Below, piece by piece: positions 1 through 64,000 of a DNA stretch of 64,000 bases (positions are counted from its first letter, which is position 1; each line of letters starts with the position of its first letter). The DNA is from Candidatus Komeilibacteria bacterium (lineage in GTDB: Bacteria; Patescibacteriota; Patescibacteriia; UBA1558). The stretch is from contig JBLYPW010000001.1 of the NCBI GenBank assembly GCA_048538275.1, positions 212,919 through 276,918 of the forward strand, written 5' to 3'. The notes beneath the pieces are model-generated. The model searched no databases, was not told where the DNA came from, and saw nothing but the letters and a program-made list of their open reading frames with translations. Position numbers and translations under genes: made by a program.

Positions 1-339
1 AGGTAGTTGGAGAAAATTAAGCTACCGAGCAGAAAAATTACCAATGCGCTAATTAAAAAAAATAGGCGTACAAATTTTTTCTTGTGCCGTGGTCGGTCTA
101 GATTTGCGACCTGATTGTCATCCCCCAGAAAATTTACGGGCTGTGATACTTTTGCTTTAGTTTTTTTGGTATTTGTTTGAGGGGCTGATGTCTGCGGGTT
201 GGCGCTGTTATAATAGTTTATTTTAACGCTTTCAGACTCGTGATCTTGAGTCTTGCGATTGATACTGTCTAGATTTGGCATTGATGATTTTTAGTAGCAA
301 GATATTTAAATTTTAGAATATTTATGCCTTTAAGTCAAT

Positions 340-368
340 TTGATTTTTCCTTTTTTATCTGTTATAAT
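340..368 (+). promoter_or_regulatory. sigma70-like promoter (TTGATT-N17-TATAAT) upstream of the tRNA-Val region
   Basis: TTGATT at 340-345, 17-nt spacer, TATAAT at 363-368, read directly from the sequence. Confidence 0.5.
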
Positions 369-492
369 CAGCATACTTTGTGCTCTTTTTGGGTTTTATT
401 AGCATATTGGCTTATAGGATATATAACTTAATTTTAGCCAAAGGCTGACCAACCTTTGGTTGGGATTAGAGCGTTCACCCCGTTAAATCTTG

Positions 493-590
493 GGCGTATA
501 GCTCCCCGCACCACTCACTGCGTTCGTTAGCGGGGCAGGCAGTTGGTAGATCCGCCAGTTGGCGGACTCTTAAGCAAACGGTCGCAGTAT
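493..590 (+). repeat. pseudo-tRNA 5' fragment (13 nt identical to the tRNA-Val 5' end) fused to a conserved 38-nt GC hairpin element, ~100 nt upstream of tRNA-Val
   Basis: gggcgtatagctc at 493-505 equals tRNA-Val positions 1-13. It is followed by ccccgcaccactcactgcgttcgttagcggggcaggcag, whose near-identical copy lies in the same arrangement upstream of tRNA-Lys (62063-62113, minus strand). A degenerate D-loop-like AGTTGGTAGA follows. Confidence 0.6.
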
Positions 591-607
591 TAATAAAATA
601 AAATCTT

Positions 608-684
608 GGGCGTATAGCTCAGTTGGTTAGAGCGCTACATTCACATTGTAGAAGTCTCAGGTTCAAATCCTGATACGCCCACCA
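608..684 (+). tRNA. tRNA-Val (anticodon CAC)
   Basis: Manual cloverleaf: acceptor gggcgta/tacgccc, D arm gctc-agttggtta-gagc, anticodon loop ttCACat, T arm tcagg-ttcaaat-cctga, encoded CCA. Confidence 0.85.
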
Positions 685-701
685 TTAATAGCCCAATTTA
701 A

Positions 702-727
702 CGGGGCAAGTTCACATTGTAGAAATC
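702..727 (+). repeat. second tRNA-Val-derived fragment: the 3' end of the 38-nt element (cggggcaag) fused to the tRNA-Val anticodon-arm sequence ttcacattgtagaa
   Basis: Direct sequence comparison with tRNA-Val 639-652 and with the element at 529-537. Confidence 0.5.
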
Positions 728-872
728 AGAGTTTGTTGTTTTCTCATGTTTACCACGTTTGTAGATACATTGTCATCGCTCTTATGATATGCAAAAATTT
801 GTTGGTTTAAAATGAGTTAGTCATTATTGCACCAAAACATATTTATTATTTTATAAACATATATATAATTCA

Positions 873-1526
873 ATGTCGGAAAATCTAAAATCAGAATCAG
901 AACAACAAGATAATAACAGTGTTGAAGAGGCTGAGGTTAAAGTTGAATCTTTTCAGTCTTTTGTTTTTGAAATGGTAAAGGTATTATTTATTTCTTTATT
1001 AATAATTGTTCCGATCCGGGCTTATGTAGTACAACCTTTTTATGTTGACGGCGCTTCCATGGAGCCAAATTTTTATGACGGGGAATATTTGATCGTGGAC
1101 GAAATAAGTTATCGTTTTCAAAATCCGCAAAGAGGAGATATTGTTGTTTTTCACCCGCCCAGCAATCCTAAAGTTTATTACATAAAAAGAATCATTGGCT
1201 TACCCGGTGAAGTAGTAGATATACAGAATGGTCAGATAAAGGTGTATGAGAAAGATTCTATAGAGCCATTATTTATGGATGAGTCAGAATATTTAACAGC
1301 CGAGTATGCCTTACGAGCGAGTGAAAAATATCATGTCTCATTAGAATATGACGAGTATTATTTATTAGGTGATAATCGGCCCAATAGTTTAGATTCTAGA
1401 CGTTTTGGCCCTATACCAAGAGATCATATTAAGGGCAAGGTGGTTTTACGAGCATTTCCTTTTGATCGTTTTGGTGGTATGACTAGGCCTGATTATAGCA
1501 ATGAAAATAATTTTAGCAATAATTAA
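873..1526 (+). CDS. lepB: signal peptidase I
   Basis: N-terminal TM segment; SPase I boxes GASMEPNF, GDIVVF, YIKRIIGLPGE, YYLLGDNRPNSLDSR. Confidence 0.9.
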   Translation: MSENLKSESEQQDNNSVEEAEVKVESFQSFVFEMVKVLFISLLIIVPIRAYVVQPFYVDGASMEPNFYDGEYLIVDEISYRFQNPQRGDIVVFHPPSNPKVYYIKRIIGLPGEVVDIQNGQIKVYEKDSIEPLFMDESEYLTAEYALRASEKYHVSLEYDEYYLLGDNRPNSLDSRRFGPIPRDHIKGKVVLRAFPFDRFGGMTRPDYSNENNFSNN

Positions 1527-1538
1527 TATCTATATTTT

Positions 1539-2846
1539 ATGGTAGCTAAAAAAGAAAAAAAAGCTTTTCAATTAGTCAGAGGAATGAAAGATATTTTGCC
1601 CGAAGATCAAAGATATTGGCAATATATTCGCAATACTTTAATGCAATTAGCGGCGGATTATAATTATCAGCGGATTGACACGCCAATTTTGGAATTTACT
1701 AAGTTGTTTAATCGTTCGGTTGGTAATTTTACTGACATAGTGGAAAAGGAAATGTATTCTTTCCAAGATCAGGGAAAAGAGCAGCTGAGCTTGCGACCGG
1801 AGTTAACGGCTGGCGTAGTGCGAGCTTATATAGAACACGGTATGATTAATTTACCCCAGCCGGTAAAGTTATTTTATATCGGTCCTTGTTTTCGTTATGA
1901 TCGGCCGCAGAGTGGTCGCCAACGTCAGTTTTGGCAATTTGGCTTTGAATCCATCGGTGAGGGCGGACCTATTGTTGACGCTCAGATTATCAATATGGGT
2001 TATAAGTTTTTTCGGCGCCTAAACCTAGACGTGACAGTGCAGATCAATAGCTTGGGTTGCATAGAGTGTCGCCCGACATATCATGAGGTGTTATTGGATT
2101 TTTTAAAAGGTAAAAAAAATCAGTTATGTGATGACTGCAAGCGTCGCGTGAATAAAAATCCATTACGTGTTTTGGACTGTAAAGAGGATACTTGTCAGGC
2201 GATAGTGGCTGATGCTCCTCAACAAGTTGATTATCTTTGTGATGAATGCCGGCAACATTTTGTAGCCACCCTAGAATATCTTGATGAATTGGAAGTGCCC
2301 TACAATTTAAATCCCAAGATAGTACGCGGTTTGGACTATTATACGAGGACTGCTTTTGAATTTACTGCCACCGATGATGATGAGAATAGGCAAAATGCTT
2401 TAGGTGGCGGTGGGCGTTATGATGGCTTGGTGGAAGAATTGGGCGGTCGGCCAACACCAGCAGTTGGCTTGGGGATTGGTATTGAACGTGTGGTGCGGGC
2501 TTTGCGTCATTATGATATCAAAGTCCCAGAACAAGAAGTCTATGATGTTTTTGTAGCTCAACTGGGCAAGGAAGCACGCAAGCAATGTTTGTCTCTTTAT
2601 GAAAAACTTTTAGACGCTGGCATTCGGGTAGTAGAAAATTTTGCCAAGGAAGGTTTGAAACCACAATTAGAACTAGCTAATAAACTGGGAGTAAAATATG
2701 CTTTATTGTTAGGGCAAAAAGAAATAGTAGATGGCACCATCTTAATTCGCGATATGGAAGGTGGTATCCAGGAAGTAGTTGATTATAATAAGGTAGTGCT
2801 TGAGTTAAAAAAGAGGCTAAAAGCCAAAGAAGTTGAAGAAGTATAA
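1539..2846 (+). CDS. hisS: histidyl-tRNA synthetase
   Basis: Class II aaRS motifs: GPCFRYDRPQ..RQFWQFGFE, GGGGRYDGL, and a C-terminal anticodon-binding domain. Confidence 0.9.
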   Translation: MVAKKEKKAFQLVRGMKDILPEDQRYWQYIRNTLMQLAADYNYQRIDTPILEFTKLFNRSVGNFTDIVEKEMYSFQDQGKEQLSLRPELTAGVVRAYIEHGMINLPQPVKLFYIGPCFRYDRPQSGRQRQFWQFGFESIGEGGPIVDAQIINMGYKFFRRLNLDVTVQINSLGCIECRPTYHEVLLDFLKGKKNQLCDDCKRRVNKNPLRVLDCKEDTCQAIVADAPQQVDYLCDECRQHFVATLEYLDELEVPYNLNPKIVRGLDYYTRTAFEFTATDDDENRQNALGGGGRYDGLVEELGGRPTPAVGLGIGIERVVRALRHYDIKVPEQEVYDVFVAQLGKEARKQCLSLYEKLLDAGIRVVENFAKEGLKPQLELANKLGVKYALLLGQKEIVDGTILIRDMEGGIQEVVDYNKVVLELKKRLKAKEVEEV

Positions 2847-2952
2847 TTTCTTTGACAAATCGTTTTTTTTGTGTTATTAAATATATAGGTCAAACAGATA
2901 TTTATTTATGTCTGTTACAAATTTATAAACTAAGTAAAGGGGGTGACTCTTC

Positions 2953-3198
2953 GTGTTAGAGGTTAAACGTAAGCCGGGTGAGACTTTTGAGAGTTTATTG
3001 CGGCGTTTTACTAAAAAAACCATTCAAAGCGGAAAAATATTGCAAGTTAAGAAAATCAAATATTTTCAGAAACCCAAAACTGAGAGAGCAAAAAAAGAAG
3101 CCGCTCTCAAGCGTCAAGAATCACGTAAGCAAAGAGATTATTTACGACGCGTCGGTAAACTGGATGAGTGGTTGGATAAACGACGTAAGCGCAGATAA
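2953..3198 (+). CDS. rpsU: 30S ribosomal protein S21 (GTG start)
   Basis: MLEVKRKPGETFESLLRRFTKK... is a typical S21 sequence; rpsU-yqeY adjacency is conserved. Confidence 0.85.
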   Translation: MLEVKRKPGETFESLLRRFTKKTIQSGKILQVKKIKYFQKPKTERAKKEAALKRQESRKQRDYLRRVGKLDEWLDKRRKRR

Positions 3199-3216
3199 AC
3201 ATTAGCTTTTTTTACG

Positions 3217-3660
3217 ATGTCATTAGTAGAACAAATATTGGCCGATCAAAAAGAGGCCATGAAAAACAGAGAACAGATTCGCTTATCTGTATTACGTATG
3301 TTATCAACTAGCGTAAAGAATAAAGCGATAGCAAAGCGTGATGATTTAACAGATGAAGAAGTTCAGGCAGTTATTCGCACTGAAGTGAAAAGAAGGCAAG
3401 AGGCTGCCACTGCTTGGCGGCAAGCCAAGCAGGAGGATAAGGCCGTTGCGGAAGAAAAAGAGGCGGAAATTTTGCAAGCTTATTTACCCGCTCAGTTAAG
3501 CGACGATGAATTGAAGTCATTAATTGAGCAAATAATTCAAGAAAATAACCTTAAAGGCGCTGCTCAGTTTGGTCAGGCAATGGGCAAGGTAATGTCAGTA
3601 GTTGCTGGCCGAGCCGATGGTAAGCGGGTGCAAACTTTTCTACGCGCAGCCTTGCAGTAG
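3217..3660 (+). CDS. yqeY: GatB/YqeY domain protein
   Basis: Full-length similarity to the YqeY family (..QFGQAMGKVM..AGRADGKRV..). Confidence 0.8.
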   Translation: MSLVEQILADQKEAMKNREQIRLSVLRMLSTSVKNKAIAKRDDLTDEEVQAVIRTEVKRRQEAATAWRQAKQEDKAVAEEKEAEILQAYLPAQLSDDELKSLIEQIIQENNLKGAAQFGQAMGKVMSVVAGRADGKRVQTFLRAALQ

Positions 3661-3687
3661 ATTTACCATAAATTTCATCACTCTCCC

Positions 3688-5634
3688 ATGCTAAAATTTT
3701 TTGACATGATGAAAAAAAAGAGAACCGCTGTTTTGTTATCTTTATTGATTGCAGCGGTTCTTTTTTTGTGGGCAATGGGTGTGCAGGCGGTCAATGATTT
3801 GGGCTTGAGTACGGCTCAGCAAATTGGTTTGGGCACGACTCCTTTGCCGGATATTGTAGTCAATGTCGTGCATGTGTTTTTGGGATTGCTGGGCTTGTTA
3901 GCGGTCATTTTTGTATTATATGGCGGCTTTGTTTGGATGACGGCCGGTGGCAACCCTGATAAAATAAGTCAAGCAAAAAAGATATTGATTAATACGGTCA
4001 TCGGCATAGTGATTATATTGTCTTCGTATGCTTTGACAGAATTTTTATTTAGACAATTTGGCTGGGTTACTGGATTACAAAATAATGTGGTGAATCAGTC
4101 ACGCGATAACTCTTATTATTATAGTGGTGGCTTGGCCGGCGGTATTATTCGGGCACATTATCCTCAACGTGGCGATGTTGATGTACCGCGCAATGTTGCT
4201 ATTGCCATTACTTTTAAAGAAGCTATTGATCCGACCACCATTATTGGCGACGACGGTAAGATAATTGTTGACAATGTCAGTATTAGCACCTTAGACGGCG
4301 CGGCTCTAACTGATATTAGCGTTAGCACGGTGGATAATTTAACTTTTATATTGCGACCGGATCAGTGGCTGGGCAATGATCAGGCGGCGGTTTGGTATCA
4401 AGTAGGTTTGCTTTCCGGCATTCAAAAAAGCAATGGCGACCCGGCTTTTGGTCCTTTAGGAAATTATAGTTGGCAATTTGCCACTAGCACTGAAGCAGAT
4501 ACGACACCTCCTCAAGTAACGAGTATTACGCCCAGCGCCGATAGTACTGAGCCGCGTAATGTAGCCGTGCAGATTAACTTTAATGAGCCGGTTGATCCTA
4601 CTAGTGCCAGCGGTGATAGTAATAATTTTTCTAATATTATACTTAGTGATATGTCTGATCAAATAGTATCAGGCACTTATACTATAACCAATCAGTACCG
4701 TACCGTAGAATTTTTAACTAATGATTTGTGTGGTCAAAATTCTTGTGGTGATGATGTCTATTGTTTGCCGGCAGACGAATTATTAAACGCTTTGATCAAA
4801 GCCGCCAGCGTGGGTGTCTTACCTTATGACGGCGTGGTGGACATGGCGGGTAATAGTTTAGATGGCAATGCTAATGGTCAAGCGGAAGGATCTTCTACTG
4901 ATGATTATGGCTGGAATTTTAATACCACCAATGACATTGATATTACGGCACCACAAGTTAAAGAAGTTACTCCAGATACTTCAGCCAATGGTATTAGTAC
5001 TCGTGCTAGAGTACGGGCTGATTTTAATAAGCCTATGCTGTTGAGCTCTATTAATGGTGACTCTATGCAAATAGATCAAGGAGTGAATTATTGGATCAAT
5101 AGTACGATTCAGGATAATACTACCATGAGTTATATTAATCACGATGAATTTATTACGCAGACTACTTATCATCCTCGTATTACCAATGCCTGTCGCGATA
5201 TTTACCAAAATTGTTTTAATCCGCCGCAGGGTCCCAATGAATGGCTGATTTCTCCGACGGGCGATTGGGCCTGGATAGATGGTACTACTAGTGGTGATAT
5301 TGCTAGCGATTCATTGGGTACTAGCTTGACCCTAAGCGCTGGTAATAGTAGTGGCGCTTGGGTATCAGCCGCTATGAGTGCTGATGCGCCAGTAGCTGTG
5401 ATGGCTGTTTTTGCTCAGGATTTGTTGGATAATGGTAGTCAGACGCAGATTTTTGTGCGTAGCGCCAATACCATTGCCAATCTAAATAATGCAACCTGGA
5501 TGGCAGTAGGTTATGACGGACAGCTCAATTTGCCTGCGGCGAATTATTGGCAACTCAAAGCAGAATTAAGTAGCGTGGCAGATGATAGCGTGCCTACAAT
5601 TTTTCAAATTAGCCTTAATATTGATAAATCTTAA
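3688..5634 (+). CDS. surface protein: signal peptide, then a T4SS-pilin-like (VirB2/TrbC-type) two-helix module, then three SbsA-type Ig-like (Big_5-like) domains
   Basis: Signal peptide. Hydrophobic hairpin ..HVFLGLLGLLAVIFVLYGGFVWMTAGGNPDKISQAKKILINTVIGIVIILSSYALTEF. Repeated PRNVA(I/V)xIxFxExIDP Ig-like units. Stop/start overlap (TAATG) with the next gene. Confidence 0.8.
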   Translation: MLKFFDMMKKKRTAVLLSLLIAAVLFLWAMGVQAVNDLGLSTAQQIGLGTTPLPDIVVNVVHVFLGLLGLLAVIFVLYGGFVWMTAGGNPDKISQAKKILINTVIGIVIILSSYALTEFLFRQFGWVTGLQNNVVNQSRDNSYYYSGGLAGGIIRAHYPQRGDVDVPRNVAIAITFKEAIDPTTIIGDDGKIIVDNVSISTLDGAALTDISVSTVDNLTFILRPDQWLGNDQAAVWYQVGLLSGIQKSNGDPAFGPLGNYSWQFATSTEADTTPPQVTSITPSADSTEPRNVAVQINFNEPVDPTSASGDSNNFSNIILSDMSDQIVSGTYTITNQYRTVEFLTNDLCGQNSCGDDVYCLPADELLNALIKAASVGVLPYDGVVDMAGNSLDGNANGQAEGSSTDDYGWNFNTTNDIDITAPQVKEVTPDTSANGISTRARVRADFNKPMLLSSINGDSMQIDQGVNYWINSTIQDNTTMSYINHDEFITQTTYHPRITNACRDIYQNCFNPPQGPNEWLISPTGDWAWIDGTTSGDIASDSLGTSLTLSAGNSSGAWVSAAMSADAPVAVMAVFAQDLLDNGSQTQIFVRSANTIANLNNATWMAVGYDGQLNLPAANYWQLKAELSSVADDSVPTIFQISLNIDKS

Positions 5635-8600
5635 TGCGCAAAGCATCGCATAAAAAAATATTTTTTGTTTTCTTGGCTTTGTTATTAATACCAATTATTA
5701 GTTTTGCGCAAGCTAATTTAGGTTTAGATACGGCTGGCAGCATTGGTTTGGGTACAACTGATTTACCGGTAATTATCGTTAATATTATAAGAATATTTTT
5801 GAGTTTATTGGGCTTGATTGCTGTTGGTGTTATTATTTGGGCTGGTTTGCAGTGGATGACAGCCGGTGGCAACCCAGAGCAGGTCGGACGGGCAAAAAAG
5901 TGGATGATTAATGGTTTGATCGGTCTGGTCATAATCATGGCCTCTTTTGGGATTGCTAGTTTTGTTATTAATAATTTAAAACAAGCTACTGGCTTGAGCG
6001 AAGCTACAGGTGATAATAATAGTTCGGGTGGTGGCGGTTTGCCTGGTGGTGGTTTTGTTTTGAGTAGTTGGCAACCAAGTAACAATAGTAGTGATTGGCC
6101 ACGTAATATTATAGTACGAGCTTATTTTAGCGGTGTCATTGATGCCACCACGCTTGATGAGAATGATATCACTTTTATTGACACCACTAGTAATAATAAT
6201 ATTCCTTTTGTTTTAGAGGCCAATGGTAGTCGTTTAGATATAGCGCCACAAAATAGTTGTGCTGTTGATGGCGTTGATTATTGTTTGCCAGCAGATCATG
6301 CTTATCAGGTAAGTATTGTAAATGGATCAATACGTTCTTTAGCTAACCATACTTTACAATGCGGACAAAATTGTCAGACGGTTTTTTCCGTTGGCAATAG
6401 TATTGATAATACTGCTCCCAATTTTGCGCTAGTGCAACCGGTGGCTGATAGTTTAGTAGCGCTTGATTCATTGGTACCGATTTTAGGTCAGCCAAATGAT
6501 AATAGTAGTGTTATTGCAGCGGTGACTTTTTTGGCTAATGATGATGTTGTTCAACCAGTTGGTAGCGATACGGATGGTGAGCCGTGGACAGTTGACTGGG
6601 TAGTGTCTGGCTATAATGCTGGTGAGATATTAAGTTTAAGTGCTACAGCGGAAGATTTGAGTGGCAATGTGGGTTATGCCCCTGATGTGCGGGTTATTGT
6701 GAGGCCGGAGCATTGTTTCAACGGCTATCAAGACGCTGATGAAACCGGTATTGATGTGGGAGGTAGTTGTGGCGCTGCTTTGGGAGAGTCATGCAATGTT
6801 AATAATAGTTGTGGCAATGGTGATCAATTTTGCGCGGAAGGGAGTTGTAGTGAAGTAACCTGTACTTGTGAAGCCAAGCCCATTGTCATGAGCATTACAC
6901 CCGCTGATGGTGCGGTAGGAAATTTAATTACTATTTATGGTAGTGGTTTTGGTCAAGATTTGGGTGTAGTGACTTTTTTGGGTAGTGCAGCTAGTGGCGA
7001 TGAACAGCTTGGTGATTTAAATGTTTGTTTACAAAGCTGGACCAATAATCAGGTTATAGTAGCAGTGCCAAATAATGCGGTTAGTGGGGGGATTAAATTA
7101 ACTACGGCCAGCGGACGTTTTGATACCACTTTGGATGAATTAGGATGGCAAGGAGAATTTGATGTAAATACCGTGGTGCGACCGGGTTTGTGTTCAGTTG
7201 ATCCAACGATTGGACCGGCCTTGTCACTGGCTAGTGTACAAGGTATTAATTTAGGTTCAAGTGCTGACAATCAAAACTTATTTGTAGGTGGTCAGTCGGC
7301 CAATATTGGTACTTGGCAAAATTCAGCAATTGATTTTATAGTTCCAAATCTACTGCCCAGTAGTCAGCCAGTGAGTATTTCTATACAAAATGACCAGCAA
7401 GAAAATAGTAATCCGGTGTATTTTGTGGTGCAGCCAGACATAGTGACACCACATTTATATAGTATTAATCCGGCTGGAGGGCCAGCGGGTCAGTATATTA
7501 CCTTGACGGGTACAAATTTTGGTACAAATCCGAGCGAAGTAAATGTCAAATTTGTGGCCGCTGATAATACTGCCACGGAAGCAGATATAGATTTTCCGGC
7601 AATGTGTGGAGAGCGACAAATTAGTAATACGGAAATGGTGGTAAAGGTGCCAGCGATCGCAGTGGGCGACTATGCCGTGGACGTTCGCCGTTTGGGTAAG
7701 GTGAGTGAGTCCATTGATTTTTCAGTTGTCAGTGGTCAGCCAGGGGCAGGATTGTGTGCTTTATTGCCAGATAATGGACCCAATGGCATTAGCGTGCAGG
7801 TAGTAGGTGATAATTTTTCTAATGATGGAAGTGTCAATTTTTATAATAATCAAACAGCCCAGACTAGCAATTGGCAAGCTAATAGCGTTGACACCGTTGT
7901 ACCGGCTGATGCAGTGAGTGGGCCGGTGAGCATGATGCTGGCAGGACAGGTTAGTAATAGCATAAATTTCTCGGTGGGCACTTGTAGTCCCGGACCGGGC
8001 GAGGAATTGTGTGCTGATGGCAGCTGTCGTCCGGTAGGAGAATGTTTAAATATACCGGCAGATGATGACTATACTTGGTCTTTTACCACGGGCGAGGCGT
8101 GGCCACCCTTCGTTGTTAGTGATTATTGGCCGGCTTGTAATAGTGCTTGTACAAATGCTGATGTAGCAGCGGTTTTTTCCAATCCATTGGATACAAATAC
8201 AATTATGAACAATGTTGAGATTTGGGATTGTGGTGAGGATGACATGTGTCTATCATCTGAGCAAATTGATTTGACCAATGGCAATGTTTGGGGCGGTAAT
8301 TATGATGCGAGTAACAATGTATTGCATTTTTTACCTTTGGGCATTAGCGCTAATCACAATTATCGCGTAGTTATGACCATGGGTAATGATGGTATAAAAA
8401 ATGCCGTAGGTGAAAATTTAACTAATCCTAATTTTGATAAAAATGGTGACGGAATAGATGATAGCTTTGCTTGGATTTTTAGTACTGGCGAGCAAGCATG
8501 TGTTCCAGCGCGCGCTGAGGTTTTGCCATCTCCTATTAAGTTTACTCGTTTAGAACAAAGTGAAACTGTCTACCCTTATCCTTATTCGGCGGCTGACAGT

Positions 8601-11600
8601 TGTAGCGCAACAGGACAACCTTTGTTGGCCAGTGATTATAGTTGGGCATGGAGTCTAAGCTCAGCGCTGCCAATAACTTTAGCAGTGGGAAGTAATTATG
8701 CCATTGTTCGCCCTCGGGCTGATGGCCAATCAAGGGTATTGGCAAGGATAAATGATTATGGTGTTATTGGTAGAAGCTTTGTTACCGTGGATATGGACAT
8801 TCCTGTTATTACCGCTATTAGTCCGGATAATGGTACGACAAATACTAATGTAAAAACTTTGGTTACCATTAGCGGTTATAATTTTGGCGAACATCAGGGT
8901 AGTAGTTATGTGGAAGTGGGCGGTACACGGGCGCAGTTGGCTGATTGTGGTATACCTTGGAGTGATACGCAAATTATTATAGAATTACCAGCCACTACGC
9001 AGAGTGGTGATCATATTAAAGTCATAAAAACTACTGGTGAGGATATTTCAGACCAGGCCTTTACGGTGAATAATATTATTAGACCGGCATTGTGTGGTAT
9101 TTCTCCCAATTATGGCACGGACGGTGATAGCGTGACTTTATCAGGCTATAATTTTGGCGATACCCAAGTTGATAGTATGGTAATGTTTGATCAGCTGGGA
9201 GTGGATACAATCAATAGTTGGTCTAATCAGTCCATTCGTACTATCGTACCGCCAGGTGCTAGTACGGGTCCGGTTTATGTTAATGTTCTTGGTAATAATT
9301 CTAATGCCATTAATTTTTCTTTGGAGCCATTTATAACCAAGCTTGATCCGAACAATGGCCCGGTCAATAGTTATGTTACTATTTATGGTGGAAATTTTGG
9401 TGATACTAGAGGTAATGGTCGGGTGATGATTGGTGGTCAATTAGCGAACTTAGCCCCTTGTGTTGATAATTGGAACAATACCACTATTATCGTTCAGGTA
9501 CCGGAAGGTCTTGATCTGGGCAAGTGGCCGGTACAAATATTTACAGCTAATAATATTCCCACCAATACGGTAGATTTTACAGTCAATGAAAATCCTTTGA
9601 ATCCACTATTGTGCCAGCTGGATCCAAATTGGGCGAGTAATAATGAAAGTATAAAATTGAAAGGTGATAATTTTGGTGACGCTCCCTATTTTGCCGGAGC
9701 AGAAAATGTAGACATGGCAGTGGGCGCTGATTATAGTAATATTATGGACCGTTCATGTATTTATAATAATGGTACTTATATTGGTTCTTGCAGTAATCTA
9801 TGGGTGGACTATCAGTTTAATTTTAATGCGGATGGTTATTATAATGCTTGGGCGGAGACCAGTAATAATGGTATAGATCTTACCGATCAAGGAATCTATC
9901 ATAATGTAGTTGTTTATCTTGACGGTCAATATATAGGTCAGTTCAGCAATGTAGCATCAAACCCAGATCACAATTTAGGTAGTGTGGGTTTGGGTTGGGT
10001 GAGCGCCGGTAATCATACGGTGAGATATTATTGGAATAATGATTGGTGTGGTGGTTGTGGTGATGGCATAGGCGATTCTAATATTCTATTTCATAAGGTT
10101 GGTATAGATGAGGGCGCTCCGATGAGCTATGCTTTATTTACTGATAATTATGCTGCTGAGACAAATAGCTGGCAAAACACAGAAATGAGCGCCAATATCA
10201 ATGAGTCGGTATTATCAGGTCCAGTTAGTTTGGTTAAAGAGGTGGTGACTGGTCGACAGTGCGCTGGTTTTCATATTGGCGGTTGGTGTCCGGGTGGAGT
10301 TTATGATGATATTACTACTACGACACAAAGTAATAGCTTGTCCTTTATCAAGGGCTGTGTGATTGGTACTACTTCTTCGCGAGTAGAAGGTTATATTCCC
10401 ACGGTGGCGGAAAATAGTGAGGCGGTGGGAACTTTAGCTACAGATGGTAGATTTTTATATGGTAAGAGTTGGGGTGGCTATGATAGGCACGATCGGTTGA
10501 TAACAAGAATTGGCAGTGGTTATCAGTATACTGTTCTTGGCAAAGTTTATAGTCATTTAGCTTATGTTGCGGACAGCTTAACTATGACTTATTATCCGGA
10601 TGGATATATATATAATGGTTATTCTACCAATGGGCATAATTTGCAACGGATCAATGCGGGAACTGGTTCCACTGATATGAGTTTAAATATTCCTGATGGT
10701 TTGCTGAATCGTAATACGGGGGAGGTTTATTCAGGAGTAAGAAGTGATTATTTAATTACTTCTGATGGTACATATATTTATAATTTAGCTTTTAGTACTC
10801 ATGCCTGCCCCCAAAATTATGGCAACCGTTGTTATGATGGATTCAAAGTTAGGGTTTTTGATCCAATGGATGATATGAGCTTGGTAAGAGAATGGACATC
10901 TGGTACAGATTCATTTTATACCGACGGTATTATCGCGGATGGTAAATATGTTTATGCCTTTGAATGGAGTGGCCAGCACAGAGTACGAAAAATGGATGCC
11001 ATCACCGGAGAGTTTGTGGCAGAATGGATATCCGAACAAGGCGGTCCAACTGGTGAGGGTAATGATATTATTTCCGGTCAATATGATTGGGTCAATGATA
11101 CAGTATGGATGGGTGATTTAGTTGATCATAGTCGCAATCCTGGCCCGGCTTATATTTATCAATATAATAGTTGTCATTTTGAAGACGGTGTGCTATTTCC
11201 AAGGTGCGGTGATGGTATATTGCAACAGAATGGCGAACCGGGTGATAGTTATGATTATACTTCTGCTCACAGTGGCAATATCAATTCTTATTATGAGCAA
11301 TGTGACGATGGTAATCTTATTAACGGGGATGGTTGTAGCTCGTGGTGTGCTCTTGAATCAGTGCCAGTCAGTAGTAATTTTATTATTACTGATCATGAGC
11401 CTGCAGTGGACGCTCCTGCCAATACCACCATCCGTTTGTTTTTCAGTGATAATGTTGCGACCGGTTCATTGGCCGATCGTGATATTACGATTACAGCCGG
11501 CGAAAATAATTTAAGTTGGAATGCATCAGTGAATAATAATGTCATTACTCTATTACCAACCCAAGTTTGTGGCGCCCCACATACAGACTTACGATGCTGG

Positions 11601-14600
11601 CCTACTAATCAGCGATTACAAGTCGTGGTAGCTGAGGGTAGTATTAAAAATATTCATAATCAGGGACTTAGTTGTAATAATGGTAAATGCGAATTTCATA
11701 TACAGACAACTGATCAAGTGGATGTGATAGCGCCACAAATCAGCTTGTTGACACCTACACAGGGTCAACAAGTACCGGTGGGCAGTTCAATAGCAGTGCA
11801 GGCTCAGGCTACCGATGATACTGACGTGGCTTATGTTGATTTTGCTATTGATGGTCAGTCGGTTGGTATTGTTAACCAAACGGGTATTTTTTCTGGTGAT
11901 CAATCTTATACTGTTTTGAATTATTTCCAGACTTTGCGGAGTGTTGATATTAACAATGACGGTTATGAAGATTTGCTAGCTTTTTCCAATAATGAGAGAG
12001 GATTTTCCGTGTTATTGAATAATGGTTGGGGAGGTTATATAGCTAAAGATTATAATGTGGGGGCTTATTATTATTCTTATGATTCAGGTTTTGGCATATG
12101 GGATGTAAATAATGATGGTTATTTAGACGTATTGCTTGGTAATAATAATTATGCCGGAAAGTTTTATATATTTTTGAATAATGGTGACGGTACTTTTGCC
12201 TCTCGTCAGACCTATGATTCGGCCGGACATTATCCGCGCGCCATAGCGACTGGCGATCTCAACGGCGATGGTTATAATGACATTGCAGTAGCGAATGATA
12301 GGGGGGATGGTAATAATATAGAATTAGTGATATTTGCCGGCGACGCTCAAGGTCATTGGTACTTGGTCAAGCAATTGAATATTGCTGATGATTATTCTGT
12401 TACCGGTTTAGCTATCAGCGATTATGATAATGACGGTAAAGATGATATCGCTGTATTGCAACGTTATCATAGTAGTAATAATTTACATATTTATTGGGGG
12501 CAAGAAAATTTAGCGAGCGATTGGCAAAAACTAGCTATGAATTCAGGTGGTTATTCTTATCAATTAGTTAGTAGTGATATAGATAATAACGGCAATGAAG
12601 ATTTGTTAATCTTGATGTACCATAGTGGGGATGATTATAGCTATTATATACAAGTGTTATATAATCAAGACAATAGAATATTTAGTCAGAGTAGTTTGCC
12701 TCAGAGTGACGGACATCACTACTATGTTACCAACTCTTTATTGATAAAAGACACAGATAATGATGATTATTCTGAGATATTTGCTAGAGAGGGTAATGTA
12801 ATAGTGCGTTGGGATAATAATGGCGGCGCAATTAGCGCACCAGCGGTATTGTCTAATGTACCTAGCTCAATATATACATTAACTGATACAAATAATGATA
12901 ATAGATTTGATATTATAAGCCGCAATAGTAACACGGATGCCATAGTGCTACTAAATAATGGTGACGGTACTTATGGTAGTAATAATATAGTTAGTTTTCC
13001 TTATGCTATGAAAAGTGTAGTGGCTAATGATTTGGATGGTGATGGCCTACCGGAGTTGATTATGCCGTATGTCAATAGTATTAGTAGGGGAGTAACAATT
13101 TATAGAACAGGCGCGGCTGGTTATCAAGAACAATCTAATTTTGATATCTTTTATGATCTGACGGCAAGAGCTACTGGTCGTTTATATGGCGCCTTACCTG
13201 ATAATAGTGGAAGTTATTATGGCTGGTGGGGCGGAGATTGGCATGCTGGCACGGGCGTTGGTAGCGGTCCGGTTTATGCCCAAGTGAGTGGTCAAAGTAC
13301 AGATTCAACCATAGTCAGTGGTAATTTAACACCCTCTCCTTATGATGGCGTCTATGCTGATTTTGATGTTGACTTGGGAGGTGGATTTAGCGTGCGTAGC
13401 ACTGGTTGGGTTTATGGTTATCCTAGTTTGTATCCTTATAGCGCAGCAGTTGGTAATTTTAATGGAGATGCTTATCAAGATATTATATTGCGTGATCGGA
13501 GTGGCTCTGGTAGCCATTATGATGCTCGTGTTTTAGCTGGTGGCTCAAATGGATGGCAAGAACAAGCGAATTATAATAACACTACTGGCGCATCTGGCTA
13601 TGATTGGCGTACGGCTACCAGAGGCATTTATCAACAGACCCAGGTAGTTGATATGAACAGTGATAATTCTGATGATTTTCTATTATTCAATGCAACAGGA
13701 GCGTTTAGTAGTTTTATTAATGATGGCACGGGTAAATTTACCGCAATCAATTATGAAGATTCTGATACTAATGATGCTTATCGTTTTGTGATGGGTGATT
13801 TAACTGGGGATAATATGCCTGATTTAGCTTATATTCAATACGAGTGGCAATCCAATAGTACAAACTTGTATATTGTAGAAAATAAAAATGGAAATTTAGA
13901 CTTTGCCCAACGCAGAGTTTTGACGTCACCTGATTATATAAATGGTTTGAGCATTGCCGATTTTAATAATGACGGCACAAATGATGTTATGGTGGTTTCG
14001 CAGTCAGCCGGTACGCTGTTTTATGACCGTAGTAGCGGCCAATGGCGGTCATATACTGCCGATATCAATGCTCCTAAATTGGCCAAAGCAGGCTTAGTGG
14101 ATAATGATGGTCTATTGGATATAGTAGTAGTAACAGATGGCGGCGGCGTACAAGTTTATTATAATCAAGGTGATTTTACCTTCACTAGCGGTGAATCTTT
14201 TACTTTGTTTAGTTATTACTATGGACCGGCTATCAATGATGACGCTTTGGCCATTGACGATTTTAATAATGATGGCCAGCAGGATATAGTTTTGAGCAGG
14301 TCATATGGCAGCGACTTGGCTTTTGTTTATCAAAAAGCCAACCCTGATTTATATAGTTATGCTTGGGATACTACCGGACTGATAGTAGGATCGCAACACA
14401 CAGTGCAGGCTACGGCTTATGATCTTGATAGCCATAGTACTAGTAGTCAATTAGTAACCGTAACTATTGGCTTGCAGGGAGATCATTGTACTGACGGTCT
14501 TATCAATTTTGACGAAAATGGTTTAGATTGCGGTGGCGCCGATTGTAGCGCCTGCCAGAATAATATTAGTGAGATTATTGTTAGTCCGCAAGAAGCTAAT

Positions 14601-17096
14601 GTAAATGTTGGTGAACAGATATTATTTAATGCCCAAGTCATAGATAATGATGGCAATCTTTTGTCAGATGCGATGGTTGATTGGACCAGCAATAGTTCTG
14701 ACAGTATTGGTATTAGTAGCGCGCTAGATGGTGGAATTTTAGTTAGTGGACAAATAGAAGGAGAGGCTATTATTACGGCCAGTTTAGGTGATATTAGCGA
14801 CGATGCCTTGGTTCACGTTGTTGTCCCTGTTAGTCCATGTGGTGATGGCATTGTTGATAGTAATATTGGTGAGCAATGCGATTTTGCGGCTGATGGTACG
14901 GTAATTATACCGGATAATTTAGCTTGTACCAGTTTTCCTGATTATGCTGCCGGTAGTTTGGGTTGTACGAGTCAATGCGAGTTGGACTTCAATCAGTGCG
15001 TGCCTGGCATACCCACATCAGGAGCTTGTGTAAATACAGAAATATCCGCTACGTTTGACAGTCCTATGCTTGCCTCTTCATTTACGCTTGATAAAGTACA
15101 TCTTTATAAACTATTAAGTAATGATGATTGGCAAGAAATACCTATCACTTTTAGTTTGGAAGACCGGCCAATTAGTGGCGAGCCAGAACAAACAATATTA
15201 TATATTCATCCCCTTGATGATCTAGATCCTTTTACCGTTTATAGAGCGGTAGTGTCTGGGGGTAGCGGTGGAGTTATGGATATGGGAGGAAGTATTTTAC
15301 CAAATGATTATGCGTGGCAATTTGATACTGGTGAAACTTTTTGCTTTATTGATCGCGTTGCTATTGAGCCAGATAGTTATGAATTTAATTCAGTGGATGA
15401 ACAAATTAACTTTATAGTGCATGCTTATGACAACGAAAATAATGTCATCAACGGTAATTATAATTGGCAGCTAGAAGGCAATAGCGAGTTAGTGAATATT
15501 GGCAATAATAATGGGCAAATTATTACTGTACAGCCAACTGGTATCGGCAATGGCGCTTTGAGTTTACGTGCCTTGGTTGATAGTGGAGCTCAGGGAAATG
15601 GTGAGGCAGTGGCGCCAATTGATATTTTTATGTGCGGTGCTCCTTGGCAATATAGTAATGACAGCTATAATTTTGCTGTTAAATATTGTCGTGGTGATGG
15701 GCCTAATATGATCTATAATAGTGGTTTTGAGCAAGATAATAACAATGATATTTATCCGGATGGTTGGGAAATGCCTATTGGCAATGCCCTGGTTAGTGAT
15801 TATACTGCTAGATTGGATGAGGACGGTAGCGGCAAGGTCTTTACTATCATTCAAAACAATACTGCTACGATTAGTCATGATCGCGTTTTGGTGCGTCAGT
15901 ATGTGCCGGTCAAGCCACAAACTACTTATAGCATCAATTTTAAAATTAAAGCCGAAAATATAAATAATAGACCGGTGGAAATATATGAGCTGGCGGATAG
16001 AAACGGTGCCAGGCTGGGTGATCAGCCACTTTCTTCTGGTAGCATTGGTAGCTATGATTGGGAGACTAATAGCTTAATAATTCTTACTAATGCCGATACC
16101 AATTATTTGGAAGTGGGCTTGGTATTGTATATGAGTCGTGATAATAATTTATCACAGATTTGGTTTGATGATATGCAATTGGAGCTTGGTAATCAAGCCA
16201 GTAGCTATCAGGCTAGTAATTTATTGCCGGATTTGGTAGTCAGTGAAGTAGGAAGTGGTTTTGATGATCCAAATTTACTAACGACTATATTATTGAGTCA
16301 ACAAGTTTATGGCAGTGATGACGCTATTGGCATGCGGGTCTATAGTAATTTTGATCATCTTGACCCTCTGAGCTGGTATCAAAACAATATAGTGACCCAA
16401 GGACAGCCCCAGTCCATTATAGTCGGAGGTTATAGCGCTTTGCAGGAAGGGCGCAGCACTTATGTTAATGCCGCAAATATAGCTGGCGCTGATGTATATA
16501 CCAATATTTATCTTTTATCTTATACTCAGGGAGCTGGTAATGATACGCAAAATATGTTCACGCAAATTTATAATAATTGGTCTTTTAATACTAATTTAAG
16601 TTCCGTGGCTTTGCGGCAAAGATTAGTGAACGATACTTTACGCTGGGAAGGTTTAAATATATTGGATAACTCACTGCGGGAGTATTATGATAAATATGGC
16701 TTTTATCCTAAATTATTGTCTGGCACTTATCAAGTAGGTAATAGTGTATCGGTTTGGGATTCTTGGCAATCAACATTAGCCACTGCTTTGGGTATAGTCG
16801 CACCGATTGACCCCATCAATAGTCATAGTATTTGTCCTGCCGGGTACGACTCTGTGACTTGTTGGAATCCTGAGCAGCAAGATTATGTTTGCCCGTTAGG
16901 TTCTCATATTTATCAGTATCATGCTTTATCTTCTGGACAACATTTTGAATTGAATAGCAATTTTGAGTATGGCGGGGTTATCTGGCGGGGGAGTTTTCAG
17001 TTGCCAGTTGACATGAGCGAGGAGTGCGACAATATCATTTGGAGTGATCAGGATATTGACAGTAATGAGGCACAAGATGGCATACGAGGCATATAA
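5634..17096 (+). CDS. giant (3820 aa) surface adhesin-like protein whose N-terminal module is a paralog of the 3688-5634 product
   Basis: The architecture, in order: signal peptide; pilin-like module (..WMTAGGNPEQVGRAKKWMINGLIGLVIIM..); Gly linker; Ig-like domains; EGF-like Cys clusters; about 8 IPT/TIG-like units (P..x.I.P..G..G..(I/V)T(I/L)xGxNFG); a propeller-like region; Cys-rich CGDGI..EQCDDGNLINGDGCSSWC repeats; about 15 FG-GAP/VCBS-like DxNxDGxxD repeats; two Big_2-like domains; a CBM-like C-terminal domain. It is a single uninterrupted ORF. Confidence 0.85.
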   Translation: MRKASHKKIFFVFLALLLIPIISFAQANLGLDTAGSIGLGTTDLPVIIVNIIRIFLSLLGLIAVGVIIWAGLQWMTAGGNPEQVGRAKKWMINGLIGLVIIMASFGIASFVINNLKQATGLSEATGDNNSSGGGGLPGGGFVLSSWQPSNNSSDWPRNIIVRAYFSGVIDATTLDENDITFIDTTSNNNIPFVLEANGSRLDIAPQNSCAVDGVDYCLPADHAYQVSIVNGSIRSLANHTLQCGQNCQTVFSVGNSIDNTAPNFALVQPVADSLVALDSLVPILGQPNDNSSVIAAVTFLANDDVVQPVGSDTDGEPWTVDWVVSGYNAGEILSLSATAEDLSGNVGYAPDVRVIVRPEHCFNGYQDADETGIDVGGSCGAALGESCNVNNSCGNGDQFCAEGSCSEVTCTCEAKPIVMSITPADGAVGNLITIYGSGFGQDLGVVTFLGSAASGDEQLGDLNVCLQSWTNNQVIVAVPNNAVSGGIKLTTASGRFDTTLDELGWQGEFDVNTVVRPGLCSVDPTIGPALSLASVQGINLGSSADNQNLFVGGQSANIGTWQNSAIDFIVPNLLPSSQPVSISIQNDQQENSNPVYFVVQPDIVTPHLYSINPAGGPAGQYITLTGTNFGTNPSEVNVKFVAADNTATEADIDFPAMCGERQISNTEMVVKVPAIAVGDYAVDVRRLGKVSESIDFSVVSGQPGAGLCALLPDNGPNGISVQVVGDNFSNDGSVNFYNNQTAQTSNWQANSVDTVVPADAVSGPVSMMLAGQVSNSINFSVGTCSPGPGEELCADGSCRPVGECLNIPADDDYTWSFTTGEAWPPFVVSDYWPACNSACTNADVAAVFSNPLDTNTIMNNVEIWDCGEDDMCLSSEQIDLTNGNVWGGNYDASNNVLHFLPLGISANHNYRVVMTMGNDGIKNAVGENLTNPNFDKNGDGIDDSFAWIFSTGEQACVPARAEVLPSPIKFTRLEQSETVYPYPYSAADSCSATGQPLLASDYSWAWSLSSALPITLAVGSNYAIVRPRADGQSRVLARINDYGVIGRSFVTVDMDIPVITAISPDNGTTNTNVKTLVTISGYNFGEHQGSSYVEVGGTRAQLADCGIPWSDTQIIIELPATTQSGDHIKVIKTTGEDISDQAFTVNNIIRPALCGISPNYGTDGDSVTLSGYNFGDTQVDSMVMFDQLGVDTINSWSNQSIRTIVPPGASTGPVYVNVLGNNSNAINFSLEPFITKLDPNNGPVNSYVTIYGGNFGDTRGNGRVMIGGQLANLAPCVDNWNNTTIIVQVPEGLDLGKWPVQIFTANNIPTNTVDFTVNENPLNPLLCQLDPNWASNNESIKLKGDNFGDAPYFAGAENVDMAVGADYSNIMDRSCIYNNGTYIGSCSNLWVDYQFNFNADGYYNAWAETSNNGIDLTDQGIYHNVVVYLDGQYIGQFSNVASNPDHNLGSVGLGWVSAGNHTVRYYWNNDWCGGCGDGIGDSNILFHKVGIDEGAPMSYALFTDNYAAETNSWQNTEMSANINESVLSGPVSLVKEVVTGRQCAGFHIGGWCPGGVYDDITTTTQSNSLSFIKGCVIGTTSSRVEGYIPTVAENSEAVGTLATDGRFLYGKSWGGYDRHDRLITRIGSGYQYTVLGKVYSHLAYVADSLTMTYYPDGYIYNGYSTNGHNLQRINAGTGSTDMSLNIPDGLLNRNTGEVYSGVRSDYLITSDGTYIYNLAFSTHACPQNYGNRCYDGFKVRVFDPMDDMSLVREWTSGTDSFYTDGIIADGKYVYAFEWSGQHRVRKMDAITGEFVAEWISEQGGPTGEGNDIISGQYDWVNDTVWMGDLVDHSRNPGPAYIYQYNSCHFEDGVLFPRCGDGILQQNGEPGDSYDYTSAHSGNINSYYEQCDDGNLINGDGCSSWCALESVPVSSNFIITDHEPAVDAPANTTIRLFFSDNVATGSLADRDITITAGENNLSWNASVNNNVITLLPTQVCGAPHTDLRCWPTNQRLQVVVAEGSIKNIHNQGLSCNNGKCEFHIQTTDQVDVIAPQISLLTPTQGQQVPVGSSIAVQAQATDDTDVAYVDFAIDGQSVGIVNQTGIFSGDQSYTVLNYFQTLRSVDINNDGYEDLLAFSNNERGFSVLLNNGWGGYIAKDYNVGAYYYSYDSGFGIWDVNNDGYLDVLLGNNNYAGKFYIFLNNGDGTFASRQTYDSAGHYPRAIATGDLNGDGYNDIAVANDRGDGNNIELVIFAGDAQGHWYLVKQLNIADDYSVTGLAISDYDNDGKDDIAVLQRYHSSNNLHIYWGQENLASDWQKLAMNSGGYSYQLVSSDIDNNGNEDLLILMYHSGDDYSYYIQVLYNQDNRIFSQSSLPQSDGHHYYVTNSLLIKDTDNDDYSEIFAREGNVIVRWDNNGGAISAPAVLSNVPSSIYTLTDTNNDNRFDIISRNSNTDAIVLLNNGDGTYGSNNIVSFPYAMKSVVANDLDGDGLPELIMPYVNSISRGVTIYRTGAAGYQEQSNFDIFYDLTARATGRLYGALPDNSGSYYGWWGGDWHAGTGVGSGPVYAQVSGQSTDSTIVSGNLTPSPYDGVYADFDVDLGGGFSVRSTGWVYGYPSLYPYSAAVGNFNGDAYQDIILRDRSGSGSHYDARVLAGGSNGWQEQANYNNTTGASGYDWRTATRGIYQQTQVVDMNSDNSDDFLLFNATGAFSSFINDGTGKFTAINYEDSDTNDAYRFVMGDLTGDNMPDLAYIQYEWQSNSTNLYIVENKNGNLDFAQRRVLTSPDYINGLSIADFNNDGTNDVMVVSQSAGTLFYDRSSGQWRSYTADINAPKLAKAGLVDNDGLLDIVVVTDGGGVQVYYNQGDFTFTSGESFTLFSYYYGPAINDDALAIDDFNNDGQQDIVLSRSYGSDLAFVYQKANPDLYSYAWDTTGLIVGSQHTVQATAYDLDSHSTSSQLVTVTIGLQGDHCTDGLINFDENGLDCGGADCSACQNNISEIIVSPQEANVNVGEQILFNAQVIDNDGNLLSDAMVDWTSNSSDSIGISSALDGGILVSGQIEGEAIITASLGDISDDALVHVVVPVSPCGDGIVDSNIGEQCDFAADGTVIIPDNLACTSFPDYAAGSLGCTSQCELDFNQCVPGIPTSGACVNTEISATFDSPMLASSFTLDKVHLYKLLSNDDWQEIPITFSLEDRPISGEPEQTILYIHPLDDLDPFTVYRAVVSGGSGGVMDMGGSILPNDYAWQFDTGETFCFIDRVAIEPDSYEFNSVDEQINFIVHAYDNENNVINGNYNWQLEGNSELVNIGNNNGQIITVQPTGIGNGALSLRALVDSGAQGNGEAVAPIDIFMCGAPWQYSNDSYNFAVKYCRGDGPNMIYNSGFEQDNNNDIYPDGWEMPIGNALVSDYTARLDEDGSGKVFTIIQNNTATISHDRVLVRQYVPVKPQTTYSINFKIKAENINNRPVEIYELADRNGARLGDQPLSSGSIGSYDWETNSLIILTNADTNYLEVGLVLYMSRDNNLSQIWFDDMQLELGNQASSYQASNLLPDLVVSEVGSGFDDPNLLTTILLSQQVYGSDDAIGMRVYSNFDHLDPLSWYQNNIVTQGQPQSIIVGGYSALQEGRSTYVNAANIAGADVYTNIYLLSYTQGAGNDTQNMFTQIYNNWSFNTNLSSVALRQRLVNDTLRWEGLNILDNSLREYYDKYGFYPKLLSGTYQVGNSVSVWDSWQSTLATALGIVAPIDPINSHSICPAGYDSVTCWNPEQQDYVCPLGSHIYQYHALSSGQHFELNSNFEYGGVIWRGSFQLPVDMSEECDNIIWSDQDIDSNEAQDGIRGI

Positions 17097-17168
17097 TTTA
17101 TAGGTAATAGTGATTTTATTAATACTCAAATTTAGGTTATAATATAATTATCTTTTTAATAAACCTCT

Positions 17169-19700
17169 ATGAATATTTTTTCTAATAAATTGTTTTTAAC
17201 ATCATTGGGCTTGCTTGTATTTATGCCTTTGATTGCTAATGCCGCTATTAGTAATAGTTGTCAGGAAGAATTATTACTTACCAATAATACTGACATCTCT
17301 TTATCTAATATTGAATATTCCGGGATGACACCGGCAAGTGGTTTTTATTTTTTGGACAAAGTCGGTGATTGGACAAAGCTTCATTTATTTTCTGTGACCA
17401 CCGATGCTAAGTTAAATACATTATTAGATCAGGCGGAGGAGAAAATAGGTGAGCTGGAGTTATTACAAAAGCAAAATAATTTAAAATCTCGCTATTTGGA
17501 TATATTAACCACCGCATATACTGACATCATGAGCCAAGTAGATAGTAAATTGGCAGAATTGCAAAATAAAAATGTTGATATGACGGCGGTGATGACACGC
17601 ATCACCCAGCTAAATATGCGTAATAAGGCAATTTTGAGCCGGGTTTTATCCGCTAGTACCAGTGAACAACAAAGTAAATTAAATTTGGCTTATCAGCAGA
17701 CAGCTGACAGTTTTTGTACATCAATAAATACTTGGCAAGAGAGAACCAGCCAATGCCATGATGACATTGTTGTCCAGCAAACTTTAAATTCTTCTTTTAA
17801 TAATATTTCTAACACTATCAGCCAAGCCGAGCAGGCGGTGAAAAATTTACAACCCACTATTGATATTATAAAAGATAGGACGCAAATATTAGATAAATTT
17901 ATTCAGTCAGTTGACGCCGGTTTTCTTGATTTGCAGCTTTTGTTGCAAGAAAAAAGTGATGATCGGGAGGCGCGCTTGCAAAAATTTATGCAATATGTTT
18001 CTGATTGGCTAAATAGTGAGCAGTATCAGCTATTGCATAAAGACATAGAACGCATGAATAATTTTGCTTTTTTAGTGGGTGGGTCGCAACAACAACAGAC
18101 CTTAATGCAAAATTGGCGAGAGCATGACATTAGTTTAACGAGGTTATTGTCAAGGCTAGATAGTTTGCGCAATATATCTATCAATGATGAGGCGGCTGTT
18201 ATCGGTAATAGCTTGTACGCTTTACAATTAAAAGCTTATGATGACGAATTATTAGCCTTAGCTGCTTATATTGCTGAGGATAAAATAGCAGTAGAAGAGC
18301 TAAATGCGGAGGTGCAATTTTGTGCTAAACAATTTTCTAGCATGAACGACGCTCGGGCGTATTTAGAAAAAGATAATCCCAGCAGAGCTTTATCTATTTT
18401 TGTAGAAATTAATAAATCTTTATTAAATAATAATAATAAAATATTAGTTGGTTGTGGCATGAGTGATATAGTGGGTAATGCGCAAAATATTTTACAAAAT
18501 AGTCAGATCTTAGCTGGCGCTGATAAATGTGGCAAGGATATGTATAATATGTATAAAGATGAATTAATTTCTTTGTTTAAGTATGATTTAGAACAAGCGA
18601 ATTTAGTCAATAGTTATGCCAGTAAGGTACAAATTTTACAGCAGCAATCTTTAGAGCAATTAGTCAAGCAAAAATCTATGATTGAAGAGGCTAAGAAAGC
18701 TTTAGCTCAGCCTAAGTTAGAGAACGACGAGGCTTTGTGGGCTTTTTTGGCAGAGCATCTCAAAGATATTAATAATAATTTATTAGATATCAGTAAGAGG
18801 TATCATAATTTATTTGATCAGTTGACTCAATTGTCAAATGATTGGCAATTGTGGCTGAAAAATTTCTATTCTATCAGAGACGTTTTGCCTGCCTTGCGAG
18901 AACAAATAGATCATAAACAAGTAGCTGTTGTACAACAAACATTGGATTTGAATATTTATCCTATTGTAGAAAAGCAGCTTAGTGGGGCAAGAATAACGCC
19001 TCTTACTGGGCAATTATCCTTGAATACAGCTCATCTGGCTTGGGCCAATAAGCACTGGCAGACAGAAGAAAGCAAGGCTTATGAGGATATTGTTTCAGCG
19101 ATTAAGCAGGCTGCTATAGCAATAGGTAAAAATACTTGCGCGCAAGGCATGGCCATCTACAATAGTTCTGTGCCGGGCATTTGTAGTAGTTTAGCCCAAT
19201 TAGATTGGATTAATAGTTGTCAGGTAATAAATAATATAGAGAAGCAAGTTACTCTGGCTTGTACTCCTGATGCTCAACTTTTATGTGGTAATGGTGTGGT
19301 GGATGATGGTGAGCAGTGTGATGATGGCAATGCTATTTCCGGAGATGGCTGTAATAAAGTATGCCAAAAGGAGCAGATTTTATATTGTGGTGATGGGATA
19401 ATCAGTCACCCCAATAGTTCTGGCATTGATGAACAATGTGAAAATCAGCCGGCTAATAAATTATCCGGAGATGGCTGTAGCACTAATTGTCAGAATGAAG
19501 CAGCACCAGTTTGTGGTGATGGTATTTTACAACGAATGATAGATCAAGCAACGACTAGTACTTTTGCCAGCGCTACCTCTGCATATTATGAGCAGTGTGA
19601 TGATGGTAATTTATTACCCGGTGATGGGTGTAACAATTTGTGCCAAATAGAAGCGGGTAGTGCGCAACGTAGTATTAATATATTACAAACTAAACCATAA
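17169..19700 (+). CDS. secreted coiled-coil protein with three C-terminal Cys-rich 'CGDG...EQCDDGN..GDGC..C' repeats
   Basis: Signal peptide, a long Q/L-rich helical region, and C-terminal repeats paralogous to those in the giant protein. Confidence 0.7.
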   Translation: MNIFSNKLFLTSLGLLVFMPLIANAAISNSCQEELLLTNNTDISLSNIEYSGMTPASGFYFLDKVGDWTKLHLFSVTTDAKLNTLLDQAEEKIGELELLQKQNNLKSRYLDILTTAYTDIMSQVDSKLAELQNKNVDMTAVMTRITQLNMRNKAILSRVLSASTSEQQSKLNLAYQQTADSFCTSINTWQERTSQCHDDIVVQQTLNSSFNNISNTISQAEQAVKNLQPTIDIIKDRTQILDKFIQSVDAGFLDLQLLLQEKSDDREARLQKFMQYVSDWLNSEQYQLLHKDIERMNNFAFLVGGSQQQQTLMQNWREHDISLTRLLSRLDSLRNISINDEAAVIGNSLYALQLKAYDDELLALAAYIAEDKIAVEELNAEVQFCAKQFSSMNDARAYLEKDNPSRALSIFVEINKSLLNNNNKILVGCGMSDIVGNAQNILQNSQILAGADKCGKDMYNMYKDELISLFKYDLEQANLVNSYASKVQILQQQSLEQLVKQKSMIEEAKKALAQPKLENDEALWAFLAEHLKDINNNLLDISKRYHNLFDQLTQLSNDWQLWLKNFYSIRDVLPALREQIDHKQVAVVQQTLDLNIYPIVEKQLSGARITPLTGQLSLNTAHLAWANKHWQTEESKAYEDIVSAIKQAAIAIGKNTCAQGMAIYNSSVPGICSSLAQLDWINSCQVINNIEKQVTLACTPDAQLLCGNGVVDDGEQCDDGNAISGDGCNKVCQKEQILYCGDGIISHPNSSGIDEQCENQPANKLSGDGCSTNCQNEAAPVCGDGILQRMIDQATTSTFASATSAYYEQCDDGNLLPGDGCNNLCQIEAGSAQRSINILQTKP

Positions 19701-19722
19701 TAAATATATAAATCATAAATTT

Positions 19723-20517
19723 ATGTTTGAAGATTTTGATGATAAAATAAAAGATAATAAACCGCCTACTTCACCGGAGATTCCTAGGCAACCAGATAGT
19801 ATCCCCGTGGCAAATAATCAATCAGCGGAAAAAGAGCCGGAAGATATTTTTGCCAATGTTGAAAAGGATCAAATGTCTAAACCAACGCAGCCACCCAGGC
19901 CAGCGCAAGCGCCAGGCCAGCCAAAAGATATTGGGCCAGCTAAGCCTTTACAAGCCATGCCAGCGGCGGATGGCGCCAGCCAGACTGGTCATAAACGTTG
20001 GTTATGGGCAGTCATAGGATTGGTGGTGATTGTGGCGATCGGTATTTGGTGGTGGAGCGCTTATAGCACGCCTGATAATTATAGTGATTTGGTCAATAAC
20101 CCCCTTGATAACCAGATGAATAACCAGATGAATAACCAGATTAATAATGCCCCTACAGATTTGGTGAATAATCAGCCGGTTGATATACCGACTGATAACC
20201 AGTTGGATAATAATTCTGGAGAGATTATAAATCAGCCAATAGATAATGTTGATCAGCCCAGCGCTAATCCAGATATCAATATTGATACAGATGGTGATGG
20301 TTTGACAGATAAGCAAGAGGCCACCATTGGTACCGATCCTAGTCAAGCAGATAGTGATGCGGATGGTTTGTTTGATAAGGAAGAGGTGGTAACTTATAAT
20401 ACCGATCCTTTGAACCCGGATACAGATGGTGATGGTTATGCGGATGGCTTGGAAGTGCAAAGTGGCTATAATCCAGCCGGTGAGGGTAAGTTATTAAATA
20501 TTCCTACCGATCAATAA
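19723..20517 (+). CDS. single-pass membrane protein with a Pro-rich N-terminus, N/Q tandem repeats and thrombospondin-type-3-like Ca-binding repeats
   Basis: TM segment WLWAVIGLVVIVAIGIWWW; NNQMNNQMNNQINN; DTDGDGLTDKQE..TDPSQADSDADGLFDKEE..TDPLNPDTDGDGYADGLE. Start chosen at the internal ATG at 19723; the ORF-track start at 19660 overlaps the previous gene. Confidence 0.65.
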   Translation: MFEDFDDKIKDNKPPTSPEIPRQPDSIPVANNQSAEKEPEDIFANVEKDQMSKPTQPPRPAQAPGQPKDIGPAKPLQAMPAADGASQTGHKRWLWAVIGLVVIVAIGIWWWSAYSTPDNYSDLVNNPLDNQMNNQMNNQINNAPTDLVNNQPVDIPTDNQLDNNSGEIINQPIDNVDQPSANPDINIDTDGDGLTDKQEATIGTDPSQADSDADGLFDKEEVVTYNTDPLNPDTDGDGYADGLEVQSGYNPAGEGKLLNIPTDQ

Positions 20518-20521
20518 TTTT

Positions 20522-22117
20522 ATGGCTCAATTAATAGATAATAAAGCAATTAATCAGGACGATTCTTCAGCCAGCGGCAATATTTATACTATGCCCGCTA
20601 AATTTACTAAGCCGACCAATTCTAAGAGTAGTCGCAAGATTTTTATTATAGCCGCTATTATAGTCGGTTTGGTGGTGATAGCCGGAGGGGCTTATTGGTT
20701 TATCAATGCTATGCAAGTGCCAACTGATAATATAGTAATAAACGATCAAAGGTTAAACAATAACATGCTATTAAATAATAGCGTTGCAGTTGATAATAAT
20801 ATTAATGAACAACAATCCCCGGTCAGTGATGACATTGAACAGGAAAGAGATGAGCAGCGCTTGCAAGATATTTTTTCTTTGCGCTCTGCCTTGGCGATAT
20901 ATTATGTCAGCGAGAAGGTATATCCAGATAAACTAGAAGATTTGATCCCAACTTATTTACAAGAATTACCCCAAGACCCGCTAGCTGATTCACAAAATTA
21001 CGTTTATATCGGTGCTGGGGATCAAACAAGTTATCAAATAAATTTTTCTTTAGAATCTGGTGGAAAGGTTGGTAATTTAAATTTACCTGCCGGTGATTAT
21101 GTCGCTCGAGCGGATATGATAGAGCCGTTGGTACCTGATGTATCAGAGGATGATAATGACAATGCTTCTGTGGATGATATGGAATTATTGGCCGGATTGG
21201 ATAGTGATAGAGATGCTTTGAGTGATATTGAGGAGAATATATATAAAACCGATGCGGCTTTGGTAGATACAGATGGCGATGGTTATTCTGATGCTAATGA
21301 ATTGGTCAAGCTTTTTGATCCTGCTTTGCCGGACGGTGCCTTATTGGTTGATTCTGCTAATGTATCAGAATATTTCAATAGCAATTACAATTATAGTATT
21401 TATTATCCTACCGTTTGGAACGAACGTGAGCTGACAGAGGATAAAGCAGAAGTTTTGTTTAGTTCAGCTACCACGGAAATGATTCAAGTAATAGTGCAGG
21501 ACAATCCCTTGGGTTTGTCGGCTCGTGATTGGTATATAAAGAATAATCCTGAGATTGACCCTAGTGGCTTACAGGATGTCGTTTTTGATAATATGGTTGG
21601 AGTACAAACAGAAGATGGTTTGCACACTTATTTAGCTTTGGGTAGCGATATTTATGTTTTAGTTTATAATTTAGGCACTACCAATCAGCTCAATTATTTA
21701 GCTACTTATCAAATGATGTTGGCCAGCTTCAAATTAGTAGAGCCAGCCTCTAATGATCCAGCGGTATTGCGTGATCAACAACGTCAGCAAGATGTTTCTA
21801 ATTGGCGCTTGGCTTTGCTTAGTTATCAAGTAGATAACTTATCCTTGCCTGATAGTATAGATGCTGATGTTGATACTTTTCAAATATTAGGTAATGGGTC
21901 AGATTGTGCGATGACTTGTTCTGCTGTGACCACTGCTACGGCTTGTGTAGATATGAGTGGTATTTTAGTGCCTAGTTATTTAGAGTCATTGCCTCAGGAC
22001 CCCAGCACCGGATCAATGGCTAATACTGGATATTATGTAAATTTATTGACAGACGGCACGGTGATTGTTGGTGCTTGCCAGCCTGAGACAATGGATATTA
22101 TTGAGGTGAGTAATTAG
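20522..22117 (+). CDS. membrane-anchored secreted protein with two GspG-like (type II secretion pseudopilin-fold) domains and a TSP3-like Ca-binding repeat
   Basis: N-terminal TM segment with no prepilin leader. Domain 1: ERDEQRLQDIFSLRSALAIYY..YPDKLEDLIPTYLQELPQDPLADSQNYVYIG..YQINFSLESG. Domain 2: RDQQRQQDVSNWRLALLSY..LVPSYLESLPQDPSTGSMANTGYYVNLLTDGTVIVGA. Between them: DTDGDGYSDANE. Confidence 0.7.
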   Translation: MAQLIDNKAINQDDSSASGNIYTMPAKFTKPTNSKSSRKIFIIAAIIVGLVVIAGGAYWFINAMQVPTDNIVINDQRLNNNMLLNNSVAVDNNINEQQSPVSDDIEQERDEQRLQDIFSLRSALAIYYVSEKVYPDKLEDLIPTYLQELPQDPLADSQNYVYIGAGDQTSYQINFSLESGGKVGNLNLPAGDYVARADMIEPLVPDVSEDDNDNASVDDMELLAGLDSDRDALSDIEENIYKTDAALVDTDGDGYSDANELVKLFDPALPDGALLVDSANVSEYFNSNYNYSIYYPTVWNERELTEDKAEVLFSSATTEMIQVIVQDNPLGLSARDWYIKNNPEIDPSGLQDVVFDNMVGVQTEDGLHTYLALGSDIYVLVYNLGTTNQLNYLATYQMMLASFKLVEPASNDPAVLRDQQRQQDVSNWRLALLSYQVDNLSLPDSIDADVDTFQILGNGSDCAMTCSAVTTATACVDMSGILVPSYLESLPQDPSTGSMANTGYYVNLLTDGTVIVGACQPETMDIIEVSN

Positions 22118-22118
22118 T

Positions 22119-22544
22119 ATGTCGTCACTGACTGTGTCATCTGTCGGTGGAGTTCAACTGTCTAGTAGCTATCGTCAGGTCCTAAGGAAGGCAATACAAG
22201 TTGCTGCTCGCCAATTGAAATTAACTTTTCCCCTAAATGTAGTGGTGGTGGATCCGTCTACTAGCCGTAAATTGAATAGTCGTTATCGGGGAGTAAAGAA
22301 AGCGACCGACGTGTTGTCTTTTTTTTATGAACCAAAGCCTCTGAGCGGTGAAATTATTATTTGTTATGATATAGCCAGGCGTCAGGCTAAAGAATTGGGA
22401 CATAGTATTACTACCGAGTTGGCGCAATTGGCTATTCACGCTTGTGCTCATATTGCCGGCTATGATCATGAACTGGACAAAGACAAAAAAATTATGAGCA
22501 AAATTGAAGATAAAATTTGGCATAAATATGAGCAAACGAATTAA
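22119..22544 (+). CDS. ybeY: rRNA maturation endoribonuclease YbeY
   Basis: HACAHIAGYDHE metal-binding motif. Confidence 0.85.
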   Translation: MSSLTVSSVGGVQLSSSYRQVLRKAIQVAARQLKLTFPLNVVVVDPSTSRKLNSRYRGVKKATDVLSFFYEPKPLSGEIIICYDIARRQAKELGHSITTELAQLAIHACAHIAGYDHELDKDKKIMSKIEDKIWHKYEQTN

Positions 22545-22887
22545 ACATTTTGGCAGAAGTTTACGCAGAGCGGGTAAGGGTTTGGCCTTGGTCTGGCGTA
22601 CAGAAAGTAATTTTCGTTGGGAGATTGTGATTGCTATGATTGTGATAGCGGCAATGTTATACTGGCAGGTAACTTTGAAGGAAGCCATTATTTTAATATT
22701 AATCATTACTTTAGTATTAATTTTAGAAATCATTAATTCTGTACTAGAGCGGGTAATGGACATCCTCAAGCCCAAAATATCAGCCTATGTGGCGGTATTG
22801 AAGGATATGATGGCGGCTACCGTTTTATTAGCCAGTATTTGTGCTATCATCATTGGCCTGTTTATTTTCTTACCTTATATATTCTAG
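22528..22887 (+). CDS. dgkA: diacylglycerol/undecaprenol kinase
   Basis: DgkA-family three-TM protein; conserved ybeY-dgkA adjacency. Start taken at MSKRIKHF, overlapping the ybeY end. Confidence 0.75.
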   Translation: MSKRIKHFGRSLRRAGKGLALVWRTESNFRWEIVIAMIVIAAMLYWQVTLKEAIILILIITLVLILEIINSVLERVMDILKPKISAYVAVLKDMMAATVLLASICAIIIGLFIFLPYIF

Positions 22888-22965
22888 AAAAAAGTTAAAA
22901 TATTTTTAGAATCAAAGTTGATAATAAAGAACAAATTAATTGTTCAAGAAAATTCGGGTGTTTAG

Positions 22966-22994
22966 TTGGCAGCAATGCTATATTTTGTTATAAT
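22966..22994 (+). promoter_or_regulatory. sigma70-like promoter (TTGGCA-N17-TATAAT) upstream of ftsA
   Basis: Read directly from the sequence. Confidence 0.5.
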
Positions 22995-23027
22995 TTTAAT
23001 AGTCAATTATAACTTTTTTCTTAATTT

Positions 23028-24272
23028 ATGGCGCATTCGGAAATTGTTACCGGTATAGACATAGGTACCAGTAAAGTGAGAATAGTAACCTTACAACATT
23101 TACCTGAAGGGGGAATGCAAGTTATTGGTGCTGCGGAGCATGACATGGAAGGCATGGCAAAGGGCTCTATCAAATCTATTGAAGAGGCTGTCTCCAGCAT
23201 ATCAGAGTGTTTGGAAAAAGCAGAAAGGATGATAGGCGCACCGATTGAGAATGCCATTATTGGTATTTCAGGTAGTCATATTATTACTCAGGAAAGTAAA
23301 GGGGTGGTTGCGGTAGCCAAAGCCAATGGTGAAATTCAAGAAGATGATGTTGATAGAGTGATAGAAGCCGCTCAAACAGTTGCGACGCCGCCCAACTATG
23401 AGATTTTACATATCATCCCGAAAGATTTTACTGTAGATAGCCAAACAAACATTAAAGATCCGGTTGGTTTGACCGGTATTCGTTTGGAGGTTAACGCTCA
23501 GATGATTTTGGGCCTGACCGCCCAAATTCGTAATTTAACTAAGTGTATTTATCGTACGGGAGTGGATATTGTAGATTTAGTTTTTTCTATTTTAGCAAAT
23601 AGTGAGAGTACATTAACCAAGAAGCAGAAAGAGCTGGGCGTGTGTTTATTGAATATTGGCGCGGCTACTACTTCATTGGTTGTGTTTGAGGAAGGTAATA
23701 TTTTGCACAGTAAAATTTTACCAATTGGTTCCAATCATATTACCAATGATTTGGCCATTGGCTTACGTACAGCAATTCCTACGGCTGAGATAGTAAAGTT
23801 GGAATATGGTCAGGCGATAGCCAAGGACGTGCCCAAAAGAGATGAAATAGATTTGTCAGATATTGCAGATACAGAAAAAGTCGGTTCTAATATTTCTTTG
23901 CGTCATGTCGCAGAAATTATCCAAGCCAGAGTGGAAGAAATTTTTGACATGGTAAATGGGGAATTGCGGGTAATTAAGAGGGACGGCATGTTGCCATCGG
24001 GTATAGTCATTACTGGCGGAGGATCAAAATTACCAGGCTTGATAGAGTTGGCTAAACAGCAGCTCAATTTACCAGCTTTTTTGGGCTATCCTTTGTCGGT
24101 GGACACTACTATTGATAAGATAAATGATCCAGAATATACCCAAGCTTTGGGCCTAGCTTTGTGGGGAACCAAACAAAGTAATAGTAAGACTGGTTTACGT
24201 TTGGGCAGTTTTTCTTCTGTAGAAAAAACAGTAGGTAGTATCAAGGATTGGTTCCAATCATTATTACCATAA
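23028..24272 (+). CDS. ftsA: cell division protein FtsA
   Basis: Actin-fold FtsA motifs (GIDIGTSKVRIV.., ..VITGGGSKLPGL). Confidence 0.9.
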   Translation: MAHSEIVTGIDIGTSKVRIVTLQHLPEGGMQVIGAAEHDMEGMAKGSIKSIEEAVSSISECLEKAERMIGAPIENAIIGISGSHIITQESKGVVAVAKANGEIQEDDVDRVIEAAQTVATPPNYEILHIIPKDFTVDSQTNIKDPVGLTGIRLEVNAQMILGLTAQIRNLTKCIYRTGVDIVDLVFSILANSESTLTKKQKELGVCLLNIGAATTSLVVFEEGNILHSKILPIGSNHITNDLAIGLRTAIPTAEIVKLEYGQAIAKDVPKRDEIDLSDIADTEKVGSNISLRHVAEIIQARVEEIFDMVNGELRVIKRDGMLPSGIVITGGGSKLPGLIELAKQQLNLPAFLGYPLSVDTTIDKINDPEYTQALGLALWGTKQSNSKTGLRLGSFSSVEKTVGSIKDWFQSLLP

Positions 24273-24398
24273 AAGTTGTAGTCTATAAGTTTTGATTGCA
24301 ATTTGGTGTATAAATTTTATTAGATAAAAACTTGAACAATAATATTAATAAAATTATTTATAGTATATTGTAACACCATTAGTATTAAATTTTAGTAT

Positions 24399-25586
24399 AT
24401 GGCTAAATCAACCAAGAGTAAATCAATGGAAATCAAGCCCGATATAGAGACTTTTGCCAAGATCAAAGTGGCGGGAGTGGGTGGTTCTGGCGGCGCTGCG
24501 GTCAATCGTATGGTTCGCGCCGGTATTCGGGGAGTAGAATTTGTTTCTGTTAATACAGATGCGCAGGCTTTAAATAGTACAGAGGCTCATAAAAAGATAC
24601 ATATTGGCAAAGAAACTACGCGTGGTTTGGGTGCGGGCATGGATCCAGAAGTCGGCATGCGCGCTGCCGAGGAAGATAAAGAGGATATTAAAAAAGTATT
24701 ACAGGACGCGGATATGGTTTTTATCACTTGTGGTTTGGGTGGTGGCACCGGTAGTGGCGCTGCGCCTATTGTGGCAGAGGTAGCTAAAGATTTGGGAGCT
24801 TTAACGGTAGCGGTAGTAACTAAGCCTTTTGCTTTTGAAGGCGCGCAACGACGCAATATAGCTGATCGCGCATTGGATAATTTGGTTGATAAGGTTGATA
24901 CTATTATCACCATCCCCAATGATCGCCTGCTTCAAGTTATAGATAAAAAAACTTCATTATTGGATGCCTTTGCCATTGTGGATGAGGTTTTGAAACAAGG
25001 TGTGCAGGGCATCTCAGAGCTTATTACCATCCCTGGCTTGGTTAATGTAGATTTCGCTGATGTTAAATCTATTATGAAAGACGCCGGTAGCGCTTTGATG
25101 GGTATTGGTCGGGCATCTGGTGAGAATCGGGCGACAGAAGCAGCTAAGCTAGCGATTGACAGTCCGCTGTTGGAAATGTCTATCAAGGGTGCTAAGGGCG
25201 TGCTCTTTACTATTGCGGGTGATACGACTATGACCATGCACGAAGTCAATGAAGCGGCTGAGGTAGTAACTTCGGCTTTGGATCCAAATGCGCGTGTTAT
25301 TTTTGGCGCGGTGTTAGATGAGAATATGGATGATGAGCTTAAAATTACAGTTATTGCTACCGGTTTCAATACCAACAAATCTATGGATGAAGTCGCGGGT
25401 ATGAAATCTTATACCCCTAATCCGGTTGTAGATAAAGTAGAACGCAAGACTCGCCAGTCAGATAGTGAGGATGAAGTATCTAGCAGACCGGAAATATTTA
25501 AAAAGAAAAAAGAAAATAAAGAAGTTGTGGAAGAAGAAGACAGCGAATTGGACATCCCCACTTTTATAAGAAAAAAAATGAACTAA
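24399..25586 (+). CDS. ftsZ: cell division GTPase FtsZ
   Basis: Tubulin signature GGGTGSG and GVGGSGGAAVNRM. Confidence 0.95.
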   Translation: MAKSTKSKSMEIKPDIETFAKIKVAGVGGSGGAAVNRMVRAGIRGVEFVSVNTDAQALNSTEAHKKIHIGKETTRGLGAGMDPEVGMRAAEEDKEDIKKVLQDADMVFITCGLGGGTGSGAAPIVAEVAKDLGALTVAVVTKPFAFEGAQRRNIADRALDNLVDKVDTIITIPNDRLLQVIDKKTSLLDAFAIVDEVLKQGVQGISELITIPGLVNVDFADVKSIMKDAGSALMGIGRASGENRATEAAKLAIDSPLLEMSIKGAKGVLFTIAGDTTMTMHEVNEAAEVVTSALDPNARVIFGAVLDENMDDELKITVIATGFNTNKSMDEVAGMKSYTPNPVVDKVERKTRQSDSEDEVSSRPEIFKKKKENKEVVEEEDSELDIPTFIRKKMN

Positions 25587-26045
25587 ATGCATTGCCCCGT
25601 CTGTTTATATAAAGATACCAAAGTTTTGGATTCGCGCATGGTGGCTGATGGTTTTGCTATTCGTAGACGTCGGGAGTGTATCCGTTGTAATTATCGTTTT
25701 TCTACGCAGGAGGAAATTGAATTGCTGAATTTGACTGTGATAAAAAGAGACGGTCGGCGAGAAGCTTATAGTCGAGAAAAAATGCAGAGTGGAGTAAAAA
25801 AATCATTGGAAAAGCGATCATTTACACAGGAGGCTTTTAGGAAATTACTCAATGGTATAGAACGCGATATTCAGAAAAAACGAAAGGATGAAATTACTAG
25901 TGGTGACATTGGTGAAATCGTAGCACGTCATTTGAAGAAATTTGATAAAGTTGCTTATATTCGTTTTGCTTCGGTATATTATTCTTTTGAGAATGTTGAT
26001 TCTTTTCAAGAAGTACTAAAAACATTAAAACGGAGAAGGAAATAA
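25587..26045 (+). CDS. nrdR: transcriptional repressor NrdR
   Basis: Zn-ribbon CPVC..CIRC plus an ATP-cone. Confidence 0.9.
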   Translation: MHCPVCLYKDTKVLDSRMVADGFAIRRRRECIRCNYRFSTQEEIELLNLTVIKRDGRREAYSREKMQSGVKKSLEKRSFTQEAFRKLLNGIERDIQKKRKDEITSGDIGEIVARHLKKFDKVAYIRFASVYYSFENVDSFQEVLKTLKRRRK

Positions 26046-26049
26046 TACT

Positions 26050-26523
26050 ATGAAACAATCATTAAGTATGCCCATTCGTATTGTTTTAGTCTTGGCAGTC
26101 GCCTTGATTGTTTGGATTGTGGGCGTGATGGTGGGACAAGAAAATACCGTTACCATTCTCAATCCGGATACTTCTTATACGGGTATGCATACTAATACTC
26201 AAGGTACTGTCAATATTATGATTGATTATAATAATGGTGATATTGCTACATACAATAATTTACCCTTAGCTACCAATCATAGTTTGTGGGCCGTAGTGAA
26301 GCGCTTGGCTGATCAAGAGCATATACCATTGAGTTATAATGATGATTTTGATACCGTTGGTCTGCAGTGGTGGCGTTTGGCCGGCCGTGGTAATGTTCAA
26401 GGGGGGATTCAGTGGCATGTTTGGGTAAATAATGTTTATCAGAATAAGTCTTGGGATAAAATTGAGCTTAAACCGGGTGACATAGTAAGTTTTAAGCATT
26501 TATATTATCAAGTCAATGACTAA
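26050..26523 (+). CDS. secreted DUF4430-like (transcobalamin-like fold) protein
   Basis: Signal/TM segment; C-terminal W.VWVNN......W..I.LKPGDIV.F pattern typical of DUF4430. Confidence 0.5.
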   Translation: MKQSLSMPIRIVLVLAVALIVWIVGVMVGQENTVTILNPDTSYTGMHTNTQGTVNIMIDYNNGDIATYNNLPLATNHSLWAVVKRLADQEHIPLSYNDDFDTVGLQWWRLAGRGNVQGGIQWHVWVNNVYQNKSWDKIELKPGDIVSFKHLYYQVND

Positions 26524-26845
26524 TTTTGCCGGAGCTTCTCCCGACGAACAAAATAAACGTCTCTTGGAGGAGAACTTAGCTATCAGTCAAGAGATACGTG
26601 CTGAAATTCAGCGCATTCGTCGTTATATTCTTTGGGGTAGAATTATGACAGCAGTACAATTTTTATTGATAATAGTGCCTATTATTTTGGGTATTATTTA
26701 TTTACCACCCCTTGTGCAACAGTTTATTGGTAGTTTTAGTAGTTTGGGTGGTGCTAATGGTAGCATACCTGGGCAAGTAACAGATCCTAGTACCTGGCAA
26801 GGATTATTAGAGCAATATAAAGGAGTGCTTGATCTCTATAAGTAA
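26516..26845 (+). CDS. small membrane protein, unknown function
   Basis: ORF with one strong TM helix; tightly packed with its neighbours. Confidence 0.4.
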   Translation: MTNFAGASPDEQNKRLLEENLAISQEIRAEIQRIRRYILWGRIMTAVQFLLIIVPIILGIIYLPPLVQQFIGSFSSLGGANGSIPGQVTDPSTWQGLLEQYKGVLDLYK

Positions 26846-26948
26846 TTATATATATAATAATATAACCATTGTTCAAAGCGGGGGTTAATTTGGACGTTTT
26901 TTAGTTTCATTGATGCTAAAATATTACTAATAATTAACCTGATATTAT

Positions 26949-28268
26949 ATGTTGAACTTAGCCAATAATACAAACAAGAAAAAATGGACACTAAATTCAA
27001 TGGTGATAACCTTGATTTTGAGTATTATTTTGGGGGGTGTGGCCGGTGGTATAGCTGGATTGATGACCGCGACCTTTTGGTCTAGTAATATGCAGTCATT
27101 GTTGGCTGATTGGGGCTGGTCGCAGCCTTCTATTGTTGCTTCGCGCACTAAGTCAGACACGCAAGCTGATGACCAATCAAAGCCCATAAATAATAATGCA
27201 GCTACCCCTACCAAATTAACTGTAGAGCAAATTGTAGCCCAGTCTTCCCCGGCAGTAGTTTCCATAGTGGGTAGCAAAGACATAGTGATCAATCAGAATA
27301 ATATGTTTCCCTTTGACAGTTGGTTTGATTTTGGATGGCCTTTTGTTGTGCCGCAGCAGCCTGATAATAATGAACAGCCGCCACAAACGCAAAGACAGCA
27401 GATTGGCGCTGGCAGTGGTTTTATTATCTCGGCGGATGGCTTGATTTTAACCAATCGCCATGTAGTGGAAGATGTGACGGCGGATTATACGGTGACTACT
27501 GCAGATGGCATTACTTATGAGGCGACTGTTTTGGGGCGTGATACTTTTAATGATTTGGCCATTATAAAAATAGACGGTAAAAATTTACCTGTTTTAAAGC
27601 TGGGTGATTCTGATAAAGTACAGATAGGTGAAACTGTCGTGGCTATTGGCAATGCCTTGGGTGAGTATAGTAATACGGTTACTACCGGCATAGTGTCTGG
27701 TCTAGGACGAGATGTGGTGGCTGGAAATGGTCAGTCATCGGAAAAATTGGCTGGCGTCATTCAAACTGATGCCGCCATTAATCCGGGAAATTCTGGCGGA
27801 CCATTGATAAATATGCACGGCGACGTGATTGGTATAAATACAGCTATGAATAGCCAGGGTCAGTTGATCGGCTTTGCCTTACCTATCAATACTGCTAAAC
27901 AAGTAGTGGATAGCGTGAAACAATATGGTCGTATTGTGAGGCCTTTCTTGGGCGTGCGTTATGTGATGATAAACGATCATATTGCTCAGCAAAATAGTTT
28001 AGAGATAAAATACGGCGCCTTGATTGCGCGGGGACAAAGTCAAGCGGAATTAGCAGTCATGCCTGGTAGTCCAGCTGATAAGGCTGGTTTGGTAGAGAAT
28101 GACATTATTTTAGAAATCAATGACGTGAAGTTGGATGAGAATAATACTTTAGCAGAACAGATTGCCAAATTTCAGCCACATGATATCATTACTTTAAAGG
28201 TATATCATCGGGGTGATTATAAGACAGTGAAGGTAGAGCTGGCTGAATATCAGAATAATAGTCAATAA
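26949..28268 (+). CDS. htrA: HtrA/DegP-family serine protease with a PDZ domain
   Basis: Catalytic triad context: ..ILTNRHVV.., ..DLAIIKI.., GNSGGPLIN; C-terminal PDZ. Confidence 0.9.
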   Translation: MLNLANNTNKKKWTLNSMVITLILSIILGGVAGGIAGLMTATFWSSNMQSLLADWGWSQPSIVASRTKSDTQADDQSKPINNNAATPTKLTVEQIVAQSSPAVVSIVGSKDIVINQNNMFPFDSWFDFGWPFVVPQQPDNNEQPPQTQRQQIGAGSGFIISADGLILTNRHVVEDVTADYTVTTADGITYEATVLGRDTFNDLAIIKIDGKNLPVLKLGDSDKVQIGETVVAIGNALGEYSNTVTTGIVSGLGRDVVAGNGQSSEKLAGVIQTDAAINPGNSGGPLINMHGDVIGINTAMNSQGQLIGFALPINTAKQVVDSVKQYGRIVRPFLGVRYVMINDHIAQQNSLEIKYGALIARGQSQAELAVMPGSPADKAGLVENDIILEINDVKLDENNTLAEQIAKFQPHDIITLKVYHRGDYKTVKVELAEYQNNSQ

Positions 28269-28280
28269 TAAAAAAGTGTA

Positions 28281-29387
28281 ATGTCAGAATTAAAGGACAA
28301 ATTTGCAAAGTTGGCTCAAGGCGTAAACAACCTGGGCCAACTTTTAGATATTGAAGCCAAAATTATTCAAGCCAAAAAATTACAAAAACAAAGCGAGTCG
28401 TCTAATTTTTGGCAAGACGCCAAGCGCGCTGCTCATATTAGTAAACAGTTGGCGGATTTGAACGCAGAAGTAAAGCAATGGCAAGATTTAAAAACTGGTG
28501 TGTACGAAGCGTTTGATTTGTCCGCTTTGGCTGATAATGATCAATCATTGAGTGATGAATTGGATGATAGATATGGTCGTTTGGAGAAAATATATCGCTC
28601 TCTACAGTGGTTGACATTGTTTTCCGGCAAGTATGATAGACATAGTGCGGTGATGAGTATTTATGCCGGTGCTGGCGGCGATGAAGCGCAAGATTGGGTA
28701 GCAATGTTATTGCGTATGTATTTGCGTTTTGCTGAACAACATGGTTGGCAGGCTAATATCGTGGCCGCTAGTCAAGGTAGTGAAGCTGGCTATAAAAATA
28801 TAGTAGTAGAAATTATCGGTAAATATGCTTATGGCAAATTACAAAGTGAATCAGGCGTGCATCGTTTAGTAAGATTGTCACCTTTTGACGCCGATCATGC
28901 GCGTCATACTTCATTTGCCATGGTGGATATTTTACCGGAGTTGGAAGCTGATGATAGTACGGTTGAGATTGACCCTAAAGATATTCGGATTGATACTTTT
29001 CGTGCTTCTGGCAAGGGTGGTCAAAAAGTCAATAAAACTGATTCGGCTGTGCGCGTAGTGCATGAGCCCACCGGGATTATAGTGGTTTGTCAAAATGAAC
29101 GCTCGCAGGCACAGAATAAAGAAACTGCTTTACGTATTTTGCGTAGTAAATTGCAAATATTAGAAGATGAAAAACAGGAAGAAGCCAAACGAGTTTTGCA
29201 GGGCGAATTAACAGAGGCGGCCTGGGGTAATCAAATTCGTTCTTATGTTCTTCATCCTTATAAAATGGTCAAAGATCATCGTACGGATTTAGTTAGTAAA
29301 GATCCGCAAGCTGTATTGGATGGTAATTTGGATGAATTTATTGACGCCTATTTAAAATATAAAGCCAAACCCAATGCCCAAACTTAA
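28281..29387 (+). CDS. prfB: peptide chain release factor 2 (single ORF, no programmed frameshift)
   Basis: SPF tripeptide motif and GGQ motif (ASGKGGQKVNKTDSAVR). Confidence 0.9.
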   Translation: MSELKDKFAKLAQGVNNLGQLLDIEAKIIQAKKLQKQSESSNFWQDAKRAAHISKQLADLNAEVKQWQDLKTGVYEAFDLSALADNDQSLSDELDDRYGRLEKIYRSLQWLTLFSGKYDRHSAVMSIYAGAGGDEAQDWVAMLLRMYLRFAEQHGWQANIVAASQGSEAGYKNIVVEIIGKYAYGKLQSESGVHRLVRLSPFDADHARHTSFAMVDILPELEADDSTVEIDPKDIRIDTFRASGKGGQKVNKTDSAVRVVHEPTGIIVVCQNERSQAQNKETALRILRSKLQILEDEKQEEAKRVLQGELTEAAWGNQIRSYVLHPYKMVKDHRTDLVSKDPQAVLDGNLDEFIDAYLKYKAKPNAQT

Positions 29388-29805
29388 ACATATAGCAAAA
29401 TATGGATTATTTACATTATTATGGATGAGTTTAATTTGGTATTTATCCGCCCAACCTAATTTAGTGATTGGACTGCCTGGTATCTGGGAGTTGTTTGCTC
29501 GTAAGCTAGCTCATATTGCCATCTATACTATATTGGCTTTATTACTGATGAAATTATTTAGTCATGCTTGGGTCGGACGTCGTCCCAGTAGAGTAGAGTT
29601 AGTGTTGCAAGTAAGCTTGGTTATTATTTTGGCGGTATTATTTGCAATCAGTGATGAATGGCATCAAAGTTTTATTGCTGGACGGCAGGGTAGTGGCATA
29701 GATATTATTATTGACAGCATCGGTGTGTTATTTGGCATTGTTTGGGGTTGGCGCTTGCAAGATACGCGTTTACGTCATAGCTGGAAAATTTTATTGACAA
29801 GGTAG
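29374..29805 (+). CDS. VanZ-like membrane protein
   Basis: ISDEWHQSFIAGRQGSGIDIIIDSIG matches the VanZ family signature. Confidence 0.6.
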   Translation: MPKLKHIAKYGLFTLLWMSLIWYLSAQPNLVIGLPGIWELFARKLAHIAIYTILALLLMKLFSHAWVGRRPSRVELVLQVSLVIILAVLFAISDEWHQSFIAGRQGSGIDIIIDSIGVLFGIVWGWRLQDTRLRHSWKILLTR

Positions 29806-29865
29806 AAGTTTTGCGATAAGTTTGAGAATAATGAAACAGGGTCCAAAAGAAGGGACTCTGTTTTT

Positions 29866-31371
29866 ATGTTTACTAGGCAAATATATATTATTATCTCGGT
29901 TAGCGCCTTTATGCTGGGTATTTATCTGGCGGGGCGTCAGAATATTATTCAGGTAGTGAATTTTAAGATTTTACTGGCCAGTTTTTTTATTATCTCCTTG
30001 GTTTTGTTACCTTGGCGTCGGATGCGTTGGTTTATTGTTATTTTTTTTATGTTGTTGCTGGGTATTTGGCGTTGGCAGATGGTACAGCCGGCCGGCGGTC
30101 TTGGGGATATCAGCAGTTATGGCCAAAAGTTTAGTAGTGACCGCCGGCCGGCTAGTGTTCACTGGCAGGGTCAGATAATAAAAGCTCCGGTTATTAAATC
30201 CGATGCCCAAAGTTTGGTAGTAGCGGCGCAGGTGATAGAAAGAGATGGCCAATATATAGCAGCACAGGGGCAGGTAGCGGTAAAAGCTTTTGTATTTCCC
30301 GAATATCATTATGGTGATTTATTGGATTTGGAGTGCGTTTTGTATCGTCCGGACAAAATTGAAGACTTTGCTTATGACGAATATTTAGCTAAACAAAATA
30401 TTTATACCGCTTGTTATTGGCCAAGAATAAAATTAATAGCGTCGGGGAGGGGATATAAAGTGCAGTCATGGCTGATTGGCGGACAGACAACATTACGAAA
30501 TTTAGTAAAGCAACATTTGGTTGAGCCAGAAGGCGGTTTAATTATGGCTTTGTTATTGGGGGATAAAAGTGATTTAGCTGATGACGTACGCAATGATTTT
30601 CAACGACTAGGTGCGGCTCATATTTTGGCGATTTCTGGCATGCACATCGGTATTATTAGTGGTTTATTGTGGCAATTATTGATTTGGTTGTCTTTACCGC
30701 GTCGCTGGCGAACGGTATTGGCAATTATTTTGATTAGCGCCTTTGTGATTTTAGTGGGCGCGCCACCCTCCGCTATTCGGGCAGCCATTTTATGGTCATT
30801 GATTTTACTGGCTCAATATTATGGTGCCGCGGCGCAAAGTTTGACTGCTTTGGCCATGGCTGCCCTGGCTATGCTGTGGTTTAATCCGCGTTGGCTCTTA
30901 TATGATTTGGGTTGGCAATTGTCATTTATGGCAGTATTGAGTCTATTATTATTCGCTCCCGCCGTAGGCAAGTATTTACGTCAGGAGCCTGGTGGCGAGG
31001 GGTGGCGCGCTTTATTGCAAGCTGGTATTGCCGCTCAAATTATTACCTTGCCCTGGGTAGCCTATAAATTAGGACAAGTATCTCTGTTAAGTTTATTAGC
31101 AAATATTGTGCTAGTACCTCTACTCCCACCCCTTTTGATTTTATCTTTATTATCTATTTTATTTAGTTGGTTGCCGATTGTGGGTCAATTATTGTGGTGG
31201 TTAACTTGGTTATTGAGTCATCAATTATTAGACGCGGCTAGTAATTTGAATAAGATACCATGGGGCGCGTGGCAGAATTTGCATATATCATTGCCCATAG
31301 TTTTGTTTTATTATTTATCGCTACTGACTGCGTATTGTTTTTTGAAAATAAAAAAAAGCCGAGTTGTTTAG
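29866..31371 (+). CDS. comEC: ComEC/Rec2 membrane channel protein (DUF4131 plus competence domain; no MBL domain in this ORF)
   Basis: ..LGDKSDLADDVRNDFQRLGAAHILAISGMHIGII.. competence-domain hallmark; polytopic membrane protein. Confidence 0.8.
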   Translation: MFTRQIYIIISVSAFMLGIYLAGRQNIIQVVNFKILLASFFIISLVLLPWRRMRWFIVIFFMLLLGIWRWQMVQPAGGLGDISSYGQKFSSDRRPASVHWQGQIIKAPVIKSDAQSLVVAAQVIERDGQYIAAQGQVAVKAFVFPEYHYGDLLDLECVLYRPDKIEDFAYDEYLAKQNIYTACYWPRIKLIASGRGYKVQSWLIGGQTTLRNLVKQHLVEPEGGLIMALLLGDKSDLADDVRNDFQRLGAAHILAISGMHIGIISGLLWQLLIWLSLPRRWRTVLAIILISAFVILVGAPPSAIRAAILWSLILLAQYYGAAAQSLTALAMAALAMLWFNPRWLLYDLGWQLSFMAVLSLLLFAPAVGKYLRQEPGGEGWRALLQAGIAAQIITLPWVAYKLGQVSLLSLLANIVLVPLLPPLLILSLLSILFSWLPIVGQLLWWLTWLLSHQLLDAASNLNKIPWGAWQNLHISLPIVLFYYLSLLTAYCFLKIKKSRVV

Positions 31372-31415
31372 TATTCATTATGAAGATAAACGACCCGGCT
31401 TAAATTGATGGGGAA

Positions 31416-31787
31416 TTATATTTTTATATACAGTTTGTTGTTGCCCAGTGGCAGCATATTGTGGAAGGGCGAAGTTTGTTTAGTTTTTTTTCTTCGCTGT
31501 ATACGTATTGTATACGAATTATTTTTCCATATCATGCTCACAGCTACATAGCCGTGTGGGTTGATAAGCGGATTAAGCTGTCGACAAATCGCTTGCGCTT
31601 GAACGCGCTGAAATTCATTGGGCTGGCTGATCGGCGTGAGGTAATAGACATCATCATTCACCTCTCGGTCAAAGCTGAATTGGCCAACCTTTTTGTCGCC
31701 CACTGAAATGATGGCAATTTTTGGGACAAAGCTATTCATTGGCATGGTTTGCTTATTCACTATGACCTCCTTGTACTTTTGTGGCAA
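31416..31787 (-). CDS. hypothetical protein (antisense cassette between the two ComEC-related genes)
   Basis: ORF only; it overlaps the upstream ORF by 35 nt in a different frame, so the two may be one frameshifted gene. Confidence 0.35.
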   Translation of the reverse strand: MPQKYKEVIVNKQTMPMNSFVPKIAIISVGDKKVGQFSFDREVNDDVYYLTPISQPNEFQRVQAQAICRQLNPLINPHGYVAVSMIWKNNSYTIRIQRRKKTKQTSPFHNMLPLGNNKLYIKI

Positions 31788-32130
31788 TGTCCAGTAAGTG
31801 TCGGTTTATATGGATGCCGACGCAATTCTTGACTTCAATGGTCACCCGCCATGCCAAATTTTCCGGTATTAGCAAATGCATATTGCAACCATCTTTCCCT
31901 TTGTGGAACTTGTTATTAAAGCGCCGACAAAAATCTTTCATGAGATTGAGGGAAGGTGGGTTGGTACCGGGCTCAATGTGAACATCACCAGGAAAATCCT
32001 TAGGAAAATAAACGGTAACGTGCTGCTCGGGGTTGAAAAGAACTAAATCCAATTGGCGCTTGTCATGACATTCCAGCACCATAATTGATGTTTTGTCTGC
32101 GCCTACTGTTGATCTGATGGTTTCTGTCAT
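31753..32130 (-). CDS. hypothetical protein (antisense cassette between the two ComEC-related genes)
   Basis: ORF only; no recognisable family. Confidence 0.35.
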   Translation of the reverse strand: MTETIRSTVGADKTSIMVLECHDKRQLDLVLFNPEQHVTVYFPKDFPGDVHIEPGTNPPSLNLMKDFCRRFNNKFHKGKDGCNMHLLIPENLAWRVTIEVKNCVGIHINRHLLDIATKVQGGHSE

Positions 32131-32190
32131 TCGTCCTCCTGTTTTGGTTGTTTAGCTTATCAAAAAACGTATTTTCTAATTTACAATTTT

Positions 32191-33075
32191 ATGAAATATT
32201 TGTCAATAGCGAGTAAAAAATGGCTTTATTATAGTCTGGTTTTGTTTGGTGCTATGTTATTTTTATGGCAGTATAGTATGCAAGCTCAGGCCAATGATGG
32301 CTTGGCTCGTTTTGTGTTTTTGGATGTGGGACAAGGGGATAGTATTTTAATTATCACTTCCGATAATAGAAGAATTTTGGTTGATGGCGGTCCTACTACG
32401 GATCTGGCTAATGATTTGGGTCCGTGGCTCAATCCTCTGGCGCCAAGCATAGATATGATGTTGCTTAGTCACGGACATGATGATCATGTCACAGGTTTTA
32501 TTGATATATTGAGACGCTATCCGGTGGGTCAGGTATTTTATTCTGGAGCAGTTGAGTTTTACGCGCCAGCTTATCGGGCTTGGTTGGGCATTTTAAAAGA
32601 TATTGGCATGAGACCAAAGATGCTTATGGCGGGTCAGGTACTTAATTTTACTAGCGAGGAGAATATAACTATTTTAGCACCACAGGTATCCTGGGACGGG
32701 CAAGAGGCGGATGATTTGAATGATACTTCGGTAGTGGTTAAATATTGTTATAAATTGGTTTGCTTGTTATTAACTGGAGATGCCACCGATGAAGTAGAGC
32801 AAGCTATCTTACATAGTGATCAAGATGTGAGGGCACAAATACTGAAGGTAGCGCATCATGGTAGTCGTTATTCTAGTAGTGTGGAGTGGTTAAGCGCGGT
32901 TAAACCGGCAGTAGCTATTATTCAAGCGGGACAAGACAATTCTTTTGGTCACCCACATACCGAGTTATTACAGCGTTTAGAGTCTCAAAAAATACCCCTA
33001 TTACGGACAGATCAGCAAGGCGAGATCGTCATCATTACTGATGGTGAGAAATGGTGGCAACAGTCGTCCCAGTAG
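32191..33075 (+). CDS. ComEC-related metallo-beta-lactamase-fold protein, encoded separately with its own N-terminal TM
   Basis: FLDVGQGDSILI..; HGHDDHVTG (HxHxDH); ..AHHGSRYS. Confidence 0.8.
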   Translation: MKYLSIASKKWLYYSLVLFGAMLFLWQYSMQAQANDGLARFVFLDVGQGDSILIITSDNRRILVDGGPTTDLANDLGPWLNPLAPSIDMMLLSHGHDDHVTGFIDILRRYPVGQVFYSGAVEFYAPAYRAWLGILKDIGMRPKMLMAGQVLNFTSEENITILAPQVSWDGQEADDLNDTSVVVKYCYKLVCLLLTGDATDEVEQAILHSDQDVRAQILKVAHHGSRYSSSVEWLSAVKPAVAIIQAGQDNSFGHPHTELLQRLESQKIPLLRTDQQGEIVIITDGEKWWQQSSQ

Positions 33076-33127
33076 CTTGCCAGCAGTGATATTTTTCGCT
33101 ATACTGAAAGCAATTGATTAGTTTTTT

Positions 33128-33511
33128 ATGACACCCAAAAACAAGCGGACAATTGTATTGGTGGAGGATGAAGAGATTCTCTCCAATATGTATAAAATGA
33201 AATTAATTAAATCAGGATATGAAGTGCAGACAGCTAATGATGGCAAGGCTGGCTTGGATTTGATAAAGAAAGTTCAGCCGGATGTTGTTTTGCTGGATAT
33301 TATCATGCCCAAATTGGATGGTTTTGCCGTGCTGGAGGCATTGCACCAAGAAGATATTACCAAGGACATCCCTATTATTCTCTTGACTAATTTGGGGCAA
33401 GAAGAAGATATTAAGCGGGGCAAAGAATTGGGAGCGGTCGGTTATTATGTTAAAGCTAATTTGACCCCGGGTGAGTTAGTGGATAAATTAAACAAGTTTA
33501 TTAAGAAATAA
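33128..33511 (+). CDS. stand-alone response-regulator receiver (CheY-like) protein
   Basis: VLVEDEE.., phospho-acceptor context VVLLDIIMPKLDG, K near the C-terminus. Confidence 0.85.
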   Translation: MTPKNKRTIVLVEDEEILSNMYKMKLIKSGYEVQTANDGKAGLDLIKKVQPDVVLLDIIMPKLDGFAVLEALHQEDITKDIPIILLTNLGQEEDIKRGKELGAVGYYVKANLTPGELVDKLNKFIKK

Positions 33512-33523
33512 TTTTTATAAATT

Positions 33524-33985
33524 ATGGAAAAATCATTGATTATATTAAAACCCGATTGCCTACAACGTAATTTATTGGGAGAAATTATTAAACGTTTTGA
33601 AAACAAGGGTTTGAAAATAGCAGCACTAAAAATGGGAAAAATTTCAGATGAACAGATTGATGAACATTATAGCCATCACAAAGATAAGCCATTCTTTGCC
33701 GGGCTTAAAGGTTTTATGCAATCCGGGCCAGTAGTATTTATGGTGGTAGAGGGGTATGAAGCGGTTAGTTCTGTTCGTACCATTGTAGGGCCAACAGTAG
33801 GTAGAAAAGCTGATGCCGGATCTGTTCGGGGTGATTTTTCTATGAGCCATTCTAATAATATTGTACACGCCTCTGATTCATTAGAAACTGCAGAGGTAGA
33901 GATTAAACGATTTTTCCAGGCAGATGAAGTTTTTGATTATTATAAAGATGATTGGAAATGGGTTTATGCTGATGATGAACAATAG
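33524..33985 (+). CDS. ndk: nucleoside diphosphate kinase
   Basis: NDK fold: ..LIILKPD.., GSVRGDF, NIVHASDS. Confidence 0.9.
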   Translation: MEKSLIILKPDCLQRNLLGEIIKRFENKGLKIAALKMGKISDEQIDEHYSHHKDKPFFAGLKGFMQSGPVVFMVVEGYEAVSSVRTIVGPTVGRKADAGSVRGDFSMSHSNNIVHASDSLETAEVEIKRFFQADEVFDYYKDDWKWVYADDEQ

Positions 33986-34007
33986 ATTATAATTTTTTCC
34001 ACATCAT

Positions 34008-34036
34008 GGTCGCTGGACATGTCAGCGACCTTTTGT
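34008..34036 (+). terminator. rho-independent terminator after ndk
   Basis: ggtcgctggacatgtcagcgacc hairpin followed by ttttgtt. Confidence 0.6.
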
Positions 34037-34258
34037 TATCCTAAAATAAAGATAAAAGTTATGTCCTATTTTTATTCCCAAATTATTAGCAAGATTGTTC
34101 GCAACTTTATGTTGTGGGTCTTGGTTTTGGGAAAAAATAGCGGCAGCTAACTTTTATTAGGAAAATATAGTAGAGAATATTAGTTAGCCCGCTGGCTAAT
34201 TTTTTTATTCTGCTACTTTGGTTAGTTCTTTTCAAATCAAACAGCATTGGGAGGTACC

Positions 34259-34534
34259 ATGCAGGACACACATAATGGTCCAGGTTATTTTTTAAGCGAT
34301 GCAGAATATCATCGTTTGGCTCTGCAGGCCATACAAGCTCAGCGGGATGAGCTGGTATGGAAGTATGGCGAGGATAAAATCCAAGCTGATCCGGTTTTAC
34401 GATTGCAGTATCAGGAATTTGAATCCTTGATTGAGCAACATGCGGACAGCGTAGCAACGCCAAGGGGTCAGAGCGGGTCGTCGGCGACTTTGTCATCAGA
34501 AATTGATAATCGTTTAGTTTTTGGGAGGTTTTAA
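34259..34534 (+). CDS. small hypothetical protein (first gene of a coupled two-gene operon)
   Basis: GGAGG RBS 5 nt upstream of the ATG; its stop abuts the ATG of the next ORF; local GC is higher than the flanks. Confidence 0.45.
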   Translation: MQDTHNGPGYFLSDAEYHRLALQAIQAQRDELVWKYGEDKIQADPVLRLQYQEFESLIEQHADSVATPRGQSGSSATLSSEIDNRLVFGRF

Positions 34535-34801
34535 ATGTCAGCGGAAACTGGTTTTGCCATTGTGACAGATAGTTCTGTTGCTAAACAGGAACAATCAACT
34601 AGTGTATTGCGGTTCATTATTTTATCTGAATTAAATAAAATAGAGCATGAATTACGCCAGTTGAAAGACTCAGGAGCAAGTAAGTGTTGTCCAGCCCGTA
34701 AAGAACTGATTCGTAACAAACGTCGTTTGGAAAGCCAGCTACGGCAACAAAAAATCCACGATGCTAATAAGAAATTCAGGCAGGAACCATATTTTGCCTA
34801 A
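34535..34801 (+). CDS. small coiled-coil protein (possibly DUF465/YdcH-like)
   Basis: ..IEHELRQLKDSGAS....KELIRNKRRLESQLRQQK.. pattern; translationally coupled to the upstream ORF. Confidence 0.4.
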   Translation: MSAETGFAIVTDSSVAKQEQSTSVLRFIILSELNKIEHELRQLKDSGASKCCPARKELIRNKRRLESQLRQQKIHDANKKFRQEPYFA

Positions 34802-34818
34802 TTTCAGCTTCAATATTA

Positions 34819-34848
34819 GCCATCTTGTAAAACAAGGTGGCTTTTTTG
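34819..34848 (+). terminator. rho-independent terminator
   Basis: gccatcttg-taaaa-caaggtggc hairpin followed by tttttt. Confidence 0.55.
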
Positions 34849-34877
34849 TTGACCCCAATTTTGTCATTTGTTATAAT
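34849..34877 (+). promoter_or_regulatory. consensus sigma70 promoter (TTGACC-N17-TATAAT)
   Basis: Read directly from the sequence. It drives a region with no conserved CDS. Confidence 0.55.
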
Positions 34878-34885
34878 ATAAATGT

Positions 34886-35140
34886 TCTAATCATGCCGAT
34901 AGATTGAATTTCTACAACCTTTATTTTTAGGGAGTTTGCGTGGATTCAGGTCGTGGTCTGAATTCTAGGACACCCAGCGGCAAAAGTTATGCGTCTTTTG
35001 AGCAAATCGGTTTATACCAATTTTCGTCAAGAGTGCTTAACTGCCCGGATGTTGCAGAAGGACTTCCAATGCGTATCGGTATGATTAGGACGATAAAGAA
35101 TCTCTGTTTATGGGCAGGGATTTTTTATTTGTCAGTAATT
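34886..35140 (+). ncRNA. candidate small RNA, or mRNA for a 74-aa GTG-initiated peptide with a C-terminal TM (34940-35164)
   Basis: A strong promoter directly upstream. An AGGGAG RBS sits 5 nt upstream of the GTG. Internal hairpin ggattcag..ctgaattc. There is no match to tmRNA, RNase P or SRP consensus motifs by eye. Confidence 0.25.
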
Positions 35141-35336
35141 GATTTTTTTGTTATACCGTGGTAATTTATATCTGTTAGAATTATTTTTTTGATGCGGTTT
35201 TATCAGTAAAATTCTACTTGAATAAACTTGATCCTAGAGGTATAAGTGTGTGAGGGAGAGGAACAAGCGCGGTGAGTAGAGTAGAGTAGCTATGACTGGT
35301 TTATAGCTATAAAATGACGAGCCGCGATGACGACGA

Positions 35337-35413
35337 CGGGGTGTAGCGCAGTTGGCTAGCGCGTACGCATGGGGTGCGTGAGGTCGCGGGTTCGAGTCCC
35401 GCCACCCCGACCA
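35337..35413 (+). tRNA. tRNA-Pro (anticodon GGG)
   Basis: Manual cloverleaf: acceptor cggggtg/caccccg, anticodon loop atGGGgt, T arm gcggg-ttcgagt-cccgc, encoded CCA. Confidence 0.8.
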
Positions 35414-35732
35414 GATTAAACTTTTTTCAAAATCAGAGGCGTTTTGTTGCTCGTTCGCCGCGTTTCCGTCCCGCCTGCGCGGGGCTTCGTTCGCATTTTT
35501 CTCTATATTAAGGTTAAAGCTTTGAAATTTTTGCAGATCAAATGAAGCTGTATTTAAATAAGAGGATAAGGCAGTTAATACCATTATTACTTATCTGCAG
35601 GCCAAGCAAATCAAGAGTCAAAACGAGTGATATGTTATAATACTTATATGAATGTTACAATGCTGTATTGGTAAATTTTTATCAAATTTATATTTGTATC
35701 ATTTGCATTGTTAAATTATTAATTACTAATAT

Positions 35733-36128
35733 ATGTCCAAAAAGAAAAATAAAGCTTGGATATGGTGGACCATTGCCATCATTATCGCGATTGGCATCAT
35801 TGTTTATGTGGTCAAGGCAAATCAACAACCGGGTGAGCTGGATGAGTTTGCTCAGTGTATTGATAGCAGTGGCGCTACTTTTTATGGCGCTTTCTGGTGC
35901 CCACATTGTCAGAATCAAAAAAAAGACTTTGGTAGCTCAGCTAAGTATCTGCCTTATATAGAATGTTCTACTCCGGACGGTAAGGGTCAAAAGCAAATTT
36001 GTGATGACGCTGGCATTACTGGGTATCCTACTTGGGAATTTGCCGATGGCAGTCGTCTTAATGGCGAGGTGGCTTTACAAACTCTAGCCGATAAAACCGG
36101 CTGCTCTTTACCAATTAATCAATTATAA
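35733..36128 (+). CDS. membrane-anchored thioredoxin-fold protein (WCPHC active site)
   Basis: N-terminal TM and a CxxC motif, WCPHCQ; adjacent to a DsbB-family gene. Confidence 0.75.
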   Translation: MSKKKNKAWIWWTIAIIIAIGIIVYVVKANQQPGELDEFAQCIDSSGATFYGAFWCPHCQNQKKDFGSSAKYLPYIECSTPDGKGQKQICDDAGITGYPTWEFADGSRLNGEVALQTLADKTGCSLPINQL

Positions 36129-36132
36129 TAAT

Positions 36133-36696
36133 ATGGGAAATTTTAGTCATTATTTTACTTTAGTTTTAGCTTGGGGTACGCTTTTGTTGGATATTGGTAT
36201 AGTAGTTTTATTATTGTGGTGGTTGCTTCAGTTTTTACGTAAGCGACAGCATAAGAATTTGTTGTGTGTTCATAGCTGGCAATGGCTCTCGGCGCATGCT
36301 GGAAAATTAGCTTGGGCATTGGCGGTGTTGGCGACAGCCGGTAGCTTGACCTATTCTGGCATTATTGGTTTTGAACCGTGTCGGCTGTGTTGGTGGCAAA
36401 GAATATTTATGTATCCGCAGGTTATTTTATTATGGTCTGCCTGGCGTGGAAAATTAGCCAATTTGCGATGGTATAGTTTATTGATGGTGGTGATCGGCGC
36501 TGCTATTGCTAAGTACCATTATATTATGCAGCTGGGGTGGGTGAATGCTGGCTCTTGCGATGCGCTTGGTTATTCATCCGCTTGTTCTCAGCGCTTTGTT
36601 TTAAATTTTGGTTATATCACCATACCCATGATGGCAGCTACGGTTTTTGCTGGTATTGCGATTTTGTTGTTAATTAATTGGTGGGAGAATAGATAA
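36133..36696 (+). CDS. disulfide bond formation protein B (DsbB/BdbC family)
   Basis: Four-TM topology, CRLCWWQRIFMYP motif and a second Cys pair (CDALGYSSAC). Confidence 0.75.
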   Translation: MGNFSHYFTLVLAWGTLLLDIGIVVLLLWWLLQFLRKRQHKNLLCVHSWQWLSAHAGKLAWALAVLATAGSLTYSGIIGFEPCRLCWWQRIFMYPQVILLWSAWRGKLANLRWYSLLMVVIGAAIAKYHYIMQLGWVNAGSCDALGYSSACSQRFVLNFGYITIPMMAATVFAGIAILLLINWWENR

Positions 36697-36699
36697 TGT

Positions 36700-37281
36700 A
36701 TGGCTTATCCGAGAAAAGACGCGCCTAGTGATTGGCCGATTGATCCGTTACTAGCCAAGCGTTGGAGCCAGGTTTTGTTCTCTGACAGGCTAATTACAGA
36801 GGAACATATTCATAGCTTATGGGAAGCTGTGCGTTGGACGCCGTCTTCTAGCAATGAACAGCCCTGGCGCATTATTTACGCTACTTGGGATCAGCCGGAA
36901 GCTTTTCAGCAATTAGCTAGTTTGCTAAATAGCGGCAATGCCTTTGCCAAAAAAGCTTATTTATTAGCAGTATTAGCAGGTGTTACTAAGTCGGCCTATA
37001 CAGATAAAAATAAATATGCTGAGCATGACACGGGTGCAGCAATGCAAAGTTTATTATTACAAGCAGCTGCCTTAGGTTTGGCAGCGCATCCCATGGCTGG
37101 TTTTGATCGCCAGCGGGCATTGGTTGCATTACCATGGGATGAAGAAGTGAAGGTTTTGACCATGGTGGCGATTGGTTATCCGGGCGATGAGAAAGAGGCG
37201 ACAGATGATTTATTGGTCAGGCACGGAAATTCACGTCAACGAAAGCAGCAATCTGAGTTTGTTAAATTATTAAAAAAATAA
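36700..37281 (+). CDS. nitroreductase-family protein
   Basis: ..WTPSSSNEQPWRII.. is a nitroreductase-fold signature. Confidence 0.7.
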   Translation: MAYPRKDAPSDWPIDPLLAKRWSQVLFSDRLITEEHIHSLWEAVRWTPSSSNEQPWRIIYATWDQPEAFQQLASLLNSGNAFAKKAYLLAVLAGVTKSAYTDKNKYAEHDTGAAMQSLLLQAAALGLAAHPMAGFDRQRALVALPWDEEVKVLTMVAIGYPGDEKEATDDLLVRHGNSRQRKQQSEFVKLLKK

Positions 37282-37910
37282 TGTCATTACAAAAGAGGAA
37301 TAATGTTTATAAGGTGGTCCGTCGTTCGGTGAACAGCTTGGCGACGGTTATTTTATTGTTTGCGATTTATTATGGTTGGCGGCGGCATTGGCCGGCGGCA
37401 ATTGGTTTTGGTATCTATGGCGTGGGCTTGTTTACGCCTCGTTATTTGTATCAGCGTAGTCATTGGTGGCAGAAAGTTTTTAATCAAGGGATGTTGACCA
37501 CTATGGAGCTTTTGCTTGGCACAGCATTGATTGTATCCAGCTTGGGTTATGTTTGGCTATTTAATGAAGCCAAGTGGTTTAATTTTGATAGTTATGCTCA
37601 TTTCATTATTGTGTTTATGCTAACATTATTATTAGCCATTATTTTAACTATTTGGCAGCATAAAAAAAACAAAGTTCGGGATAAAAAAACTTTGATTATG
37701 CAAACTATAATTTTAGTAATGGTCGGGATGTTTGCTTGGGAATTGTTTGAATTTATCGTATCAACTATTTTGCAAATTGATTTTTATGGACAAATAGGTC
37801 AGCCACTTGATACTTGGTATGATATTTTAGCTGGTATGGCTAGTTTGCCGATATCAGGCCTATTGATTTATAAATATCATGATATTTGGTTAAAACATTG
37901 GCTCGCCTAG
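37281..37910 (+). CDS. polytopic membrane protein, unknown function
   Basis: Multiple hydrophobic helices; ORF only. Confidence 0.4.
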   Translation: MSLQKRNNVYKVVRRSVNSLATVILLFAIYYGWRRHWPAAIGFGIYGVGLFTPRYLYQRSHWWQKVFNQGMLTTMELLLGTALIVSSLGYVWLFNEAKWFNFDSYAHFIIVFMLTLLLAIILTIWQHKKNKVRDKKTLIMQTIILVMVGMFAWELFEFIVSTILQIDFYGQIGQPLDTWYDILAGMASLPISGLLIYKYHDIWLKHWLA

Positions 37911-37951
37911 TAGGACGTGATTTTTTTTGATAAATATTATATAATAAAAGT

Positions 37952-38560
37952 ATGATAAACAAAGGAGCTAAATCAATCATATTTATTTTCGCGGCTTTGC
38001 TTTTGTTGACACCTTTGGCTAGCCAAGCTTTTAGTTGGCATTGGTGGTGGCAGGATGATAGCGAGCCTGTTGTATCGACTCCAGCTCAGCTGACCATGAT
38101 GCAAAAAAATCAAGTCCAGGTTAAGTATGATGCTTGGAATAATGCTTGGCAGAAAAAAGACATTTCTTTGCTATTGCAACAGCCAGAGAATTTACAATGG
38201 AGCGGAGAGGAATTGAATTATATTATTACACAGGCGATCGCGGATGATGAGAATATTCCGGTGCATGATGTACAGATTGCTTTGGCTGATAGGGAAGTGA
38301 CTATTACCGGCACTATACTCAAACCTTTAAGCGGAGATTTTGAATTGGTAGTGCGTCCAGTTTCTTTGGGCAGTGAGTTATATTTTTATGTAGCCAAAGT
38401 TCGTTTCAAAGGTTTTTATTTTCCTAAATTTATCGCCAGTCGTTTGCTGGATAGTTATCTTGAGCCGGTATTGCAATGGCTTTATACAGCGCCTAATTAT
38501 GACACGATAGATTTGCTTAGCAGCGATGATGGCTTGAGCTTATCTTACACTTATCAATAA
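37952..38560 (+). CDS. secreted hypothetical protein
   Basis: Signal peptide; ORF only. Confidence 0.4.
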   Translation: MINKGAKSIIFIFAALLLLTPLASQAFSWHWWWQDDSEPVVSTPAQLTMMQKNQVQVKYDAWNNAWQKKDISLLLQQPENLQWSGEELNYIITQAIADDENIPVHDVQIALADREVTITGTILKPLSGDFELVVRPVSLGSELYFYVAKVRFKGFYFPKFIASRLLDSYLEPVLQWLYTAPNYDTIDLLSSDDGLSLSYTYQ

Positions 38561-38572
38561 TTTTCAGTTTAT

Positions 38573-38606
38573 AAAACCCCGCCGTTAGCAAACGGCGGGG
38601 TTTTTG
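38573..38606. terminator. bidirectional rho-independent terminator between convergent genes
   Basis: aaaaccccgccgtt-agca-aacggcggggtttt. Confidence 0.75.
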
Positions 38607-38656
38607 TAAAGCATTGACTAACTCTAAAATCAGTAGTCTGCCTCAGGCTACTGATT

Positions 38657-38824
38657 TTATTTATTCATAGTCTTTATGCAACGAGTACAGACTTTTTTCC
38701 GTTGGCCATCAATTACTTTAGTTTGCAGGTTTATCTTTACCTGCCGTTTAGTCTTGATTTGAGAGTGGCTCTTGGTTTGTCCGGCAGTTGTACCGCGTCC
38801 GCAGACTGCGCAGTTTTTCGCCAT
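38657..38824 (-). CDS. rpmB: 50S ribosomal protein L28
   Basis: MAKNCAVCGRGTTAGQTKSHSQIKTKRQVKINLQ is an L28 signature. Confidence 0.85.
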   Translation of the reverse strand: MAKNCAVCGRGTTAGQTKSHSQIKTKRQVKINLQTKVIDGQRKKVCTRCIKTMNK

Positions 38825-38878
38825 ATTGCTAAGATTAATGTATAATAAAATCAAAGTGTCTCCAGTTTACTAGATTTA

Positions 38879-39532
38879 TTGTTTAGTGTCAAGGTTTATA
38901 TGATGATTATAATAAAAATTTTATCTATTTTGTACGCCATTATTGTACATGAAGTGGCACATGGCTATATTGCCTTGCGGCAGGGTGATCCCACCGCCAA
39001 GCTAGATGGTAGGTTAACTTTTAATCCCATACCGCATTTGGATATGTTTGGTTCTATTATTTTGCCAGGTTTATTGTTGCTTAGCGGCAGTCCATTGGTA
39101 ATTGGTTGGGCCAAGCCGGTTATGGTAAATCCTTTAAATTTTAAAAATCAACGTTGGGGCAATACTTTAGTGTCTTTAGCCGGCCCGGCCGCCAATTTAT
39201 TGAGTGCTATTATTTTTGGATTATTATTAAAAATTTTATTGGGTGGTGGTTATTTAGCAGCTAATAATTATTTAATCATCTTCTTATGGTATTTGATGAT
39301 GATTAATATTGTTTTAATGGTGTTTAATTTAATTCCTATACCGCCACTAGATGGTTCCAAGTTTTTATTTGATGTATTACCGCCGCGTTGGGATGCTTTT
39401 AAGCTATTTTTAATGCGCCAAGGCCCTATTATTTTATTAGGTATTTTGATTATAGACAGCTGGTTGGGATTGGGTTTATTCGCCGGTTTGATCAATTGGT
39501 TTATCAATATTTTCAATAGTTTCTTGTTTTAA
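38879..39532 (+). CDS. membrane metalloprotease, site-2 protease (M50) family
   Basis: HEVAHGY (HExxH) in the first TM segment, polytopic, ..PLDGSK.. motif. Confidence 0.65.
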   Translation: MFSVKVYMMIIIKILSILYAIIVHEVAHGYIALRQGDPTAKLDGRLTFNPIPHLDMFGSIILPGLLLLSGSPLVIGWAKPVMVNPLNFKNQRWGNTLVSLAGPAANLLSAIIFGLLLKILLGGGYLAANNYLIIFLWYLMMINIVLMVFNLIPIPPLDGSKFLFDVLPPRWDAFKLFLMRQGPIILLGILIIDSWLGLGLFAGLINWFINIFNSFLF

Positions 39533-39553
39533 AGTAGTTTTTTCTAAATAGGC

Positions 39554-39582
39554 TTGACGGTTATTGGGGCTTGTGCTATTAT
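39554..39582 (+). promoter_or_regulatory. sigma70-like promoter (TTGACG-N17-TATTAT) for the str operon, with a ~140-nt leader
   Basis: Read directly from the sequence. Confidence 0.5.
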
Positions 39583-39721
39583 TCCGTCATCCCTACTAAT
39601 TTGAATTATTAGACAATTTGGTGAATCGTGGCTGATAACTAACCCTGCTTGGGTATGGTTATCTTTTTTTGCCAGATTTTATCAGTACAATTTAAGCAAT
39701 TTAAATAATTGTTAGCATAAT

Positions 39722-40153
39722 ATGCCAACTATAAATCAACTGTTAAAAAATCCAAGAAAAAAGCAGAAAGAAAAGGCTAAGACACCGGCTTTGCGGTATA
39801 CTTTAAATACCTTAAAGCGTAAGCGAGATGAACACGCCCAAGGTGCTCCTTTTAAGCGGGGAGTATGTGTCAAAGTAACAACTACCACACCTAAAAAACC
39901 AAACTCTGCTTTGCGTAAGATTGCCAGGGTGAGATTATCCAATGGTATGGAAGTGACTGCTTATATTCCGGGTGAAGGTCATAATTTGCAAGAGCACTCT
40001 ATTGTTTTGTTGCGCGGCGGTCGTGTACGCGATTTGCCCGGCGTTCGTTATCATGTAGTGCGTGGCGTTTATGATACACAAGGCGTGGCCAATCGTAAGC
40101 AAAGTCGCTCTATGTATGGCGCTCGTAAAGAAAAAGAAGGCAAATCAGAATAG
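39722..40153 (+). CDS. rpsL: 30S ribosomal protein S12 (with an internal insertion)
   Basis: MPTINQL..., ..[12 protein letters not shown].., ..[15 protein letters not shown].. Confidence 0.95.
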
Positions 40154-40199
40154 ATAGCCATAATTACAGATTTATTCTTTTAACTAAATTAAGAAATAT

Positions 40200-40667
40200 A
40201 TGAGAGGTAAACCAGCCCCAAAACGAAAAATTCATCCTGATGCCAAATTTAACAATGTTTTACTTGGTAAATTGATTAATTATATTATGCGTGATGGCAA
40301 GAAAACCACTGCTCAGCACGTTGTCTATGATTGTTTTACTATAATTTCCAAGAAATCAAAGCAGGATGCTATGGCAGTGTTTGATGAAGCTATAAAAAAT
40401 ATCAGTCCCAGTGTGGAGGTCAAAGGTCGCCGTATTGGCGGTGCTAATTATCAGGTTCCAGTAGTGGTAACAGGTGATCGTAAATTACAACTGGCTTATC
40501 GCTGGTTGATTGAAGCGGCTCGTAATAAAAAAGGCAAAACCATGGCAGAGCGCTTAGCTGATGAATTAATGGCAGCGGCTATTAATGAAGGTGATGCTAT
40601 TAAGAAAAAACAAGACGTGCATCGTATGGCCGAGGCCAATAAGGCTTTTGCTCATTTTGCTCGCTAA
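40200..40667 (+). CDS. rpsG: 30S ribosomal protein S7
   Basis: S7-family sequence. Confidence 0.95.
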   Translation: MRGKPAPKRKIHPDAKFNNVLLGKLINYIMRDGKKTTAQHVVYDCFTIISKKSKQDAMAVFDEAIKNISPSVEVKGRRIGGANYQVPVVVTGDRKLQLAYRWLIEAARNKKGKTMAERLADELMAAAINEGDAIKKKQDVHRMAEANKAFAHFAR

Positions 40668-40701
40668 TTTATTATTCTCAATTCTTAATTTTTAAATTTT
40701 T

Positions 40702-42798
40702 ATGTCTAGAGATTATCCTTTAGAAAAAGTACGCAATATTGGTATTATTGCCCATATTGATGCCGGTAAGACCACTGTTACAGAGCGAATTTTGTTTTAT
40801 ACTGGTAAAAAACATAAAATCGGCGAGGTGCATGAAGGCGCCGCAGAAATGGATTGGATGGAGCAGGAACAGGAGCGTGGTATTACTATTACTTCAGCTG
40901 CAACCACTTGTTTTTGGGCTTCCCGTAATAAAGCTGACGACATCCACCGTATAAATATTATTGATACTCCGGGTCACGTTGACTTTACTGCTGAGGTAGA
41001 GCGCTCTTTGCGCGTATTGGATGGTGGTGTAGTTATTTTTGATGGCGTGGCTGGTGTAGAGCCGCAGTCTGAAACCGTTTGGCATCAGGCGGACAAATAT
41101 GAAGTGCCCCGTATCTGTTTTATCAATAAAATGGATCGTATGGGCGCTGATTTTTATTATGATATTAAAACTATTGCGGATCGTCTCACAAAAAAGGCTT
41201 ATCCAGCACAGTTGCCCATTGGTGCGGCTGAGACTTTTCAAGGTTTGATAGATTTATTGACTCGTAAAGCTTACATTTATAAAGATGATTTGGGTAAAGA
41301 AATTGAAGAAACTGAAGTGCCGGCTGATATGAAGGATAAAGTAGAAGAATACCGTAGTAAATTGGTAGAGGCTATTGTGGAAAATGATGAAAATCTTATG
41401 GAGCAATATTTGGGTGGTACAGAGCCTGATTTGGCAGACTTGCGCAAAGGTTTGCGTAAGGGCGTTATTGCCAATGAAATAGTACCCATTTTTGTCGGTA
41501 CAGCTCTAAAAAATAAGGGCGTCCAATTTTTATTGGATGCAGTGGTAGAGTATTTACCTTCGCCATTGGATGTACCTGCTATTAAAGGACATGCTTTGGA
41601 TAATGAAGAAGAAGCTATTGCTCGACACGCTTCTGATGAAGAGCCATTGTCGGTATTAGCTTTTAAAATCGCTACTGATCCATATGTCGGTAAATTATGT
41701 TTTGTTCGGGTTTATTCTGGAGTATTAAAGACTGGCACTTATGTTTATAACAGCACTAAGCGTGGCAAGGAAAGAGTTGGTCGTATTGTACGTATGCACG
41801 CTAATCATCGGGAAGAAGTAGATGAGATTTACGCTGGTGAGATCGCTGCGGTAGTCGGTTTGAAAAATACTACTACTGGCGATACCTTGTGTGACGAAAA
41901 TAATCCAGTTGTATTGGAGTCAATCACTTTCCCAGAACCGGTTATTTCTGTCGCCATTGAGCCGAAAACTAAGGCCGACCAGGAAAAGATGGGCACGGCT
42001 TTGGTTAAATTAGCAGAGGAAGACCCTACTTTCCAAGTTCATACTGATGAAGAAACTTTACAAACTATTATTGCTGGTATGGGTGAGCTGCACCTGGATA
42101 TTATTGTTGATCGTATGAAACGTGAATTTCAGGTGGAGGCTAATGTCGGCGCGCCACAGGTAGCTTATAAAGAAACGATAAGGGCAGAAGCTGAAGCAGA
42201 AGGGAAGTATATTCGTCAGTCTGGTGGTCGCGGTCAATATGGACATTGTTTGTTACGAGTTGAGCCTCAAGAAAGAGGAGCTGGCTTTATTTTTATGGAC
42301 GAACTGAAAGGCGGTGTTATACCAAAAGAATATGTCCCGGCTGTAGAAAAAGGTGTAAAAGAAGCATTAACCAATGGTATTTTAGCTGGTTATCCCTTGA
42401 TTGATATTAAAGTTACAGTTTTTGATGGTTCTTATCATGAGGTGGATTCTTCTGAAGCTGCTTTTAAAGTAGCTGGTTCTATGGCTTTGCAAGCCGCTTG
42501 TAAAAAAGGTGGTTTAGTATTGTTGGAGCCGGTTATGAAAGTTGAAGTTGTGACCCCTGAAGAATCTATGGGTGATGTGATTGGTGATTTAAATTCTAAG
42601 CGTGCTCAGATTAAGGAAATGAGTGATCGTGGCCAGATGAAGGTAGTAGATGCCGAAGTGCCGCTGGGCGAGATGTTTGGCTATGCCACTTCTTTACGCT
42701 CTCTGAGTAAGGGTCGGGCATCTTATAGTATGGAATTTTCTCATTATGGCGAAGTACCTAAAAACGTGGAAGAAAAGATTGTCGCTGATAATAAATAG
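40702..42798 (+). CDS. fusA: elongation factor G
   Basis: [17 protein letters not shown] and full-length EF-G domains. Confidence 0.95.
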
Positions 42799-42906
42799 TT
42801 TGCAATAGTTGTAATTAGCTTTTAATTGACTCAGCCTACGGGCTGAGTCAATTTATTTGACAAAAATATACCATGCTAATAAAATTCTATAACTAAATAA
42901 AAAAAT

Positions 42907-43317
42907 ATGTCTATTGATTGGGAGCGATTAGTAAAAATTATAAAAAAGACTAAGGAAAAACTAATTATTGCCACAAAGGATGATCTGTTGGTATTGTTAG
43001 ATTTAGATAGTTATGAAAAATTACTTACTCAAAAAACACCAGATTTTATAGCCTCGGCTCATCAAGATAATCAGAATGCATCGGTTGCACCGGTAAAATG
43101 GGAAAACGATGAAAGTGCGGCTGAACATAGTGAGAAAAACGAGTTGGTTGAGGAAAATAAGCAGAGCGATCATCAGGTTAAGTCTTTTACAAATAGCCAG
43201 TTTTCCGCGGTAGGAGATGTTATTGCTACACGGCGCTTGTCTCAGGATTCAGATATTAACAAGCTACCTGATGAGGAGGATGAATATTTTTTTGAAGAAT
43301 TAGATGAAGAATCATGA
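42907..43317 (+). CDS. hypothetical protein: Phd/YefM-like N-terminal region plus a long acidic tail, inserted between fusA and tuf
   Basis: ..KLIIATKDDLLVLLDLDSYEKLL.. resembles the Phd/YefM fold; C-terminal ..DEEDEYFFEELDEES. Confidence 0.4.
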   Translation: MSIDWERLVKIIKKTKEKLIIATKDDLLVLLDLDSYEKLLTQKTPDFIASAHQDNQNASVAPVKWENDESAAEHSEKNELVEENKQSDHQVKSFTNSQFSAVGDVIATRRLSQDSDINKLPDEEDEYFFEELDEES

Positions 43318-43325
43318 TTTTATCC

Positions 43326-43351
43326 ACATGATATCCTAGTAAGGATATTTT
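43326..43351 (+). terminator. rho-independent terminator
   Basis: atatcct-agta-aggatat followed by tttttt. Confidence 0.6.
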
Positions 43352-43449
43352 TTAGTTTTTTTATTATTATAAATATAAATAAAATTGCCTAATATTAGGT
43401 AAATATAGATTCAAGTTCATTTATACGATGCAAAAGAGCCCCATAACCC

Positions 43450-43478
43450 TTGCCAAAATAAAAAACTGGTGTTATAAT
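43450..43478 (+). promoter_or_regulatory. sigma70-like promoter (TTGCCA-N17-TATAAT) upstream of tuf
   Basis: Read directly from the sequence; a second TGn-extended -10 (tgtataat) lies near 43540. Confidence 0.5.
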
Positions 43479-43617
43479 CCTTACGCAATCAAGCTATTTT
43501 TTTTTACGAAAAAGCCAAGCATGGCGATTTCGTTTCGCTTGCTTGTATAATAAAATATTAATTAATCAATAATTAAGCGCAAATTGGGTAATATTTGCGC
43601 AGAGGAAACATTCACAT

Positions 43618-44808
43618 ATGGCTGAAAATTTTGATAGATCCAAGCCACACGTCAATGTTGGTACTATTGGTCACGTTGACCATGGTAAAACCACTTTAAC
43701 CGCTGCTATTTTAAAGGTATTAGCTGCGGCTGGTAAAATTGCTCAGAATAAGAGTGTTGACCAGATTGACTCAGCTCCCGAAGAAAAAGAGCGCGGCATT
43801 ACTATTGCTACTGCTCACGTTGAGTATCAGAGTGATAAACGTCACTATGCTCACATTGATTGTCCGGGTCACGCTGACTATATTAAGAATATGATTACGG
43901 GTGCAGCCCAGATGGACGGTGCTATTTTGGTAGTATCTGCCGCTGATGGTCCCATGCCTCAGACTCGCGAGCACATATTATTGGCTCGTAATGTTGGTGT
44001 GCCTTATATAGTTGTATTTTTGAACAAGGTAGACCAAGTAGACGATCCCGAGTTGATTGACTTAGTAGAAGAGGAAATTCGTGATCTTTTGAAGAAATAT
44101 GAATTCCCTGGTGATGAAGTGCCTATTATCCGTGGGTCAGCTTTGAAAGCTTTGGAGAGTCCAGATGGTGACGATGCCAAGCCGATTTTAGAGTTGATTG
44201 ACAGATTGGATGAATATATTCCTGAGCCAAAACGCGATGTTGATAAGCCTTTCTTGATGCCTATTGAGGATATCTTCTCTATTGAAGGTCGTGGTACTGT
44301 TGTAACTGGTAGAATTGAACGTGGCGTTGTTAAGGTCAACGAAGAAGTAGAAATTGTCGGTATCCGTGATACCCAAAAAACCGTGGTTACCGGTATTGAG
44401 ATGTTTAATAAATCCTTGGATGAAGGCAGGGCCGGTGATAATGCCGGTGTTCTAATTCGTGGATTGAAGAAAAATGACGTGGAAAGAGGTCAGGTTTTAG
44501 CTAAGCCCGGTTCTGTGACTCCCCATACTGAATTTGAGGCTGAGATTTATATCTTATCCAAAGAAGAGGGTGGTCGTCACACGCCATTTTTCAAAGGTTA
44601 TAAGCCTCAGTTCTACATTCGTACCACTGATGTGACTGGTGATGTTTATGAGTTGCCTGCTGGTACTGAAATGGTTATGCCTGGTGATACCGTTAAGGTA
44701 AAGGTAAAATTGATCACTCCGGTTGCTTTGGAAGAAAAACAACGTTTTGCTGTACGTGAAGGTGGTCATACTGTTGGCGCTGGAGTCGTTACTAGCATTA
44801 TCAACTAA
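43618..44808 (+). CDS. tuf: elongation factor Tu
   Basis: [21 protein letters not shown]. Confidence 0.97.
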
Positions 44809-44823
44809 GTTTTGTTTTATCAT

Positions 44824-44858
44824 CCGCAGTTAGCCCGCCTTTGGCGGGCTAACTGCGG
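44824..44858 (+). promoter_or_regulatory. strong GC hairpin without a U-tract between tuf and rpsJ (attenuator or processing site)
   Basis: ccgcagttagcccgcc-tttg-gcgggctaactgcgg. Confidence 0.4.
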
Positions 44859-44873
44859 ACTTTAGATAAATTT

Positions 44874-45215
44874 ATGCCCACAAAAAAAGTTACAAATGAA
44901 GAAGAGGTACAGTCAAGAATTCGCATTAAGTTGCGGGCTTATGACCACAAAGTAATTGACCAGTCAGCCAAGACTATCATAGATACGGCATTGCGCAGCG
45001 GCGCCAAAGTTATCGGGCCTATTCCTTTGCCGATAAATAAGCGTAAATATACGGTTTTAAAATCTACCTTTGTGCATAAGGATTCTCGTGATCAGTTTGA
45101 AACACGTACTCACAAGCGTTTAATTGATATCATAACGCCTAGCGCGCAGACGGTTGATTCTTTAATGAATTTAAGTTTGCCGGCCGGAGTTGACATTGAG
45201 ATAAAAATGACCTAA
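44874..45215 (+). CDS. rpsJ: 30S ribosomal protein S10
   Basis: ..[14 protein letters not shown].. is an S10 signature. Confidence 0.95.
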
Positions 45216-45443
45216 ACTTTGTTACTGATAATCCGCCAATCATTATAATGGGCGGCAGTGTCAGTTTATGAGTATAAAATTAGGTAAAAAAGGAAATTTA
45301 AGAATCAAATAAATAGCTCACAAATCCATAAAACGCTGATTAAACAATTTTGTTTAAGAGCGTATTGAGCACCGCGACTTACTGTTTGGGCATTTACTTG
45401 TTAAATACCTAAAAGCGAGTCACGGTTTTTGTTAAGAAAAAAT

Positions 45444-46226
45444 ATGAAAGCAATTATTGCTAAAAAAATAGGCATGACACAGCTTTTTGCTGATGACGGA
45501 GCGGTAATTCCAGTTACCATGGTTCAGGCTGATCCGGTTGTGGTGACACAGGTCAAAACCAAGGAACGAGACGGTTATGAAGCAGTGCAAATTGGTAGTG
45601 GCAGTCGTCGTAAGATGGCTAAATCATTATTAGGCCATTTACACGGTAAAAAAATGCGTTATGTTCGTGAATTTGCATTATCTCAGGATTTGAAAGTGGG
45701 TGATACTTGGGATGTTTCTATTTTTACAATTGGTGATAAAGTGAAAGTCACTGGCCAATCTAAGGGTAAGGGATTCCAAGGTGTAGTGAAACGTTGGGGT
45801 TTCCACGGTTCGCCGGCTAGCCATGGTCATAAAGATCAGTTGCGCATGCCTGGTTCTATTGGTGCGACAGGTCCAGCCAGAGTTTTTCCCGGTACTCGTA
45901 TGGGTGGTCATATGGGCGATGATAAGACTACTATTGCCGGTGTAGAAATAATGAAAGTTGATATTGATAACAATATTTTGTATATCAAAGGCGCCGTACC
46001 AGGAGCACGTAACGGATTAGTATTGGTATACGGTGATGGTGATTTTTCTCCACAGCAAGATGCTAAAGAAAGTGATGATATGAACCAAACTGAAGCTGTA
46101 GCCAGCCAAGCCAATAATGATGCATCAGCTGAGCAGGAAAAAGCTTCAGCAGCAAAAGATGCTGGAGAAATAAAAGCAGAAACAACCGTTGAAGAAGAGC
46201 CAGTAAAAGCAGCGGCTGCTAAATAA
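45444..46226 (+). CDS. rplC: 50S ribosomal protein L3 with a ~55-aa Ala/Glu/Lys-rich C-terminal extension
   Basis: MKAIIAKKIGMTQLF..; ..FQGVVKRWGF.G.. Confidence 0.9.
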   Translation: MKAIIAKKIGMTQLFADDGAVIPVTMVQADPVVVTQVKTKERDGYEAVQIGSGSRRKMAKSLLGHLHGKKMRYVREFALSQDLKVGDTWDVSIFTIGDKVKVTGQSKGKGFQGVVKRWGFHGSPASHGHKDQLRMPGSIGATGPARVFPGTRMGGHMGDDKTTIAGVEIMKVDIDNNILYIKGAVPGARNGLVLVYGDGDFSPQQDAKESDDMNQTEAVASQANNDASAEQEKASAAKDAGEIKAETTVEEEPVKAAAAK

Positions 46227-46235
46227 TTATTATAT

Positions 46236-46865
46236 ATGGAAACAAAGATTTACAATCAGGCAGGTGAAGTGGTCAAATCAGTCAAGCTGATAGGGGAGAT
46301 ATTTTCTGTACCTGCGAAACCGACGGTGTTGCAGGAAGTGGTACGTATTTTGAATGCTCAGAGACGTCCGATTTTGGCCCATACTAAAGGACGTAGCGAT
46401 GTTCAAGGTGGCGGTCGCAAACCCTGGCGACAGAAAGGTACTGGTCGCGCCCGTCATGGATCCATTCGTTCACCTTTATGGCGTGGAGGTGGTATCACTT
46501 TTGGTCCTACTAAAGAACGTAATTTTACCTTACGACTCAATGATAAGGTAAAAAAAATGGCTTTGCGCATGGTATTGAGCAATAAGGCGATTACAGGACA
46601 TTTATTATTATTAGATAAAATTGAGTTATCGGCTGCTAAGAGCAAAGAACTGTCTGCAATATTAGATAAAGTAATGCCAGAAAAAGATAAGAAGGTAGTG
46701 ATTGCTTTAGCTAGTAAGGATGATAAATTAGTTAGAGCAGCTAAAAATGTGGTTGGCGTCAGCACTTTGCCGGCCAGTAGTTTAAATGTTTTGGATTTAT
46801 TGCGTAGCCAATATTTATTGATGACAGAGGATGCTTTAGCTATAGTGACAAAATTGTATAAATAA
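46236..46865 (+). CDS. rplD: 50S ribosomal protein L4
   Basis: L4-family sequence (..GGGRKPWRQKGTGRAR.GS). Confidence 0.95.
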   Translation: METKIYNQAGEVVKSVKLIGEIFSVPAKPTVLQEVVRILNAQRRPILAHTKGRSDVQGGGRKPWRQKGTGRARHGSIRSPLWRGGGITFGPTKERNFTLRLNDKVKKMALRMVLSNKAITGHLLLLDKIELSAAKSKELSAILDKVMPEKDKKVVIALASKDDKLVRAAKNVVGVSTLPASSLNVLDLLRSQYLLMTEDALAIVTKLYK

Positions 46866-46869
46866 ACAT

Positions 46870-47346
46870 ATGAGTTTTTTAGATAAATTAAAAACTAAAA
46901 AAAATATAGAGGACAAGAAGCCAGTTAGTAAGCCGGCTCCTGCTCAGGATCAGAACGGCGAAGAGGCTACTGTAGCTGAGTTAAAGGCTGCGAAGGCTAA
47001 AGCAGCTGTAGAGGCGGGTAAGAGTGTTACTAAGAGTGCTCAGACAGCTAGTGGTGATACGGGTATGGCTTATAAATGGTTATTGCAGCCATTGATTACG
47101 GAAAAAGCTACTTTATTGGGGACGGAAAATAAATATGTGTTTATAGTCGCCGATGGTGCTAATAAAATTGAAATAAAAAAGGCCTTGAAAAAACTTTATG
47201 GCGTTGACGCTATCAAGATCAATATAGTAAATCGTCCAGGTAAGAAAGTACGTTATGGCAAGGTCACTGGTCGTACTAAGAAAGTTAAGAAGGCGATTGT
47301 TACTTTGGCCAAAGGTCAAAGTATAGAATTATACGAAGGTGTTTAA
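46870..47346 (+). CDS. rplW: 50S ribosomal protein L23 with a ~65-aa N-terminal low-complexity extension
   Basis: L23 core: ..LLQPLITEKA..NKYVF.V....K.EIK.A...L....V. Confidence 0.9.
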   Translation: MSFLDKLKTKKNIEDKKPVSKPAPAQDQNGEEATVAELKAAKAKAAVEAGKSVTKSAQTASGDTGMAYKWLLQPLITEKATLLGTENKYVFIVADGANKIEIKKALKKLYGVDAIKINIVNRPGKKVRYGKVTGRTKKVKKAIVTLAKGQSIELYEGV

Positions 47347-47370
47347 ATATAGCTTATTTTATAGATAAAA

Positions 47371-48216
47371 ATGGCAATTAAGATTTACAAACCAACTACT
47401 CCTGGTCGCCGACAGACATCGGTCTTGGTTAATAGTGATTTGAGTAAAATTAAGCCTTTGAAAAAATTACGTCAGGTGAAAAAGAAAAAAGGTGGTCGTA
47501 ACAATCAGGGTAAAATCACCGTGCGTCATCAAGGTGGTGGCCACAAACGGTTTGTTCGTATTATTGATTTTAAGCAAGATAAGTATGACATTCCGGCTAA
47601 AGTAGAACGTTTGGAATATGATCCTAATAGAAATACCAGCATAGCTTTGTTATTATATGCCGATGGCGAACGTCGTTATATATTAGCAGCTGATGGCATG
47701 TCGGTTGGTGATAAGATTTTGAGTTCTAAAGAAAAGTTTTACACTGGTCATGGCAATCGTTTTCCTTTAGAGTTGATTCCTAGCGGTCAATCAGTTTATA
47801 ATATTGAATTACAGGTGAGTAGGGGCGGAAAAATTGTACGTAGTGCCGGCGCCACAGCTACTTTATTGGTAATTGAAGGTAAATTTGCCCAGTTACGTTT
47901 GCCCTCGGGTGAAGTGCGTAAAGTACCGAAAGAATGTATGGCCAGTATTGGACAGGTAGCTAATCAGGAATTTCGTAATATTCGTTGGGGCAAGGCGGGT
48001 AGGATGCGACACAAAGGCATTCGCCCCACTGTTCGTGGTAAAGTTATGAATCCAGTAGATCATCCTCATGGTGGTGGTGAGGCGCGTAATCCGATTGGTT
48101 TGAAGCATCCCAAGACTCCATGGGGTAAGCCAGCCTTGGGTGTCAAGACACGCCGAGCAAATAAAGCATCCAGCAAGTTGATTGTGCAGAGACGAAAAAA
48201 GAAACGTAGAAAATAG
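47371..48216 (+). CDS. rplB: 50S ribosomal protein L2
   Basis: ..HPHGGGEARNPIG.. is an L2 signature. Confidence 0.97.
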   Translation: MAIKIYKPTTPGRRQTSVLVNSDLSKIKPLKKLRQVKKKKGGRNNQGKITVRHQGGGHKRFVRIIDFKQDKYDIPAKVERLEYDPNRNTSIALLLYADGERRYILAADGMSVGDKILSSKEKFYTGHGNRFPLELIPSGQSVYNIELQVSRGGKIVRSAGATATLLVIEGKFAQLRLPSGEVRKVPKECMASIGQVANQEFRNIRWGKAGRMRHKGIRPTVRGKVMNPVDHPHGGGEARNPIGLKHPKTPWGKPALGVKTRRANKASSKLIVQRRKKKRRK

Positions 48217-48243
48217 TTTAGTTATCTTATTAAATATTATTTT

Positions 48244-48525
48244 ATGTCAAGAAGTTTAAAAAAAGGACCATATGTAGACGCTAAATTACTCAAGAAATTG
48301 AGCAAAGTTAAGCCTGGTGATAAAACAATGATCAAAACCTGGGCACGTCATAGCACCATTACGCCAGAAATGGTTGGACACACTATTCATGTTCATAATG
48401 GTCGCCAACATCTGCCAGTATTTATAGTAGAAAATATGGTTGGTCATAAATTAGGAGAATTTGCCCCTACTCGCAAATTTATTTCTCACGGGGGTAAAAT
48501 GGCTAAAGAACAAGCCAAAGGTTAA
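48244..48525 (+). CDS. rpsS: 30S ribosomal protein S19
   Basis: [12 protein letters not shown].., ..[12 protein letters not shown].. Confidence 0.97.
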
Positions 48526-48534
48526 TAAAAATAT

Positions 48535-49086
48535 ATGGAGACAGTGAAAACAACAGTCAAATATTTACGATTATCACCCAGCAAGACGCGTTTGGTGATT
48601 GGACCTTTGCGGGGTTTGAAATTGAGTGTTGCTTTGGATAATTTAAAATTTCAAATAAAAAAGCCCAGTTTAGCAGTAGCTAAATTATTAGAAACCGCGA
48701 AAGCTAATGCGGTCCATAATCATAATTTAGGAGAAGATAGTTTGATTGTTAAAGAAATTGTAGCTGACGCTGGTCCAGTATTAAAGCGATGGATGCCAAA
48801 AGCGCATGGCCGTGCTGACATGATTCGTAAACCAATGACTCATATTACTGTGACTTTAGCCGGCAAGATAGTTAAGGGCGCTAAAAAAGATATTACCAAG
48901 AAAACAGAAGCTACAATTGAGCCAGGTCAAGAGGATAAGCAGGCTGTTCAATCGTTAGATAAGAATAGCCAAAAAGTAAATAAAGGACGCATTGGCAAAA
49001 CTAAGCATAATAATAAATCAAGGATTAGCAAGCAACAGCCGGCGCGAGCCAAACAAATTTTAAGTAAAACTAAAGGAGATAAGTAA
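48535..49086 (+). CDS. rplV: 50S ribosomal protein L22 with a ~70-aa C-terminal extension
   Basis: L22 core followed by a Lys/Gln-rich tail. Confidence 0.9.
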   Translation: METVKTTVKYLRLSPSKTRLVIGPLRGLKLSVALDNLKFQIKKPSLAVAKLLETAKANAVHNHNLGEDSLIVKEIVADAGPVLKRWMPKAHGRADMIRKPMTHITVTLAGKIVKGAKKDITKKTEATIEPGQEDKQAVQSLDKNSQKVNKGRIGKTKHNNKSRISKQQPARAKQILSKTKGDK

Positions 49087-49087
49087 T

Positions 49088-49747
49088 ATGGGTCAAAAAG
49101 TAAATCCAAAAGCATTACGACTCGGCATTACGCAAACCTGGACATCAAAGTGGTTTGCCCGCAAAGATTTTGCCGCGTTTCTGCAGCAGGATATTAAAAT
49201 TCGTAAATACTTGTTGAATAAATTACGCGAAAGCGGTATTGATAAAATTGAAATTTCCCGCAATGGTAAGGAATTGACCTTAGATATTACAGCTGCTAAA
49301 CCGGGTTTGATTATTGGTCGTGGCGGCATGGGTATAGAAGAAATCAAAAAGGATTTACAAGATAATGTGTTACCCAATAAAGCTATTGTCAAGATCAATA
49401 TCAAGGAAGTGAAAGATCCTAATTTGTCAGCCGCGGTTGTTTTACAAAATATGGCTTTTGATTTAGAAAAGCGTATCCCTTTTCGCCGTATTGGCAAACA
49501 GGCAATTGATAAAGTGATGCAAGCCGGCGCCGAGGGCGTCAAAATAGCTATGGCTGGGCGTTTGAATGGTGCGGAAATTGCTCGGACAGAAATGTTTACT
49601 GAGGGTAAAATCCCCTTACATACTTTACGGGCAGATATAGATTATAGCCGCGGCCATGCTCAGACAACTTATGGTAAGATAGGTCTTAAAGTCTGGATTT
49701 ATAAAGGAGAAATTTTTAATAAAGATAAAGAGAGCGAGGAGAAATAA
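49088..49747 (+). CDS. rpsC: 30S ribosomal protein S3
   Basis: MGQKVNP..LRLG.., KH and S3-C domains. Confidence 0.97.
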   Translation: MGQKVNPKALRLGITQTWTSKWFARKDFAAFLQQDIKIRKYLLNKLRESGIDKIEISRNGKELTLDITAAKPGLIIGRGGMGIEEIKKDLQDNVLPNKAIVKINIKEVKDPNLSAAVVLQNMAFDLEKRIPFRRIGKQAIDKVMQAGAEGVKIAMAGRLNGAEIARTEMFTEGKIPLHTLRADIDYSRGHAQTTYGKIGLKVWIYKGEIFNKDKESEEK

Positions 49748-49750
49748 TGT

Positions 49751-50167
49751 ATGTTAGCTCCTAAGAAAGTAAAACATAGAAAGTGGCATCGAGGCGATCA
49801 GATCAAGGGTCGTGCTACTCGTATGTATACAGTCGCTTTTGGCGAATACGGTTTGAAGTCTATTAGTAAGGGCTGGGTTACTTCCCGCCAAATTGAAGCA
49901 GCTCGTAGAGTCATGACCAGATATTTGCAACGTGGTGGTAAAGTATGGATTAGGATTTTTCCCGATAAATCTATTACCCAAAAAGGTAGTGAAGTACCGA
50001 TGGGCAGCGGTAAGGGAGCGGTGGATCATTATGTCGCCGTGGTTAAGCCCGGTACGGTAATGTTTGAAATTGGTGGTGTAAAAGCAGAAGACGCCTACCA
50101 GGCAATGAAATTAGCTAGTTACAAACTACCAGTTAAGACTAAGATTGTTACTCGTATCAATAAATAA
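49751..50167 (+). CDS. rplP: 50S ribosomal protein L16
   Basis: [13 protein letters not shown] is an L16 signature. Confidence 0.97.
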
Positions 50168-50168
50168 T

Positions 50169-50372
50169 ATGGAAAGTAAAGATTTAAGAAAAAAAAGTTT
50201 AAAAGAATTACAGCAATTATTAGCCACGACCAGAGAAAAAGTTCGTGAATTACGTTTTTCGGTTAGTAATAAGCAATTGAAGAATATTCGTGAAATTAGA
50301 ACCAAAAAGGTTGAGATTGCTCGTATTTTGACCATTATTAAGGAAAAGAATAATATAGTAAAGGAAAAATAA
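50169..50372 (+). CDS. rpmC: 50S ribosomal protein L29
   Basis: ..LRKKSLKELQQLL...REKVRELRF.. Confidence 0.9.
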   Translation: MESKDLRKKSLKELQQLLATTREKVRELRFSVSNKQLKNIREIRTKKVEIARILTIIKEKNNIVKEK

Positions 50373-50373
50373 T

Positions 50374-50634
50374 ATGGCAGCAGATAATCAAAATATAAAA
50401 ATTATACGGCGTGGACAAGGACAGATAATGTCCACCAAGATGCAGGAAACAGCTATTGTGACTGTGGTCACTCACAAGGTACACGCAAAGTATAAAAAAA
50501 ATTATAAGGTAACAAAAAAAATGGCTTGCCATAATCCGAAAAATAAGTATAAAGTGGGTGATGTCATTATTTTTGAGGAGTGCCGCCCATTGTCCAAGAC
50601 TAAGCGGTGGCGTATTATCAAGAAGGTAAAGTAA
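50374..50634 (+). CDS. rpsQ: 30S ribosomal protein S17
   Basis: ..[17 protein letters not shown].., ..[19 protein letters not shown].. Confidence 0.9.
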
Positions 50635-50635
50635 T

Positions 50636-51007
50636 ATGATTCAAGCAGAGTCAAAATTAAAAGTAGCGGATAATTCAGGCGCCAAGCTGTTGAAGGTTAT
50701 TCAAGTCCAGAAAGGTTTTAAGCGTCGTTATGCTCGAGTCGCTGATTTGGTGACCGCTACGGTAAAAATCGCACAACCACATTCTTTGGTGAAGAAAGGA
50801 GATGTAGTGGTAGCTGTTATTGTTCGTCAGCGAAAAGAGATTCGTCGTGCAGATGGTACATATGTTCGTTGGGATGAAAACGCAGCTGTTATTATAGACA
50901 AAAAAACCAAGGATCCTAAAGGTAGTCGTGTGTTTGGTCCGGTAGCCAGAGAATTAAAAGCGGCCGGTTTTAATAAAATTGTATCTTTGGCCCCAGAGGT
51001 CTTATAA
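50636..51007 (+). CDS. rplN: 50S ribosomal protein L14
   Basis: [17 protein letters not shown] is an L14 signature. Confidence 0.97.
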
Positions 51008-51018
51008 GGAAAATATTT

Positions 51019-51327
51019 ATGTATATCAAAAAAGGAGATAATGTGCAGATAATTGCCGGCAAGGACAAAGGTAAGCATGGTAAGGTTTTGAAGGTGATGC
51101 CTGAGCAAGACAAAGTTGTGGTGGAAGGACTAAATATTCGTATTCGTCATAGCAGACCGCGTCGGGAAGGTGAAAAGGGGCAAAAATTAGAATTCCCTGC
51201 ACCAATTCACGTTTCCAATGTGATGTTATTGGAATCACGTACTGGCAAACCCACCCGCATTGGGTATAAAAAATTGGAAGATGGTAAAAAAATAAGAACT
51301 TCTAAACGTACGGGAGAGGAAATATAA
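51019..51327 (+). CDS. rplX: 50S ribosomal protein L24
   Basis: ..KKGDNVQIIAGKDKGKHGKVLKV.. (KOW domain). Confidence 0.95.
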   Translation: MYIKKGDNVQIIAGKDKGKHGKVLKVMPEQDKVVVEGLNIRIRHSRPRREGEKGQKLEFPAPIHVSNVMLLESRTGKPTRIGYKKLEDGKKIRTSKRTGEEI

Positions 51328-51331
51328 ATAT

Positions 51332-51886
51332 ATGGAGTTATTGCAAGAAAAATATAAAAAGACAGTGAGTGAGCAGATGGCTGCTAAGTTTAAGCTTACT
51401 AATAAGATGGCTATCCCCAGGTTGCTAAAAGTAACTGTTAATGTTGGTGTAGGTAAAGGCTTGAAAGATCCTAAATTCAATGAATTGGTAGAAAACACTC
51501 TGCAACGGATTACCGGTCAAAAACCGCAAACCACTAGAGCGCGCAAGTCAATTGCTGCTTTTAAGATTCGTGATGGTGCGGTAGTGGGATATAAAGTGAC
51601 CTTACGAGGAAAACGCATGTACGATTTTTTGAACAAAATAGTACATATTGCTTTACCTAGAGTACGAGATTTTCATGGTTTAGATCCCAATAAAAATTTG
51701 GATGAACAGGGTAATTTAACTATAGGTTTTAGAGAACACAATGTATTTCCGGAGATCAAGTCTGATGAAGTGGAGCGTTTACATGGTATGGAAGTATCGG
51801 TGACTGTTAATGCTGGCAGTCGGGAATCAGGTTTGGCATTATTCCGTTTGTTAGGCTTTCCATTTAAATCAAATGATAAAAAATAA
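51332..51886 (+). CDS. rplE: 50S ribosomal protein L5
   Basis: L5-family sequence. Confidence 0.95.
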
Positions 51887-51900
51887 TTTTTAGAATTACC

Positions 51901-52086
51901 ATGGCTATTAAATCAGAAATTGCCAAAGCAAATAAAAAACCAAAATACTCCACACGAAAAACTCATCGTTGTTGGCGCTGTGGTCGACGTCGCGCCTATA
52001 TTAGAGATTTTAAATTGTGCCGCATCTGTTTTCGTGAGTTAGCCACCAAAGGAGAAATTCCCGGTGTCCGTAAATCAAGTTGGTAA
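51901..52086 (+). CDS. rpsZ: 30S ribosomal protein S14 type Z (zinc-binding)
   Basis: 61 aa with CWRCGRR...CRIC. Confidence 0.95.
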
Positions 52087-52123
52087 TATATTTTTAAAGG
52101 TTAAAATTTAAGAAATTATAAAT

Positions 52124-52519
52124 ATGACAGTAACTGATCCCATTGCAGACATGCTAACTCGTTTACGTAACGGGTTGGCGGTGAAAAAGGAAGAGGTAGT
52201 TGTACCTTGGTCCAAGCTTAAATATGGCATTTTGCAAATTTTAGTAAAAGAAGGATACTTGGACGATGTGCAAGTGAGTGAGCGCAATGGTTTTAAGGTG
52301 TTATTGGTAAATTTAAAATACGATAAACGCCAACCCGTTATCAAGCACATAAAACGTTTATCTAGGCCTAGTCGTCGTTGGTATGTGAAGGGTAATAATA
52401 TACCTTATATTTTGAATGGGTTGGGTATGGCAATTTTGTCTACCTCCAAGGGTTTGAAGACAGATTTGCAAGCTCGCCGAGCCAAGATTGGCGGAGAATT
52501 AATTTGTGAAATTTGGTAA
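52124..52519 (+). CDS. rpsH: 30S ribosomal protein S8
   Basis: MTVTDPIADMLTRLRN is an S8 signature. Confidence 0.97.
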   Translation: MTVTDPIADMLTRLRNGLAVKKEEVVVPWSKLKYGILQILVKEGYLDDVQVSERNGFKVLLVNLKYDKRQPVIKHIKRLSRPSRRWYVKGNNIPYILNGLGMAILSTSKGLKTDLQARRAKIGGELICEIW

Positions 52520-52520
52520 T

Positions 52521-53069
52521 ATGTCTAGAGTAGGAAAACAACCAATTATTATACCAGAGAAAGTTAGTATCAAGATTGATGGTAATCAAGTTATGGTTAA
52601 GGGTCCCAAAGGGGAGCTAAGTATGTTAGTGGCGCCTCATGTTACGATTACTTTATCTGATAAAGAGGCAGTTGTGCATATAGAAAATGAGGATAATAAG
52701 AAGCAGCGCGCTTTATGGGGCACGACTCGTAGCAATCTACAAAATTTAGTTAGTGGTGTGAGTGAGGGATTTAGTAAACAGCTGGAGATTAATGGCGTTG
52801 GTTATAAAGCGGCAGTACAAGGTAAAAAATTAGTGCTCAATGTAGGTTATTCTCATCCGGTGGAATATGATGCTCCCGCGGGCATAGAATTTGCTGTAGA
52901 AAAGAACATTATTAGTATTTCCGGTATTGATAAGCAATTATTAGGCAAAGTAGCCGCTGAAATTAGGGCGGTGCGCAAACCTGAACCATATAAAGGTAAA
53001 GGTATTAAATATATTGATGAGGTCATCAGGCGTAAAGCCGGTAAGATGGCTAAAGGAGCGGAAAAATAA
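52521..53069 (+). CDS. rplF: 50S ribosomal protein L6
   Basis: MSRVGKQPI.IP..V is an L6 signature; start taken at 52521 rather than the ORF-track 52506. Confidence 0.93.
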   Translation: MSRVGKQPIIIPEKVSIKIDGNQVMVKGPKGELSMLVAPHVTITLSDKEAVVHIENEDNKKQRALWGTTRSNLQNLVSGVSEGFSKQLEINGVGYKAAVQGKKLVLNVGYSHPVEYDAPAGIEFAVEKNIISISGIDKQLLGKVAAEIRAVRKPEPYKGKGIKYIDEVIRRKAGKMAKGAEK

Positions 53070-53425
53070 TGGCTAAAACTAAATTTAAAAAATTAGTAAA
53101 TAAGACTAGACGACAGCAACGAGTGCGTAGTAAATTACAAGGCACGGCCCAGCGACCGCGTTTGAGCATTCATCGCAGTTTGCGCTATATGAGCGCGCAA
53201 GCCATTGATGATACGCAAAACAAGACTTTGGTTGGCTTATATGAGAGTAATCTAAAATTGTCTGGTGATAAAATAAAGCGCGCGCAAGCCTTTGCTGAAA
53301 AATTGGCTGAGGTCTTGGCGAGTAAAGGTATAAAAAAGATCATTTTTGATAAAGGTCCCTATCAATATCATGGCCGAGTAAAGGCGGTAGCTGACGGTTT
53401 GCGCTCAGCGGGTATTGAGTTTTAA
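53069..53425 (+). CDS. rplR: 50S ribosomal protein L18
   Basis: L18-family sequence (..RPRLSIHRSLRYM.AQ.IDD..). Confidence 0.95.
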   Translation: MAKTKFKKLVNKTRRQQRVRSKLQGTAQRPRLSIHRSLRYMSAQAIDDTQNKTLVGLYESNLKLSGDKIKRAQAFAEKLAEVLASKGIKKIIFDKGPYQYHGRVKAVADGLRSAGIEF

Positions 53426-53444
53426 TAGAAGCTAATTTGTAATT

Positions 53445-53999
53445 ATGGCAAATAAGAACGTAAAAAGAGGAAATAAAAGAAATCGTCGTGAACGTGATGA
53501 GTTTGATCAGCGTATTATTGATTTAGCTCGCGTTACACGTGTGATGGCTGGTGGTAAGCGTTTGCGCTTCAGGGCCTGTGTAGTGGTGGGCGATCATAAA
53601 GGTAAGCTAGGTTATGGCGTGGCCAAAGGAGCGGATGTGACTTTAGCCGTTACTAAGGCTGTTAATCACGCTAAGAAGCATTTATTAAATATAGATATTT
53701 CTACTGGCAGTATTCCTCATCAGGTCATGCAAAAATATAAAGCGGCTCAAGTAATGTTACGCCCAGCACCAGTGGGTACTGGTATCGTAGCTGGCGGTGC
53801 AGTGCGCTCAGTATTAGAATTATCTGGCATAAAAAATATTTCGGCTAAGATTTTTGGCTCCAATAATAAAGTAAACAATGTGAAGGCGACTTTTATTGCT
53901 TTAGAAAATTTGATTTATAGGGAAAAACAGGAACAGCCAGCTTCACAAGCTGATATCCCTGAAAAAGATAATAAAGTGTCGGATAAGCAAACTAAATAA
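53445..53999 (+). CDS. rpsE: 30S ribosomal protein S5 with a C-terminal extension
   Basis: ..VTRVMAGGKRLRFRA.VVVGD.KG.LGYG.AK. Confidence 0.95.
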   Translation: MANKNVKRGNKRNRRERDEFDQRIIDLARVTRVMAGGKRLRFRACVVVGDHKGKLGYGVAKGADVTLAVTKAVNHAKKHLLNIDISTGSIPHQVMQKYKAAQVMLRPAPVGTGIVAGGAVRSVLELSGIKNISAKIFGSNNKVNNVKATFIALENLIYREKQEQPASQADIPEKDNKVSDKQTK

Positions 54000-54007
54000 G
54001 AAAATTT

Positions 54008-54544
54008 ATGGCTACAGATTTATTAGGTTTAAATAATTTGCCCAAGAATCCCGGGACCAAGAAGAATAAAATTCGTCGTGGACGTGGTAATGCCTCTGGA
54101 GGTAATTATTCTGGTAGGGGTATGAAAGGGCAACGGGCTCGTTCTGGTGGTAGAGTTGGTTTGAAAGCGAGGAGTTTTCGTAATTATTTATTACGCATTC
54201 CTAAACATCGTGGTTTTAAAAGTGGTCGCCCAGCTAATATTCCAGTTAATTTAGCTGATTTAGAGAAATATTATCAGGAGAATGAAGTGGTATCATTACG
54301 GAGTCTTGTGAAAAAAGGTTTAGTGCCTGCCAGTAGTCAAAATATCAAAATATTAGGCAATGGTAAAATTAATAAGCCTTTGCAAATCAAGTTAAATAAC
54401 TTATCAGCTAGCGCAAAAGATGCTATTATAAAGGCAGGAGGCAAGATTTTAGAACAAGTTCAGTCAGCGGATGCTAAAACCAAGTCTATTGGTAAGAAAA
54501 AAGTAGAGGATAAGTCAAATAAAAACGCCAAAGACAAATCCTAA
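54008..54544 (+). CDS. rplO: 50S ribosomal protein L15 with a C-terminal extension (no L30 gene between rpsE and rplO)
   Basis: ..RRGRGNASGGNYSGRGMKGQ.ARSG.. is an L15 signature. Confidence 0.93.
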   Translation: MATDLLGLNNLPKNPGTKKNKIRRGRGNASGGNYSGRGMKGQRARSGGRVGLKARSFRNYLLRIPKHRGFKSGRPANIPVNLADLEKYYQENEVVSLRSLVKKGLVPASSQNIKILGNGKINKPLQIKLNNLSASAKDAIIKAGGKILEQVQSADAKTKSIGKKKVEDKSNKNAKDKS

Positions 54545-54548
54545 AATT

Positions 54549-55826
54549 ATGTGGAATAAGATAGTACAAATTTGGAAAACCAAGGATATCCGTAAAGATA
54601 TCCTGTTTGTCTTTGCTATGTTAGTAGTTTTTCGTATCGCTGCTCATATTCCTATACCGGGTATTGACAGCACCGGTTTAAAAGATTTGTTGAGTTCTAA
54701 TCAGATTCTTGGTTTATTAAATATTTTTTCTGGCGGTGGGCTGGAGAATTTTTCTGTGGTAATGATTGGCATCGCTCCATATATCACCGCTTCCATTATT
54801 TTGCAGTTGTTGACCATGATCGTGCCCGCTTTAGAACGTTTATCAAAGGAAGGCGAACAGGGTAGAAATAAAATCAATAAATATACTCGGTGGTTGACAG
54901 TGCCACTGGCTGCCTTACAAGCTTATGGTTTTATTACTATTTTACAGCGCCAAGCGCAAATTGATATTTTGGGAAATTTAACTACTCCCCAATTATTACA
55001 AGCCATTTTAACAATCGTAGCCGGCACGGTATTTTTAATGTGGATCGGAGAGCTGATTTCCGAACGCCGGGTCGGTAATGGCATATCTTTATTGATTTTT
55101 GCTGGCATTGTAGCTAATTTGCCATCTTCTTTGCAAAAAACTTTAGCAGTATTTGATCCTTCACAGCTATTTAATATGCTTCTTTTTATAGTTATTGCTG
55201 TCATTACTATTGTGGTGATTGTTATTATTACTGAGGGACAACGCAATGTTCCGGTAAATTATGCTCGGCAGATACGTGGACATAGAGTTTATGGTGGATC
55301 TTCCACTCATTTGCCATTGCGTGTGAATATGGCAGGTGTTATTCCCATTATTTTTGCTATTTCTATAGTATTATTTCCACCCATGATTGCTCAGTTTTTT
55401 GTGAATGCTCATACGACTTGGATTGCAAGTGGGGCTAGCTTTATTATTAATTTATTCCAAAACCAACTATTTTATGGTATTTTCTATTTTGTATTAGTGG
55501 TAGCTTTTACTTATTTTTACACTTTTATTGTTTTCCACCCCCAGCAATTAGCTGAAAATTTGCAAAAACAAGGAGCTTTTGTACCTGGCATTCGTCCTGG
55601 TCGTCATACAGAAATTTATATTCGTAATATTGTAAGTAGAATAATTTTAGCCGGAGCATTATTTTTAGGTGTTGTGGCCATTTTACCAATTATTGTTCAG
55701 CCTATAACTGGTATCAATACCATGGTGATCGGCGGCACTAGTTTGCTTATCGTGGTTGCGGTAGTCATAGAATCAATGAAACAAATAGATTCTCAGTTGG
55801 TCATGCGTGATTACGAAGGTTTTTAA
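54549..55826 (+). CDS. secY: preprotein translocase subunit SecY
   Basis: Ten-TM SecY-family protein at the conserved position after rplO. Confidence 0.95.
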   Translation: MWNKIVQIWKTKDIRKDILFVFAMLVVFRIAAHIPIPGIDSTGLKDLLSSNQILGLLNIFSGGGLENFSVVMIGIAPYITASIILQLLTMIVPALERLSKEGEQGRNKINKYTRWLTVPLAALQAYGFITILQRQAQIDILGNLTTPQLLQAILTIVAGTVFLMWIGELISERRVGNGISLLIFAGIVANLPSSLQKTLAVFDPSQLFNMLLFIVIAVITIVVIVIITEGQRNVPVNYARQIRGHRVYGGSSTHLPLRVNMAGVIPIIFAISIVLFPPMIAQFFVNAHTTWIASGASFIINLFQNQLFYGIFYFVLVVAFTYFYTFIVFHPQQLAENLQKQGAFVPGIRPGRHTEIYIRNIVSRIILAGALFLGVVAILPIIVQPITGINTMVIGGTSLLIVVAVVIESMKQIDSQLVMRDYEGF

Positions 55827-55855
55827 TAATTATTGATTTATTTTGTTTTATTGGT

Positions 55856-55880
55856 AATCCGTGCTAGGCACGGATTTTTG
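55856..55880 (+). terminator. rho-independent terminator after secY
   Basis: atccgtgc-tag-gcacggat followed by ttttg. Confidence 0.6.
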
Positions 55881-55990
55881 ATGAAAAATTTCGCTAATAT
55901 TAGGTTTTTTTATATTTATATCCTTAATAACAAATTAGTGTCAATTAGTAATTTCTGTTAAAATAGTAATATTCATTGATATTATAAATT

Positions 55991-56623
55991 ATGAAAAAAA
56001 TTATTATCATGGGGCCGCCTGGCTCAGGCAAGGGTACTCAAGCTGAAAAATTAGCACAATATTTTAATATCCTACATATTTCAACGGGAGAAATTTTTCG
56101 TGATGCTTTGCAAGCTGGCACTGCATTAGGTAAACGTATTGATAAGGTCATGCGGTCGGGGCAGTTGGTAGATGACAACACGACCAATCAAATAGTAGCT
56201 GAAAGGTTAGAGCAAGGTGATGTCCAGCAAGGCTATGTTTTAGATGGTTATCCTCGCAATATTAATCAGGCTGTGGCTTTGGCCAGATATGGTCAAATAG
56301 ATTTAGCTATTGATTTGCGGGTGCGTGATACCGTGGTAATGAAGCGCTTGGCATCCCGCAGACATTGTGAAAAATGTGGTCGCAAGTATAATTTATTGAT
56401 AGATAAACCTCAGCAGGAAAATATTTGTGATGATTGCGGGGGCAATCTTATTTTACGGGTGGATTCACAGCCAGAAGTCATTGCTGAGCGTTTGGTTGTA
56501 TATCATGTCAACAATGATCCCTTAGTTAAATATTACGAACAGCAGGGTTTGCTTTTAATTATTGATGGCGAGCCGGATATTGATACGGTGTGGCAGAATA
56601 TTAAAAAATCTATAAATTTATGA
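55991..56623 (+). CDS. adk: adenylate kinase (Zn-finger lid)
   Basis: GPPGSGKGTQ P-loop; CEKCGR..CDDCGG lid; TGA stop overlapping the ATG of map (ATGA). Confidence 0.95.
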   Translation: MKKIIIMGPPGSGKGTQAEKLAQYFNILHISTGEIFRDALQAGTALGKRIDKVMRSGQLVDDNTTNQIVAERLEQGDVQQGYVLDGYPRNINQAVALARYGQIDLAIDLRVRDTVVMKRLASRRHCEKCGRKYNLLIDKPQQENICDDCGGNLILRVDSQPEVIAERLVVYHVNNDPLVKYYEQQGLLLIIDGEPDIDTVWQNIKKSINL

Positions 56624-57378
56624 GTTTATTAAAAACTAGTCAAGAAATAAAGGAGTTGAGAATTATTGGTCGTGAATTAGGTATGATTCTCAAACAAGTG
56701 GCAAATTCTGTTAAACCTGGCATTACGACCGCTGCTCTCAATGAAATGGCGGAAGAGCTTATTGAACAAGCTGGTGGCAGGCCTTGTTTTAAGGGCTATG
56801 GCGAACCTTATTCATTTCCGGCCGGCTTATGCGTTTCTTTAAATGAGGAAATCGTGCATGGCATTCCGGGCGATCGTCAAGTTCAAGAAGGGGATTTGGT
56901 TAGCTTGGATATAGGCATGGAAAGAAATGGTTTATATACTGATATGGCTACCACGGTAGCTGTCGGGCAGGTCGGTCAGGTAGAGCGTGAGTTAATGGCA
57001 GTAACAGCCCATGCTTTACAGCTTGGCATTGCTCAGTGTCGGGCGGGTAATACTTTGGGTGATATAGGTCATGCTATTCAGTCTTATGTAGAAAAACATG
57101 GTTTTGGCGTGGTGCGTGATCTAGTAGGGCACGGTGTTGGTCATGCTGTCCACGAAGCACCAGCTGTGCCTAATTATGGTCAAGCTGGCAAGGGGCAAGT
57201 ATTGCAGGTTGGCATGGTTTTAGCTTTGGAGCCCATGGTAACCGTTGGTAGTTATGAGATTGCGTATGGTGATGATGACTGGACTATAAAAACTGCCGAT
57301 GATAGTTTGTCGGCACACTATGAGCACACTATAGCGATTACTGAAAAAGGACCTATTATCATCACTGCTTATGATTAG
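56620..57378 (+). CDS. map: methionine aminopeptidase type I
   Basis: MetAP pita-bread fold motifs (..HGIPGDR.., ..DIGHAIQ.., ..GHGVGH..). Confidence 0.95.
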   Translation: MSLLKTSQEIKELRIIGRELGMILKQVANSVKPGITTAALNEMAEELIEQAGGRPCFKGYGEPYSFPAGLCVSLNEEIVHGIPGDRQVQEGDLVSLDIGMERNGLYTDMATTVAVGQVGQVERELMAVTAHALQLGIAQCRAGNTLGDIGHAIQSYVEKHGFGVVRDLVGHGVGHAVHEAPAVPNYGQAGKGQVLQVGMVLALEPMVTVGSYEIAYGDDDWTIKTADDSLSAHYEHTIAITEKGPIIITAYD

Positions 57379-57763
57379 AATTTTGGGTATAGATTATGGT
57401 AGCGCTAAGATCGGTTTGGCTATAGCCGATAGTGAGACAACTTTGGCAATGCCGTTTGATATTATCTATAAAAATAGTATAGGAGAGCAGCTGGCGGTTT
57501 TACGTGATATCATCAAACGTGAAAAGATTGATGAGTTGGTAGTAGGATGGCCGCTCAGTTTGGATAATAAAGTTACAGCGCAGACCAAGAAAGTAGAAGA
57601 TTTTTTGAAAGAATTAGCCGTTCTAAATTTGCCTATTCATCGTCAGGATGAAAGATTGTCCACCCAAGCAGCCAGTCGCACTACGAGTAAACAAGATGAT
57701 GATGCGATAGCTGCTATGTATATTTTACAAGCCTATTTGGATGGAAAAAACAATGATTCCTAG
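57371..57763 (+). CDS. ruvX: Holliday-junction resolvase-like protein YqgF/RuvX
   Basis: ILGIDYGSAKIGLAIAD.. is a YqgF signature. Confidence 0.85.
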   Translation: MIRILGIDYGSAKIGLAIADSETTLAMPFDIIYKNSIGEQLAVLRDIIKREKIDELVVGWPLSLDNKVTAQTKKVEDFLKELAVLNLPIHRQDERLSTQAASRTTSKQDDDAIAAMYILQAYLDGKNNDS

Positions 57764-58838
57764 TTGGCTATTTTATATCACACCATTATTACTAAGCTGT
57801 TTATTAGCTTGGTTTTTTACTAAACTGGTACGTTTAATAGCTTTGCATAGAGAAATTGTAGATAAGCCCGCTCCTCGTAAAGTGCATGATAAGCCCGTGC
57901 CATTATTGGGCGGACTGGCGGTTGGCGGAGCTATCTTAATAGCTATGATCGTATTGTGGCCTTGGCTACATGATGGTGTGATAGTGAGCAAATATTTATA
58001 TGGCATTATTATTGGTTTGTGCTTGTTGTTGTTGGGTGGCTATTTGGATGATGTTTATAATTTGCGCCCCTGGCAACAAATAATATTTCCGTTGCTAGCT
58101 TCTATCATTGTGGTGTTATCTGGTATTGGTATAGATTATGTTACCAACCCGTTGGGGCCTGGCTATTGGCATTTTGATCAGTACAAAATTCTTTTATTAT
58201 GGTATCATGGCTTGCCTTATTATTTTACACCATTGGCAGATATTTTTACTTTATTATGGTTGATGGGGATGGTCTATGTGACCAAATTATTGGATGGCTT
58301 GGATGGCCTAGCGAGCGGTATTGGTGTGATTGGCAGTTTGGTAATATTTATAGTTTCATTGACTTGGGATGTTGCTTACTCAGCTACATCGGTATTGGCT
58401 TTATTAACCGCTGGGGCCTTATTAGGATTTTTATGGTGGAATTGGCATCCGGCTAAGATTTTTCTGGGTGAAGGAGGAAGTACTTTGGTTGGCTTTATGC
58501 TGGGCATTTTAGCGATTATTAGTGGTGGAAAAATTGCTACTGCACTATTGATTATGGGTATTCCTATTTTAGATGTTGCTTGGGTAATCATGCGTAGATT
58601 GCTAGTAGAACGTCATTCTATTGCGCAGGCTGATCGTCAACACTTGCATCATCGTTTATTATCAGTTGGCTTATCTCACCGTGGCGCTGTTATATTTCTT
58701 TTTATAATTACTGCTGGGTTTGGACTGATGTCTATTTGGCAAAATACTAAGGGTAAAATTATAACCTTGTTATTTTTAGTGGTTTTTATGGTGTTTTTGG
58801 CTTATAGCTTGGTGCGTAGGCAAGAACGATTGAAATAG
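57741..58838 (+). CDS. polyprenyl-phosphate sugar-1-phosphate transferase of the MraY/WecA (GT4) family
   Basis: About 10 TM helices, ..LLDGLDGLASG.. motif, DD..D motif. The exact start is uncertain; it overlaps the ruvX end. Confidence 0.7.
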   Translation: MEKTMIPSWLFYITPLLLSCLLAWFFTKLVRLIALHREIVDKPAPRKVHDKPVPLLGGLAVGGAILIAMIVLWPWLHDGVIVSKYLYGIIIGLCLLLLGGYLDDVYNLRPWQQIIFPLLASIIVVLSGIGIDYVTNPLGPGYWHFDQYKILLLWYHGLPYYFTPLADIFTLLWLMGMVYVTKLLDGLDGLASGIGVIGSLVIFIVSLTWDVAYSATSVLALLTAGALLGFLWWNWHPAKIFLGEGGSTLVGFMLGILAIISGGKIATALLIMGIPILDVAWVIMRRLLVERHSIAQADRQHLHHRLLSVGLSHRGAVIFLFIITAGFGLMSIWQNTKGKIITLLFLVVFMVFLAYSLVRRQERLK

Positions 58839-58848
58839 AGCAGGAGGC

Positions 58849-58877
58849 TTGACAGATCGGGAGATTTACTTTATACT
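58849..58877 (+). promoter_or_regulatory. consensus sigma70 promoter (TTGACA-N17-TATACT) upstream of rplU
   Basis: Read directly from the sequence. Confidence 0.55.
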
Positions 58878-58922
58878 GCTGATACTTATCATGTATTTAA
58901 TAAGATAAATTTATTTATCAAT

Positions 58923-59231
58923 ATGAAATTTGCAGTAGTGAAAACCGGTGGTAAACAGTATTTTGTTCAGGCCGGAGATAAAATAAGAGTAGAAAAATTA
59001 GTTGGAGAGCCGACTAGTAAAGTGACTTTAGAAGCTATGTTGGTTAGTGACGATAAAGGTAATGGTTTAGATATTGGCACTCCTATATTAACCAATCAGG
59101 TGGAGGCAAAAGTTTTGCGTCAAGGCAAGTCTAAAAAGGTTAAGGTTGTTAAATATAAGAATAAAACTCGTTATAAAAGAACCATTGGTCATCGTCAGCA
59201 CTTTACTGAGTTGGAAATAGTCAAGTTATAA
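58923..59231 (+). CDS. rplU: 50S ribosomal protein L21
   Basis: MKFAVVKTGGKQYFV..GD is an L21 signature. Confidence 0.95.
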   Translation: MKFAVVKTGGKQYFVQAGDKIRVEKLVGEPTSKVTLEAMLVSDDKGNGLDIGTPILTNQVEAKVLRQGKSKKVKVVKYKNKTRYKRTIGHRQHFTELEIVKL

Positions 59232-59245
59232 ATTTATTCAGCTAA

Positions 59246-59278
59246 AAAGCCCCCTGCTTGTGGCAAGGGGCTTTTTTT
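59246..59278. terminator. bidirectional rho-independent terminator (rplU on the + strand, recR on the - strand)
   Basis: gcccct-gcttgtggca-aggggc followed by ttttttt. Confidence 0.75.
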
Positions 59279-59298
59279 AATTATCTAAAAAAATAAAT

Positions 59299-59898
59299 TT
59301 ATAACTTTCTTCTATCTTTGAGAGCGTAAGATAGTGTAATATCATCGGCGTATTCTATTTCGCTGCCACTAGGTAGTCCTTTGGCTAATCTAGTAACATT
59401 GACTGGTAGGTCTTTTAGCAATTTTGCTAAATATAGGGTAGTGGCTTCGCCGGCCATGTCATAGTTGAAAGCTAGGATTATTTCTTGCGGTTTATTTTTT
59501 TTGATCCTTTCTAGCAGTTCGGGGATGCGAAGTTTGTCTGGTGTAATTCCGTCAGGTGGATTTATTTCTCCTTGTAGGACATGATAAAGCCCTTGATAGA
59601 CATTGCTCTTTTCTAAAGCTTGGAGATCTAGAATATCGGCCACTACGCAAATAGTTTTTTTATCTCTATGTTCATCACGACATATACTACAGGGTGTGGT
59701 GTCGGCAAAGTTGAAGCAAAGAGGGCAGATGGAGATTTCTGCTTTGGCTGCCAATAGACTATCAGCAAATTCCTTAAGATCTTCTTTTGGTCTAGAGAGT
59801 AGGAAAAAAGCCAGTTTTTCACTGGTTTTAGGGCCAATGCCCGGTAATTTATCAAATTGTCTGATTAGTCGCGCAACGGCGGCAGGAAGATGTTTCAT
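59299..59898 (-). CDS. recR: recombination protein RecR
   Basis: HhH, C4 zinc finger (CPLC..CSIC), Toprim. Confidence 0.93.
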   Translation of the reverse strand: MKHLPAAVARLIRQFDKLPGIGPKTSEKLAFFLLSRPKEDLKEFADSLLAAKAEISICPLCFNFADTTPCSICRDEHRDKKTICVVADILDLQALEKSNVYQGLYHVLQGEINPPDGITPDKLRIPELLERIKKNKPQEIILAFNYDMAGEATTLYLAKLLKDLPVNVTRLAKGLPSGSEIEYADDITLSYALKDRRKL

Positions 59899-59902
59899 AG
59901 GA

Positions 59903-60172
59903 TTATAACAATCCGCTCATTTTGTTAGCCATCATTTTTTGTACTTGTTGGCTAGTATTAGACCAAGCTTCTTTAATGGCTTGCGTGGTGGCTTCTTTAT
60001 CGCTGTCCCAGCCTTCTTTGAGTTGTAGATCAATAATTTCTTGTTGCCCGTTGATAGTTAAGACCACTAGCTTGTTTTCACTACTGATGCGTTCTTGAGC
60101 GAGGGCGCCTTGCAGGCTTTGAGCTTTTTGTTTTAAATCTTTTAAATCACCTAGTTTGTTTAATAATGACAT
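59903..60172 (-). CDS. ybaB: nucleoid-associated protein YbaB/EbfC
   Basis: YbaB-family sequence; conserved ybaB-recR adjacency. Confidence 0.85.
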   Translation of the reverse strand: MSLLNKLGDLKDLKQKAQSLQGALAQERISSENKLVVLTINGQQEIIDLQLKEGWDSDKEATTQAIKEAWSNTSQQVQKMMANKMSGLL

Positions 60173-60272
60173 GGAATAAATTGAGAATTAAAAATTAAAA
60201 TCTATAATTGTTGAAGTTGTATGAATGGATGAGCGTTTATAATTTGTTCTAAATCGTATGAGCTAAAGAAAA

Positions 60273-61658
60273 TTAGAATTCTGGCGGGGCTTGAATATCT
60301 TGTTTGGCCATATTGCGGAAAGTTACAGGATCGGCGTCAAAGAATAAATTAACCTGGCCAATGGGTCCATTACGATGTTTGGCAATATGAATTTCTGCTT
60401 TATGTCTTTCTTCCGGCATGATGTCTTCTTCACGATAGTTACGATCTGCAGCCTTACGATAAAGGAACATAACAATGTCAGCATCCTGTTCAATAGAGCC
60501 GGATTCGCGCAGGTGTGCTAGTTTAGGGATAGCCGGTTTAGATTGTTCAACGGCACGAGATAACTGAGATAGGCCGATAACAGGAATATCCAGCTCGCGA
60601 GCAATAGCCTTGAGAGAACGGGTGATTTCTGCCACTTCCTGTACACGATTGTCGCCGTGTGTACTGCGACCTTCCATTAGCTGCAGATAGTCCACGACAA
60701 TTAAATCTAATCCTTGCTCCAACTTTAATCGGCGGGCTTTGGTACGAATTTCCATGATATTAGCTGTGGCACTATCATCTATAAAAATTTTAGCTTCTGA
60801 TAAAACGCCCATAGCTTGACCGATGCGAGGAAAATCATCAGCATTTTCATTATCAGACAAGCGACCATTTCGCATTTTCCACAAAGAAACATTAGCTTGA
60901 GCACAAAGGAGGCGATCAACCAGCTGGTCTTTACTCATTTCTAAGGAAAAAATGCCTACGGATTTTTTTCCTTCTATTGCTACATTGCGAGCAATGTCTA
61001 GAGCGAGAGTCGTTTTACCAACACTGGGTCGTGCCGCTACAATAATCAGGTCAGATTTTTGTAAGCCGGCTAATAATTTATCCAAATCTTCAAAACCAGT
61101 GGGAATACCACGAATTTTGCCTGACTCACGATGTAATTCGTCAATACGATCAAAAGCTTCGTGCAGAATGTCTTTAATAGGTACAAATTCTTCTTTTAAG
61201 TAGCGTTGGGATATGCCAAACAATTTTTGTTCAGATTGATCAAGTAAGCTGTCCAATTCTTCTGTTTCATTATAGGCTAAAGAAGCAATGTCGCTGGAGG
61301 CTTTAATTAATCGACGCAAGGTAGCTTTCTTTTGTACTATTTGAGCATAGGCTACTACATTACTGGCAGTCGGCACATTATTTGCTAATTCCGCTAAATA
61401 GCTTTTACCGCCAATATTGTCCAATGCTTTTTTTTCTGATAAACGGTTAGCCAGGGACAATAAGTCTATTGGCTCATGCTTTTCGTATAATTCTAACATA
61501 GCGTCAAAGATAATCCGATGAGCATCTTTATAAAAGTCATCTGGTACAGTAATGTTTACGACTTTGGTAATAGCCTCTTTGTCAATCAATAAAGAACCTA
61601 GTACGGATTGTTCCGCTTCTAAGTTCTGGGGTTGTAATTTTGTTATATTGTCCGTCAT
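60273..61658 (-). CDS. dnaB: replicative DNA helicase DnaB
   Basis: N-terminal DnaB domain; Walker A GARPSVGKTT; RecA-like C-terminal domain. Confidence 0.95.
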   Translation of the reverse strand: MTDNITKLQPQNLEAEQSVLGSLLIDKEAITKVVNITVPDDFYKDAHRIIFDAMLELYEKHEPIDLLSLANRLSEKKALDNIGGKSYLAELANNVPTASNVVAYAQIVQKKATLRRLIKASSDIASLAYNETEELDSLLDQSEQKLFGISQRYLKEEFVPIKDILHEAFDRIDELHRESGKIRGIPTGFEDLDKLLAGLQKSDLIIVAARPSVGKTTLALDIARNVAIEGKKSVGIFSLEMSKDQLVDRLLCAQANVSLWKMRNGRLSDNENADDFPRIGQAMGVLSEAKIFIDDSATANIMEIRTKARRLKLEQGLDLIVVDYLQLMEGRSTHGDNRVQEVAEITRSLKAIARELDIPVIGLSQLSRAVEQSKPAIPKLAHLRESGSIEQDADIVMFLYRKAADRNYREEDIMPEERHKAEIHIAKHRNGPIGQVNLFFDADPVTFRNMAKQDIQAPPEF

Positions 61659-61796
61659 ATGGTAAAAATAGTTGATTGAACGATGTTATGGGGCCTTAAA
61701 TTGCTTCTCTATTTTAAGTAAAAAGTCAGGATAAAGCAAGGGTTTATTATGCAGACATTTTCCACCTATTAATAACAATTTTTTGTTAATAAAAAA

Positions 61797-61836
61797 ACAG
61801 TCTTTTACTTAGACCCAAAGGGTTAAGCGAAAGACT
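61797..61836 (-). terminator. rho-independent terminator downstream of tRNA-Lys (minus strand)
   Basis: cagtcttt...aaagactg stem; on the minus strand it is followed by a T7 run. Confidence 0.55.
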
Positions 61837-61907
61837 GAAAACAAGAATTCGCTTGAACGGCGAAGTGGTTGCGCCTTATGCGCAAGTACATAATTGTGAG
61901 TAAGAAG

Positions 61908-61984
61908 TGGTACGCGCAGAGGGATTCGAACCCCCGACCATCTGCTTAAAAGGCAGCTGCTCTACCAGGCTGAGCTATGCGCGC
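61908..61984 (-). tRNA. tRNA-Lys (anticodon UUU)
   Basis: Reverse complement folds as acceptor GCGCGCA/TGCGCGT (G1-U72), D arm GCTC-AGCCTGGTA-GAGC, anticodon loop cuUUUaa, T arm GGGGG-TTCGAAT-CCCTC, encoded CCA. Confidence 0.8.
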
Positions 61985-62113
61985 CCGTGGAAATAAAATA
62001 TACCTTAGATTATATTAAGAACTTTTAAATAGCCACATAGCCAATGAGCGAAGCCTGGAAGGCTGCTTGCCCCGCAAACGAACACAAGTGAGTGATGCGG
62101 GGAGCTATGCGCG
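61985..62113 (-). repeat. second copy of the pseudo-tRNA-5' plus 38-nt GC hairpin element, upstream (minus strand) of tRNA-Lys
   Basis: The reverse complement of 62063-62113 is cgcgcatagctc + ccccgcatcactcacttgtgttcgtttgcggggcaagcag. The first 12 nt equal the tRNA-Lys 5' end. The 38-nt core has about 5 mismatches to the copy at 506-543. Confidence 0.6.
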
Positions 62114-62260
62114 TTCACGATAAAACGATGGTATTATAGGGGAATGGTAATTTATTGTCAATATCGTTGTTGATAGTATCGTAAAATTGTTTAGATTTTG
62201 TTATAATTATATAGCTTGATCGTATATTTTAAAGGAGAGTTAATTATTAAAGTAAATATT

Positions 62261-63016
62261 ATGGAAAATAAAGCATGGAGTTGGAATCAGCCTAAAGTAT
62301 GGCTAGTTTTTGTTATCGTGCTCGGTTTTATAGCCTTGGGAGTATTATCTTTATTGCGTGAGCGGTTAGTATATCATGATATGAATCAAATGTCGGTCTC
62401 GGCTGATGGCGAGGTGTTCGCTAAGCCGGATATTGCTCAAATAGTAGTGGGCGTGCGTACCGATACGCAACGCACGGCAGCGGCAGCAGTACAGCAAAAT
62501 ACAGAGCAGATGAATAAAGTGCATGAGGTTTTAGGCGATCTTGGCATAGATGATAAAGATATTCAAACGACTCAGTACCAGTTAAATCCTGTTTATCATT
62601 ATCCTACTAATGGCCAGCGCACTTTGGCTGGTTATGATTTATATCAACAGGCGACTGTGAAAATTCGTGATTTGGATAATATTGGTGAGGTGATAGAGCA
62701 GACTACCTCGGCCGGTGCCAATCAAGTGGGTAGTATTAATTTTACCATTGACGATCAAGAAAGTTTACAAGCAAAGGCCCGTGCCAATGCAATTAGCAAG
62801 GCGCAGACTAAAGCAGAAGAGTTGGAAAAAATGACCGGTATCAAATTGGGTAAGTTGGTAAACATTTATGAGAGTAATAACAATCAACCGGTACCAACTT
62901 ATGCTTATGGCATGGGTGGCGCCTCGGCCGATGCCATGGCCAAGTCCGCTCCAGAAATAGCTAGCGGTGAATTAAAGGTGACTACTAATATTACCTTGGT
63001 TTATAAAGTAGAATGA
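62261..63016 (+). CDS. SIMPL/DUF541-family secreted protein
   Basis: N-terminal TM segment, then a SIMPL-domain pattern (..KPDIAQIVVGV.T.., ..G.ELKVTTNITLVYKVE); TGA stop. Confidence 0.75.
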   Translation: MENKAWSWNQPKVWLVFVIVLGFIALGVLSLLRERLVYHDMNQMSVSADGEVFAKPDIAQIVVGVRTDTQRTAAAAVQQNTEQMNKVHEVLGDLGIDDKDIQTTQYQLNPVYHYPTNGQRTLAGYDLYQQATVKIRDLDNIGEVIEQTTSAGANQVGSINFTIDDQESLQAKARANAISKAQTKAEELEKMTGIKLGKLVNIYESNNNQPVPTYAYGMGGASADAMAKSAPEIASGELKVTTNITLVYKVE

Positions 63017-63136
63017 TTTTGACAATAGTTGGCTATTGTGTTAAGATATTAACAGTATGAGATATTCACAGCTACAGTTGAATAATAATAACAATAATAC
63101 CGGCAGCTAATGCAGGTCAGGTTTGATTTTAGTGAC

Positions 63137-63161
63137 AAACCGGCCTGCGAGGGCCGGTTTT
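63137..63161 (+). terminator. rho-independent terminator
   Basis: aaaccggcc-tgcgag-ggccggtttt. Confidence 0.6.
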
Positions 63162-63284
63162 AATGTAATATGTTTTTTTACAACTGTGTATTATTTAATC
63201 AACAAATGTTAGAGTTTAGATAGGCCCGAGCAGCTTGCGCCGCGTCCGTCTCGGGAGGAAGAGTCGGTTTTCATTTGTGCATAT

Positions 63285-63360
63285 TCTGGAGTAGTTCAAT
63301 TGGTAGAACGCTGCGCTGTTAACGCAGAGGTTGGGGGTTCAAGTCCCTCCTCCAGAGCCA
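63285..63360 (+). tRNA. tRNA-Asn (anticodon GUU)
   Basis: Manual cloverleaf: acceptor tctggag/ctccaga, anticodon loop ctGTTaa, T arm ggggg-ttcaagt-ccctc, encoded CCA. Confidence 0.85.
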
Positions 63361-63398
63361 CATCTGTAGAGACAATTCATGAATTGTCTCTACAGATG
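63361..63398 (+). repeat. perfect 18-bp inverted repeat (hairpin) immediately 3' of tRNA-Asn
   Basis: catctgtagagacaattc-at-gaattgtctctacagatg. Confidence 0.8.
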
Positions 63399-63534
63399 TG
63401 GCTTATTATTTATCCCAAGTACAAGTTTATTTTTTTATTATAATTTTAAAGTTAAGCTATAATAAATAGAGATGCTTAGTTAATGGGTAAAAGTCTATTG
63501 TGTGGTTTTTTAGCTACTATGATATAATTCCTCC

Positions 63535-63708
63535 ATGGATAAATTAAAATATATATTAAAAATATTTTTATTTATATGTCTATTATCATTTGGCATTTTT
63601 ATGATTATATATGGAGAACATGACGATAGTCCAGGAGGACAAATGCTTGGTTTAATAATATTTGTAATAGGCGTGCTATTAATAATAAGAAATAGAAAAA
63701 AGGTATAA
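63535..63708 (+). CDS. small (57 aa) two-TM membrane protein in a very AT-rich region
   Basis: MDKLKYILKIFLFICLLSFGIFMIIYGEHDDSPGGQMLGLIIFVIGVLLIIRNRKKV; below the ORF-track size cutoff. Confidence 0.3.
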   Translation: MDKLKYILKIFLFICLLSFGIFMIIYGEHDDSPGGQMLGLIIFVIGVLLIIRNRKKV

Positions 63709-63797
63709 TTTAAAGATATATTGCCTGTATATTGAAATATATGACAATAATTTATTAAAATGTTAAAATAGTACAGCTAAGCAGTAATTAAAAAAAT

Positions 63798-64000
63798 AAT
63801 GGACAATATAGAAAAAAACGAGTCTATGCCAGAGGAATCATCTGACACTAAAGATATTGACATTGCAGTGGACGAAGTTTTAGGAAAAACAAAAAAATCA
63901 AAACTAAAATGGGCCCTGCTGGGCATTATTGCCGTGATAGTTGTCGCGGCTTTGGGTATCATTGTGATTGTCAGTAATGTGATGAAAAATCAAGAGGTAT
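63798..64000 (+). CDS. hypothetical membrane protein, truncated by the window end
   Basis: ATG at 63798; open to the end of the window; TM segment KWALLGIIAVIVVAALGIIVIV. Confidence 0.35.

Follow-up and report, generated by a model that had tools for sequence, protein, structure and literature searches.

Truncated tRNA copies joined to a GC-rich hairpin beside tRNA-Val and tRNA-Lys of a Komeilibacteria genome: possible scars of small insertions

The window analysed here, a stretch of 64,000 nucleotides from a Candidatus Komeilibacteria genome, carries an intact tRNA-Val(CAC) gene near one end and an intact tRNA-Lys(UUU) gene near the other, each preceded by a truncated tRNA 5′ end (a stub) joined to a GC-rich hairpin that we call HP1 (Table 1). 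At the Val locus, the stub described in the initial annotation is real but was placed one base off (493–505 instead of 492–504), and it belongs to a longer identity than was then reported, a perfect 20-nt direct repeat, AAATCTTGGGCGTATAGCTC, at 485–504 and 601–620. The ccccgc and gcgggg arms can pair as had been proposed, giving a 6-bp GC stem (CCCCGC at 504–509, GCGGGG at 530–535) that closes a 20-nt loop and is followed by a CAGGCAG tail. This copy of HP1 lies between T12 and C13 of the tRNA-like fragment. The intact gene begins at 608, as annotated.

The sequence after the hairpin had been read as a degenerate D loop of tRNA-Val. It is instead a piece of tRNA-Lys (540–587), with no match to tRNA-Val past the D loop. 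The best match was to a tRNA-Lys of the L092 type (score 51, with 0 of 1000 shuffles as good), and a score of 63 was obtained against a pseudo-tRNA-Lys upstream of the tRNA-Lys in L079. Nucleotides 24–31 of the fragment are expanded into a 16-nt palindrome, TCCGCCAGTTGGCGGA (551–566), and the palindrome-modified fragment is ~86% identical between two distant CPR lineages.

Downstream of tRNA-Val, the reported fusion at 702–727 to an anticodon-arm sequence was borne out: CGGGGCAAG (702–710) is followed directly by TTCACATTGTAGAA (711–724), which equals nucleotides 33–46 of tRNA-Val. These 14 identical nucleotides open a decayed 3′ portion of the gene that has kept the length of its counterpart (45 nt) and whose match exceeds that of 2000 out of 2000 shuffles; in L002 the identity extends over the first 17 nt. 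Within the region of the right inverted-repeat arm, TTAACGGGGCA is identical at 10 of 11 positions to the 3′ arm of HP1 (527–537).

Two features had been overlooked, the 11-nt inverted repeat around the whole Val unit and an inverted tRNA 5′ end in the Lys leader. The inverted repeat (478–488 and 696–706) brackets the stub and tRNA-Val, possibly together with a TTCA duplication, and in predicted folds its left arm can pair alternatively with the HP1 3′ arm (527–535). Further upstream, the segment at 438–477 is at most suggestive of the D loop, D stem and start of the anticodon loop of an older tRNA-Val: its local alignment to nucleotides 15–27 scored 21, which 56 of 2000 shuffles equalled, and its position is that of the L171 tRNA-Val when counted from the common leader. 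The strong promoter claimed at 340–368 is present and conserved in two relatives; no other good sigma-70-like site precedes tRNA-Val on the plus strand, and all of the fragments lie downstream of this promoter.

Table 1. Positions of tRNA genes, tRNA-derived fragments, hairpins, repeats and promoters at the two loci (positions are those of the window).
Feature	Position	Strand	Remarks
Promoter TTGATT-17-TATAAT, with upstream TG	340–368	+	Orthologue kept in L171 and L172
Possible older tRNA-Val 5′ remnant: hairpin CCAAAGG..CCTTTGG (438–459), then GTTGGGATTAGAGCG and TTCA (459–477)	438–477	+	
Inverted repeat, left arm CCCCGTTAAAT	478–488	+	11/11 complementary to 696–706, extended by TGGGC/GCCCA
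Direct repeat copy 1, AAATCTT plus tRNA-Val nt 1–13	485–504	+	Identical to 601–620
tRNA-Val stub GGGCGTATAGCTC	492–504	+	Nt 1–13 of the tRNA-Val gene
GC hairpin HP1, Val copy; 39-mer CCCCGC...GCGGGGCAGGCAG	504–542	+	Hairpin proper 504–535
tRNA-Lys-derived fragment, nt ~13–53, anticodon CTT	540–587	+	Alignment to tRNA-Lys types
AT-rich spacer, ending in direct repeat copy 2 (AAATCTT, 601–607)	588–607	+	Promoter-like site absent
Intact tRNA-Val(CAC)	608–684	+	73.9 bits
Inverted repeat, right arm ATTTAACGGGG (696–706), plus CAAG	696–710	+	Repeat search
Displaced, decayed tRNA-Val 3′ portion, nt 33–77	711–755	+	28/45 identical, ungapped, ends in ACCA
Intact tRNA-Lys(UUU)	61908–61984	−	68 bits
AT-rich spacer	61985–62031	−	Promoter-like site absent on the tRNA strand
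Diverged inverted copy of tRNA-Lys nt ~31 to 1, AGCAGCCTTCCAGGCTTCGCTCATTGGCTATGTGGC	62032–62065	−	Shuffle-tested alignment
GC hairpin HP1, Lys copy	62063–62102	−	Directly after the stub, at T12/C13
tRNA-Lys stub CGCGCATAGCTC	62102–62113	−	tRNA-Lys nt 2–13
Consensus promoter TTGACA-17-TATAAT	62133–62161	−	12/12; orthologue in L007

The Lys locus repeats this arrangement, as the initial annotation had noted. A stub of the adjacent tRNA is again followed by HP1, the two copies being identical at 35 of 40 positions (88%) with one indel (E = 0.004 against 800 kb). The −10 box of the promoter lies 18 nt before the first base that aligns with the stub, and the exact repeat starts one base later. HP1 is followed here by a diverged copy of the tRNA 5′ end in inverted orientation. 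In the window 64 of 2000 shuffles aligned as well as this inverted copy, compared with 4 of 2000 for the homologous segment of L005, and a 14-mer within it, CTTCCAGGCTTCGC, is identical in L005. The inverted copy is predicted to pair with the Lys stub, closing a three-way junction.

HP1 (36 nt) was found at T12/C13 of two different tRNA fragments in one genome, with unrelated sequences beyond it. No third copy was found in the 64-kb window, no shuffled version of the window gave an HP1-like match, and no further copies were found in 800 kb of related DNA. The orthologous Lys hairpin of L005 has only the stem and short motifs in common with HP1, and this greater likeness within the genome than between species counts for insertion. 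The HP1 core pattern had no match in GTDB species genomes and none in IMG/VR; its sole match in JGI metagenomes (L001), on an unrelated high-GC contig that carries no tRNA, was taken as chance. That HP1 was found nowhere else in these three public collections is a point against insertion, and mobility beyond this genome is conjectural. Looser stub-plus-hairpin patterns gave 69 matches in IMG/VR, unrelated and mostly GC-rich, none with the stub of an adjacent co-oriented tRNA, and the palindrome-bearing tRNA-Lys fragment had 0 matches there. Hairpins of the form TCCGCC..GGCGGA also occur in CPR intergenic DNA away from tRNAs.

A comparison with orthologous loci in relatives had been recommended in the initial annotation, and it revealed plain tRNA genes at unoccupied sites, in L007 and L003 for Lys and in L171 for Val. 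In L007, the orthologous TTGACA-17-TATAAT promoter is followed by an uninterrupted tRNA-Lys, which starts 18 nt past the −10 box; in the window, the stub lies at this distance. In L171, the orthologous promoter is followed by ~55 nt, a plain tRNA-Val, 30 nt and lepB, with no extra pieces. L013 and L029 carry one and the same tRNA-Lys sequence; what lies ~25 nt past the promoter is the tRNA itself in L013 and the stub in L029. The promoter-proximal stub occupies the place that the real tRNA 5′ end has in relatives. Stub and hairpin are absent at the same tRNA in L003, L007, L092–L098, L171 and ~15 other loci.

Comparable fragments recur across CPR. Among ~24 distinct CPR tRNA-Lys loci, a 5′ stub lies 72–134 nt upstream in six and a 3′ fragment 93–205 nt downstream in five, and in the window and 10 related loci the fragments are co-oriented with the gene, 5′ pieces being upstream and 3′ pieces downstream. 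No tRNA fragment of at least 13 nt was found farther than 400 nt from its gene at any locus examined. Three other CPR lineages (L005, L029 and L034) carry different hairpins at T12/C13 of their tRNA-Lys stubs, with loop sequences unrelated across lineages; those of L029 are two 15-nt hairpins in tandem, placed cleanly between T12 and C13 with no target duplication. In five cases the insertion follows TAGCT and shows no duplication. A hairpin was present in all pseudo 5′ fragments seen and in none of the intact tRNAs. In L079, in L088 and at 551–566 of the window, the hairpin does not mark a junction; it replaces 7–8 nt of an otherwise continuous tRNA copy. The direct repeats start at tRNA nucleotide +1 in L005, L029, L034, L079 and L088, at +2 in the window Lys locus and at −7 in the window Val locus, and vary in length (12, 13, 20, 24 nt and longer). 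The 3′ inserts of L008, L013 and L049 have inverted T-arm copies at their left ends.

The arrangement is not an assembly artefact. The independent Logan assembly L002 carries tRNA-Val with the downstream fragment, the homologous Lys element of a relative is present in both NCBI and Logan assemblies (L005, L006), and the L088 version is present in NCBI, JGI and ENA assemblies. A near-identical strain was covered by one 1.5-kb Logan contig.

We give about an even chance to the explanation that small, site-specific insertions into tRNA genes, each rebuilding its target gene, left the stubs and hairpins behind as scars in the DNA, an explanation that the initial annotation had listed among its possibilities. 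DNA of ~100–130 bp would insert between T12 and C13 in the D-arm region of tRNA-Val and tRNA-Lys genes. The insert would start with the GC-rich hairpin and end with a fresh copy of tRNA nucleotides 1–12 or 1–13, so that an intact tRNA gene is rebuilt on its downstream side, while the original promoter and the original first 12–13 nt would stay upstream as a dead stub. As the insert would be too small for a recombinase of its own, the enzyme might be encoded elsewhere, or the inserts might be the minimal att-bearing remains of larger elements. The old promoter would now transcribe the intact tRNA, with stub, hairpin and spacer forming a passive long 5′ leader that RNase P would remove. The Val locus would have been hit at least twice, as the carried-in tRNA-Lys fragment, the bracketing inverted repeat and the displaced tRNA-Val 3′ portion suggest.

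Scars with gene regeneration are the best fit to the position of the stub and to the sides on which the fragments lie. Direct repeats that start at about tRNA nucleotide +1 are expected if the insert must restore the gene, and the tRNA-Lys fragment at the Val locus, kin to another Komeilibacteria type and to a distant CPR pseudo-fragment, is foreign DNA, which argues for insertion. Of the proposal that this is a small mobile or intron-like element, the mobile part agrees with one hairpin at the same T12/C13 site of two tRNA fragments; the intron part was not sustained. On the other side, the variable lengths of the direct repeats count against insertion, as does the inverted tRNA 5′ end in the Lys leader, a copy that simple integration does not predict. 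So does the failure to find an enzyme or a larger form: neither the surroundings of the two loci nor the 16 window ORFs scanned for domains yielded a recombinase or transposase, no recombinase gene lay beside the stub or fragment loci within the sequence analysed, and no large version, with the same junction around kilobases of cargo, was present in the loci examined. The three hairpins that replace 7–8 nt (L079, L088 and 551–566) suggest that hairpin acquisition is at least partly a separate process.

tRNA genes are classic landing sites of mobile DNA, and tDNA att sites of tyrosine-integrase islands and prophages were reportedly described by Williams in 2002. As with tRNA-integrating islands, a regenerated gene here lies beside a co-oriented fragment, 5′ upstream or 3′ downstream, and the identity block spans from the junction to the tRNA end. 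The downstream Val fragment, from nucleotide 33 onward, fits the anticodon-loop crossover class of the islands. Unlike in islands, however, the interval is 70–205 bp and contains neither an ORF nor an integrase. The described tDNA crossover subsites are the anticodon loop, the T loop and the T/acceptor junction, 5′-fragment islands exist as a minority (159/3919), and Islander discards anything below 2 kb (PMC4383910). The 5′ junctions here fall outside the three described subsites, at T12/C13, and a GC hairpin is found at every junction. Such a pattern is not known to have been reported at this D-arm position or of this size.

Other small or recombinase-less elements show partial likeness. IMEX use the host XerCD, and CIMEs, which derive from ICEs, are recombinase-less and flanked by att-type repeats; unlike the inserts in the tRNA D arm, these are kilobases long and target dif or the ends of protein genes. 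Small palindromic mobile sequences include the GC clusters of yeast mtDNA, the double-hairpin elements of Allomyces mtDNA and the IS200/IS605-derived PATEs. Like these, the hairpins are 15–40 nt long and GC-rich within AT-rich surroundings (genome 39% GC). They insert at a fixed short target that is not obviously duplicated, and near-identical copies occur at separate loci. In contrast to them, there are two copies in 64 kb, both in tRNA fragments, no Y1 transposase was seen in these 64 kb, and a single hairpin is smaller than any characterised transposable unit. For comparison with MITEs, the window offers the 11-nt inverted repeat with its possible TTCA duplication, direct repeats of 12–24 nt and the two HP1 copies in 64 kb.

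A bolder extension of the insertion reading, which we consider unlikely, is that the inserts form a hitherto undescribed class of CPR elements, miniature and specific to tRNA genes. These would cut at T12/C13 of the D arm or in the anticodon loop and bring a replacement 5′ end or a whole tRNA (478–710). The host would then depend on the copy that the element brought, an addiction by gene replacement, and the remaining stub, hairpin and anti-stub would make up a leader able to gate tRNA maturation.

A tentative alternative, somewhat improbable in our view, is that two separate processes were at work and no integrative element took part: local replication or repair errors at the hairpin-rich tRNA gene, by fold-back or template switching, would produce partial direct and inverted copies of its ends, and small GC palindromes, akin to the yeast mitochondrial GC clusters or to minimal IS200/IS605-type hairpins, would insert at TAGCT^CAG in D arms, surviving only in redundant dead tRNA copies. 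Such survivorship would give hairpins in all pseudo 5′ fragments and in no intact tRNA, as observed. Also in its favour are the inverted copy of tRNA-Lys nucleotides ~31 to 1 that follows HP1 in both the window and L005, the inverted T-arm copies in the three 3′ inserts, the hairpins that interrupt a continuous tRNA copy, the tandem hairpins of L029 at an unduplicated target, and the presence of TCCGCC..GGCGGA hairpins elsewhere. Kugelberg, Reams and Roth reportedly found tandem inversion duplications in Salmonella that arise by snap-back at quasi-palindromes, and the Lys locus resembles these in its direct, inverted and direct copies with a palindrome at the junction. The resemblance is incomplete, as tens of nucleotides are involved rather than kilobases, and the second junction does not resemble upstream sequence in inverted form. 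Contrary to what such duplications predict, no match to the inverted upstream leader is seen in the spacer past the inverted copy, and a simple tandem-inversion-duplication model was rejected on this ground; it would also leave the hairpin common to two loci unexplained. Further points against two processes are that a start exactly at nucleotide +1 in 5 of 7 cases is unexpected from random fold-back, that the tRNA-Lys fragment at the Val locus would need an extra transfer between loci, and that the window ORFs tested yielded no candidate transposase.

It is quite unlikely that the structure is a functional cis-acting RNA, in which stub, hairpin and anti-stub would fold within the pre-tRNA leader into a three-way junction that resembles a tRNA. 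The anti-stub would pair either with the stub or with the 5′ strand of the real tRNA, acting as an anti-antisense switch that gates folding or RNase P cleavage; alternatively, the leader may be a decoy or binding site for a putative tRNA-binding factor. Since there is no other promoter-like site between stub and tRNA at either the Val or the Lys locus, and the upstream promoter is conserved, stub and hairpin are most likely transcribed within the pre-tRNA leader, and this premise of the regulatory tRNA-mimic suggested earlier is almost certainly right. The Lys leader is predicted to fold better than its shuffles (z = −2.5), the stub pairing with the inverted copy of itself, and predicted folds of L005, L088 and L029 show comparable closing stems. 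However, the leaders of the window Val locus, L005, L034 and L079 fold no better than shuffles, and fold-back duplication yields alternative pairings automatically, so that these are no evidence of function.

Conservation also bears on an RNA role. The window and L005 have in common a conserved stub, a conserved hairpin stem with one compensatory and two wobble changes, and the 14-mer, but not the adjacent spacer, a pattern that could mean selection on an RNA. The consensus of the Val, Lys and L005 hairpins, a covariation that comes from three sequences, has one compensatory pair and two changes from G-C or A-U to G-U, which keep pairing on the sense strand only. The ~86% identity of the palindrome-modified tRNA-Lys fragment across two distant lineages points the same way. 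Against this, the patchy distribution among relatives at the same tRNA argues against a conserved device, loop sequences are unrelated between lineages, and there is no Rfam family match: a search of the window leaders and ten related loci against Rfam 15 at gathering and permissive thresholds returned tRNAs only, with nothing at E ≤ 1 over the leaders.

Very unlikely is the erosion of prophages or islands, by which full-size elements would have been almost wholly deleted, leaving attL and attR side by side. Real integrated elements do use tRNA-Lys and tRNA-Asn in these bacteria, as where a cluster of a serine recombinase, a Zot protein and a replication initiator abuts the tRNA-Asn 3′ end in L007, and the fragments are configured as in att scars. 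But gradual erosion would give a spread of sizes, and in every one of at least 11 cases the fragment lies 70–205 nt from the gene, with no intermediate size; precise excision, for its part, leaves no scar.

An intron or split tRNA was dismissed. CPR tRNA introns described so far are group I ribozymes of hundreds of nucleotides in the anticodon loop (PMC13011429). As in archaeal split tRNAs (Nanoarchaeum) and BHB introns, a short, paired and GC-rich insert breaks up the tRNA sequence, and the 5′ and 3′ Val pieces are flanked by complementary GC-rich sequence (478–488, 696–706). The copies here are, unlike those, truncated and decayed with an intact gene between them, and no group I intron model matched. 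HP1 is not an intron because the copy that it interrupts is a truncated fragment lacking the T arm and 3′ acceptor strand, and ARAGORN and Rfam find no second tRNA.

Three further readings of HP1 were rejected. The sequence GCGGGGCARG followed by tRNA-derived sequence occurs three times, which prompted the idea that HP1 might be a CRISPR repeat or else the junction of an omega-RNA with its guide; neither cas nor tnpB-like genes were seen, and gene fragments explain the tRNA-derived matches. The likeness of the 5′ half of HP1 to a tRNA 3′ end plus trailer was too weak. The hairpins lack the U run of a terminator or attenuator, HP1 being followed by CAGGCAG and the palindrome at 551–566 by CTCTTAAG, and no terminator-like site was found in 1–900.

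If the inserts are mobile, they would be non-autonomous elements of a new kind, living in highly reduced genomes, and would point to a recombinase whose tRNA sublocation is new. If they are scars of rearrangement, the single-copy tRNA genes of streamlined genomes would have been repeatedly broken and rebuilt in place. Current tools look for integrase-bearing islands of kilobase size that come with a 3′ fragment and cross over in the anticodon or T arm, and their filters are built to discard the compact CPR variant, with its 100–200-bp inserts, often on the 5′ side, at the D-arm position and each with a GC hairpin as its cap. In both cases, several CPR tRNAs would come from precursors with 130–270-nt leaders that contain a copy of their own 5′ end. 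Such long, repeat-bearing leaders matter for annotation and pre-tRNA processing, and also for assemblies, since these repeats break short-read contigs, as they do in L002 and L006.

The features of the tRNA-Val and tRNA-Lys loci described in the initial annotation were all found in the sequence, with coordinates displaced by one base, and shuffle tests showed that the stub, hairpin and junction matches are not due to chance. The same structures occur in independent assemblies, ruling out an assembly artefact. The Val stub, a dead copy of the tRNA 5′ end, is part of a longer identity that reaches 7 nt upstream of the tRNA, giving a perfect 20-nt direct repeat. It is capped by the GC hairpin HP1 and a tail, CAGGCAG, up to position 542; the second HP1 copy, reported earlier at tRNA-Lys, lies directly after CGCGCATAGCTC, which is tRNA-Lys nt 2–13. 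At both loci HP1 sits exactly between T12 and C13 of the tRNA-like sequence (TAGCT / CCCCGC...GCGGGGCARG / CAG...), which picks up again 3′ of the hairpin. What had been taken for a degenerate Val D loop after the Val hairpin is instead a tRNA-Lys fragment (nt ~13–53, anticodon CTT), closest to the tRNA-Lys of L092, which belongs to another Komeilibacteria lineage. Its nt 24–31 are enlarged to a palindrome, and in L079, a distant CPR genome, the same palindrome-modified Lys fragment precedes tRNA-Lys. Folded together, the Val copy, the Lys copy and the homologous copy in a related locus, L005 (n = 3), give a 9-bp consensus helix that takes in G10-C11-U12 of the stub, with one compensatory change and two changes from G-C/A-U to G-U among these only three sequences.

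Features of the tRNA loci in the window
Feature	Position	Strand	Remark
Val promoter, sigma-70-like	340-368	+	only good site on tRNA strand, upstream of stub
Val stub	492-504		GGGCGTATAGCTC, tRNA-Val nt 1-13
Val direct repeat	485-504 / 601-620		perfect, 20 nt
HP1, Val copy	504-535
tRNA-Lys fragment at Val	540-587
Palindrome in fragment	551-566		TCCGCCAGTTGGCGGA
tRNA-Val	608-684	+	one of four tRNA genes
Val inverted repeat	478-488 / 696-706		perfect, 11 nt
Val downstream junction	702-710 / 711-724		CGGGGCAAG / TTCACATTGTAGAA
Decayed tRNA-Val copy	711-755		45 nt, nt 33-77
tRNA-Pro	35337-35413	+	one of four tRNA genes
tRNA-Lys	61908-61984	-	one of four tRNA genes
HP1, Lys copy	62063-62102	-	35/40 identical
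Lys promoter, sigma-70-like	62161-62133	-	consensus 12/12; only good site on tRNA strand, upstream of stub
tRNA-Asn	63285-63360	+	one of four tRNA genes

Further tRNA pieces surround both genes. The stub and tRNA-Val are bracketed by the inverted repeat, which is extended by TGGGC/GCCCA. The decayed copy lies to its right, and its first part (tRNA-Val nt 33–46) adjoins the HP1-like piece at the junction noted previously. To its left, 459–477 bears a weaker likeness to the Val D arm and anticodon-loop start, equalled by 56 of 2000 shuffles, and is only suggestive of a remnant of an older tRNA-Val 5′ part. At the Lys locus of both the window and L005, the hairpin gives way to a diverged copy of tRNA-Lys in inverted orientation (nt ~31 to 1), which folding predicts to pair with the stub. 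About half of CPR loci have tRNA-Lys inverted relative to dnaB, and the window and L005 differ in this respect despite their homologous insert. Between window 61700–62250 and L005 9340–10000, the whole promoter–stub–tRNA-Lys module has opposite orientations with respect to SIMPL and dnaB.

Relatives were found in which the orthologous promoter runs into a plain tRNA. tRNA-Lys adjoins dnaB in many CPR genomes. L007 (DnaB 77% identical) has an orthologous TTGACA-17-TATAAT promoter whose −10 box is 18 nt upstream of an uninterrupted tRNA-Lys. The window shows the same 18-nt spacing, there to the first stub-aligned base, and the two spacers agree at 11 of the 18 positions. L003 (80%) is likewise without the Lys element. 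L171 (HisRS 75% identical) has the orthologous promoter, a ~55-nt leader, plain tRNA-Val, 30 nt and then lepB, relative to which the window has ~190 extra nt on each side of tRNA-Val. One tRNA-Lys sequence is common to L013 and L029; in both, the promoter is followed after ~25 nt by a tRNA-Lys 5′ end, that of the tRNA itself in L013 and that of the stub in L029. These alignments indicate that the stub occupies the ancestral position of the gene 5′ end and that the 5′ end of the intact gene is the new copy. In L172 (HisRS 77% identical) the Val promoter is kept and tRNA-Val is absent; a T-loop-like remnant, TTCATCAAATCC, after the promoter (L172 3780–3945) suggests deletion of the gene in that lineage. 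Since the sole good promoter lies upstream of the stub, and no promoter-like site was found between stub and tRNA at the Val and Lys loci, transcription most likely runs through stub, hairpin and spacer, which would form a leader of ~230 nt at Val and ~140 nt at Lys.

All tRNAs were scanned in ~800 kb of related DNA (~24 distinct tRNA-Lys loci). A 5′ stub lay 72–134 nt upstream in six tRNA-Lys loci (window, L005, L029, L034, L079, L088) and a 3′ fragment 93–205 nt downstream in five (L005, L008, L013, L049, L098). Every fragment was co-oriented with its gene and on the expected side, and none in this DNA was more than 400 nt from its gene. A GC hairpin of different sequence was again at T12/C13 in L005, L029 and L034; hairpins replaced nt 10–16 in L088 and nt 25–31 in L079. 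The stem TCCGCC/GGCGGA occurred in four lineages, and at a few intergenic sites away from tRNAs. Downstream of tRNA-Lys, between its terminator and the duplicated tRNA 3′ end, three loci have a conserved GC-rich element of ~100 nt (L013 2070–2170, L049 1450–1545, L034 50–115, all minus) with the common blocks GGGATCGAAGGGCAG ... CGACGAA.CGAGC ... GGCGCTGCCCAGGAC. At its left end lies an inverted T-loop copy that pairs with the duplicated T-arm strand, and the element had no Rfam match. Logan short-read contigs from the same strain or from sister strains break off close to or within such loci: L002 starts (position 1) 15 nt upstream of tRNA-Val, and L006 (position 1) inside tRNA-Lys, with its 3′ end duplicated. 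The loci may therefore break assemblies and be under-reported.

As read from the sequence, these loci have the anatomy of a tRNA gene that inserted DNA has both split and restored, the principle used for mapping islands in tRNA genes (PMC4383910). Unlike in most such islands, the displaced piece here is the 5′ end (displaced in 159 of 3919 islands; PMC4383910), the junction lies in the D arm and not at any of the three subsites described, the insert measures only 100–130 bp and lacks a recombinase gene, and every junction has a GC hairpin. With moderate confidence, we favour small site-specific insertions, mobilised from elsewhere, by which the gene is regenerated and the leader left as a passive by-product, because HP1 is near-identical at two different tRNAs of one genome and much less like the orthologous insert of a related species, and because a Lys fragment is present at Val. 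The insert would enter the D arm and restore the gene downstream, the mobilising enzyme would be encoded elsewhere, and RNase P would remove the leader.

A serious alternative, possible rather than probable, is local fold-back duplication combined with a separate D-arm-specific palindromic insertion sequence. Some hairpins interrupt a continuous tRNA copy, the Lys leader holds the inverted tRNA 5′ end, and this combination would account for hairpins seen only in dead copies. A functional leader RNA is a less likely reading. In its favour, the window and L005 have kept stub, hairpin stem and a 14-mer alike but not the spacer, and stub, anti-stub and real 5′ end are predicted to pair alternatively; against it, the distribution is patchy among close relatives, and the loops of different lineages show no relation in sequence. 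Eroded full-size prophages are unlikely, the least probable of these readings, as all cases are small. The observation is genuine and larger than earlier reported, and the most suitable label for it is insertion into a tRNA gene with regeneration, in a new variant; demonstration of a dedicated mobile element, or of a processing switch, would raise its significance.

Other tRNA genes of the window also have adjacent elements. Upstream of tRNA-Asn is a hairpin (63225–63255, CCCGAG..CTCGGG, 6-bp GC stem, 19-nt loop) in an insert (63139–63284) that has a copy of the preceding terminator's 3′ half on either side; these repeats are decayed in the window and are 42-nt direct repeats around the orthologous insert of L005 (8224–8480, minus). 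The architecture is the mini-insert one of Val and Lys, without a tRNA stub. A perfect 24+24-nt palindrome (63356–63403, AGCCACATCTGTAGAGACAATTCA / TGAATTGTCTCTACAGATGTGGCT) starts inside the tRNA-Asn 3′ end, reuses its last 5 nt and is probably a terminator. In L007 (1–5742), Zot-like, rolling-circle replication-initiator (REP_ORF2-G2P) and large serine recombinase genes adjoin the tRNA-Asn 3′ end, the recombinase ORF overlapping the tRNA by 15 nt; the cluster probably represents an inovirus-like element that has integrated into this CPR genome. tRNA genes are not the usual target of serine recombinases. A GC-rich patch downstream of tRNA-Pro (35440–35500) has a hairpin, CCCGC-CTGC-GCGGG, between two TCGTTCGC motifs that resemble GTTCGTT in the HP1 loop.

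The window belongs to the core chromosome of a MAG of Candidatus Komeilibacteria (CPR/Patescibacteria); its DnaB and HisRS match proteins encoded on a 487-kb NCBI contig at 100% identity. It has 39% GC and holds lepB-hisS, a giant surface protein, ftsA/ftsZ, ribosomal-protein operons, recR and dnaB. Giant surface proteins are typical of CPR; here a 3820-aa ORF (5634–17096) comes after a protein of 648 aa that has T4SS-pilin and Big_5 domains, and L171 has the same order.

Follow-up and report, generated by a model that had tools for sequence, protein, structure and literature searches.

The window analysed here, a stretch of 64,000 nucleotides from a Candidatus Komeilibacteria bacterium, carries an uninterrupted series of five genes (g1 to g5) with the features listed below. 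The initial annotation had described these as five consecutive co-directional genes, and all five ORFs are indeed present on the + strand.

g1: 3688-5634, + strand, ORF of 648 aa
g1, aa 1-34: predicted signal peptide (…GVQA/V)
g1, aa 51-122: VirB2/TrbC-like two-helix hairpin (Pfam, AF2 model, hydropathy)
g1, aa ~150-510: three Ig-like Big_5 domains (Pfam Big_5, 86.3 bits, 3 stretches)
g1, aa ~555-648: clade-specific C-terminal domain
g2: 5634-17096, + strand, ORF of 3820 aa
g2, N-terminus: signal peptide and pilin hairpin (hairpin aa 43-111)
g2, aa 1-~1010: conserved N-terminal block (Big_5, Big_7, Cys-rich knot, TIG array, Big_5)
g2, aa ~1010-3540: lineage-specific middle (more TIG, Big_5/Big_7, Cys-rich repeat, FG-GAP)
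g2, aa 1881-1909: Cys-rich acidic repeat (TIGR02232, 42.6 bits, cut-off 20.8)
g2, aa 2105-2885: FG-GAP repeats with 12 Ca-loop motifs (D-x-[DN]-x-[DN]-G type)
g2, aa 3121-3232: Big_5 in the middle region
g2, 16266-17063, + strand, aa ~3545-3810: conserved module, PsbP-like domain followed by GspG-head-like domain
g3: 17169-19700, + strand, ORF of 843 aa
g3, N-terminus: signal peptide and DUF5667-like domain (aa 52-146; DUF5667 23.9 bits, below the cut-off of 27)
g3, centre: long region of variable length among orthologues, no profile match
g3, aa ~695-830: three Cys-rich acidic repeats (TIGR02232, 94.1 bits x3; DUF4215, 51 bits)
g4: 19723-20517 (first called as 19660-20517), + strand, ORF of 264 aa after correction
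g4, N-terminus: predicted cytoplasmic (MFEDF…), motif EDIFANV at aa 40-46
g4, aa ~90-116: single TM helix, then N/Q-rich linker
g4, aa 188-244: three TSP3 Ca-binding repeats (TSP3_bac, 70 bits)
g5: 20522-22117, + strand, ORF of 531 aa
g5, N-terminus: predicted cytoplasmic, motif IYTMPAKF at aa 21-28
g5, aa 38-63: TM helix
g5, aa ~103-196: first GspG-head-like domain
g5, aa 227-260: two TSP3 repeats
g5, aa ~281-402: PsbP/Mog1-like domain (pLDDT mostly >80)
g5, aa ~413-519: second GspG-head-like domain

The start-stop overlap TAATG described for g1 and g2 was found at the expected place, with the g1 stop codon TAA at 5632-5634 and the g2 ATG at 5634-5636; the NCBI annotation starts g1 at M7 (nt 3706). 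With regard to g4, a 285-aa protein starting at GTG 19660 had been called, but the true start is almost certainly ATG 19723, as the resulting N-terminus, MFEDFDD, resembles the MFD[DE] of orthologues and as the GTG start would overlap g3. A promoter had also been postulated near position 3660, where we found no promoter-like site; the only such site in the intergenic gaps of the locus lies at 17119-17148, between g2 and g3, and no terminator-like site was detected in these gaps, so that such signals set no boundary between the five genes and the housekeeping genes around them. Shared modules tie all five proteins together (g1-g2, g2-g3, g4-g5, and g2-g5). No PADLOC profile for anti-phage defence matched any of the four proteins scanned (g1, g3, g4, and g5).

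The module shared by g1 and g2 is the T4SS_pilin domain (PF18895), which scored above its cut-off of 26.6 bits in both proteins (44.2 bits at aa 51-119 of g1 and 42.4 bits at aa 43-111 of g2); over their first ~300 aa the two proteins show 31% identity (BLASTP E=8e-33). The AF2 model of g1 folds helices 53-85 and 90-127 into a hairpin and gives the Ig-like domains a pLDDT >90, hydropathy and sequence place a basic loop (GGNPDKISQAKK) between the hairpin helices, and Foldseek matched tandem bacterial Ig domains. The VirB2/TrbC-like T4SS pilins of Patescibacteria (PF18895; Wang et al. 2023, Quinonero-Coronel et al. 2025) likewise combine a signal peptide, two hydrophobic helices, and a short basic loop, and both kinds of protein occur in CPR. 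While pilins of the VirB2/TrbC type are small (~70-120 aa when mature) and essentially consist of the hairpin, the hairpin of g1 and g2 makes up the N-terminal ~120 aa of proteins of 648 and 3820 aa.

VirB2-like pilin arrays occur widely among Patescibacteria, Southlakia cannot do without them, and the existence of a T4SS pilus has been put forward (PMC12102498, PMC12857230, PMC10633639). g1 and g2 could accordingly be minor or tip subunits of a VirB2-type T4SS pilus that co-polymerise with small VirB2-like pilins, with a VirB4-type machine encoded elsewhere and the ectodomains decorating the filament for host contact. These published arrays, the PF18895 scores, weak TrbC and Mbov_0395 pilin-like matches, and the complete standalone pilin ORFs of 123-129 aa that lie between g1 and g2 in three related loci (L039, L046, and L077), a major-plus-minor layout, all speak for such a pilus. 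We nevertheless consider it unlikely, as the Pfam-labelled genes within +/-10 kb in nine related loci include no VirB4, VirB3, or VirB6, the window contains no ORF with the pilin module besides g1 and g2, a C-terminal extension of 3700 aa is incompatible with a major subunit, and the locus sits in a housekeeping block, away from the T4SS cluster of the published pilin arrays, which are found beside virB4. The window genes scanned against Pfam (1-42.8 kb and DnaB) likewise included no T4SS machinery genes (virB3, virB4, or virB6). In the published work on these arrays, adhesins such as PrgB were searched for and none were reported, and fused forms are not mentioned; we found no mention of pilin-fused giant proteins or of the present module in the literature examined on the subject.

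Beyond the hairpin, profile searches of g2 identified TIG (147.3 bits, 6 stretches, above cut-off), FG-GAP_3 (136.8 bits), and FG-GAP (79 bits), in agreement with the FG-GAP and IPT/TIG arrays initially described, as well as Big_5, Big_7, and, in the middle region, a weak match to CBM_4_9. The FG-GAP region is a putative propeller fold of two seven-bladed units; it resembles integrin alpha-type FG-GAP/VCBS propellers in its strong FG-GAP matches and 12 Ca loops, but is lineage-specific and lies outside the conserved core. The parts of g2 kept in orthologues are only the first ~1000 aa and a module of ~260 aa that is C-terminal here. Ectodomain types such as those encoded at this locus are typical of adhesins and surface layers.

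This conserved module of g2, which alone gave no Pfam or PDB sequence match, is kept in 45 orthologues, and in three loci (L013, L021, and L068) it heads a separate signal-peptide protein, i.e., a case of gene fission or fusion. Profile-profile comparison by hhalign related it to the mid domain of g5 (97.3% probability, E=2e-11) and to the first GspG-like domain of g5 (85-93% probability, E=6e-6 to 3e-7); judged by these profiles, both of its domain types are homologous to g5 domains.

The mid domain of g5 is modelled with the PsbP/Mog1 fold seen in CyanoP, BT_1490, and Tsi3, the last being a T6SS immunity protein. Foldseek, run on an AF2 model of moderate confidence (pLDDT 64), matched BT_1490, CyanoP/PsbP, Mog1, and Tsi3 with E=2e-6 to 2e-3 (3hlz 2e-6, 2xb3 4e-5, 1eq6 2e-3), and Pfam PsbP gave weak matches in 6 of 23 g5-family members. 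Sequence identity to these proteins is 10-15%, however, and the domain here would be an extracellular part of a CPR membrane protein.

g5 had also been described as a double-pseudopilin protein. The first GspG-like head could be supported at the level of the isolated domain and of the family: T2SSG scored a weak 17 bits on whole g5 (cut-off 21) and 21.5 bits on the isolated first domain, six of nine family members matched T2SSG at E<=1, and the family profile of this domain retrieved EpsG/GspG from the PDB with a best E of 8e-5, the six best matches all being GspG-type. The call is thus marginal, at the family threshold. By hhalign, the two copies are homologous to each other (97% probability, E=2e-11). 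Both domains can be compared to the major pseudopilin GspG/EpsG, the first directly, with a helix and beta-sheet in the AF2 model, and the second through this internal homology; GspG/EpsG differs in having the prepilin peptidase motif and a continuous hydrophobic alpha-1 helix. A regular-expression search for the prepilin peptidase site (G/F-T-L-I-E) found none in any of the five proteins, and in g5 the TM helix (38-63) and the head helix (103-131) are separated by ~40 residues modelled at pLDDT <50; pilins were absent from the g5 Foldseek matches with E<=0.001. A canonical polymerising pseudopilin was therefore rejected as a description of g5.

TSP3 repeats had been assigned to both g4 and g5. 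These repeats, of the form D-x-D-x-D-G-x-x-D-x-x-E, are clear in g4, and for g5 they are supported at the family level: TSP3_bac (PF18884) scored 16.3 bits on g5 alone, below the cut-off of 25, and TSP3 was matched at E<=0.05 by 21 of 23 family members (best 1.8e-9), with the D-x-D-x-D residues invariant in the family alignment. Both proteins also carry conserved motifs in their predicted cytoplasmic segments, i.e., MFD[DE] and [AP]EDIF[AS]x[VT]D among g4 orthologues and [IV][YH][TV]MPx[KR]F, 12-25 aa before the TM helix, in the g5 family.

g3 is linked to g2 by the motif C-D-D-G-N-x4-GDGC-x3-C, present in three copies in g3 and one in g2; TIGR02232 matches bear out the initial statement that the two proteins share this Cys-rich repeat. 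The same motif characterizes the myxococcal cysteine-rich acidic repeat (TIGR02232/DUF4215), its hosts here being a DUF5667-headed protein and a pilin-anchored giant. g2 and g3 contain 66 and 22 Cys, respectively, and the window also encodes a DsbB/thioredoxin-like pair. Outside the window, a g3 gene following a complete g2 was only found in loci of Komeilibacteria-type relatives (L002/L087 and L088-L091); the positional orthologues in L087-L091 have 1138-1230 aa, and g3 matched the one in L087 by BLASTP with E=6e-64 and 1e-49. A k-mer homologue search with g3 retrieved only g3 itself, and a g3-like fragment of 146 aa occurs in one Uhrbacteria locus (L030). By sequence comparison, g3 is a clade-specific insertion of Komeilibacteria type.

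Gene order was compared in 79 further distinct loci, among which several other named Patescibacteria groups are represented, and at least 527 GTDB species genomes carry the locus. The recurrent order is SPaseI-HisRS-S21-YqeY-g1-g2-g4-g5-YbeY-DAGK, and the conserved unit is the four genes g1, g2, g4, and g5, without g3. A pilin-headed giant ORF directly follows g1 in 73 of the 76 loci with enough downstream DNA, mostly at -1 to +12 nt, g4 follows a complete g2 in 14 of 16 loci, and YbeY is then reached in 6 of 7. In two loci (L087 and L088) the module is retained although its downstream neighbour is a histidine kinase instead of FtsA-FtsZ. Synteny extends equally to the housekeeping genes on either side, so a functional unit cannot be deduced from gene order by itself, and one could regard the genes as independent surface-protein genes, adjacent through frozen gene order, that share common extracellular building blocks. 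TSP3, Big_5, and DUF4215 repeats are in fact widespread promiscuous modules, and g3 is present or absent by clade. We hold such an absence of any functional unit to be very unlikely, given that the g1 stop overlaps the g2 start and that gaps are very short in most lineages, that specific, non-promiscuous modules are shared (the hairpin with the first Big_5, and the PsbP-like and GspG-like pair), that the locus shows both fission and fusion of the conserved g2 module, and that the gene set is retained as neighbours change.

The g1 family comprises 2605 representatives (clusters at 50% identity) at E<=1e-30, with four invariant Cys and additional conserved motifs. g1 shares 39-41% identity with distant relatives, compared to 34-47% for YqeY, YbeY, and DAGK; it thus diverges about as slowly as housekeeping neighbours such as YqeY and YbeY, which is easier to reconcile with a core structural component than with a host-specific adhesin. 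Such an identity level is unusual for host-specific adhesins and is a counterpoint to an adhesin view of the locus.

This housekeeping-like rate raises the question of whether the module is a core envelope scaffold and not a host adhesin, S-layer-like or wall-spanning and possibly coordinated with division, in which the hairpin serves solely to anchor the proteins in the membrane. Such a scaffold would be consistent with the location beside YbeY-DAGK-FtsA-FtsZ, which is fixed in most lineages, with the Big_5 domains, an Ig-like type known first from the S-layer protein SbsA, and with the motifs conserved in the cytoplasmic segments of g4 and g5. The PilN peptide INLLP binds the actin-like PilM, and the layout of g5 is reminiscent of it by analogy. 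Nevertheless, the middle of g2 is lineage-variable and made of adhesin-type modules (FG-GAP, TIG, and a possible CBM), L087/L088 keep the module without FtsA-FtsZ next to it, and peptidoglycan-binding or S-layer-homology domains were not detected; we therefore regard a pure scaffold as rather improbable.

The reading we prefer, with somewhat better than even confidence, is that the locus encodes a cell-envelope module conserved in Patescibacteria, the products of which most likely form one membrane-anchored surface structure. g1 and g2 would be exported by Sec, their signal peptides removed, and held in the cytoplasmic membrane by the VirB2/TrbC-like hairpin (N-terminus out, basic loop in, C-terminus out), a topology in which the ectodomains of both (Ig-like, TIG, and FG-GAP) would face the exterior. 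The slowly diverging g1 may represent a short stalk or base subunit, and g2 may add to the same base a lineage-variable adhesive middle (TIG, Ca-binding FG-GAP, and a possible carbohydrate-binding module) and the conserved PsbP-like/GspG-head-like module. g4 and g5 would each cross the membrane once, with the N-terminus inside, and carry Ca-binding TSP3 repeats; both domain types of the g2 module recur in g5, which probably either docks to g2 or shares an envelope partner with it, and the conserved cytoplasmic motifs of both could tie the complex to a cytoplasmic factor. g3 would be a secreted accessory protein of the Komeilibacteria-type clade only. The sequences establish the genes, their domains and paralogy, the predicted topology, and the synteny; from these features we infer that the products assemble physically, that they adhere to a host cell or substrate, and that they may be coupled to the cytoplasm.

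The initial proposal of a dedicated adhesion or appendage system in a CPR-type organism is partly borne out by the same evidence, and neither of the two outcomes named at the outset as refuting it (domain calls that fail in profile searches, unrelated gene neighbours in related genomes) was observed. Most domain calls passed profile searches (the g5 TSP3 repeats and GspG-like head at family or isolated-domain level), g1, g2, g4, and g5 stay together in related genomes, and the organism, a Candidatus Komeilibacteria MAG, is indeed CPR; a dedicated cell-surface system is thus well founded, with host attachment and a link to conjugative pili as more conditional parts of the proposal.

Giant membrane and surface proteins of Vampirococcus lugosii have been proposed as host-attachment factors (PMC8080830), and epibiotic growth of the cultivated Saccharibacterium Southlakia requires envelope proteins that carry VCBS, FN3, and dockerin domains (PMC10633639). 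The proteins described here resemble both sets in size, in their repeats (integrin/VCBS-like, Ig/fibronectin-like, and Ca-binding), and in belonging to a host-dependent group, whereas the V. lugosii and Southlakia proteins are listed singly, with no multi-gene module, pilin-hairpin anchor, or shared PsbP/GspG-like module described.

Knowledge of how CPR bacteria build their surface and attach to hosts is largely limited to a few cultivated Saccharibacteria. The four-gene module is, on its sequence features, a strong candidate for a core cell-surface or attachment structure, and the locus offers a concrete set of targets, i.e., a fixed chromosomal address, a slowly diverging base protein, a variable giant, and two membrane partners with cytoplasmic motifs. 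It also places the VirB2-like hairpin, so far discussed in CPR only as a T4SS pilin, as an N-terminal module of very large ectodomain proteins. A bolder proposal, to which we assign a low likelihood, is that g1, g2, g4, and g5 constitute an undescribed envelope-spanning apparatus of much of Patescibacteria, in which VirB2-type hairpins anchor or assemble giant adhesive fibrils independently of a conjugation-type T4SS and the N-terminal peptides of g4 and g5 couple to a cytoplasmic factor, e.g., the actin-like FtsA/PilM; if true, this would amount to integrin-like, regulated, transmembrane-coupled attachment in ultra-small bacteria.

The initial annotation described five consecutive co-directional genes for surface proteins (g1 to g5) at 3688-22117, the first two joined through a TAATG overlap. 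All five open reading frames (ORFs) are present on the + strand, and the g1 stop does overlap the g2 start in TAATG; the description needed only small corrections, with regard to the start of g4 and to g5, which is not a pseudopilin proper.

Genes of the surface-protein locus (window positions)
3688-5634, + strand: g1, ORF (648 aa)
5634-17096, + strand: g2, ORF (3820 aa)
17169-19700, + strand: g3, ORF (843 aa)
listed start GTG 19660, most likely start ATG 19723, + strand: g4, ORF (264 aa from the corrected start)
20522-22117, + strand: g5, ORF (531 aa)

The remaining gaps are 72 nt between g2 and g3, 22 nt between g3 and the corrected g4 start, 4 nt between g4 and g5, and 1 nt between g5 and the gene for YbeY. 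A promoter and terminator consensus scan was uninformative, returning 98 promoter-like sites, as compared to 69 expected, and terminators at chance level, with no terminator-like site in any intergenic gap of the locus; TTAATA-18-TATAAT at 17119-17148, between g2 and g3, is the only good sigma-70-like match in these gaps. Every flanking gene is a housekeeping gene of the same orientation (signal peptidase I, HisRS, S21 and YqeY on the 5' side of g1; YbeY, diacylglycerol kinase, FtsA, FtsZ, NrdR, HtrA, a release factor, VanZ and ComEC on the 3' side of g5). Firmicutes carry an rpsU-yqeY ... ybeY-dgkA block, which the flanks S21-YqeY and YbeY-diacylglycerol kinase (2953-3660 and 22119-22887) resemble; the surface module thus seems to have been inserted into an old housekeeping block. 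Synteny extends to signal peptidase I, four genes upstream of g1. Two small ORFs (157 and 109 aa; 26050-26845), which have no Pfam match, follow NrdR, and their position is kept in a related genome (L090:15513-16300). Every 2-kb bin of window positions 1-64000 has a positive GC skew, and almost every gene lies on the + strand, apart mainly from a few ORFs at 31.4-35.6 kb, a single one at 59.3-59.9 kb, and DnaB at 60273-61658; the window resembles a single leading-strand stretch, including a str/S10-type ribosomal gene region from approximately 39.7 kb.

Searches with Pfam and NCBIfam profiles supported most of the domains proposed from sequence alone. The T4SS-pilin-like N-terminus of g1 and g2 was recovered in both proteins above the cut-off (T4SS_pilin, PF18895), and g2 contains TIG domains in six stretches as well as FG-GAP_3/FG-GAP; the Cys repeats said to be common to g2 and g3 correspond to TIGR02232, found once in g2 and three times in g3. 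Big_5 domains were also identified in both g1 (three) and g2, along with Big_7 in g2. g1 and g2 are paralogues in their N-terminal ~300 aa, which comprise the signal peptide, a helical hairpin and the first Big_5 domain (E=8e-33). An AF2 model of g1 (pLDDT 74.5) shows an N-terminal signal-like helix, the hairpin (53-85 and 90-127) and three confident Ig-like domains, which by Foldseek resemble tandem bacterial Ig modules; these generic matches were the only ones to the model and gave no functional lead. In VirB2, the hairpin loop is cytoplasmic and the C-terminus is outside; hydropathy and charge predict the same topology here, placing the hairpin loop GGNPDKISQAKK in the cytoplasm and the C-terminal ectodomain on the outer side. 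The g1 family alignment contains invariant motifs and four invariant cysteines, and conservation among g2 orthologues is confined to residues 1-~1010 and ~3545-3810, the middle of g2, including the FG-GAP region, being lineage-specific. A thioredoxin-like ORF adjoins a DsbB-family ORF at 35733-36696, a pair consistent with disulfide formation in exported proteins, g2 (66 Cys) and g3 (22 Cys) among them. The idea that the Cys repeats of g2 and g3 recently exchanged DNA was rejected, as the copies are only 63-78% identical, and a defence-system reading was rejected, as g1, g3, g4 and g5 gave no PADLOC match.

An exact-sequence look-up with g1 matched no record; the closest database entries belong to a Candidatus Komeilibacteria MAG (487-kb contig), and the g1 family is very large, with 297 matches in a k-mer search (among the 120 listed, all have Big_5 and nearly all T4SS_pilin), relatives in at least 527 GTDB species genomes, and 2605 clusters at 50% identity (E<=1e-30). 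Many GTDB records with the locus (e.g., L008, L011, L013, L016) are third-party-annotated MAGs titled "uncultured Gammaproteobacteria bacterium", probably a mislabelled taxonomy. Among 83 distinct related loci (L numbers) examined with phmmer, a giant ORF with the same pilin module directly follows g1 in 73 of the 76 with enough downstream DNA, mostly at a distance of -1 to +12 nt; where g2 is complete, the TSP3 protein g4 comes next in 14/16 loci and g5 is found in 11/16, and YbeY is then reached in six of the seven loci with enough further DNA. The order SPaseI-HisRS-S21-YqeY-g1-g2-g4-g5-YbeY-DAGK(-FtsA-FtsZ) was seen in loci labelled Komeili-, Uhr-, Falkow- and Magasanikbacteria, Parcubacteria and Paceibacter, so that g1, g2, g4 and g5 stay together across these groups, a comparison that the initial annotation had suggested. 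In two of the closest-relative genomes (L087/L088), different genes, including a histidine kinase, follow DAGK and the module is intact. Some lineages have a reversed RelA/SpoT gene inserted before g1, and g1 therefore cannot share a transcript with YqeY in those lineages. Order inside the module is not absolutely fixed, as in L010 a 568-aa g5/g4-like TSP3 protein is encoded between g1 and g2 instead of downstream of g2. When compared to two distant genomes, g1 shows 39-41% identity and is about as conserved as its housekeeping neighbours (YqeY 37-43%, YbeY 34-36%, DAGK 43-47%). This slow divergence, as well as the fixed position beside ybeY-dgkA-ftsA-ftsZ, would also fit a structural or scaffold role for the module, which we keep as a rival reading.

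The conserved C-terminal module of g2 (~260 aa) has no match in Pfam or among PDB sequences; a PDB sequence search with the C-terminal 382 aa of g2 returned nothing, and a profile of the second half of this region matched MotY at chance level only. Profile-profile comparison showed that the first part of the module is PsbP-like and homologous to the mid domain of g5 (97.3%, E=2e-11), and that the second part is homologous to the GspG-like head of g5 (85-93%, E=6e-6 to 3e-7). Given the empty PDB search and the chance-level MotY matches, kinship of the g2 module to GspG would be transitive and rests on the hhalign link through g5. In three loci, the module forms the N-terminal part of a protein encoded separately, which has its own signal peptide and 869-887 aa, and this pattern of fission and fusion argues that the parts work together.

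Separate proteins headed by the g2 module, each directly after a shorter pilin-anchored g2
L013:16574-19216
L021:11827-14433
L068:16742-19402

For g5, the TSP3 and pseudopilin calls stood in part. Whole-protein scores are weak (T2SSG 17 bits, TSP3 16 bits), but TSP3 is matched in 21/23 g5 relatives (E<=0.05), and the first domain, taken by itself, passes the T2SSG cut-off (21.5 vs 21); the six best PDB-sequence matches to a family profile of this domain are all EpsG/GspG (best E=8e-5), and the first and second domains are homologous to each other (hhalign 97%, E=2e-11). Since a prepilin cleavage motif is absent from all five proteins, the g5 domains are, judging by sequence, GspG-type heads on an ordinary single-pass membrane protein. 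In the AF2 model of g5 (pLDDT 64), the TM helix spans 38-63, and a helix-plus-sheet domain and TSP3 loops are also seen; the mid domain (281-402) is modelled with confidence and has a PsbP/Mog1/Tsi3 fold by Foldseek. For g4, which has one TM helix by hydropathy, the TSP3 call was upheld by three repeats in Pfam. Its orthologues begin with MFD[DE] and have in common a cytoplasmic motif, [AP]EDIF[AS]x[VT]D, and g5 orthologues have [IV][YH][TV]MPx[KR]F in the cytoplasmic N-terminus, 12-25 residues before the TM helix.

Cytoplasmic motifs strongly conserved in orthologues from L003-L081
19840-19860, + strand: g4 motif EDIFANV, aa 40-46
20582-20605, + strand: g5 motif IYTMPAKF, aa 21-28

The layout of the g5 motif recalls the INLLP peptide of PilN, which binds PilM. 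FtsA, whose gene is the third after g5, matches PilM_2 weakly.

g3, which has a signal peptide and no further TM anchor by hydropathy, is a clade-specific insertion. A k-mer homologue search found only g3 itself; orthologues of 1138-1230 aa were located by position in L002/L087 and L088-L091, the closest relatives, whose copies lie between g2 and g4; orthology is recognisable there and divergence fast. DUF5667, sub-threshold in g3, is clearer in these orthologues, and outside the closest relatives the loci examined contain only a 146-aa g3-like fragment (L030).

The products of g1 to g5 are certainly exported or membrane-anchored and built from extracellular modules, and the best reading of the locus is a cooperating surface complex, as argued by the network of specific modules that the proteins share, the close gene spacing, the fission and fusion of the g2 module, and the retention of the set across the named groups and through changes of neighbours. 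Such a complex would have a membrane-proximal conserved base, formed by the hairpins of g1 and g2 together with the first Ig-like domain of each, and a variable adhesive distal part in the middle of g2; g4 and g5 would be Ca-binding bitopic partners that share domains with the g2 module and expose conserved peptides on the cytoplasmic side. The pilin homology of g1 and g2 could alternatively point to a T4SS-pilus role, a rival that we also retain, as some lineages have complete standalone VirB2-like pilin ORFs (123-129 aa) between these genes.

Standalone pilin ORFs between g1 and g2
L039:11761-12129
L046:11737-12123
L077:7071-7439

However, no T4SS machinery gene was found in the Pfam gene tables of nine related loci or among the window genes scanned, and the window contains no further pilin-module ORF. 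With regard to the cooperating surface complex, most domain calls were supported and the genes stay together in related genomes, so that neither refuting outcome named in the initial annotation arose, and the initial proposal of a surface or adhesion system holds to that extent, its function being what we infer; candidate targets are a host cell, a substrate or the wall of the cell itself.

For Patescibacteria, VirB2-like pilins and virB4-adjacent pilin arrays are already published, and they are essential in Southlakia (PMC12102498, PMC12857230, PMC10633639); the genomic survey did not detect adhesins such as PrgB and leaves fused forms unmentioned. Giant membrane proteins were proposed as attachment factors in Vampirococcus (PMC8080830), and envelope proteins with VCBS, FN3 and dockerin are essential in Southlakia (PMC10633639). 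Our non-exhaustive literature searches found no account of the conserved module, of giants anchored by a pilin hairpin or of the PsbP/GspG-like module common to g2 and g5. The locus is best described as CPR surface or adhesion proteins combined with VirB2-like pilin modules.

What the first reader, a model, noticed from the sequence alone, without database searches (positions are those of the whole stretch)
3688..5990. A conserved N-terminal module resembling VirB2/TrbC-type conjugative pilins, attached to two very different-sized surface proteins
Both proteins begin with a signal peptide followed by about 75 aa of shared pattern: L(P)x(I)(V)VNxxxxFLxLLGLxAVxxxxxxGxxWMTAGGNPxxxxxAKKxxINxxIGxVIIxxSxxxxxF. 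This is two hydrophobic helices separated by a short polar turn containing an invariant WMTAGGNP and a basic AKK. That is the topology of VirB2/TrbC-family T4SS pilins, yet here it is fused to 500-3700 aa of extracellular adhesin-like domains. The module may polymerise or anchor the huge ectodomains in the envelope.
Basis: inference. Interest (0 to 1): 0.8.

Follow-up and report, generated by a model that had tools for sequence, protein, structure and literature searches.

The report
Pilin-like anchor on giant surface proteins
Two neighbouring genes of an uncultured ultra-small (Patescibacteria) bacterium encode a 648-residue and a 3,820-residue surface protein, each starting with a module of the family that forms conjugation-type (VirB2) pili; hundreds of related species keep the same gene pair, so it may supply the attachment proteins not yet identified for these bacteria.

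Summary
ORF A (3688-5634, 648 aa) and ORF B (5634-17096, 3,820 aa) each start with a signal peptide and a shared ~90-aa helix-loop-helix module. The modules are 45/89 identical; 20,000 shuffles gave at most 20.

The module belongs to Pfam PF18895 T4SS_pilin (44 and 42 bits against a cut-off of 26.6). Its closest relatives are stand-alone 110-150 aa Patescibacterial pilins (36-57% identity). A profile-profile comparison with genuine Agrobacterium-type VirB2 gives 92% probability.

Structure comparison says nothing either way, because a helical hairpin matches thousands of folds.

The fusion is a large, conserved family. At least 536 species-representative genomes encode a relative. In 71 of 80 loci the ~570-aa gene is followed directly by a giant second module-bearing gene. 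The pair sits in a fixed housekeeping setting (LepB-HisRS-S21-YqeY … TSP3 proteins-YbeY-FtsA-FtsZ) and never next to VirB4, VirB6 or VirD4.

Within a genome the two modules, but not the adjacent ectodomains, evolve in concert. Some loci carry a small pilin gene between the two.

Most likely these are modular VirB2-family pilins that display Ig-like stalks and variable heads. Whether they polymerise or only anchor the ectodomains is untested. This is a new variant of a known kind.

The parts
3688..5634 (+). ORF A, 648 aa: signal peptide, VirB2-like pilin module, Gly-rich linker, three Ig-like (Big_5) domains and a poorly modelled C-terminal domain. NCBI MFW0837578.1 ('Ig-like domain-containing protein') starts at 3706.
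3688..3789 (+). Signal peptide of A (aa 1-34). It has a KKKR n-region, a hydrophobic core and a VQA|V signal-peptidase-I-type site.
   Evidence: Read from the sequence; hydropathy; helix 2-29 in the AF2 model. Cleavage is inferred, not shown.
3790..4062 (+). Pilin module of A (aa 35-125): LGL..IGLG segment, helix 1 (aa ~53-84), WMTAGGNPDKISQAKK loop, helix 2 (aa ~90-125). The Pfam PF18895 match covers aa 51-119 (nt 3838-4044).
   Evidence: (49.5 bits for the module alone)
4063..5631 (+). Ectodomain of A: disordered linker (aa 126-143), tandem Ig-like domains (aa ~150-515, pLDDT > 90) and a C-terminal domain (aa ~520-648, low confidence).
5634..17096 (+). ORF B, 3,820 aa: signal peptide, VirB2-like pilin module and a ~3,700-aa ectodomain (TIG x6, FG-GAP x7, Big_5, Big_7, Cys-rich repeats; 66 Cys). 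There is no C-terminal anchor. NCBI MFW0837579.1 ('IPT/TIG domain-containing protein').
5634..5714 (+). Signal peptide of B (aa 1-27), with an AQA|N site.
5715..5987 (+). Pilin module of B (aa 28-118). The Pfam PF18895 match covers aa 43-111 (nt 5760-5966).
17169..19700 (+). ORF C, 843 aa: signal peptide, DUF5667 and Cys-rich DUF4215/myxo_disulf repeats. A DUF5667/DUF4215 gene follows the giant gene in the other Komeilibacteria genome examined (L001). It is not part of the widely conserved core of the cluster.
19660..20517 (+). ORF D, single-pass membrane protein with thrombospondin-type-3 (calcium-binding) repeats. It is conserved directly downstream of the giant gene in related loci. The true start is probably an internal ATG.
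20522..22117 (+). ORF E, 531-aa single-pass membrane protein, conserved after ORF D and before ybeY. It has only weak TSP3 and T2SS-G-like signals.
873..1526 (+). Signal peptidase I (LepB). It heads the conserved upstream block LepB-HisRS-S21-YqeY (62-68 of 80 loci) and is the candidate processing enzyme for both propilin-like proteins.
   Evidence: The role in processing is inferred.

Best explanation
ORF A and ORF B are modular pilins of the VirB2 superfamily.

Shown here:
- The ~90-aa N-terminal module is a true member of the Patescibacterial 'T4SS_pilin' family and a remote homologue of VirB2/TrbC.
- It is a signal peptide followed by a helix-loop-helix hairpin.
- It is fused through a Gly-rich linker to Ig-like stalks and variable distal domains.
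- The A + B gene pair is a core, syntenic and probably translationally coupled feature of class ABY1 and related Parcubacteria.

Inferred topology: Sec/YidC inserts the protein and signal peptidase I cuts after the AxA site. Helix 1 then runs from outside to inside, the basic loop (..GGNP....AKK) faces the cytoplasm, and helix 2 runs back out. This puts the whole ectodomain on the cell surface, which is the known membrane topology of VirB2 propilin.

Inferred mechanism: the module is not a passive anchor. Through it, A and B associate with each other and with the small stand-alone pilins. The result would be either a membrane platform or a short VirB2-type fibre, in which A is the conserved subunit and B the fast-diversifying adhesin that contacts a host or substrate.

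My probabilities: module homologous to VirB2-type pilins, ~0.9; ectodomains surface-exposed and adhesive, ~0.75; module-mediated co-assembly rather than mere anchoring, ~0.5; dependence on the VirB4/VirB6 machinery, ~0.3.
For: Homology
- PF18895 scores 44.2 and 42.4 bits against a cut-off of 26.6.
- The module alone retrieves only stand-alone 82-154-aa PF18895 pilins, at 36-57% identity.
- PF04956 TrbC scores E = 1.5e-4 for the module; 23 of 44 family members hit it.
- The Mycoplasma-ICE pilin-like family NF045849 scores E = 3.5e-9.
- Agrobacterium VirB2 is the top, though non-significant, PDB sequence hit.
- hhalign against the VirB2 family gives 92.4% probability, E = 5e-7.

Topology
- Each protein has only a signal peptide and two hydrophobic helices.
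- AF2 models a hairpin with pLDDT ~90.
- There is no LPXTG and no prepilin motif.

Family and synteny
- 297 hits share the PF18895 + Big_5 architecture.
- 541 50%-identity clusters score E <= 1e-30 against the first 300 aa of A; the 150 listed are 336-2,209 aa with the match at their N-terminus.
- At least 536 species-representative genomes encode a relative.
- A is followed by a giant module-bearing gene in 71 of 80 loci.
- The neighbours are fixed.

Arguments that the module is more than an anchor
- Column-by-column conservation in fused and stand-alone modules correlates at r = 0.82 and gives the same consensus, loop included.
- Same-genome A-B module identity is 0.595, against 0.460 across genomes. 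The own B ranks first in 31 of 67 genomes.
- The next 200 aa of ectodomain show no such effect.
- A small pilin gene lies between A and B in L043, L049, L080 and L082.

Context from the literature
- VirB2-like pilins are known and essential in cultured Saccharibacteria, yet 'no adhesins such as PrgB were detected' in Patescibacteria (PMC12102498, PMC10633639).
- Three of the four cluster-bearing genomes listed in that paper's Table S1 have VirB4.
Against: - No VirB4, VirB6 or VirD4 gene lies in the 64-kb window. Gene tables or protein searches of the related loci showed none within about 10 kb of the cluster either: L001-L006 carry called genes with Pfam hits, while L009-L088 were checked only against the window's own proteins. 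The setting is housekeeping and cell division, which suits a constitutive envelope component better than a secretion-system accessory.
- One listed genome with the cluster lacks VirB4, although it is a 619-kb, probably incomplete MAG.
- Fold searches cannot separate the hairpin from thousands of others.
- The within-genome matching of modules is partly a DNA-level effect. Identical codons at identical residues reach 0.505, against a codon-usage baseline of 0.412. Neutral gene conversion limited to the only similar stretch could produce this without any co-assembly.
- The set of stand-alone pilins used for the conservation comparison was chosen by similarity to this module, which inflates r.
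- A 3,700-aa ectodomain on every subunit is sterically incompatible with a homopolymeric VirB2-type pilus (inference).
- No pilus of this type has yet been seen experimentally in Patescibacteria.
Confidence: 0.55

Rival explanations
1. Passive anchor. An ancestral pilin hairpin was recruited only as a cleavable-signal-peptide plus two-TM membrane anchor for Sec-exported surface proteins. It does not polymerise, does not interact with small pilins and needs no T4SS. A and B stay in the membrane as independent, tethered adhesins or envelope proteins.
For: - No T4SS gene was found near the cluster in any locus examined, and the chromosomal setting is conserved housekeeping.
- Neither protein has another anchor, so the hairpin must serve at least as the anchor.
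- The size of the giant ectodomain argues against packing into a pilus (inference).
- The codon-level signal suggests gene conversion could explain the matched modules.
Against: - A plain anchor should not keep the same loop motif and Gly pattern as free pilins.
- It should not remain 50-57% identical to them.
- Module-limited concerted evolution in 67 genomes and a small pilin gene inserted between A and B in several lineages are unexplained by this view, though not excluded by it.
Confidence: 0.35
2. Envelope scaffold. Together with the downstream TSP3-repeat proteins, the pair forms a constitutive cell-envelope structure, such as an S-layer-like coat or a calcium-stabilised surface lattice, linked to growth and division rather than to host attachment. 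The pilin module would provide the membrane attachment.
For: - The cluster has an invariant position between LepB-HisRS-S21-YqeY and YbeY-FtsA-FtsZ.
- Calcium-binding TSP3-repeat membrane proteins are co-conserved.
- ORF A orthologues are well conserved across genomes, with a mean local score of 282 over the first 200 ectodomain residues.
Against: - The giant partner varies strongly in length (about 1,600 to more than 3,500 aa) and in domain content (TIG, FG-GAP, fn3, Cys-rich repeats, beta-propellers). This is typical of diversifying adhesins rather than lattice proteins.
- Gene order next to ftsA/ftsZ may only reflect the general synteny of small genomes.
Confidence: 0.15
3. No relation to pilins. 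The shared N-terminus is only a signal peptide plus generic hydrophobic helices, and the Pfam name is misleading.
For: - The PDB sequence hit to VirB2 is not significant (E = 0.29).
- PF04956 and NF045849 are both below their curated cut-offs.
Against: - PF18895 is well above its cut-off.
- hhalign to VirB2 gives 92.4% probability with both helices in register.
- The nearest relatives are small pilins that lie in multi-gene pilin arrays. The same gene class sits inside the essential T4SS locus of Saccharibacteria (PMC10633639, PMC12102498).
- VirB2 ranks first among 177,635 PDB sequences.
Confidence: 0.04

Closest known systems
Stand-alone VirB2-like pilins of Patescibacteria (Pfam PF18895 T4SS_pilin). 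Arrays of 2-11 genes; essential within the T4SS locus of Southlakia epibionticum (Wang et al. 2023, PMC10633639; Quinonero-Coronel et al. 2025, PMC12102498).
   Same: Same family above the curated cut-off. Identity is 36-57%. They share the signal peptide, the LGL..GLG segment, both helices and the W-M-T-[AS]-G-G-N / A-K-K loop.
   Different: Those proteins are 110-150 aa and end right after helix 2. Here helix 2 continues into 520 or 3,700 aa of ectodomain. Those genes lie in pilin arrays, in some lineages next to virB4. Here the genes form a fixed pair in a housekeeping neighbourhood. None of the three papers on Patescibacterial T4SSs that I searched (PMC12102498, PMC12857230, PMC10633639) mentions such fusions; the only 'fused' in the first concerns VirB3-VirB4.
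VirB2/TrbC conjugative pilins of diderm T4SSs (Pfam PF04956; Agrobacterium T-pilin, PDB 8cue/8fai/8exh).
   Same: Signal peptide plus two hydrophobic helices joined by a short loop. hhalign gives 92.4% probability with the helices in register. It is the top-ranked PDB sequence match. The predicted topology, both ends outside and the loop inside, is that established for VirB2 (from my own knowledge).
   Different: The module scores below the PF04956 cut-off (22.4 against 27.9 bits). Its loop is 8 residues longer. The host is a monoderm. No adjacent VirB genes were found. VirB2 is a small protein, cyclised in Agrobacterium, with no appended domains.
Mbov_0395/MMCAP2_0565 pilin-like conjugal transfer proteins of Mycoplasma ICEs (NCBIfam NF045849).
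   Same: A monoderm VirB2-like hairpin. The module matches 63 of the model's 80 positions at E = 3.5e-9.
   Different: The score is below the family cut-off (36.2 against 40 bits). Those are ~80-aa proteins of mobile elements, not fusion proteins of the core genome.
Modular type IV pilins, i.e. a pilin module plus a C-terminal functional module, such as Streptococcus sanguinis PilB/PilC or the tip minor pilins CofB/TcpB (from my own knowledge, not tested here).
   Same: The same design principle: a polymerisation or membrane module carries an adhesive module, so that the adhesin becomes part of a fibre.
   Different: An unrelated pilin superfamily with a class III signal peptide and prepilin peptidase. 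No prepilin motif is present here, and assembly would use a different machinery.
Surface adhesins of Gram-positive conjugation systems (e.g. PrgB), anchored by LPXTG and sortase.
   Same: Large, repetitive Ig-like surface proteins proposed to mediate cell-cell contact for a monoderm T4SS.
   Different: There is no LPXTG motif or C-terminal anchor. Anchoring is N-terminal through a pilin hairpin. PrgB homologues were reported absent from Patescibacteria (PMC12102498).
Pam pili of Saccharimonadia and Microgenomatia (bioRxiv 10.64898/2026.03.03.709456).
   Same: CPR-specific surface filaments built from Ig-like domains and exported by Sec.
   Different: Pam pilins assemble by donor-strand exchange with membrane-anchored chaperones. 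That paper does not mention VirB2 or T4SS.

Membership tests
Pfam PF18895 T4SS_pilin (Patescibacterial VirB2-like pilins) | Profile HMM score above the curated gathering threshold | tested here: met
   44.2 bits (A) and 42.4 bits (B) against 26.6; 49.5 bits for the isolated module.
Pfam PF18895 T4SS_pilin (Patescibacterial VirB2-like pilins) | Cleavable signal peptide followed by two hydrophobic helices joined by a short polar, basic loop | tested here: met
   Hydropathy shows a signal peptide and two segments only. AF2 helices span 53-84 and 90-128 with pLDDT ~90. AxA sites were read from the sequence. Cleavage itself was not shown.
Pfam PF18895 T4SS_pilin (Patescibacterial VirB2-like pilins) | Small stand-alone protein (~110-150 aa) ending after helix 2 | tested here: not met
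   648 and 3,820 aa. All 77 nearest module relatives are 82-154 aa.
Pfam PF18895 T4SS_pilin (Patescibacterial VirB2-like pilins) | Encoded in a pilin array and/or near virB4 and other T4SS genes | tested here: not met
   No T4SS gene in the window. None was seen within about 10 kb in L001-L006 (gene tables with Pfam hits). L009-L088 were compared only with the window's own proteins and the module HMM, not with T4SS profiles. The rest of the genome could not be read. Komeilibacteria genomes listed in PMC12102498 Table S1 mostly have VirB4.
Pfam PF18895 T4SS_pilin (Patescibacterial VirB2-like pilins) | Polymerises into, or is required for, a T4SS pilus or channel | not testable with these tools
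   No multimer prediction or experiment was available. The only indirect evidence is module-limited concerted evolution and small pilin genes inside the cluster in some loci.
Pfam PF04956 TrbC/VirB2 pilin | Profile HMM score above the gathering threshold | tested here: not met
   22.4 bits against 27.9 (E = 1.5e-4) for the module. 23 of 44 related pilins match at E <= 1, the best at 1.8e-8.
Pfam PF04956 TrbC/VirB2 pilin | Remote homology detectable by profile-profile comparison, with both helices aligned | tested here: met
   hhalign of A1 against A3 (26 Agrobacterium-type VirB2): probability 92.4%, E = 5.2e-7, 57 columns.
Pfam PF04956 TrbC/VirB2 pilin | Pilin fold distinguishable from other helical hairpins | tested here: inconclusive
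NCBIfam NF045849 Mbov_0395 family pilin-like conjugal transfer protein | Score above the curated cut-off | tested here: not met
   36.2 bits (module), 31.2 (A) and 25.6 (B) against 40.
Type IV pilins / T2SS pseudopilins | Class III signal peptide with the G|[FM]TLIE prepilin-peptidase motif | tested here: not met
   No such motif in A or B. No N_methyl or pilin Pfam hit at the N-terminus.
Sortase-anchored Gram-positive adhesins (PrgB-like) | C-terminal LPXTG motif followed by a hydrophobic segment and a basic tail | tested here: not met
   No C-terminal hydrophobic segment. No LPXTG near either C-terminus.

The most novel reading that the evidence does not exclude
The A-B pair and the small pilins would co-polymerise into a VirB2-type fibre that carries covalently attached Ig-like stalks and giant adhesins. 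These would be the first 'modular' pilins of the conjugative (VirB2) superfamily. They would be encoded in the core genome rather than in a T4SS locus, would possibly assemble without VirB4, and would supply the adhesins so far missing from the essential Patescibacterial T4SS/pilus system.
Probability: 0.3. Interest if true: 0.85.

Novelty: new variant of a known kind. Interest (0 to 1): 0.62.

Why it matters
Patescibacteria may make up a large share of bacterial diversity, and many depend on attachment to other cells. Their VirB2-like pilins are essential in the one genetically tractable species. What those pilins build is unknown, and no adhesins have been linked to the system.

A deeply conserved pair of pilin-module fusion proteins (at least 536 species) gives concrete candidates for the attachment organelle. 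It provides a testable link between pilin modules and surface display. It also shows that the VirB2 fold can carry very large cargo domains. In public annotation the two proteins are named only 'Ig-like' and 'IPT/TIG domain-containing', so a survey that relies on product names would miss the pilin module.

Tried and rejected
- **PDB sequence search with the family profile.** VirB2 ranked first, but at E = 0.29. I treated this as a lead and replaced it with the hhalign test.
- **Exact look-up of the source contig.** Searches returned nothing on record, so the rest of the 487-kb contig could not be checked for VirB4, VirB6 or VirD4.
- **Search for further module copies or T4SS genes in the window.** None found.
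- **Possible pilin-head-like domain shared by the C-terminus of B and ORF E.** BLASTP found no significant similarity, so I dropped it.
- **Promoter and terminator scan of the cluster.** Terminator-like sites were at background level, promoter-like sites were modestly above the shuffles, and no operon boundary could be drawn.
- **Pam pilus preprint.** It describes a different, donor-strand-exchange system and is not related to this module.
- **Concerted evolution as proof of co-assembly.** Rejected as proof, because codon identity shows that at least part of the signal is DNA-level exchange.

Full report
**1. What is in the sequence**

The region holds two same-strand ORFs. ORF A is 3688..5634 (648 aa) and ORF B is 5634..17096 (3,820 aa). 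The TAA stop of A overlaps the ATG of B (TAATG), which suggests coupled translation.

Both translations start with a basic n-region, a hydrophobic signal sequence and an AxA site: VQA|VND in A and AQA|NLG in B. A shared module follows. Aligned without gaps, 45 of 89 positions are identical, whereas 20,000 shuffles never gave more than 20. BLASTP of the full proteins gives E = 9e-32 over 305 residues, so the homology runs on into the first Ig-like domain.

A hydropathy scan finds only the signal peptide and two further hydrophobic segments in each protein. There is nothing at the C-terminus, and no LPXTG or prepilin motif. A six-frame HMM search finds just these two copies in the 64-kb window. 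The finding's coordinates cover all of A and only the first 119 codons of B.

**2. What the module is**

- Both proteins pass the curated threshold of Pfam PF18895 'T4SS_pilin': 44.2 and 42.4 bits against 26.6, over aa 51-119 and 43-111.
- Searching 5.8 billion proteins with the module alone returned 77 hits. All are stand-alone proteins of 82-154 aa with PF18895, at 36-57% identity. Several also carry a PF04956 TrbC/VirB2 hit, and two are named 'pilin' by NCBI.
- The isolated module hits PF04956 at E = 1.5e-4, below the cut-off. Of 44 aligned family members, 23 hit it, the best at 1.8e-8.
- NCBIfam's Mycoplasma-ICE 'pilin-like conjugal transfer protein' model matches at E = 3.5e-9, just under its cut-off.
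- A family profile searched against all PDB sequences ranks Agrobacterium VirB2 first, but not significantly (E = 0.29).
- To test this lead I collected 26 Agrobacterium-type VirB2 proteins and ran hhalign. It gave 92.4% probability, E = 5.2e-7, over 57 columns. Both helices are in register and the Patescibacterial loop is 8 residues longer.
- AlphaFold2 models the module as a helical hairpin (helices 24-56 and 61-99 of the excised module; pLDDT ~90 in the helices). In full-length A the hairpin spans helices 53-84 and 90-128.

Homology to VirB2-type pilins thus rests on sequence profiles, and it is well supported.

**3. The rest of the proteins**

After a disordered Gly-rich linker (aa 126-143), A has three confidently modelled Ig-like domains (aa ~150-515, pLDDT > 90) and a poorly modelled C-terminal domain. 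The Ig-like part resembles the tandem bacterial Ig domains of LdtMt2, and those of titin and cadherins.

B carries TIG x6, FG-GAP x7, Big_5, Big_7 and Cys-rich repeats, with 66 cysteines.

Orthologues of A in other Komeilibacteria replace the C-terminal domain with beta-propeller-type domains (NHL/SGL/Vgb_lyase). This combination of a conserved stalk and variable heads is typical of adhesins (inference).

**4. How widespread it is, and where**

The window comes from a Candidatus Komeilibacteria MAG. A and B are MFW0837578.1 and MFW0837579.1 on a 487-kb contig, named only 'Ig-like' and 'IPT/TIG domain-containing protein'.

- Full-length A finds 297 proteins, nearly all 525-1,000 aa with PF18895 + Big_5.
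- The first 300 aa of A find 541 50%-identity clusters at E <= 1e-30 among 1.84 billion representatives. The best 150 listed are 336-2,209 aa with a colinear N-terminal match.
- All 266 long hits carry the module at the extreme N-terminus.
Among those whose record title names a lineage are Komeili-, Falkow-, Uhr- and Magasanikbacteria and Paceibacter. Those listed in PMC12102498 Table S1 belong to class ABY1.
- In 71 of 80 loci the A-type gene is followed directly, on the same strand, by a second module-bearing ORF. Most of these have 1,800 to more than 3,400 aa, and many are cut by the end of the locus.
- The flanks are fixed. LepB-HisRS-S21-YqeY lies upstream in 62-68 of 80 loci. TSP3-repeat protein(s), an ORF E-like protein, YbeY, FtsA and FtsZ lie downstream wherever the flank reaches that far.
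- No VirB4, VirB6 or VirD4 gene lies in the window. None was seen in the gene tables of L001-L006. The 80 species-representative loci were not scanned with T4SS profiles, only with the module HMM and the window's own proteins.
- The nearest stand-alone pilins lie in arrays of 4-10 pilin genes. Such arrays are described in the literature (PMC12102498).

**5. Evidence on mechanism**

(a) Per-column conservation in fused modules and in stand-alone pilins correlates at r = 0.82. The consensus is the same (LGFLG..AV...YGGF.WMT[AS]GGNEEK...AKKI...VIGL.II), including the loop. One caveat applies: the stand-alone set was selected by similarity to this module.

(b) Across 67 genomes, the A and B modules of the same genome are 59.5% identical on average. 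A-B pairs from different genomes are 46.0% identical, the same as A-A pairs across genomes (46.3%). The own B is the closest of all B modules in 31 of 67 genomes.

The first 200 ectodomain residues behave as ordinary orthologues. The mean local score is 282 for A-A, 142 for B-B and only 53-59 for A-B, and the own B has a median rank of 27. The module alone therefore evolves in concert.

Part of this is DNA-level exchange. Identical codons at identical residues reach 0.505, against a codon-usage baseline of 0.412 and 0.349 across genomes. The signal is compatible with selection for matching modules, but it does not prove it.

(c) In L043, L049, L080 and L082 a complete small pilin gene (123-136 aa) lies between A and B.

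(d) The topology follows from the sequence. After signal-peptide cleavage the N-terminus is outside. Helix 1 enters the membrane, the Lys-rich loop obeys the positive-inside rule, and helix 2 exits and acts as the export signal for the ectodomain. This is the established membrane topology of VirB2 propilin (from my own knowledge).

**6. Interpretation**

I conclude that A and B are modular VirB2-family pilins: a pilin hairpin that carries surface-exposed Ig-like stalks and variable heads, maintained as a core gene pair.

The most likely mechanism is that the modules associate with each other and with the small pilins, forming either a membrane platform or a short fibre. A would be the conserved partner and B the diversifying adhesin.

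The main rival is that the hairpin has become a passive anchor with no polymerisation and no link to the T4SS. The housekeeping gene context and the size of B favour that view. The retained pilin-specific conservation, the module-limited concerted evolution and the intercalated small pilins argue against it.

A third reading is an S-layer-like envelope scaffold formed with the TSP3 proteins. It fits the synteny but not the variability of B.

The view that the module is unrelated to pilins is essentially excluded.

**7. Comparison with what is known**

Stand-alone VirB2-like pilins of Patescibacteria are described, and they are essential in Southlakia epibionticum (PMC10633639; PMC12102498; review PMC12857230). 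Text searches of those papers found no mention of such fusions, and the only 'fused' in PMC12102498 concerns VirB3-VirB4. PMC12102498 states that no PrgB-like adhesins were detected. Combined full-text searches found nothing further.

The domain combination is visible in automatic annotation. One JGI product name reads 'Bacterial Ig-like domain/Type IV secretion system pilin'. The building blocks are therefore known, while the conserved fused pair, its synteny and the behaviour of its module are not described in the literature I searched. The recently reported Pam pili are a different, donor-strand-exchange system.

I rate this a new variant of a known kind, with interest of about 0.6.

**8. 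Limits**

- The rest of the source genome could not be inspected for T4SS genes.
- No multimer modelling was possible.
- Signal-peptide cleavage, surface exposure, adhesion and oligomerisation are all inferred.
- Of four cluster-bearing genomes listed in PMC12102498 Table S1, three have VirB4 and one (a 619-kb MAG) does not. This is too few to decide co-occurrence.

Noticed in passing
L043 11731-12129; L049 11716-12123; L080 8735-9247; L082 7065-7439: In several Uhrbacteria-like genomes a complete stand-alone pilin gene (123-136 aa) sits between the ~600-aa and the giant module-bearing genes. It is 49-54% identical to the module of its own giant neighbour where that could be measured.
   Followed up: partly
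L007 309-5686 and L008 7280-11906: The stand-alone pilins closest to the window's module lie in arrays of 4-10 pilin genes. Both arrays are flanked by an SBP_bac_1 extracellular solute-binding-protein gene, and no VirB4 lies within 10 kb.
   Followed up: no
window 17169-22117: Three further envelope genes follow the giant gene: ORF C (DUF5667 plus Cys-rich DUF4215/myxo_disulf repeats), ORF D (single TM plus calcium-binding TSP3 repeats) and ORF E (531 aa, single TM, weak TSP3 and T2SS-G-like signals). D- and E-like genes are conserved in this position before ybeY-ftsA-ftsZ in related loci.
   Followed up: partly
window ~16630-16700 (C-terminus of ORF B) and ~20850-20940 (ORF E): Both carry a short R..L..L..YY...(G/K).YP-type motif, which from memory resembles the start of the globular head of CPR type IV pilin-like proteins. 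BLASTP between the two regions is not significant.
   Followed up: partly
window 36133-36696: A DsbB-family disulfide-bond-formation gene lies in the same window. The giant ORF B has 66 cysteines and ORF C has Cys-rich repeats, so oxidative folding outside the cell is probably needed.
   Followed up: no
window 29866-31371: A ComEC competence channel gene (Competence + DUF4131) lies 13 kb downstream. DprA lies upstream of the cluster in related loci.
   Followed up: no
L017 11694-17168; L054 11833-22446: Two separate module matches fall within one long open frame of the giant gene. This may be a small pilin gene read through in frame, or an internal duplication.
   Followed up: no
L011, L014, L017, L020-L023 and many others (record titles): Many species-representative records that carry this Patescibacteria-type cluster and its synteny are titled 'uncultured Gammaproteobacteria bacterium'. 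These look like mislabelled or placeholder taxonomy in the public records.
   Followed up: no
window 4690-4770 (ORF A aa ~335-361) and 6220-6290 (ORF B aa ~198-220): A conserved Cys-containing motif (..C[GA]QNSC....(V)YCLP.., with nearly invariant C348, C353 and C359 in the A family) recurs in the Ig-like domains of both proteins. It suggests a disulfide-stapled loop specific to this Big_5 subtype.
   Followed up: no
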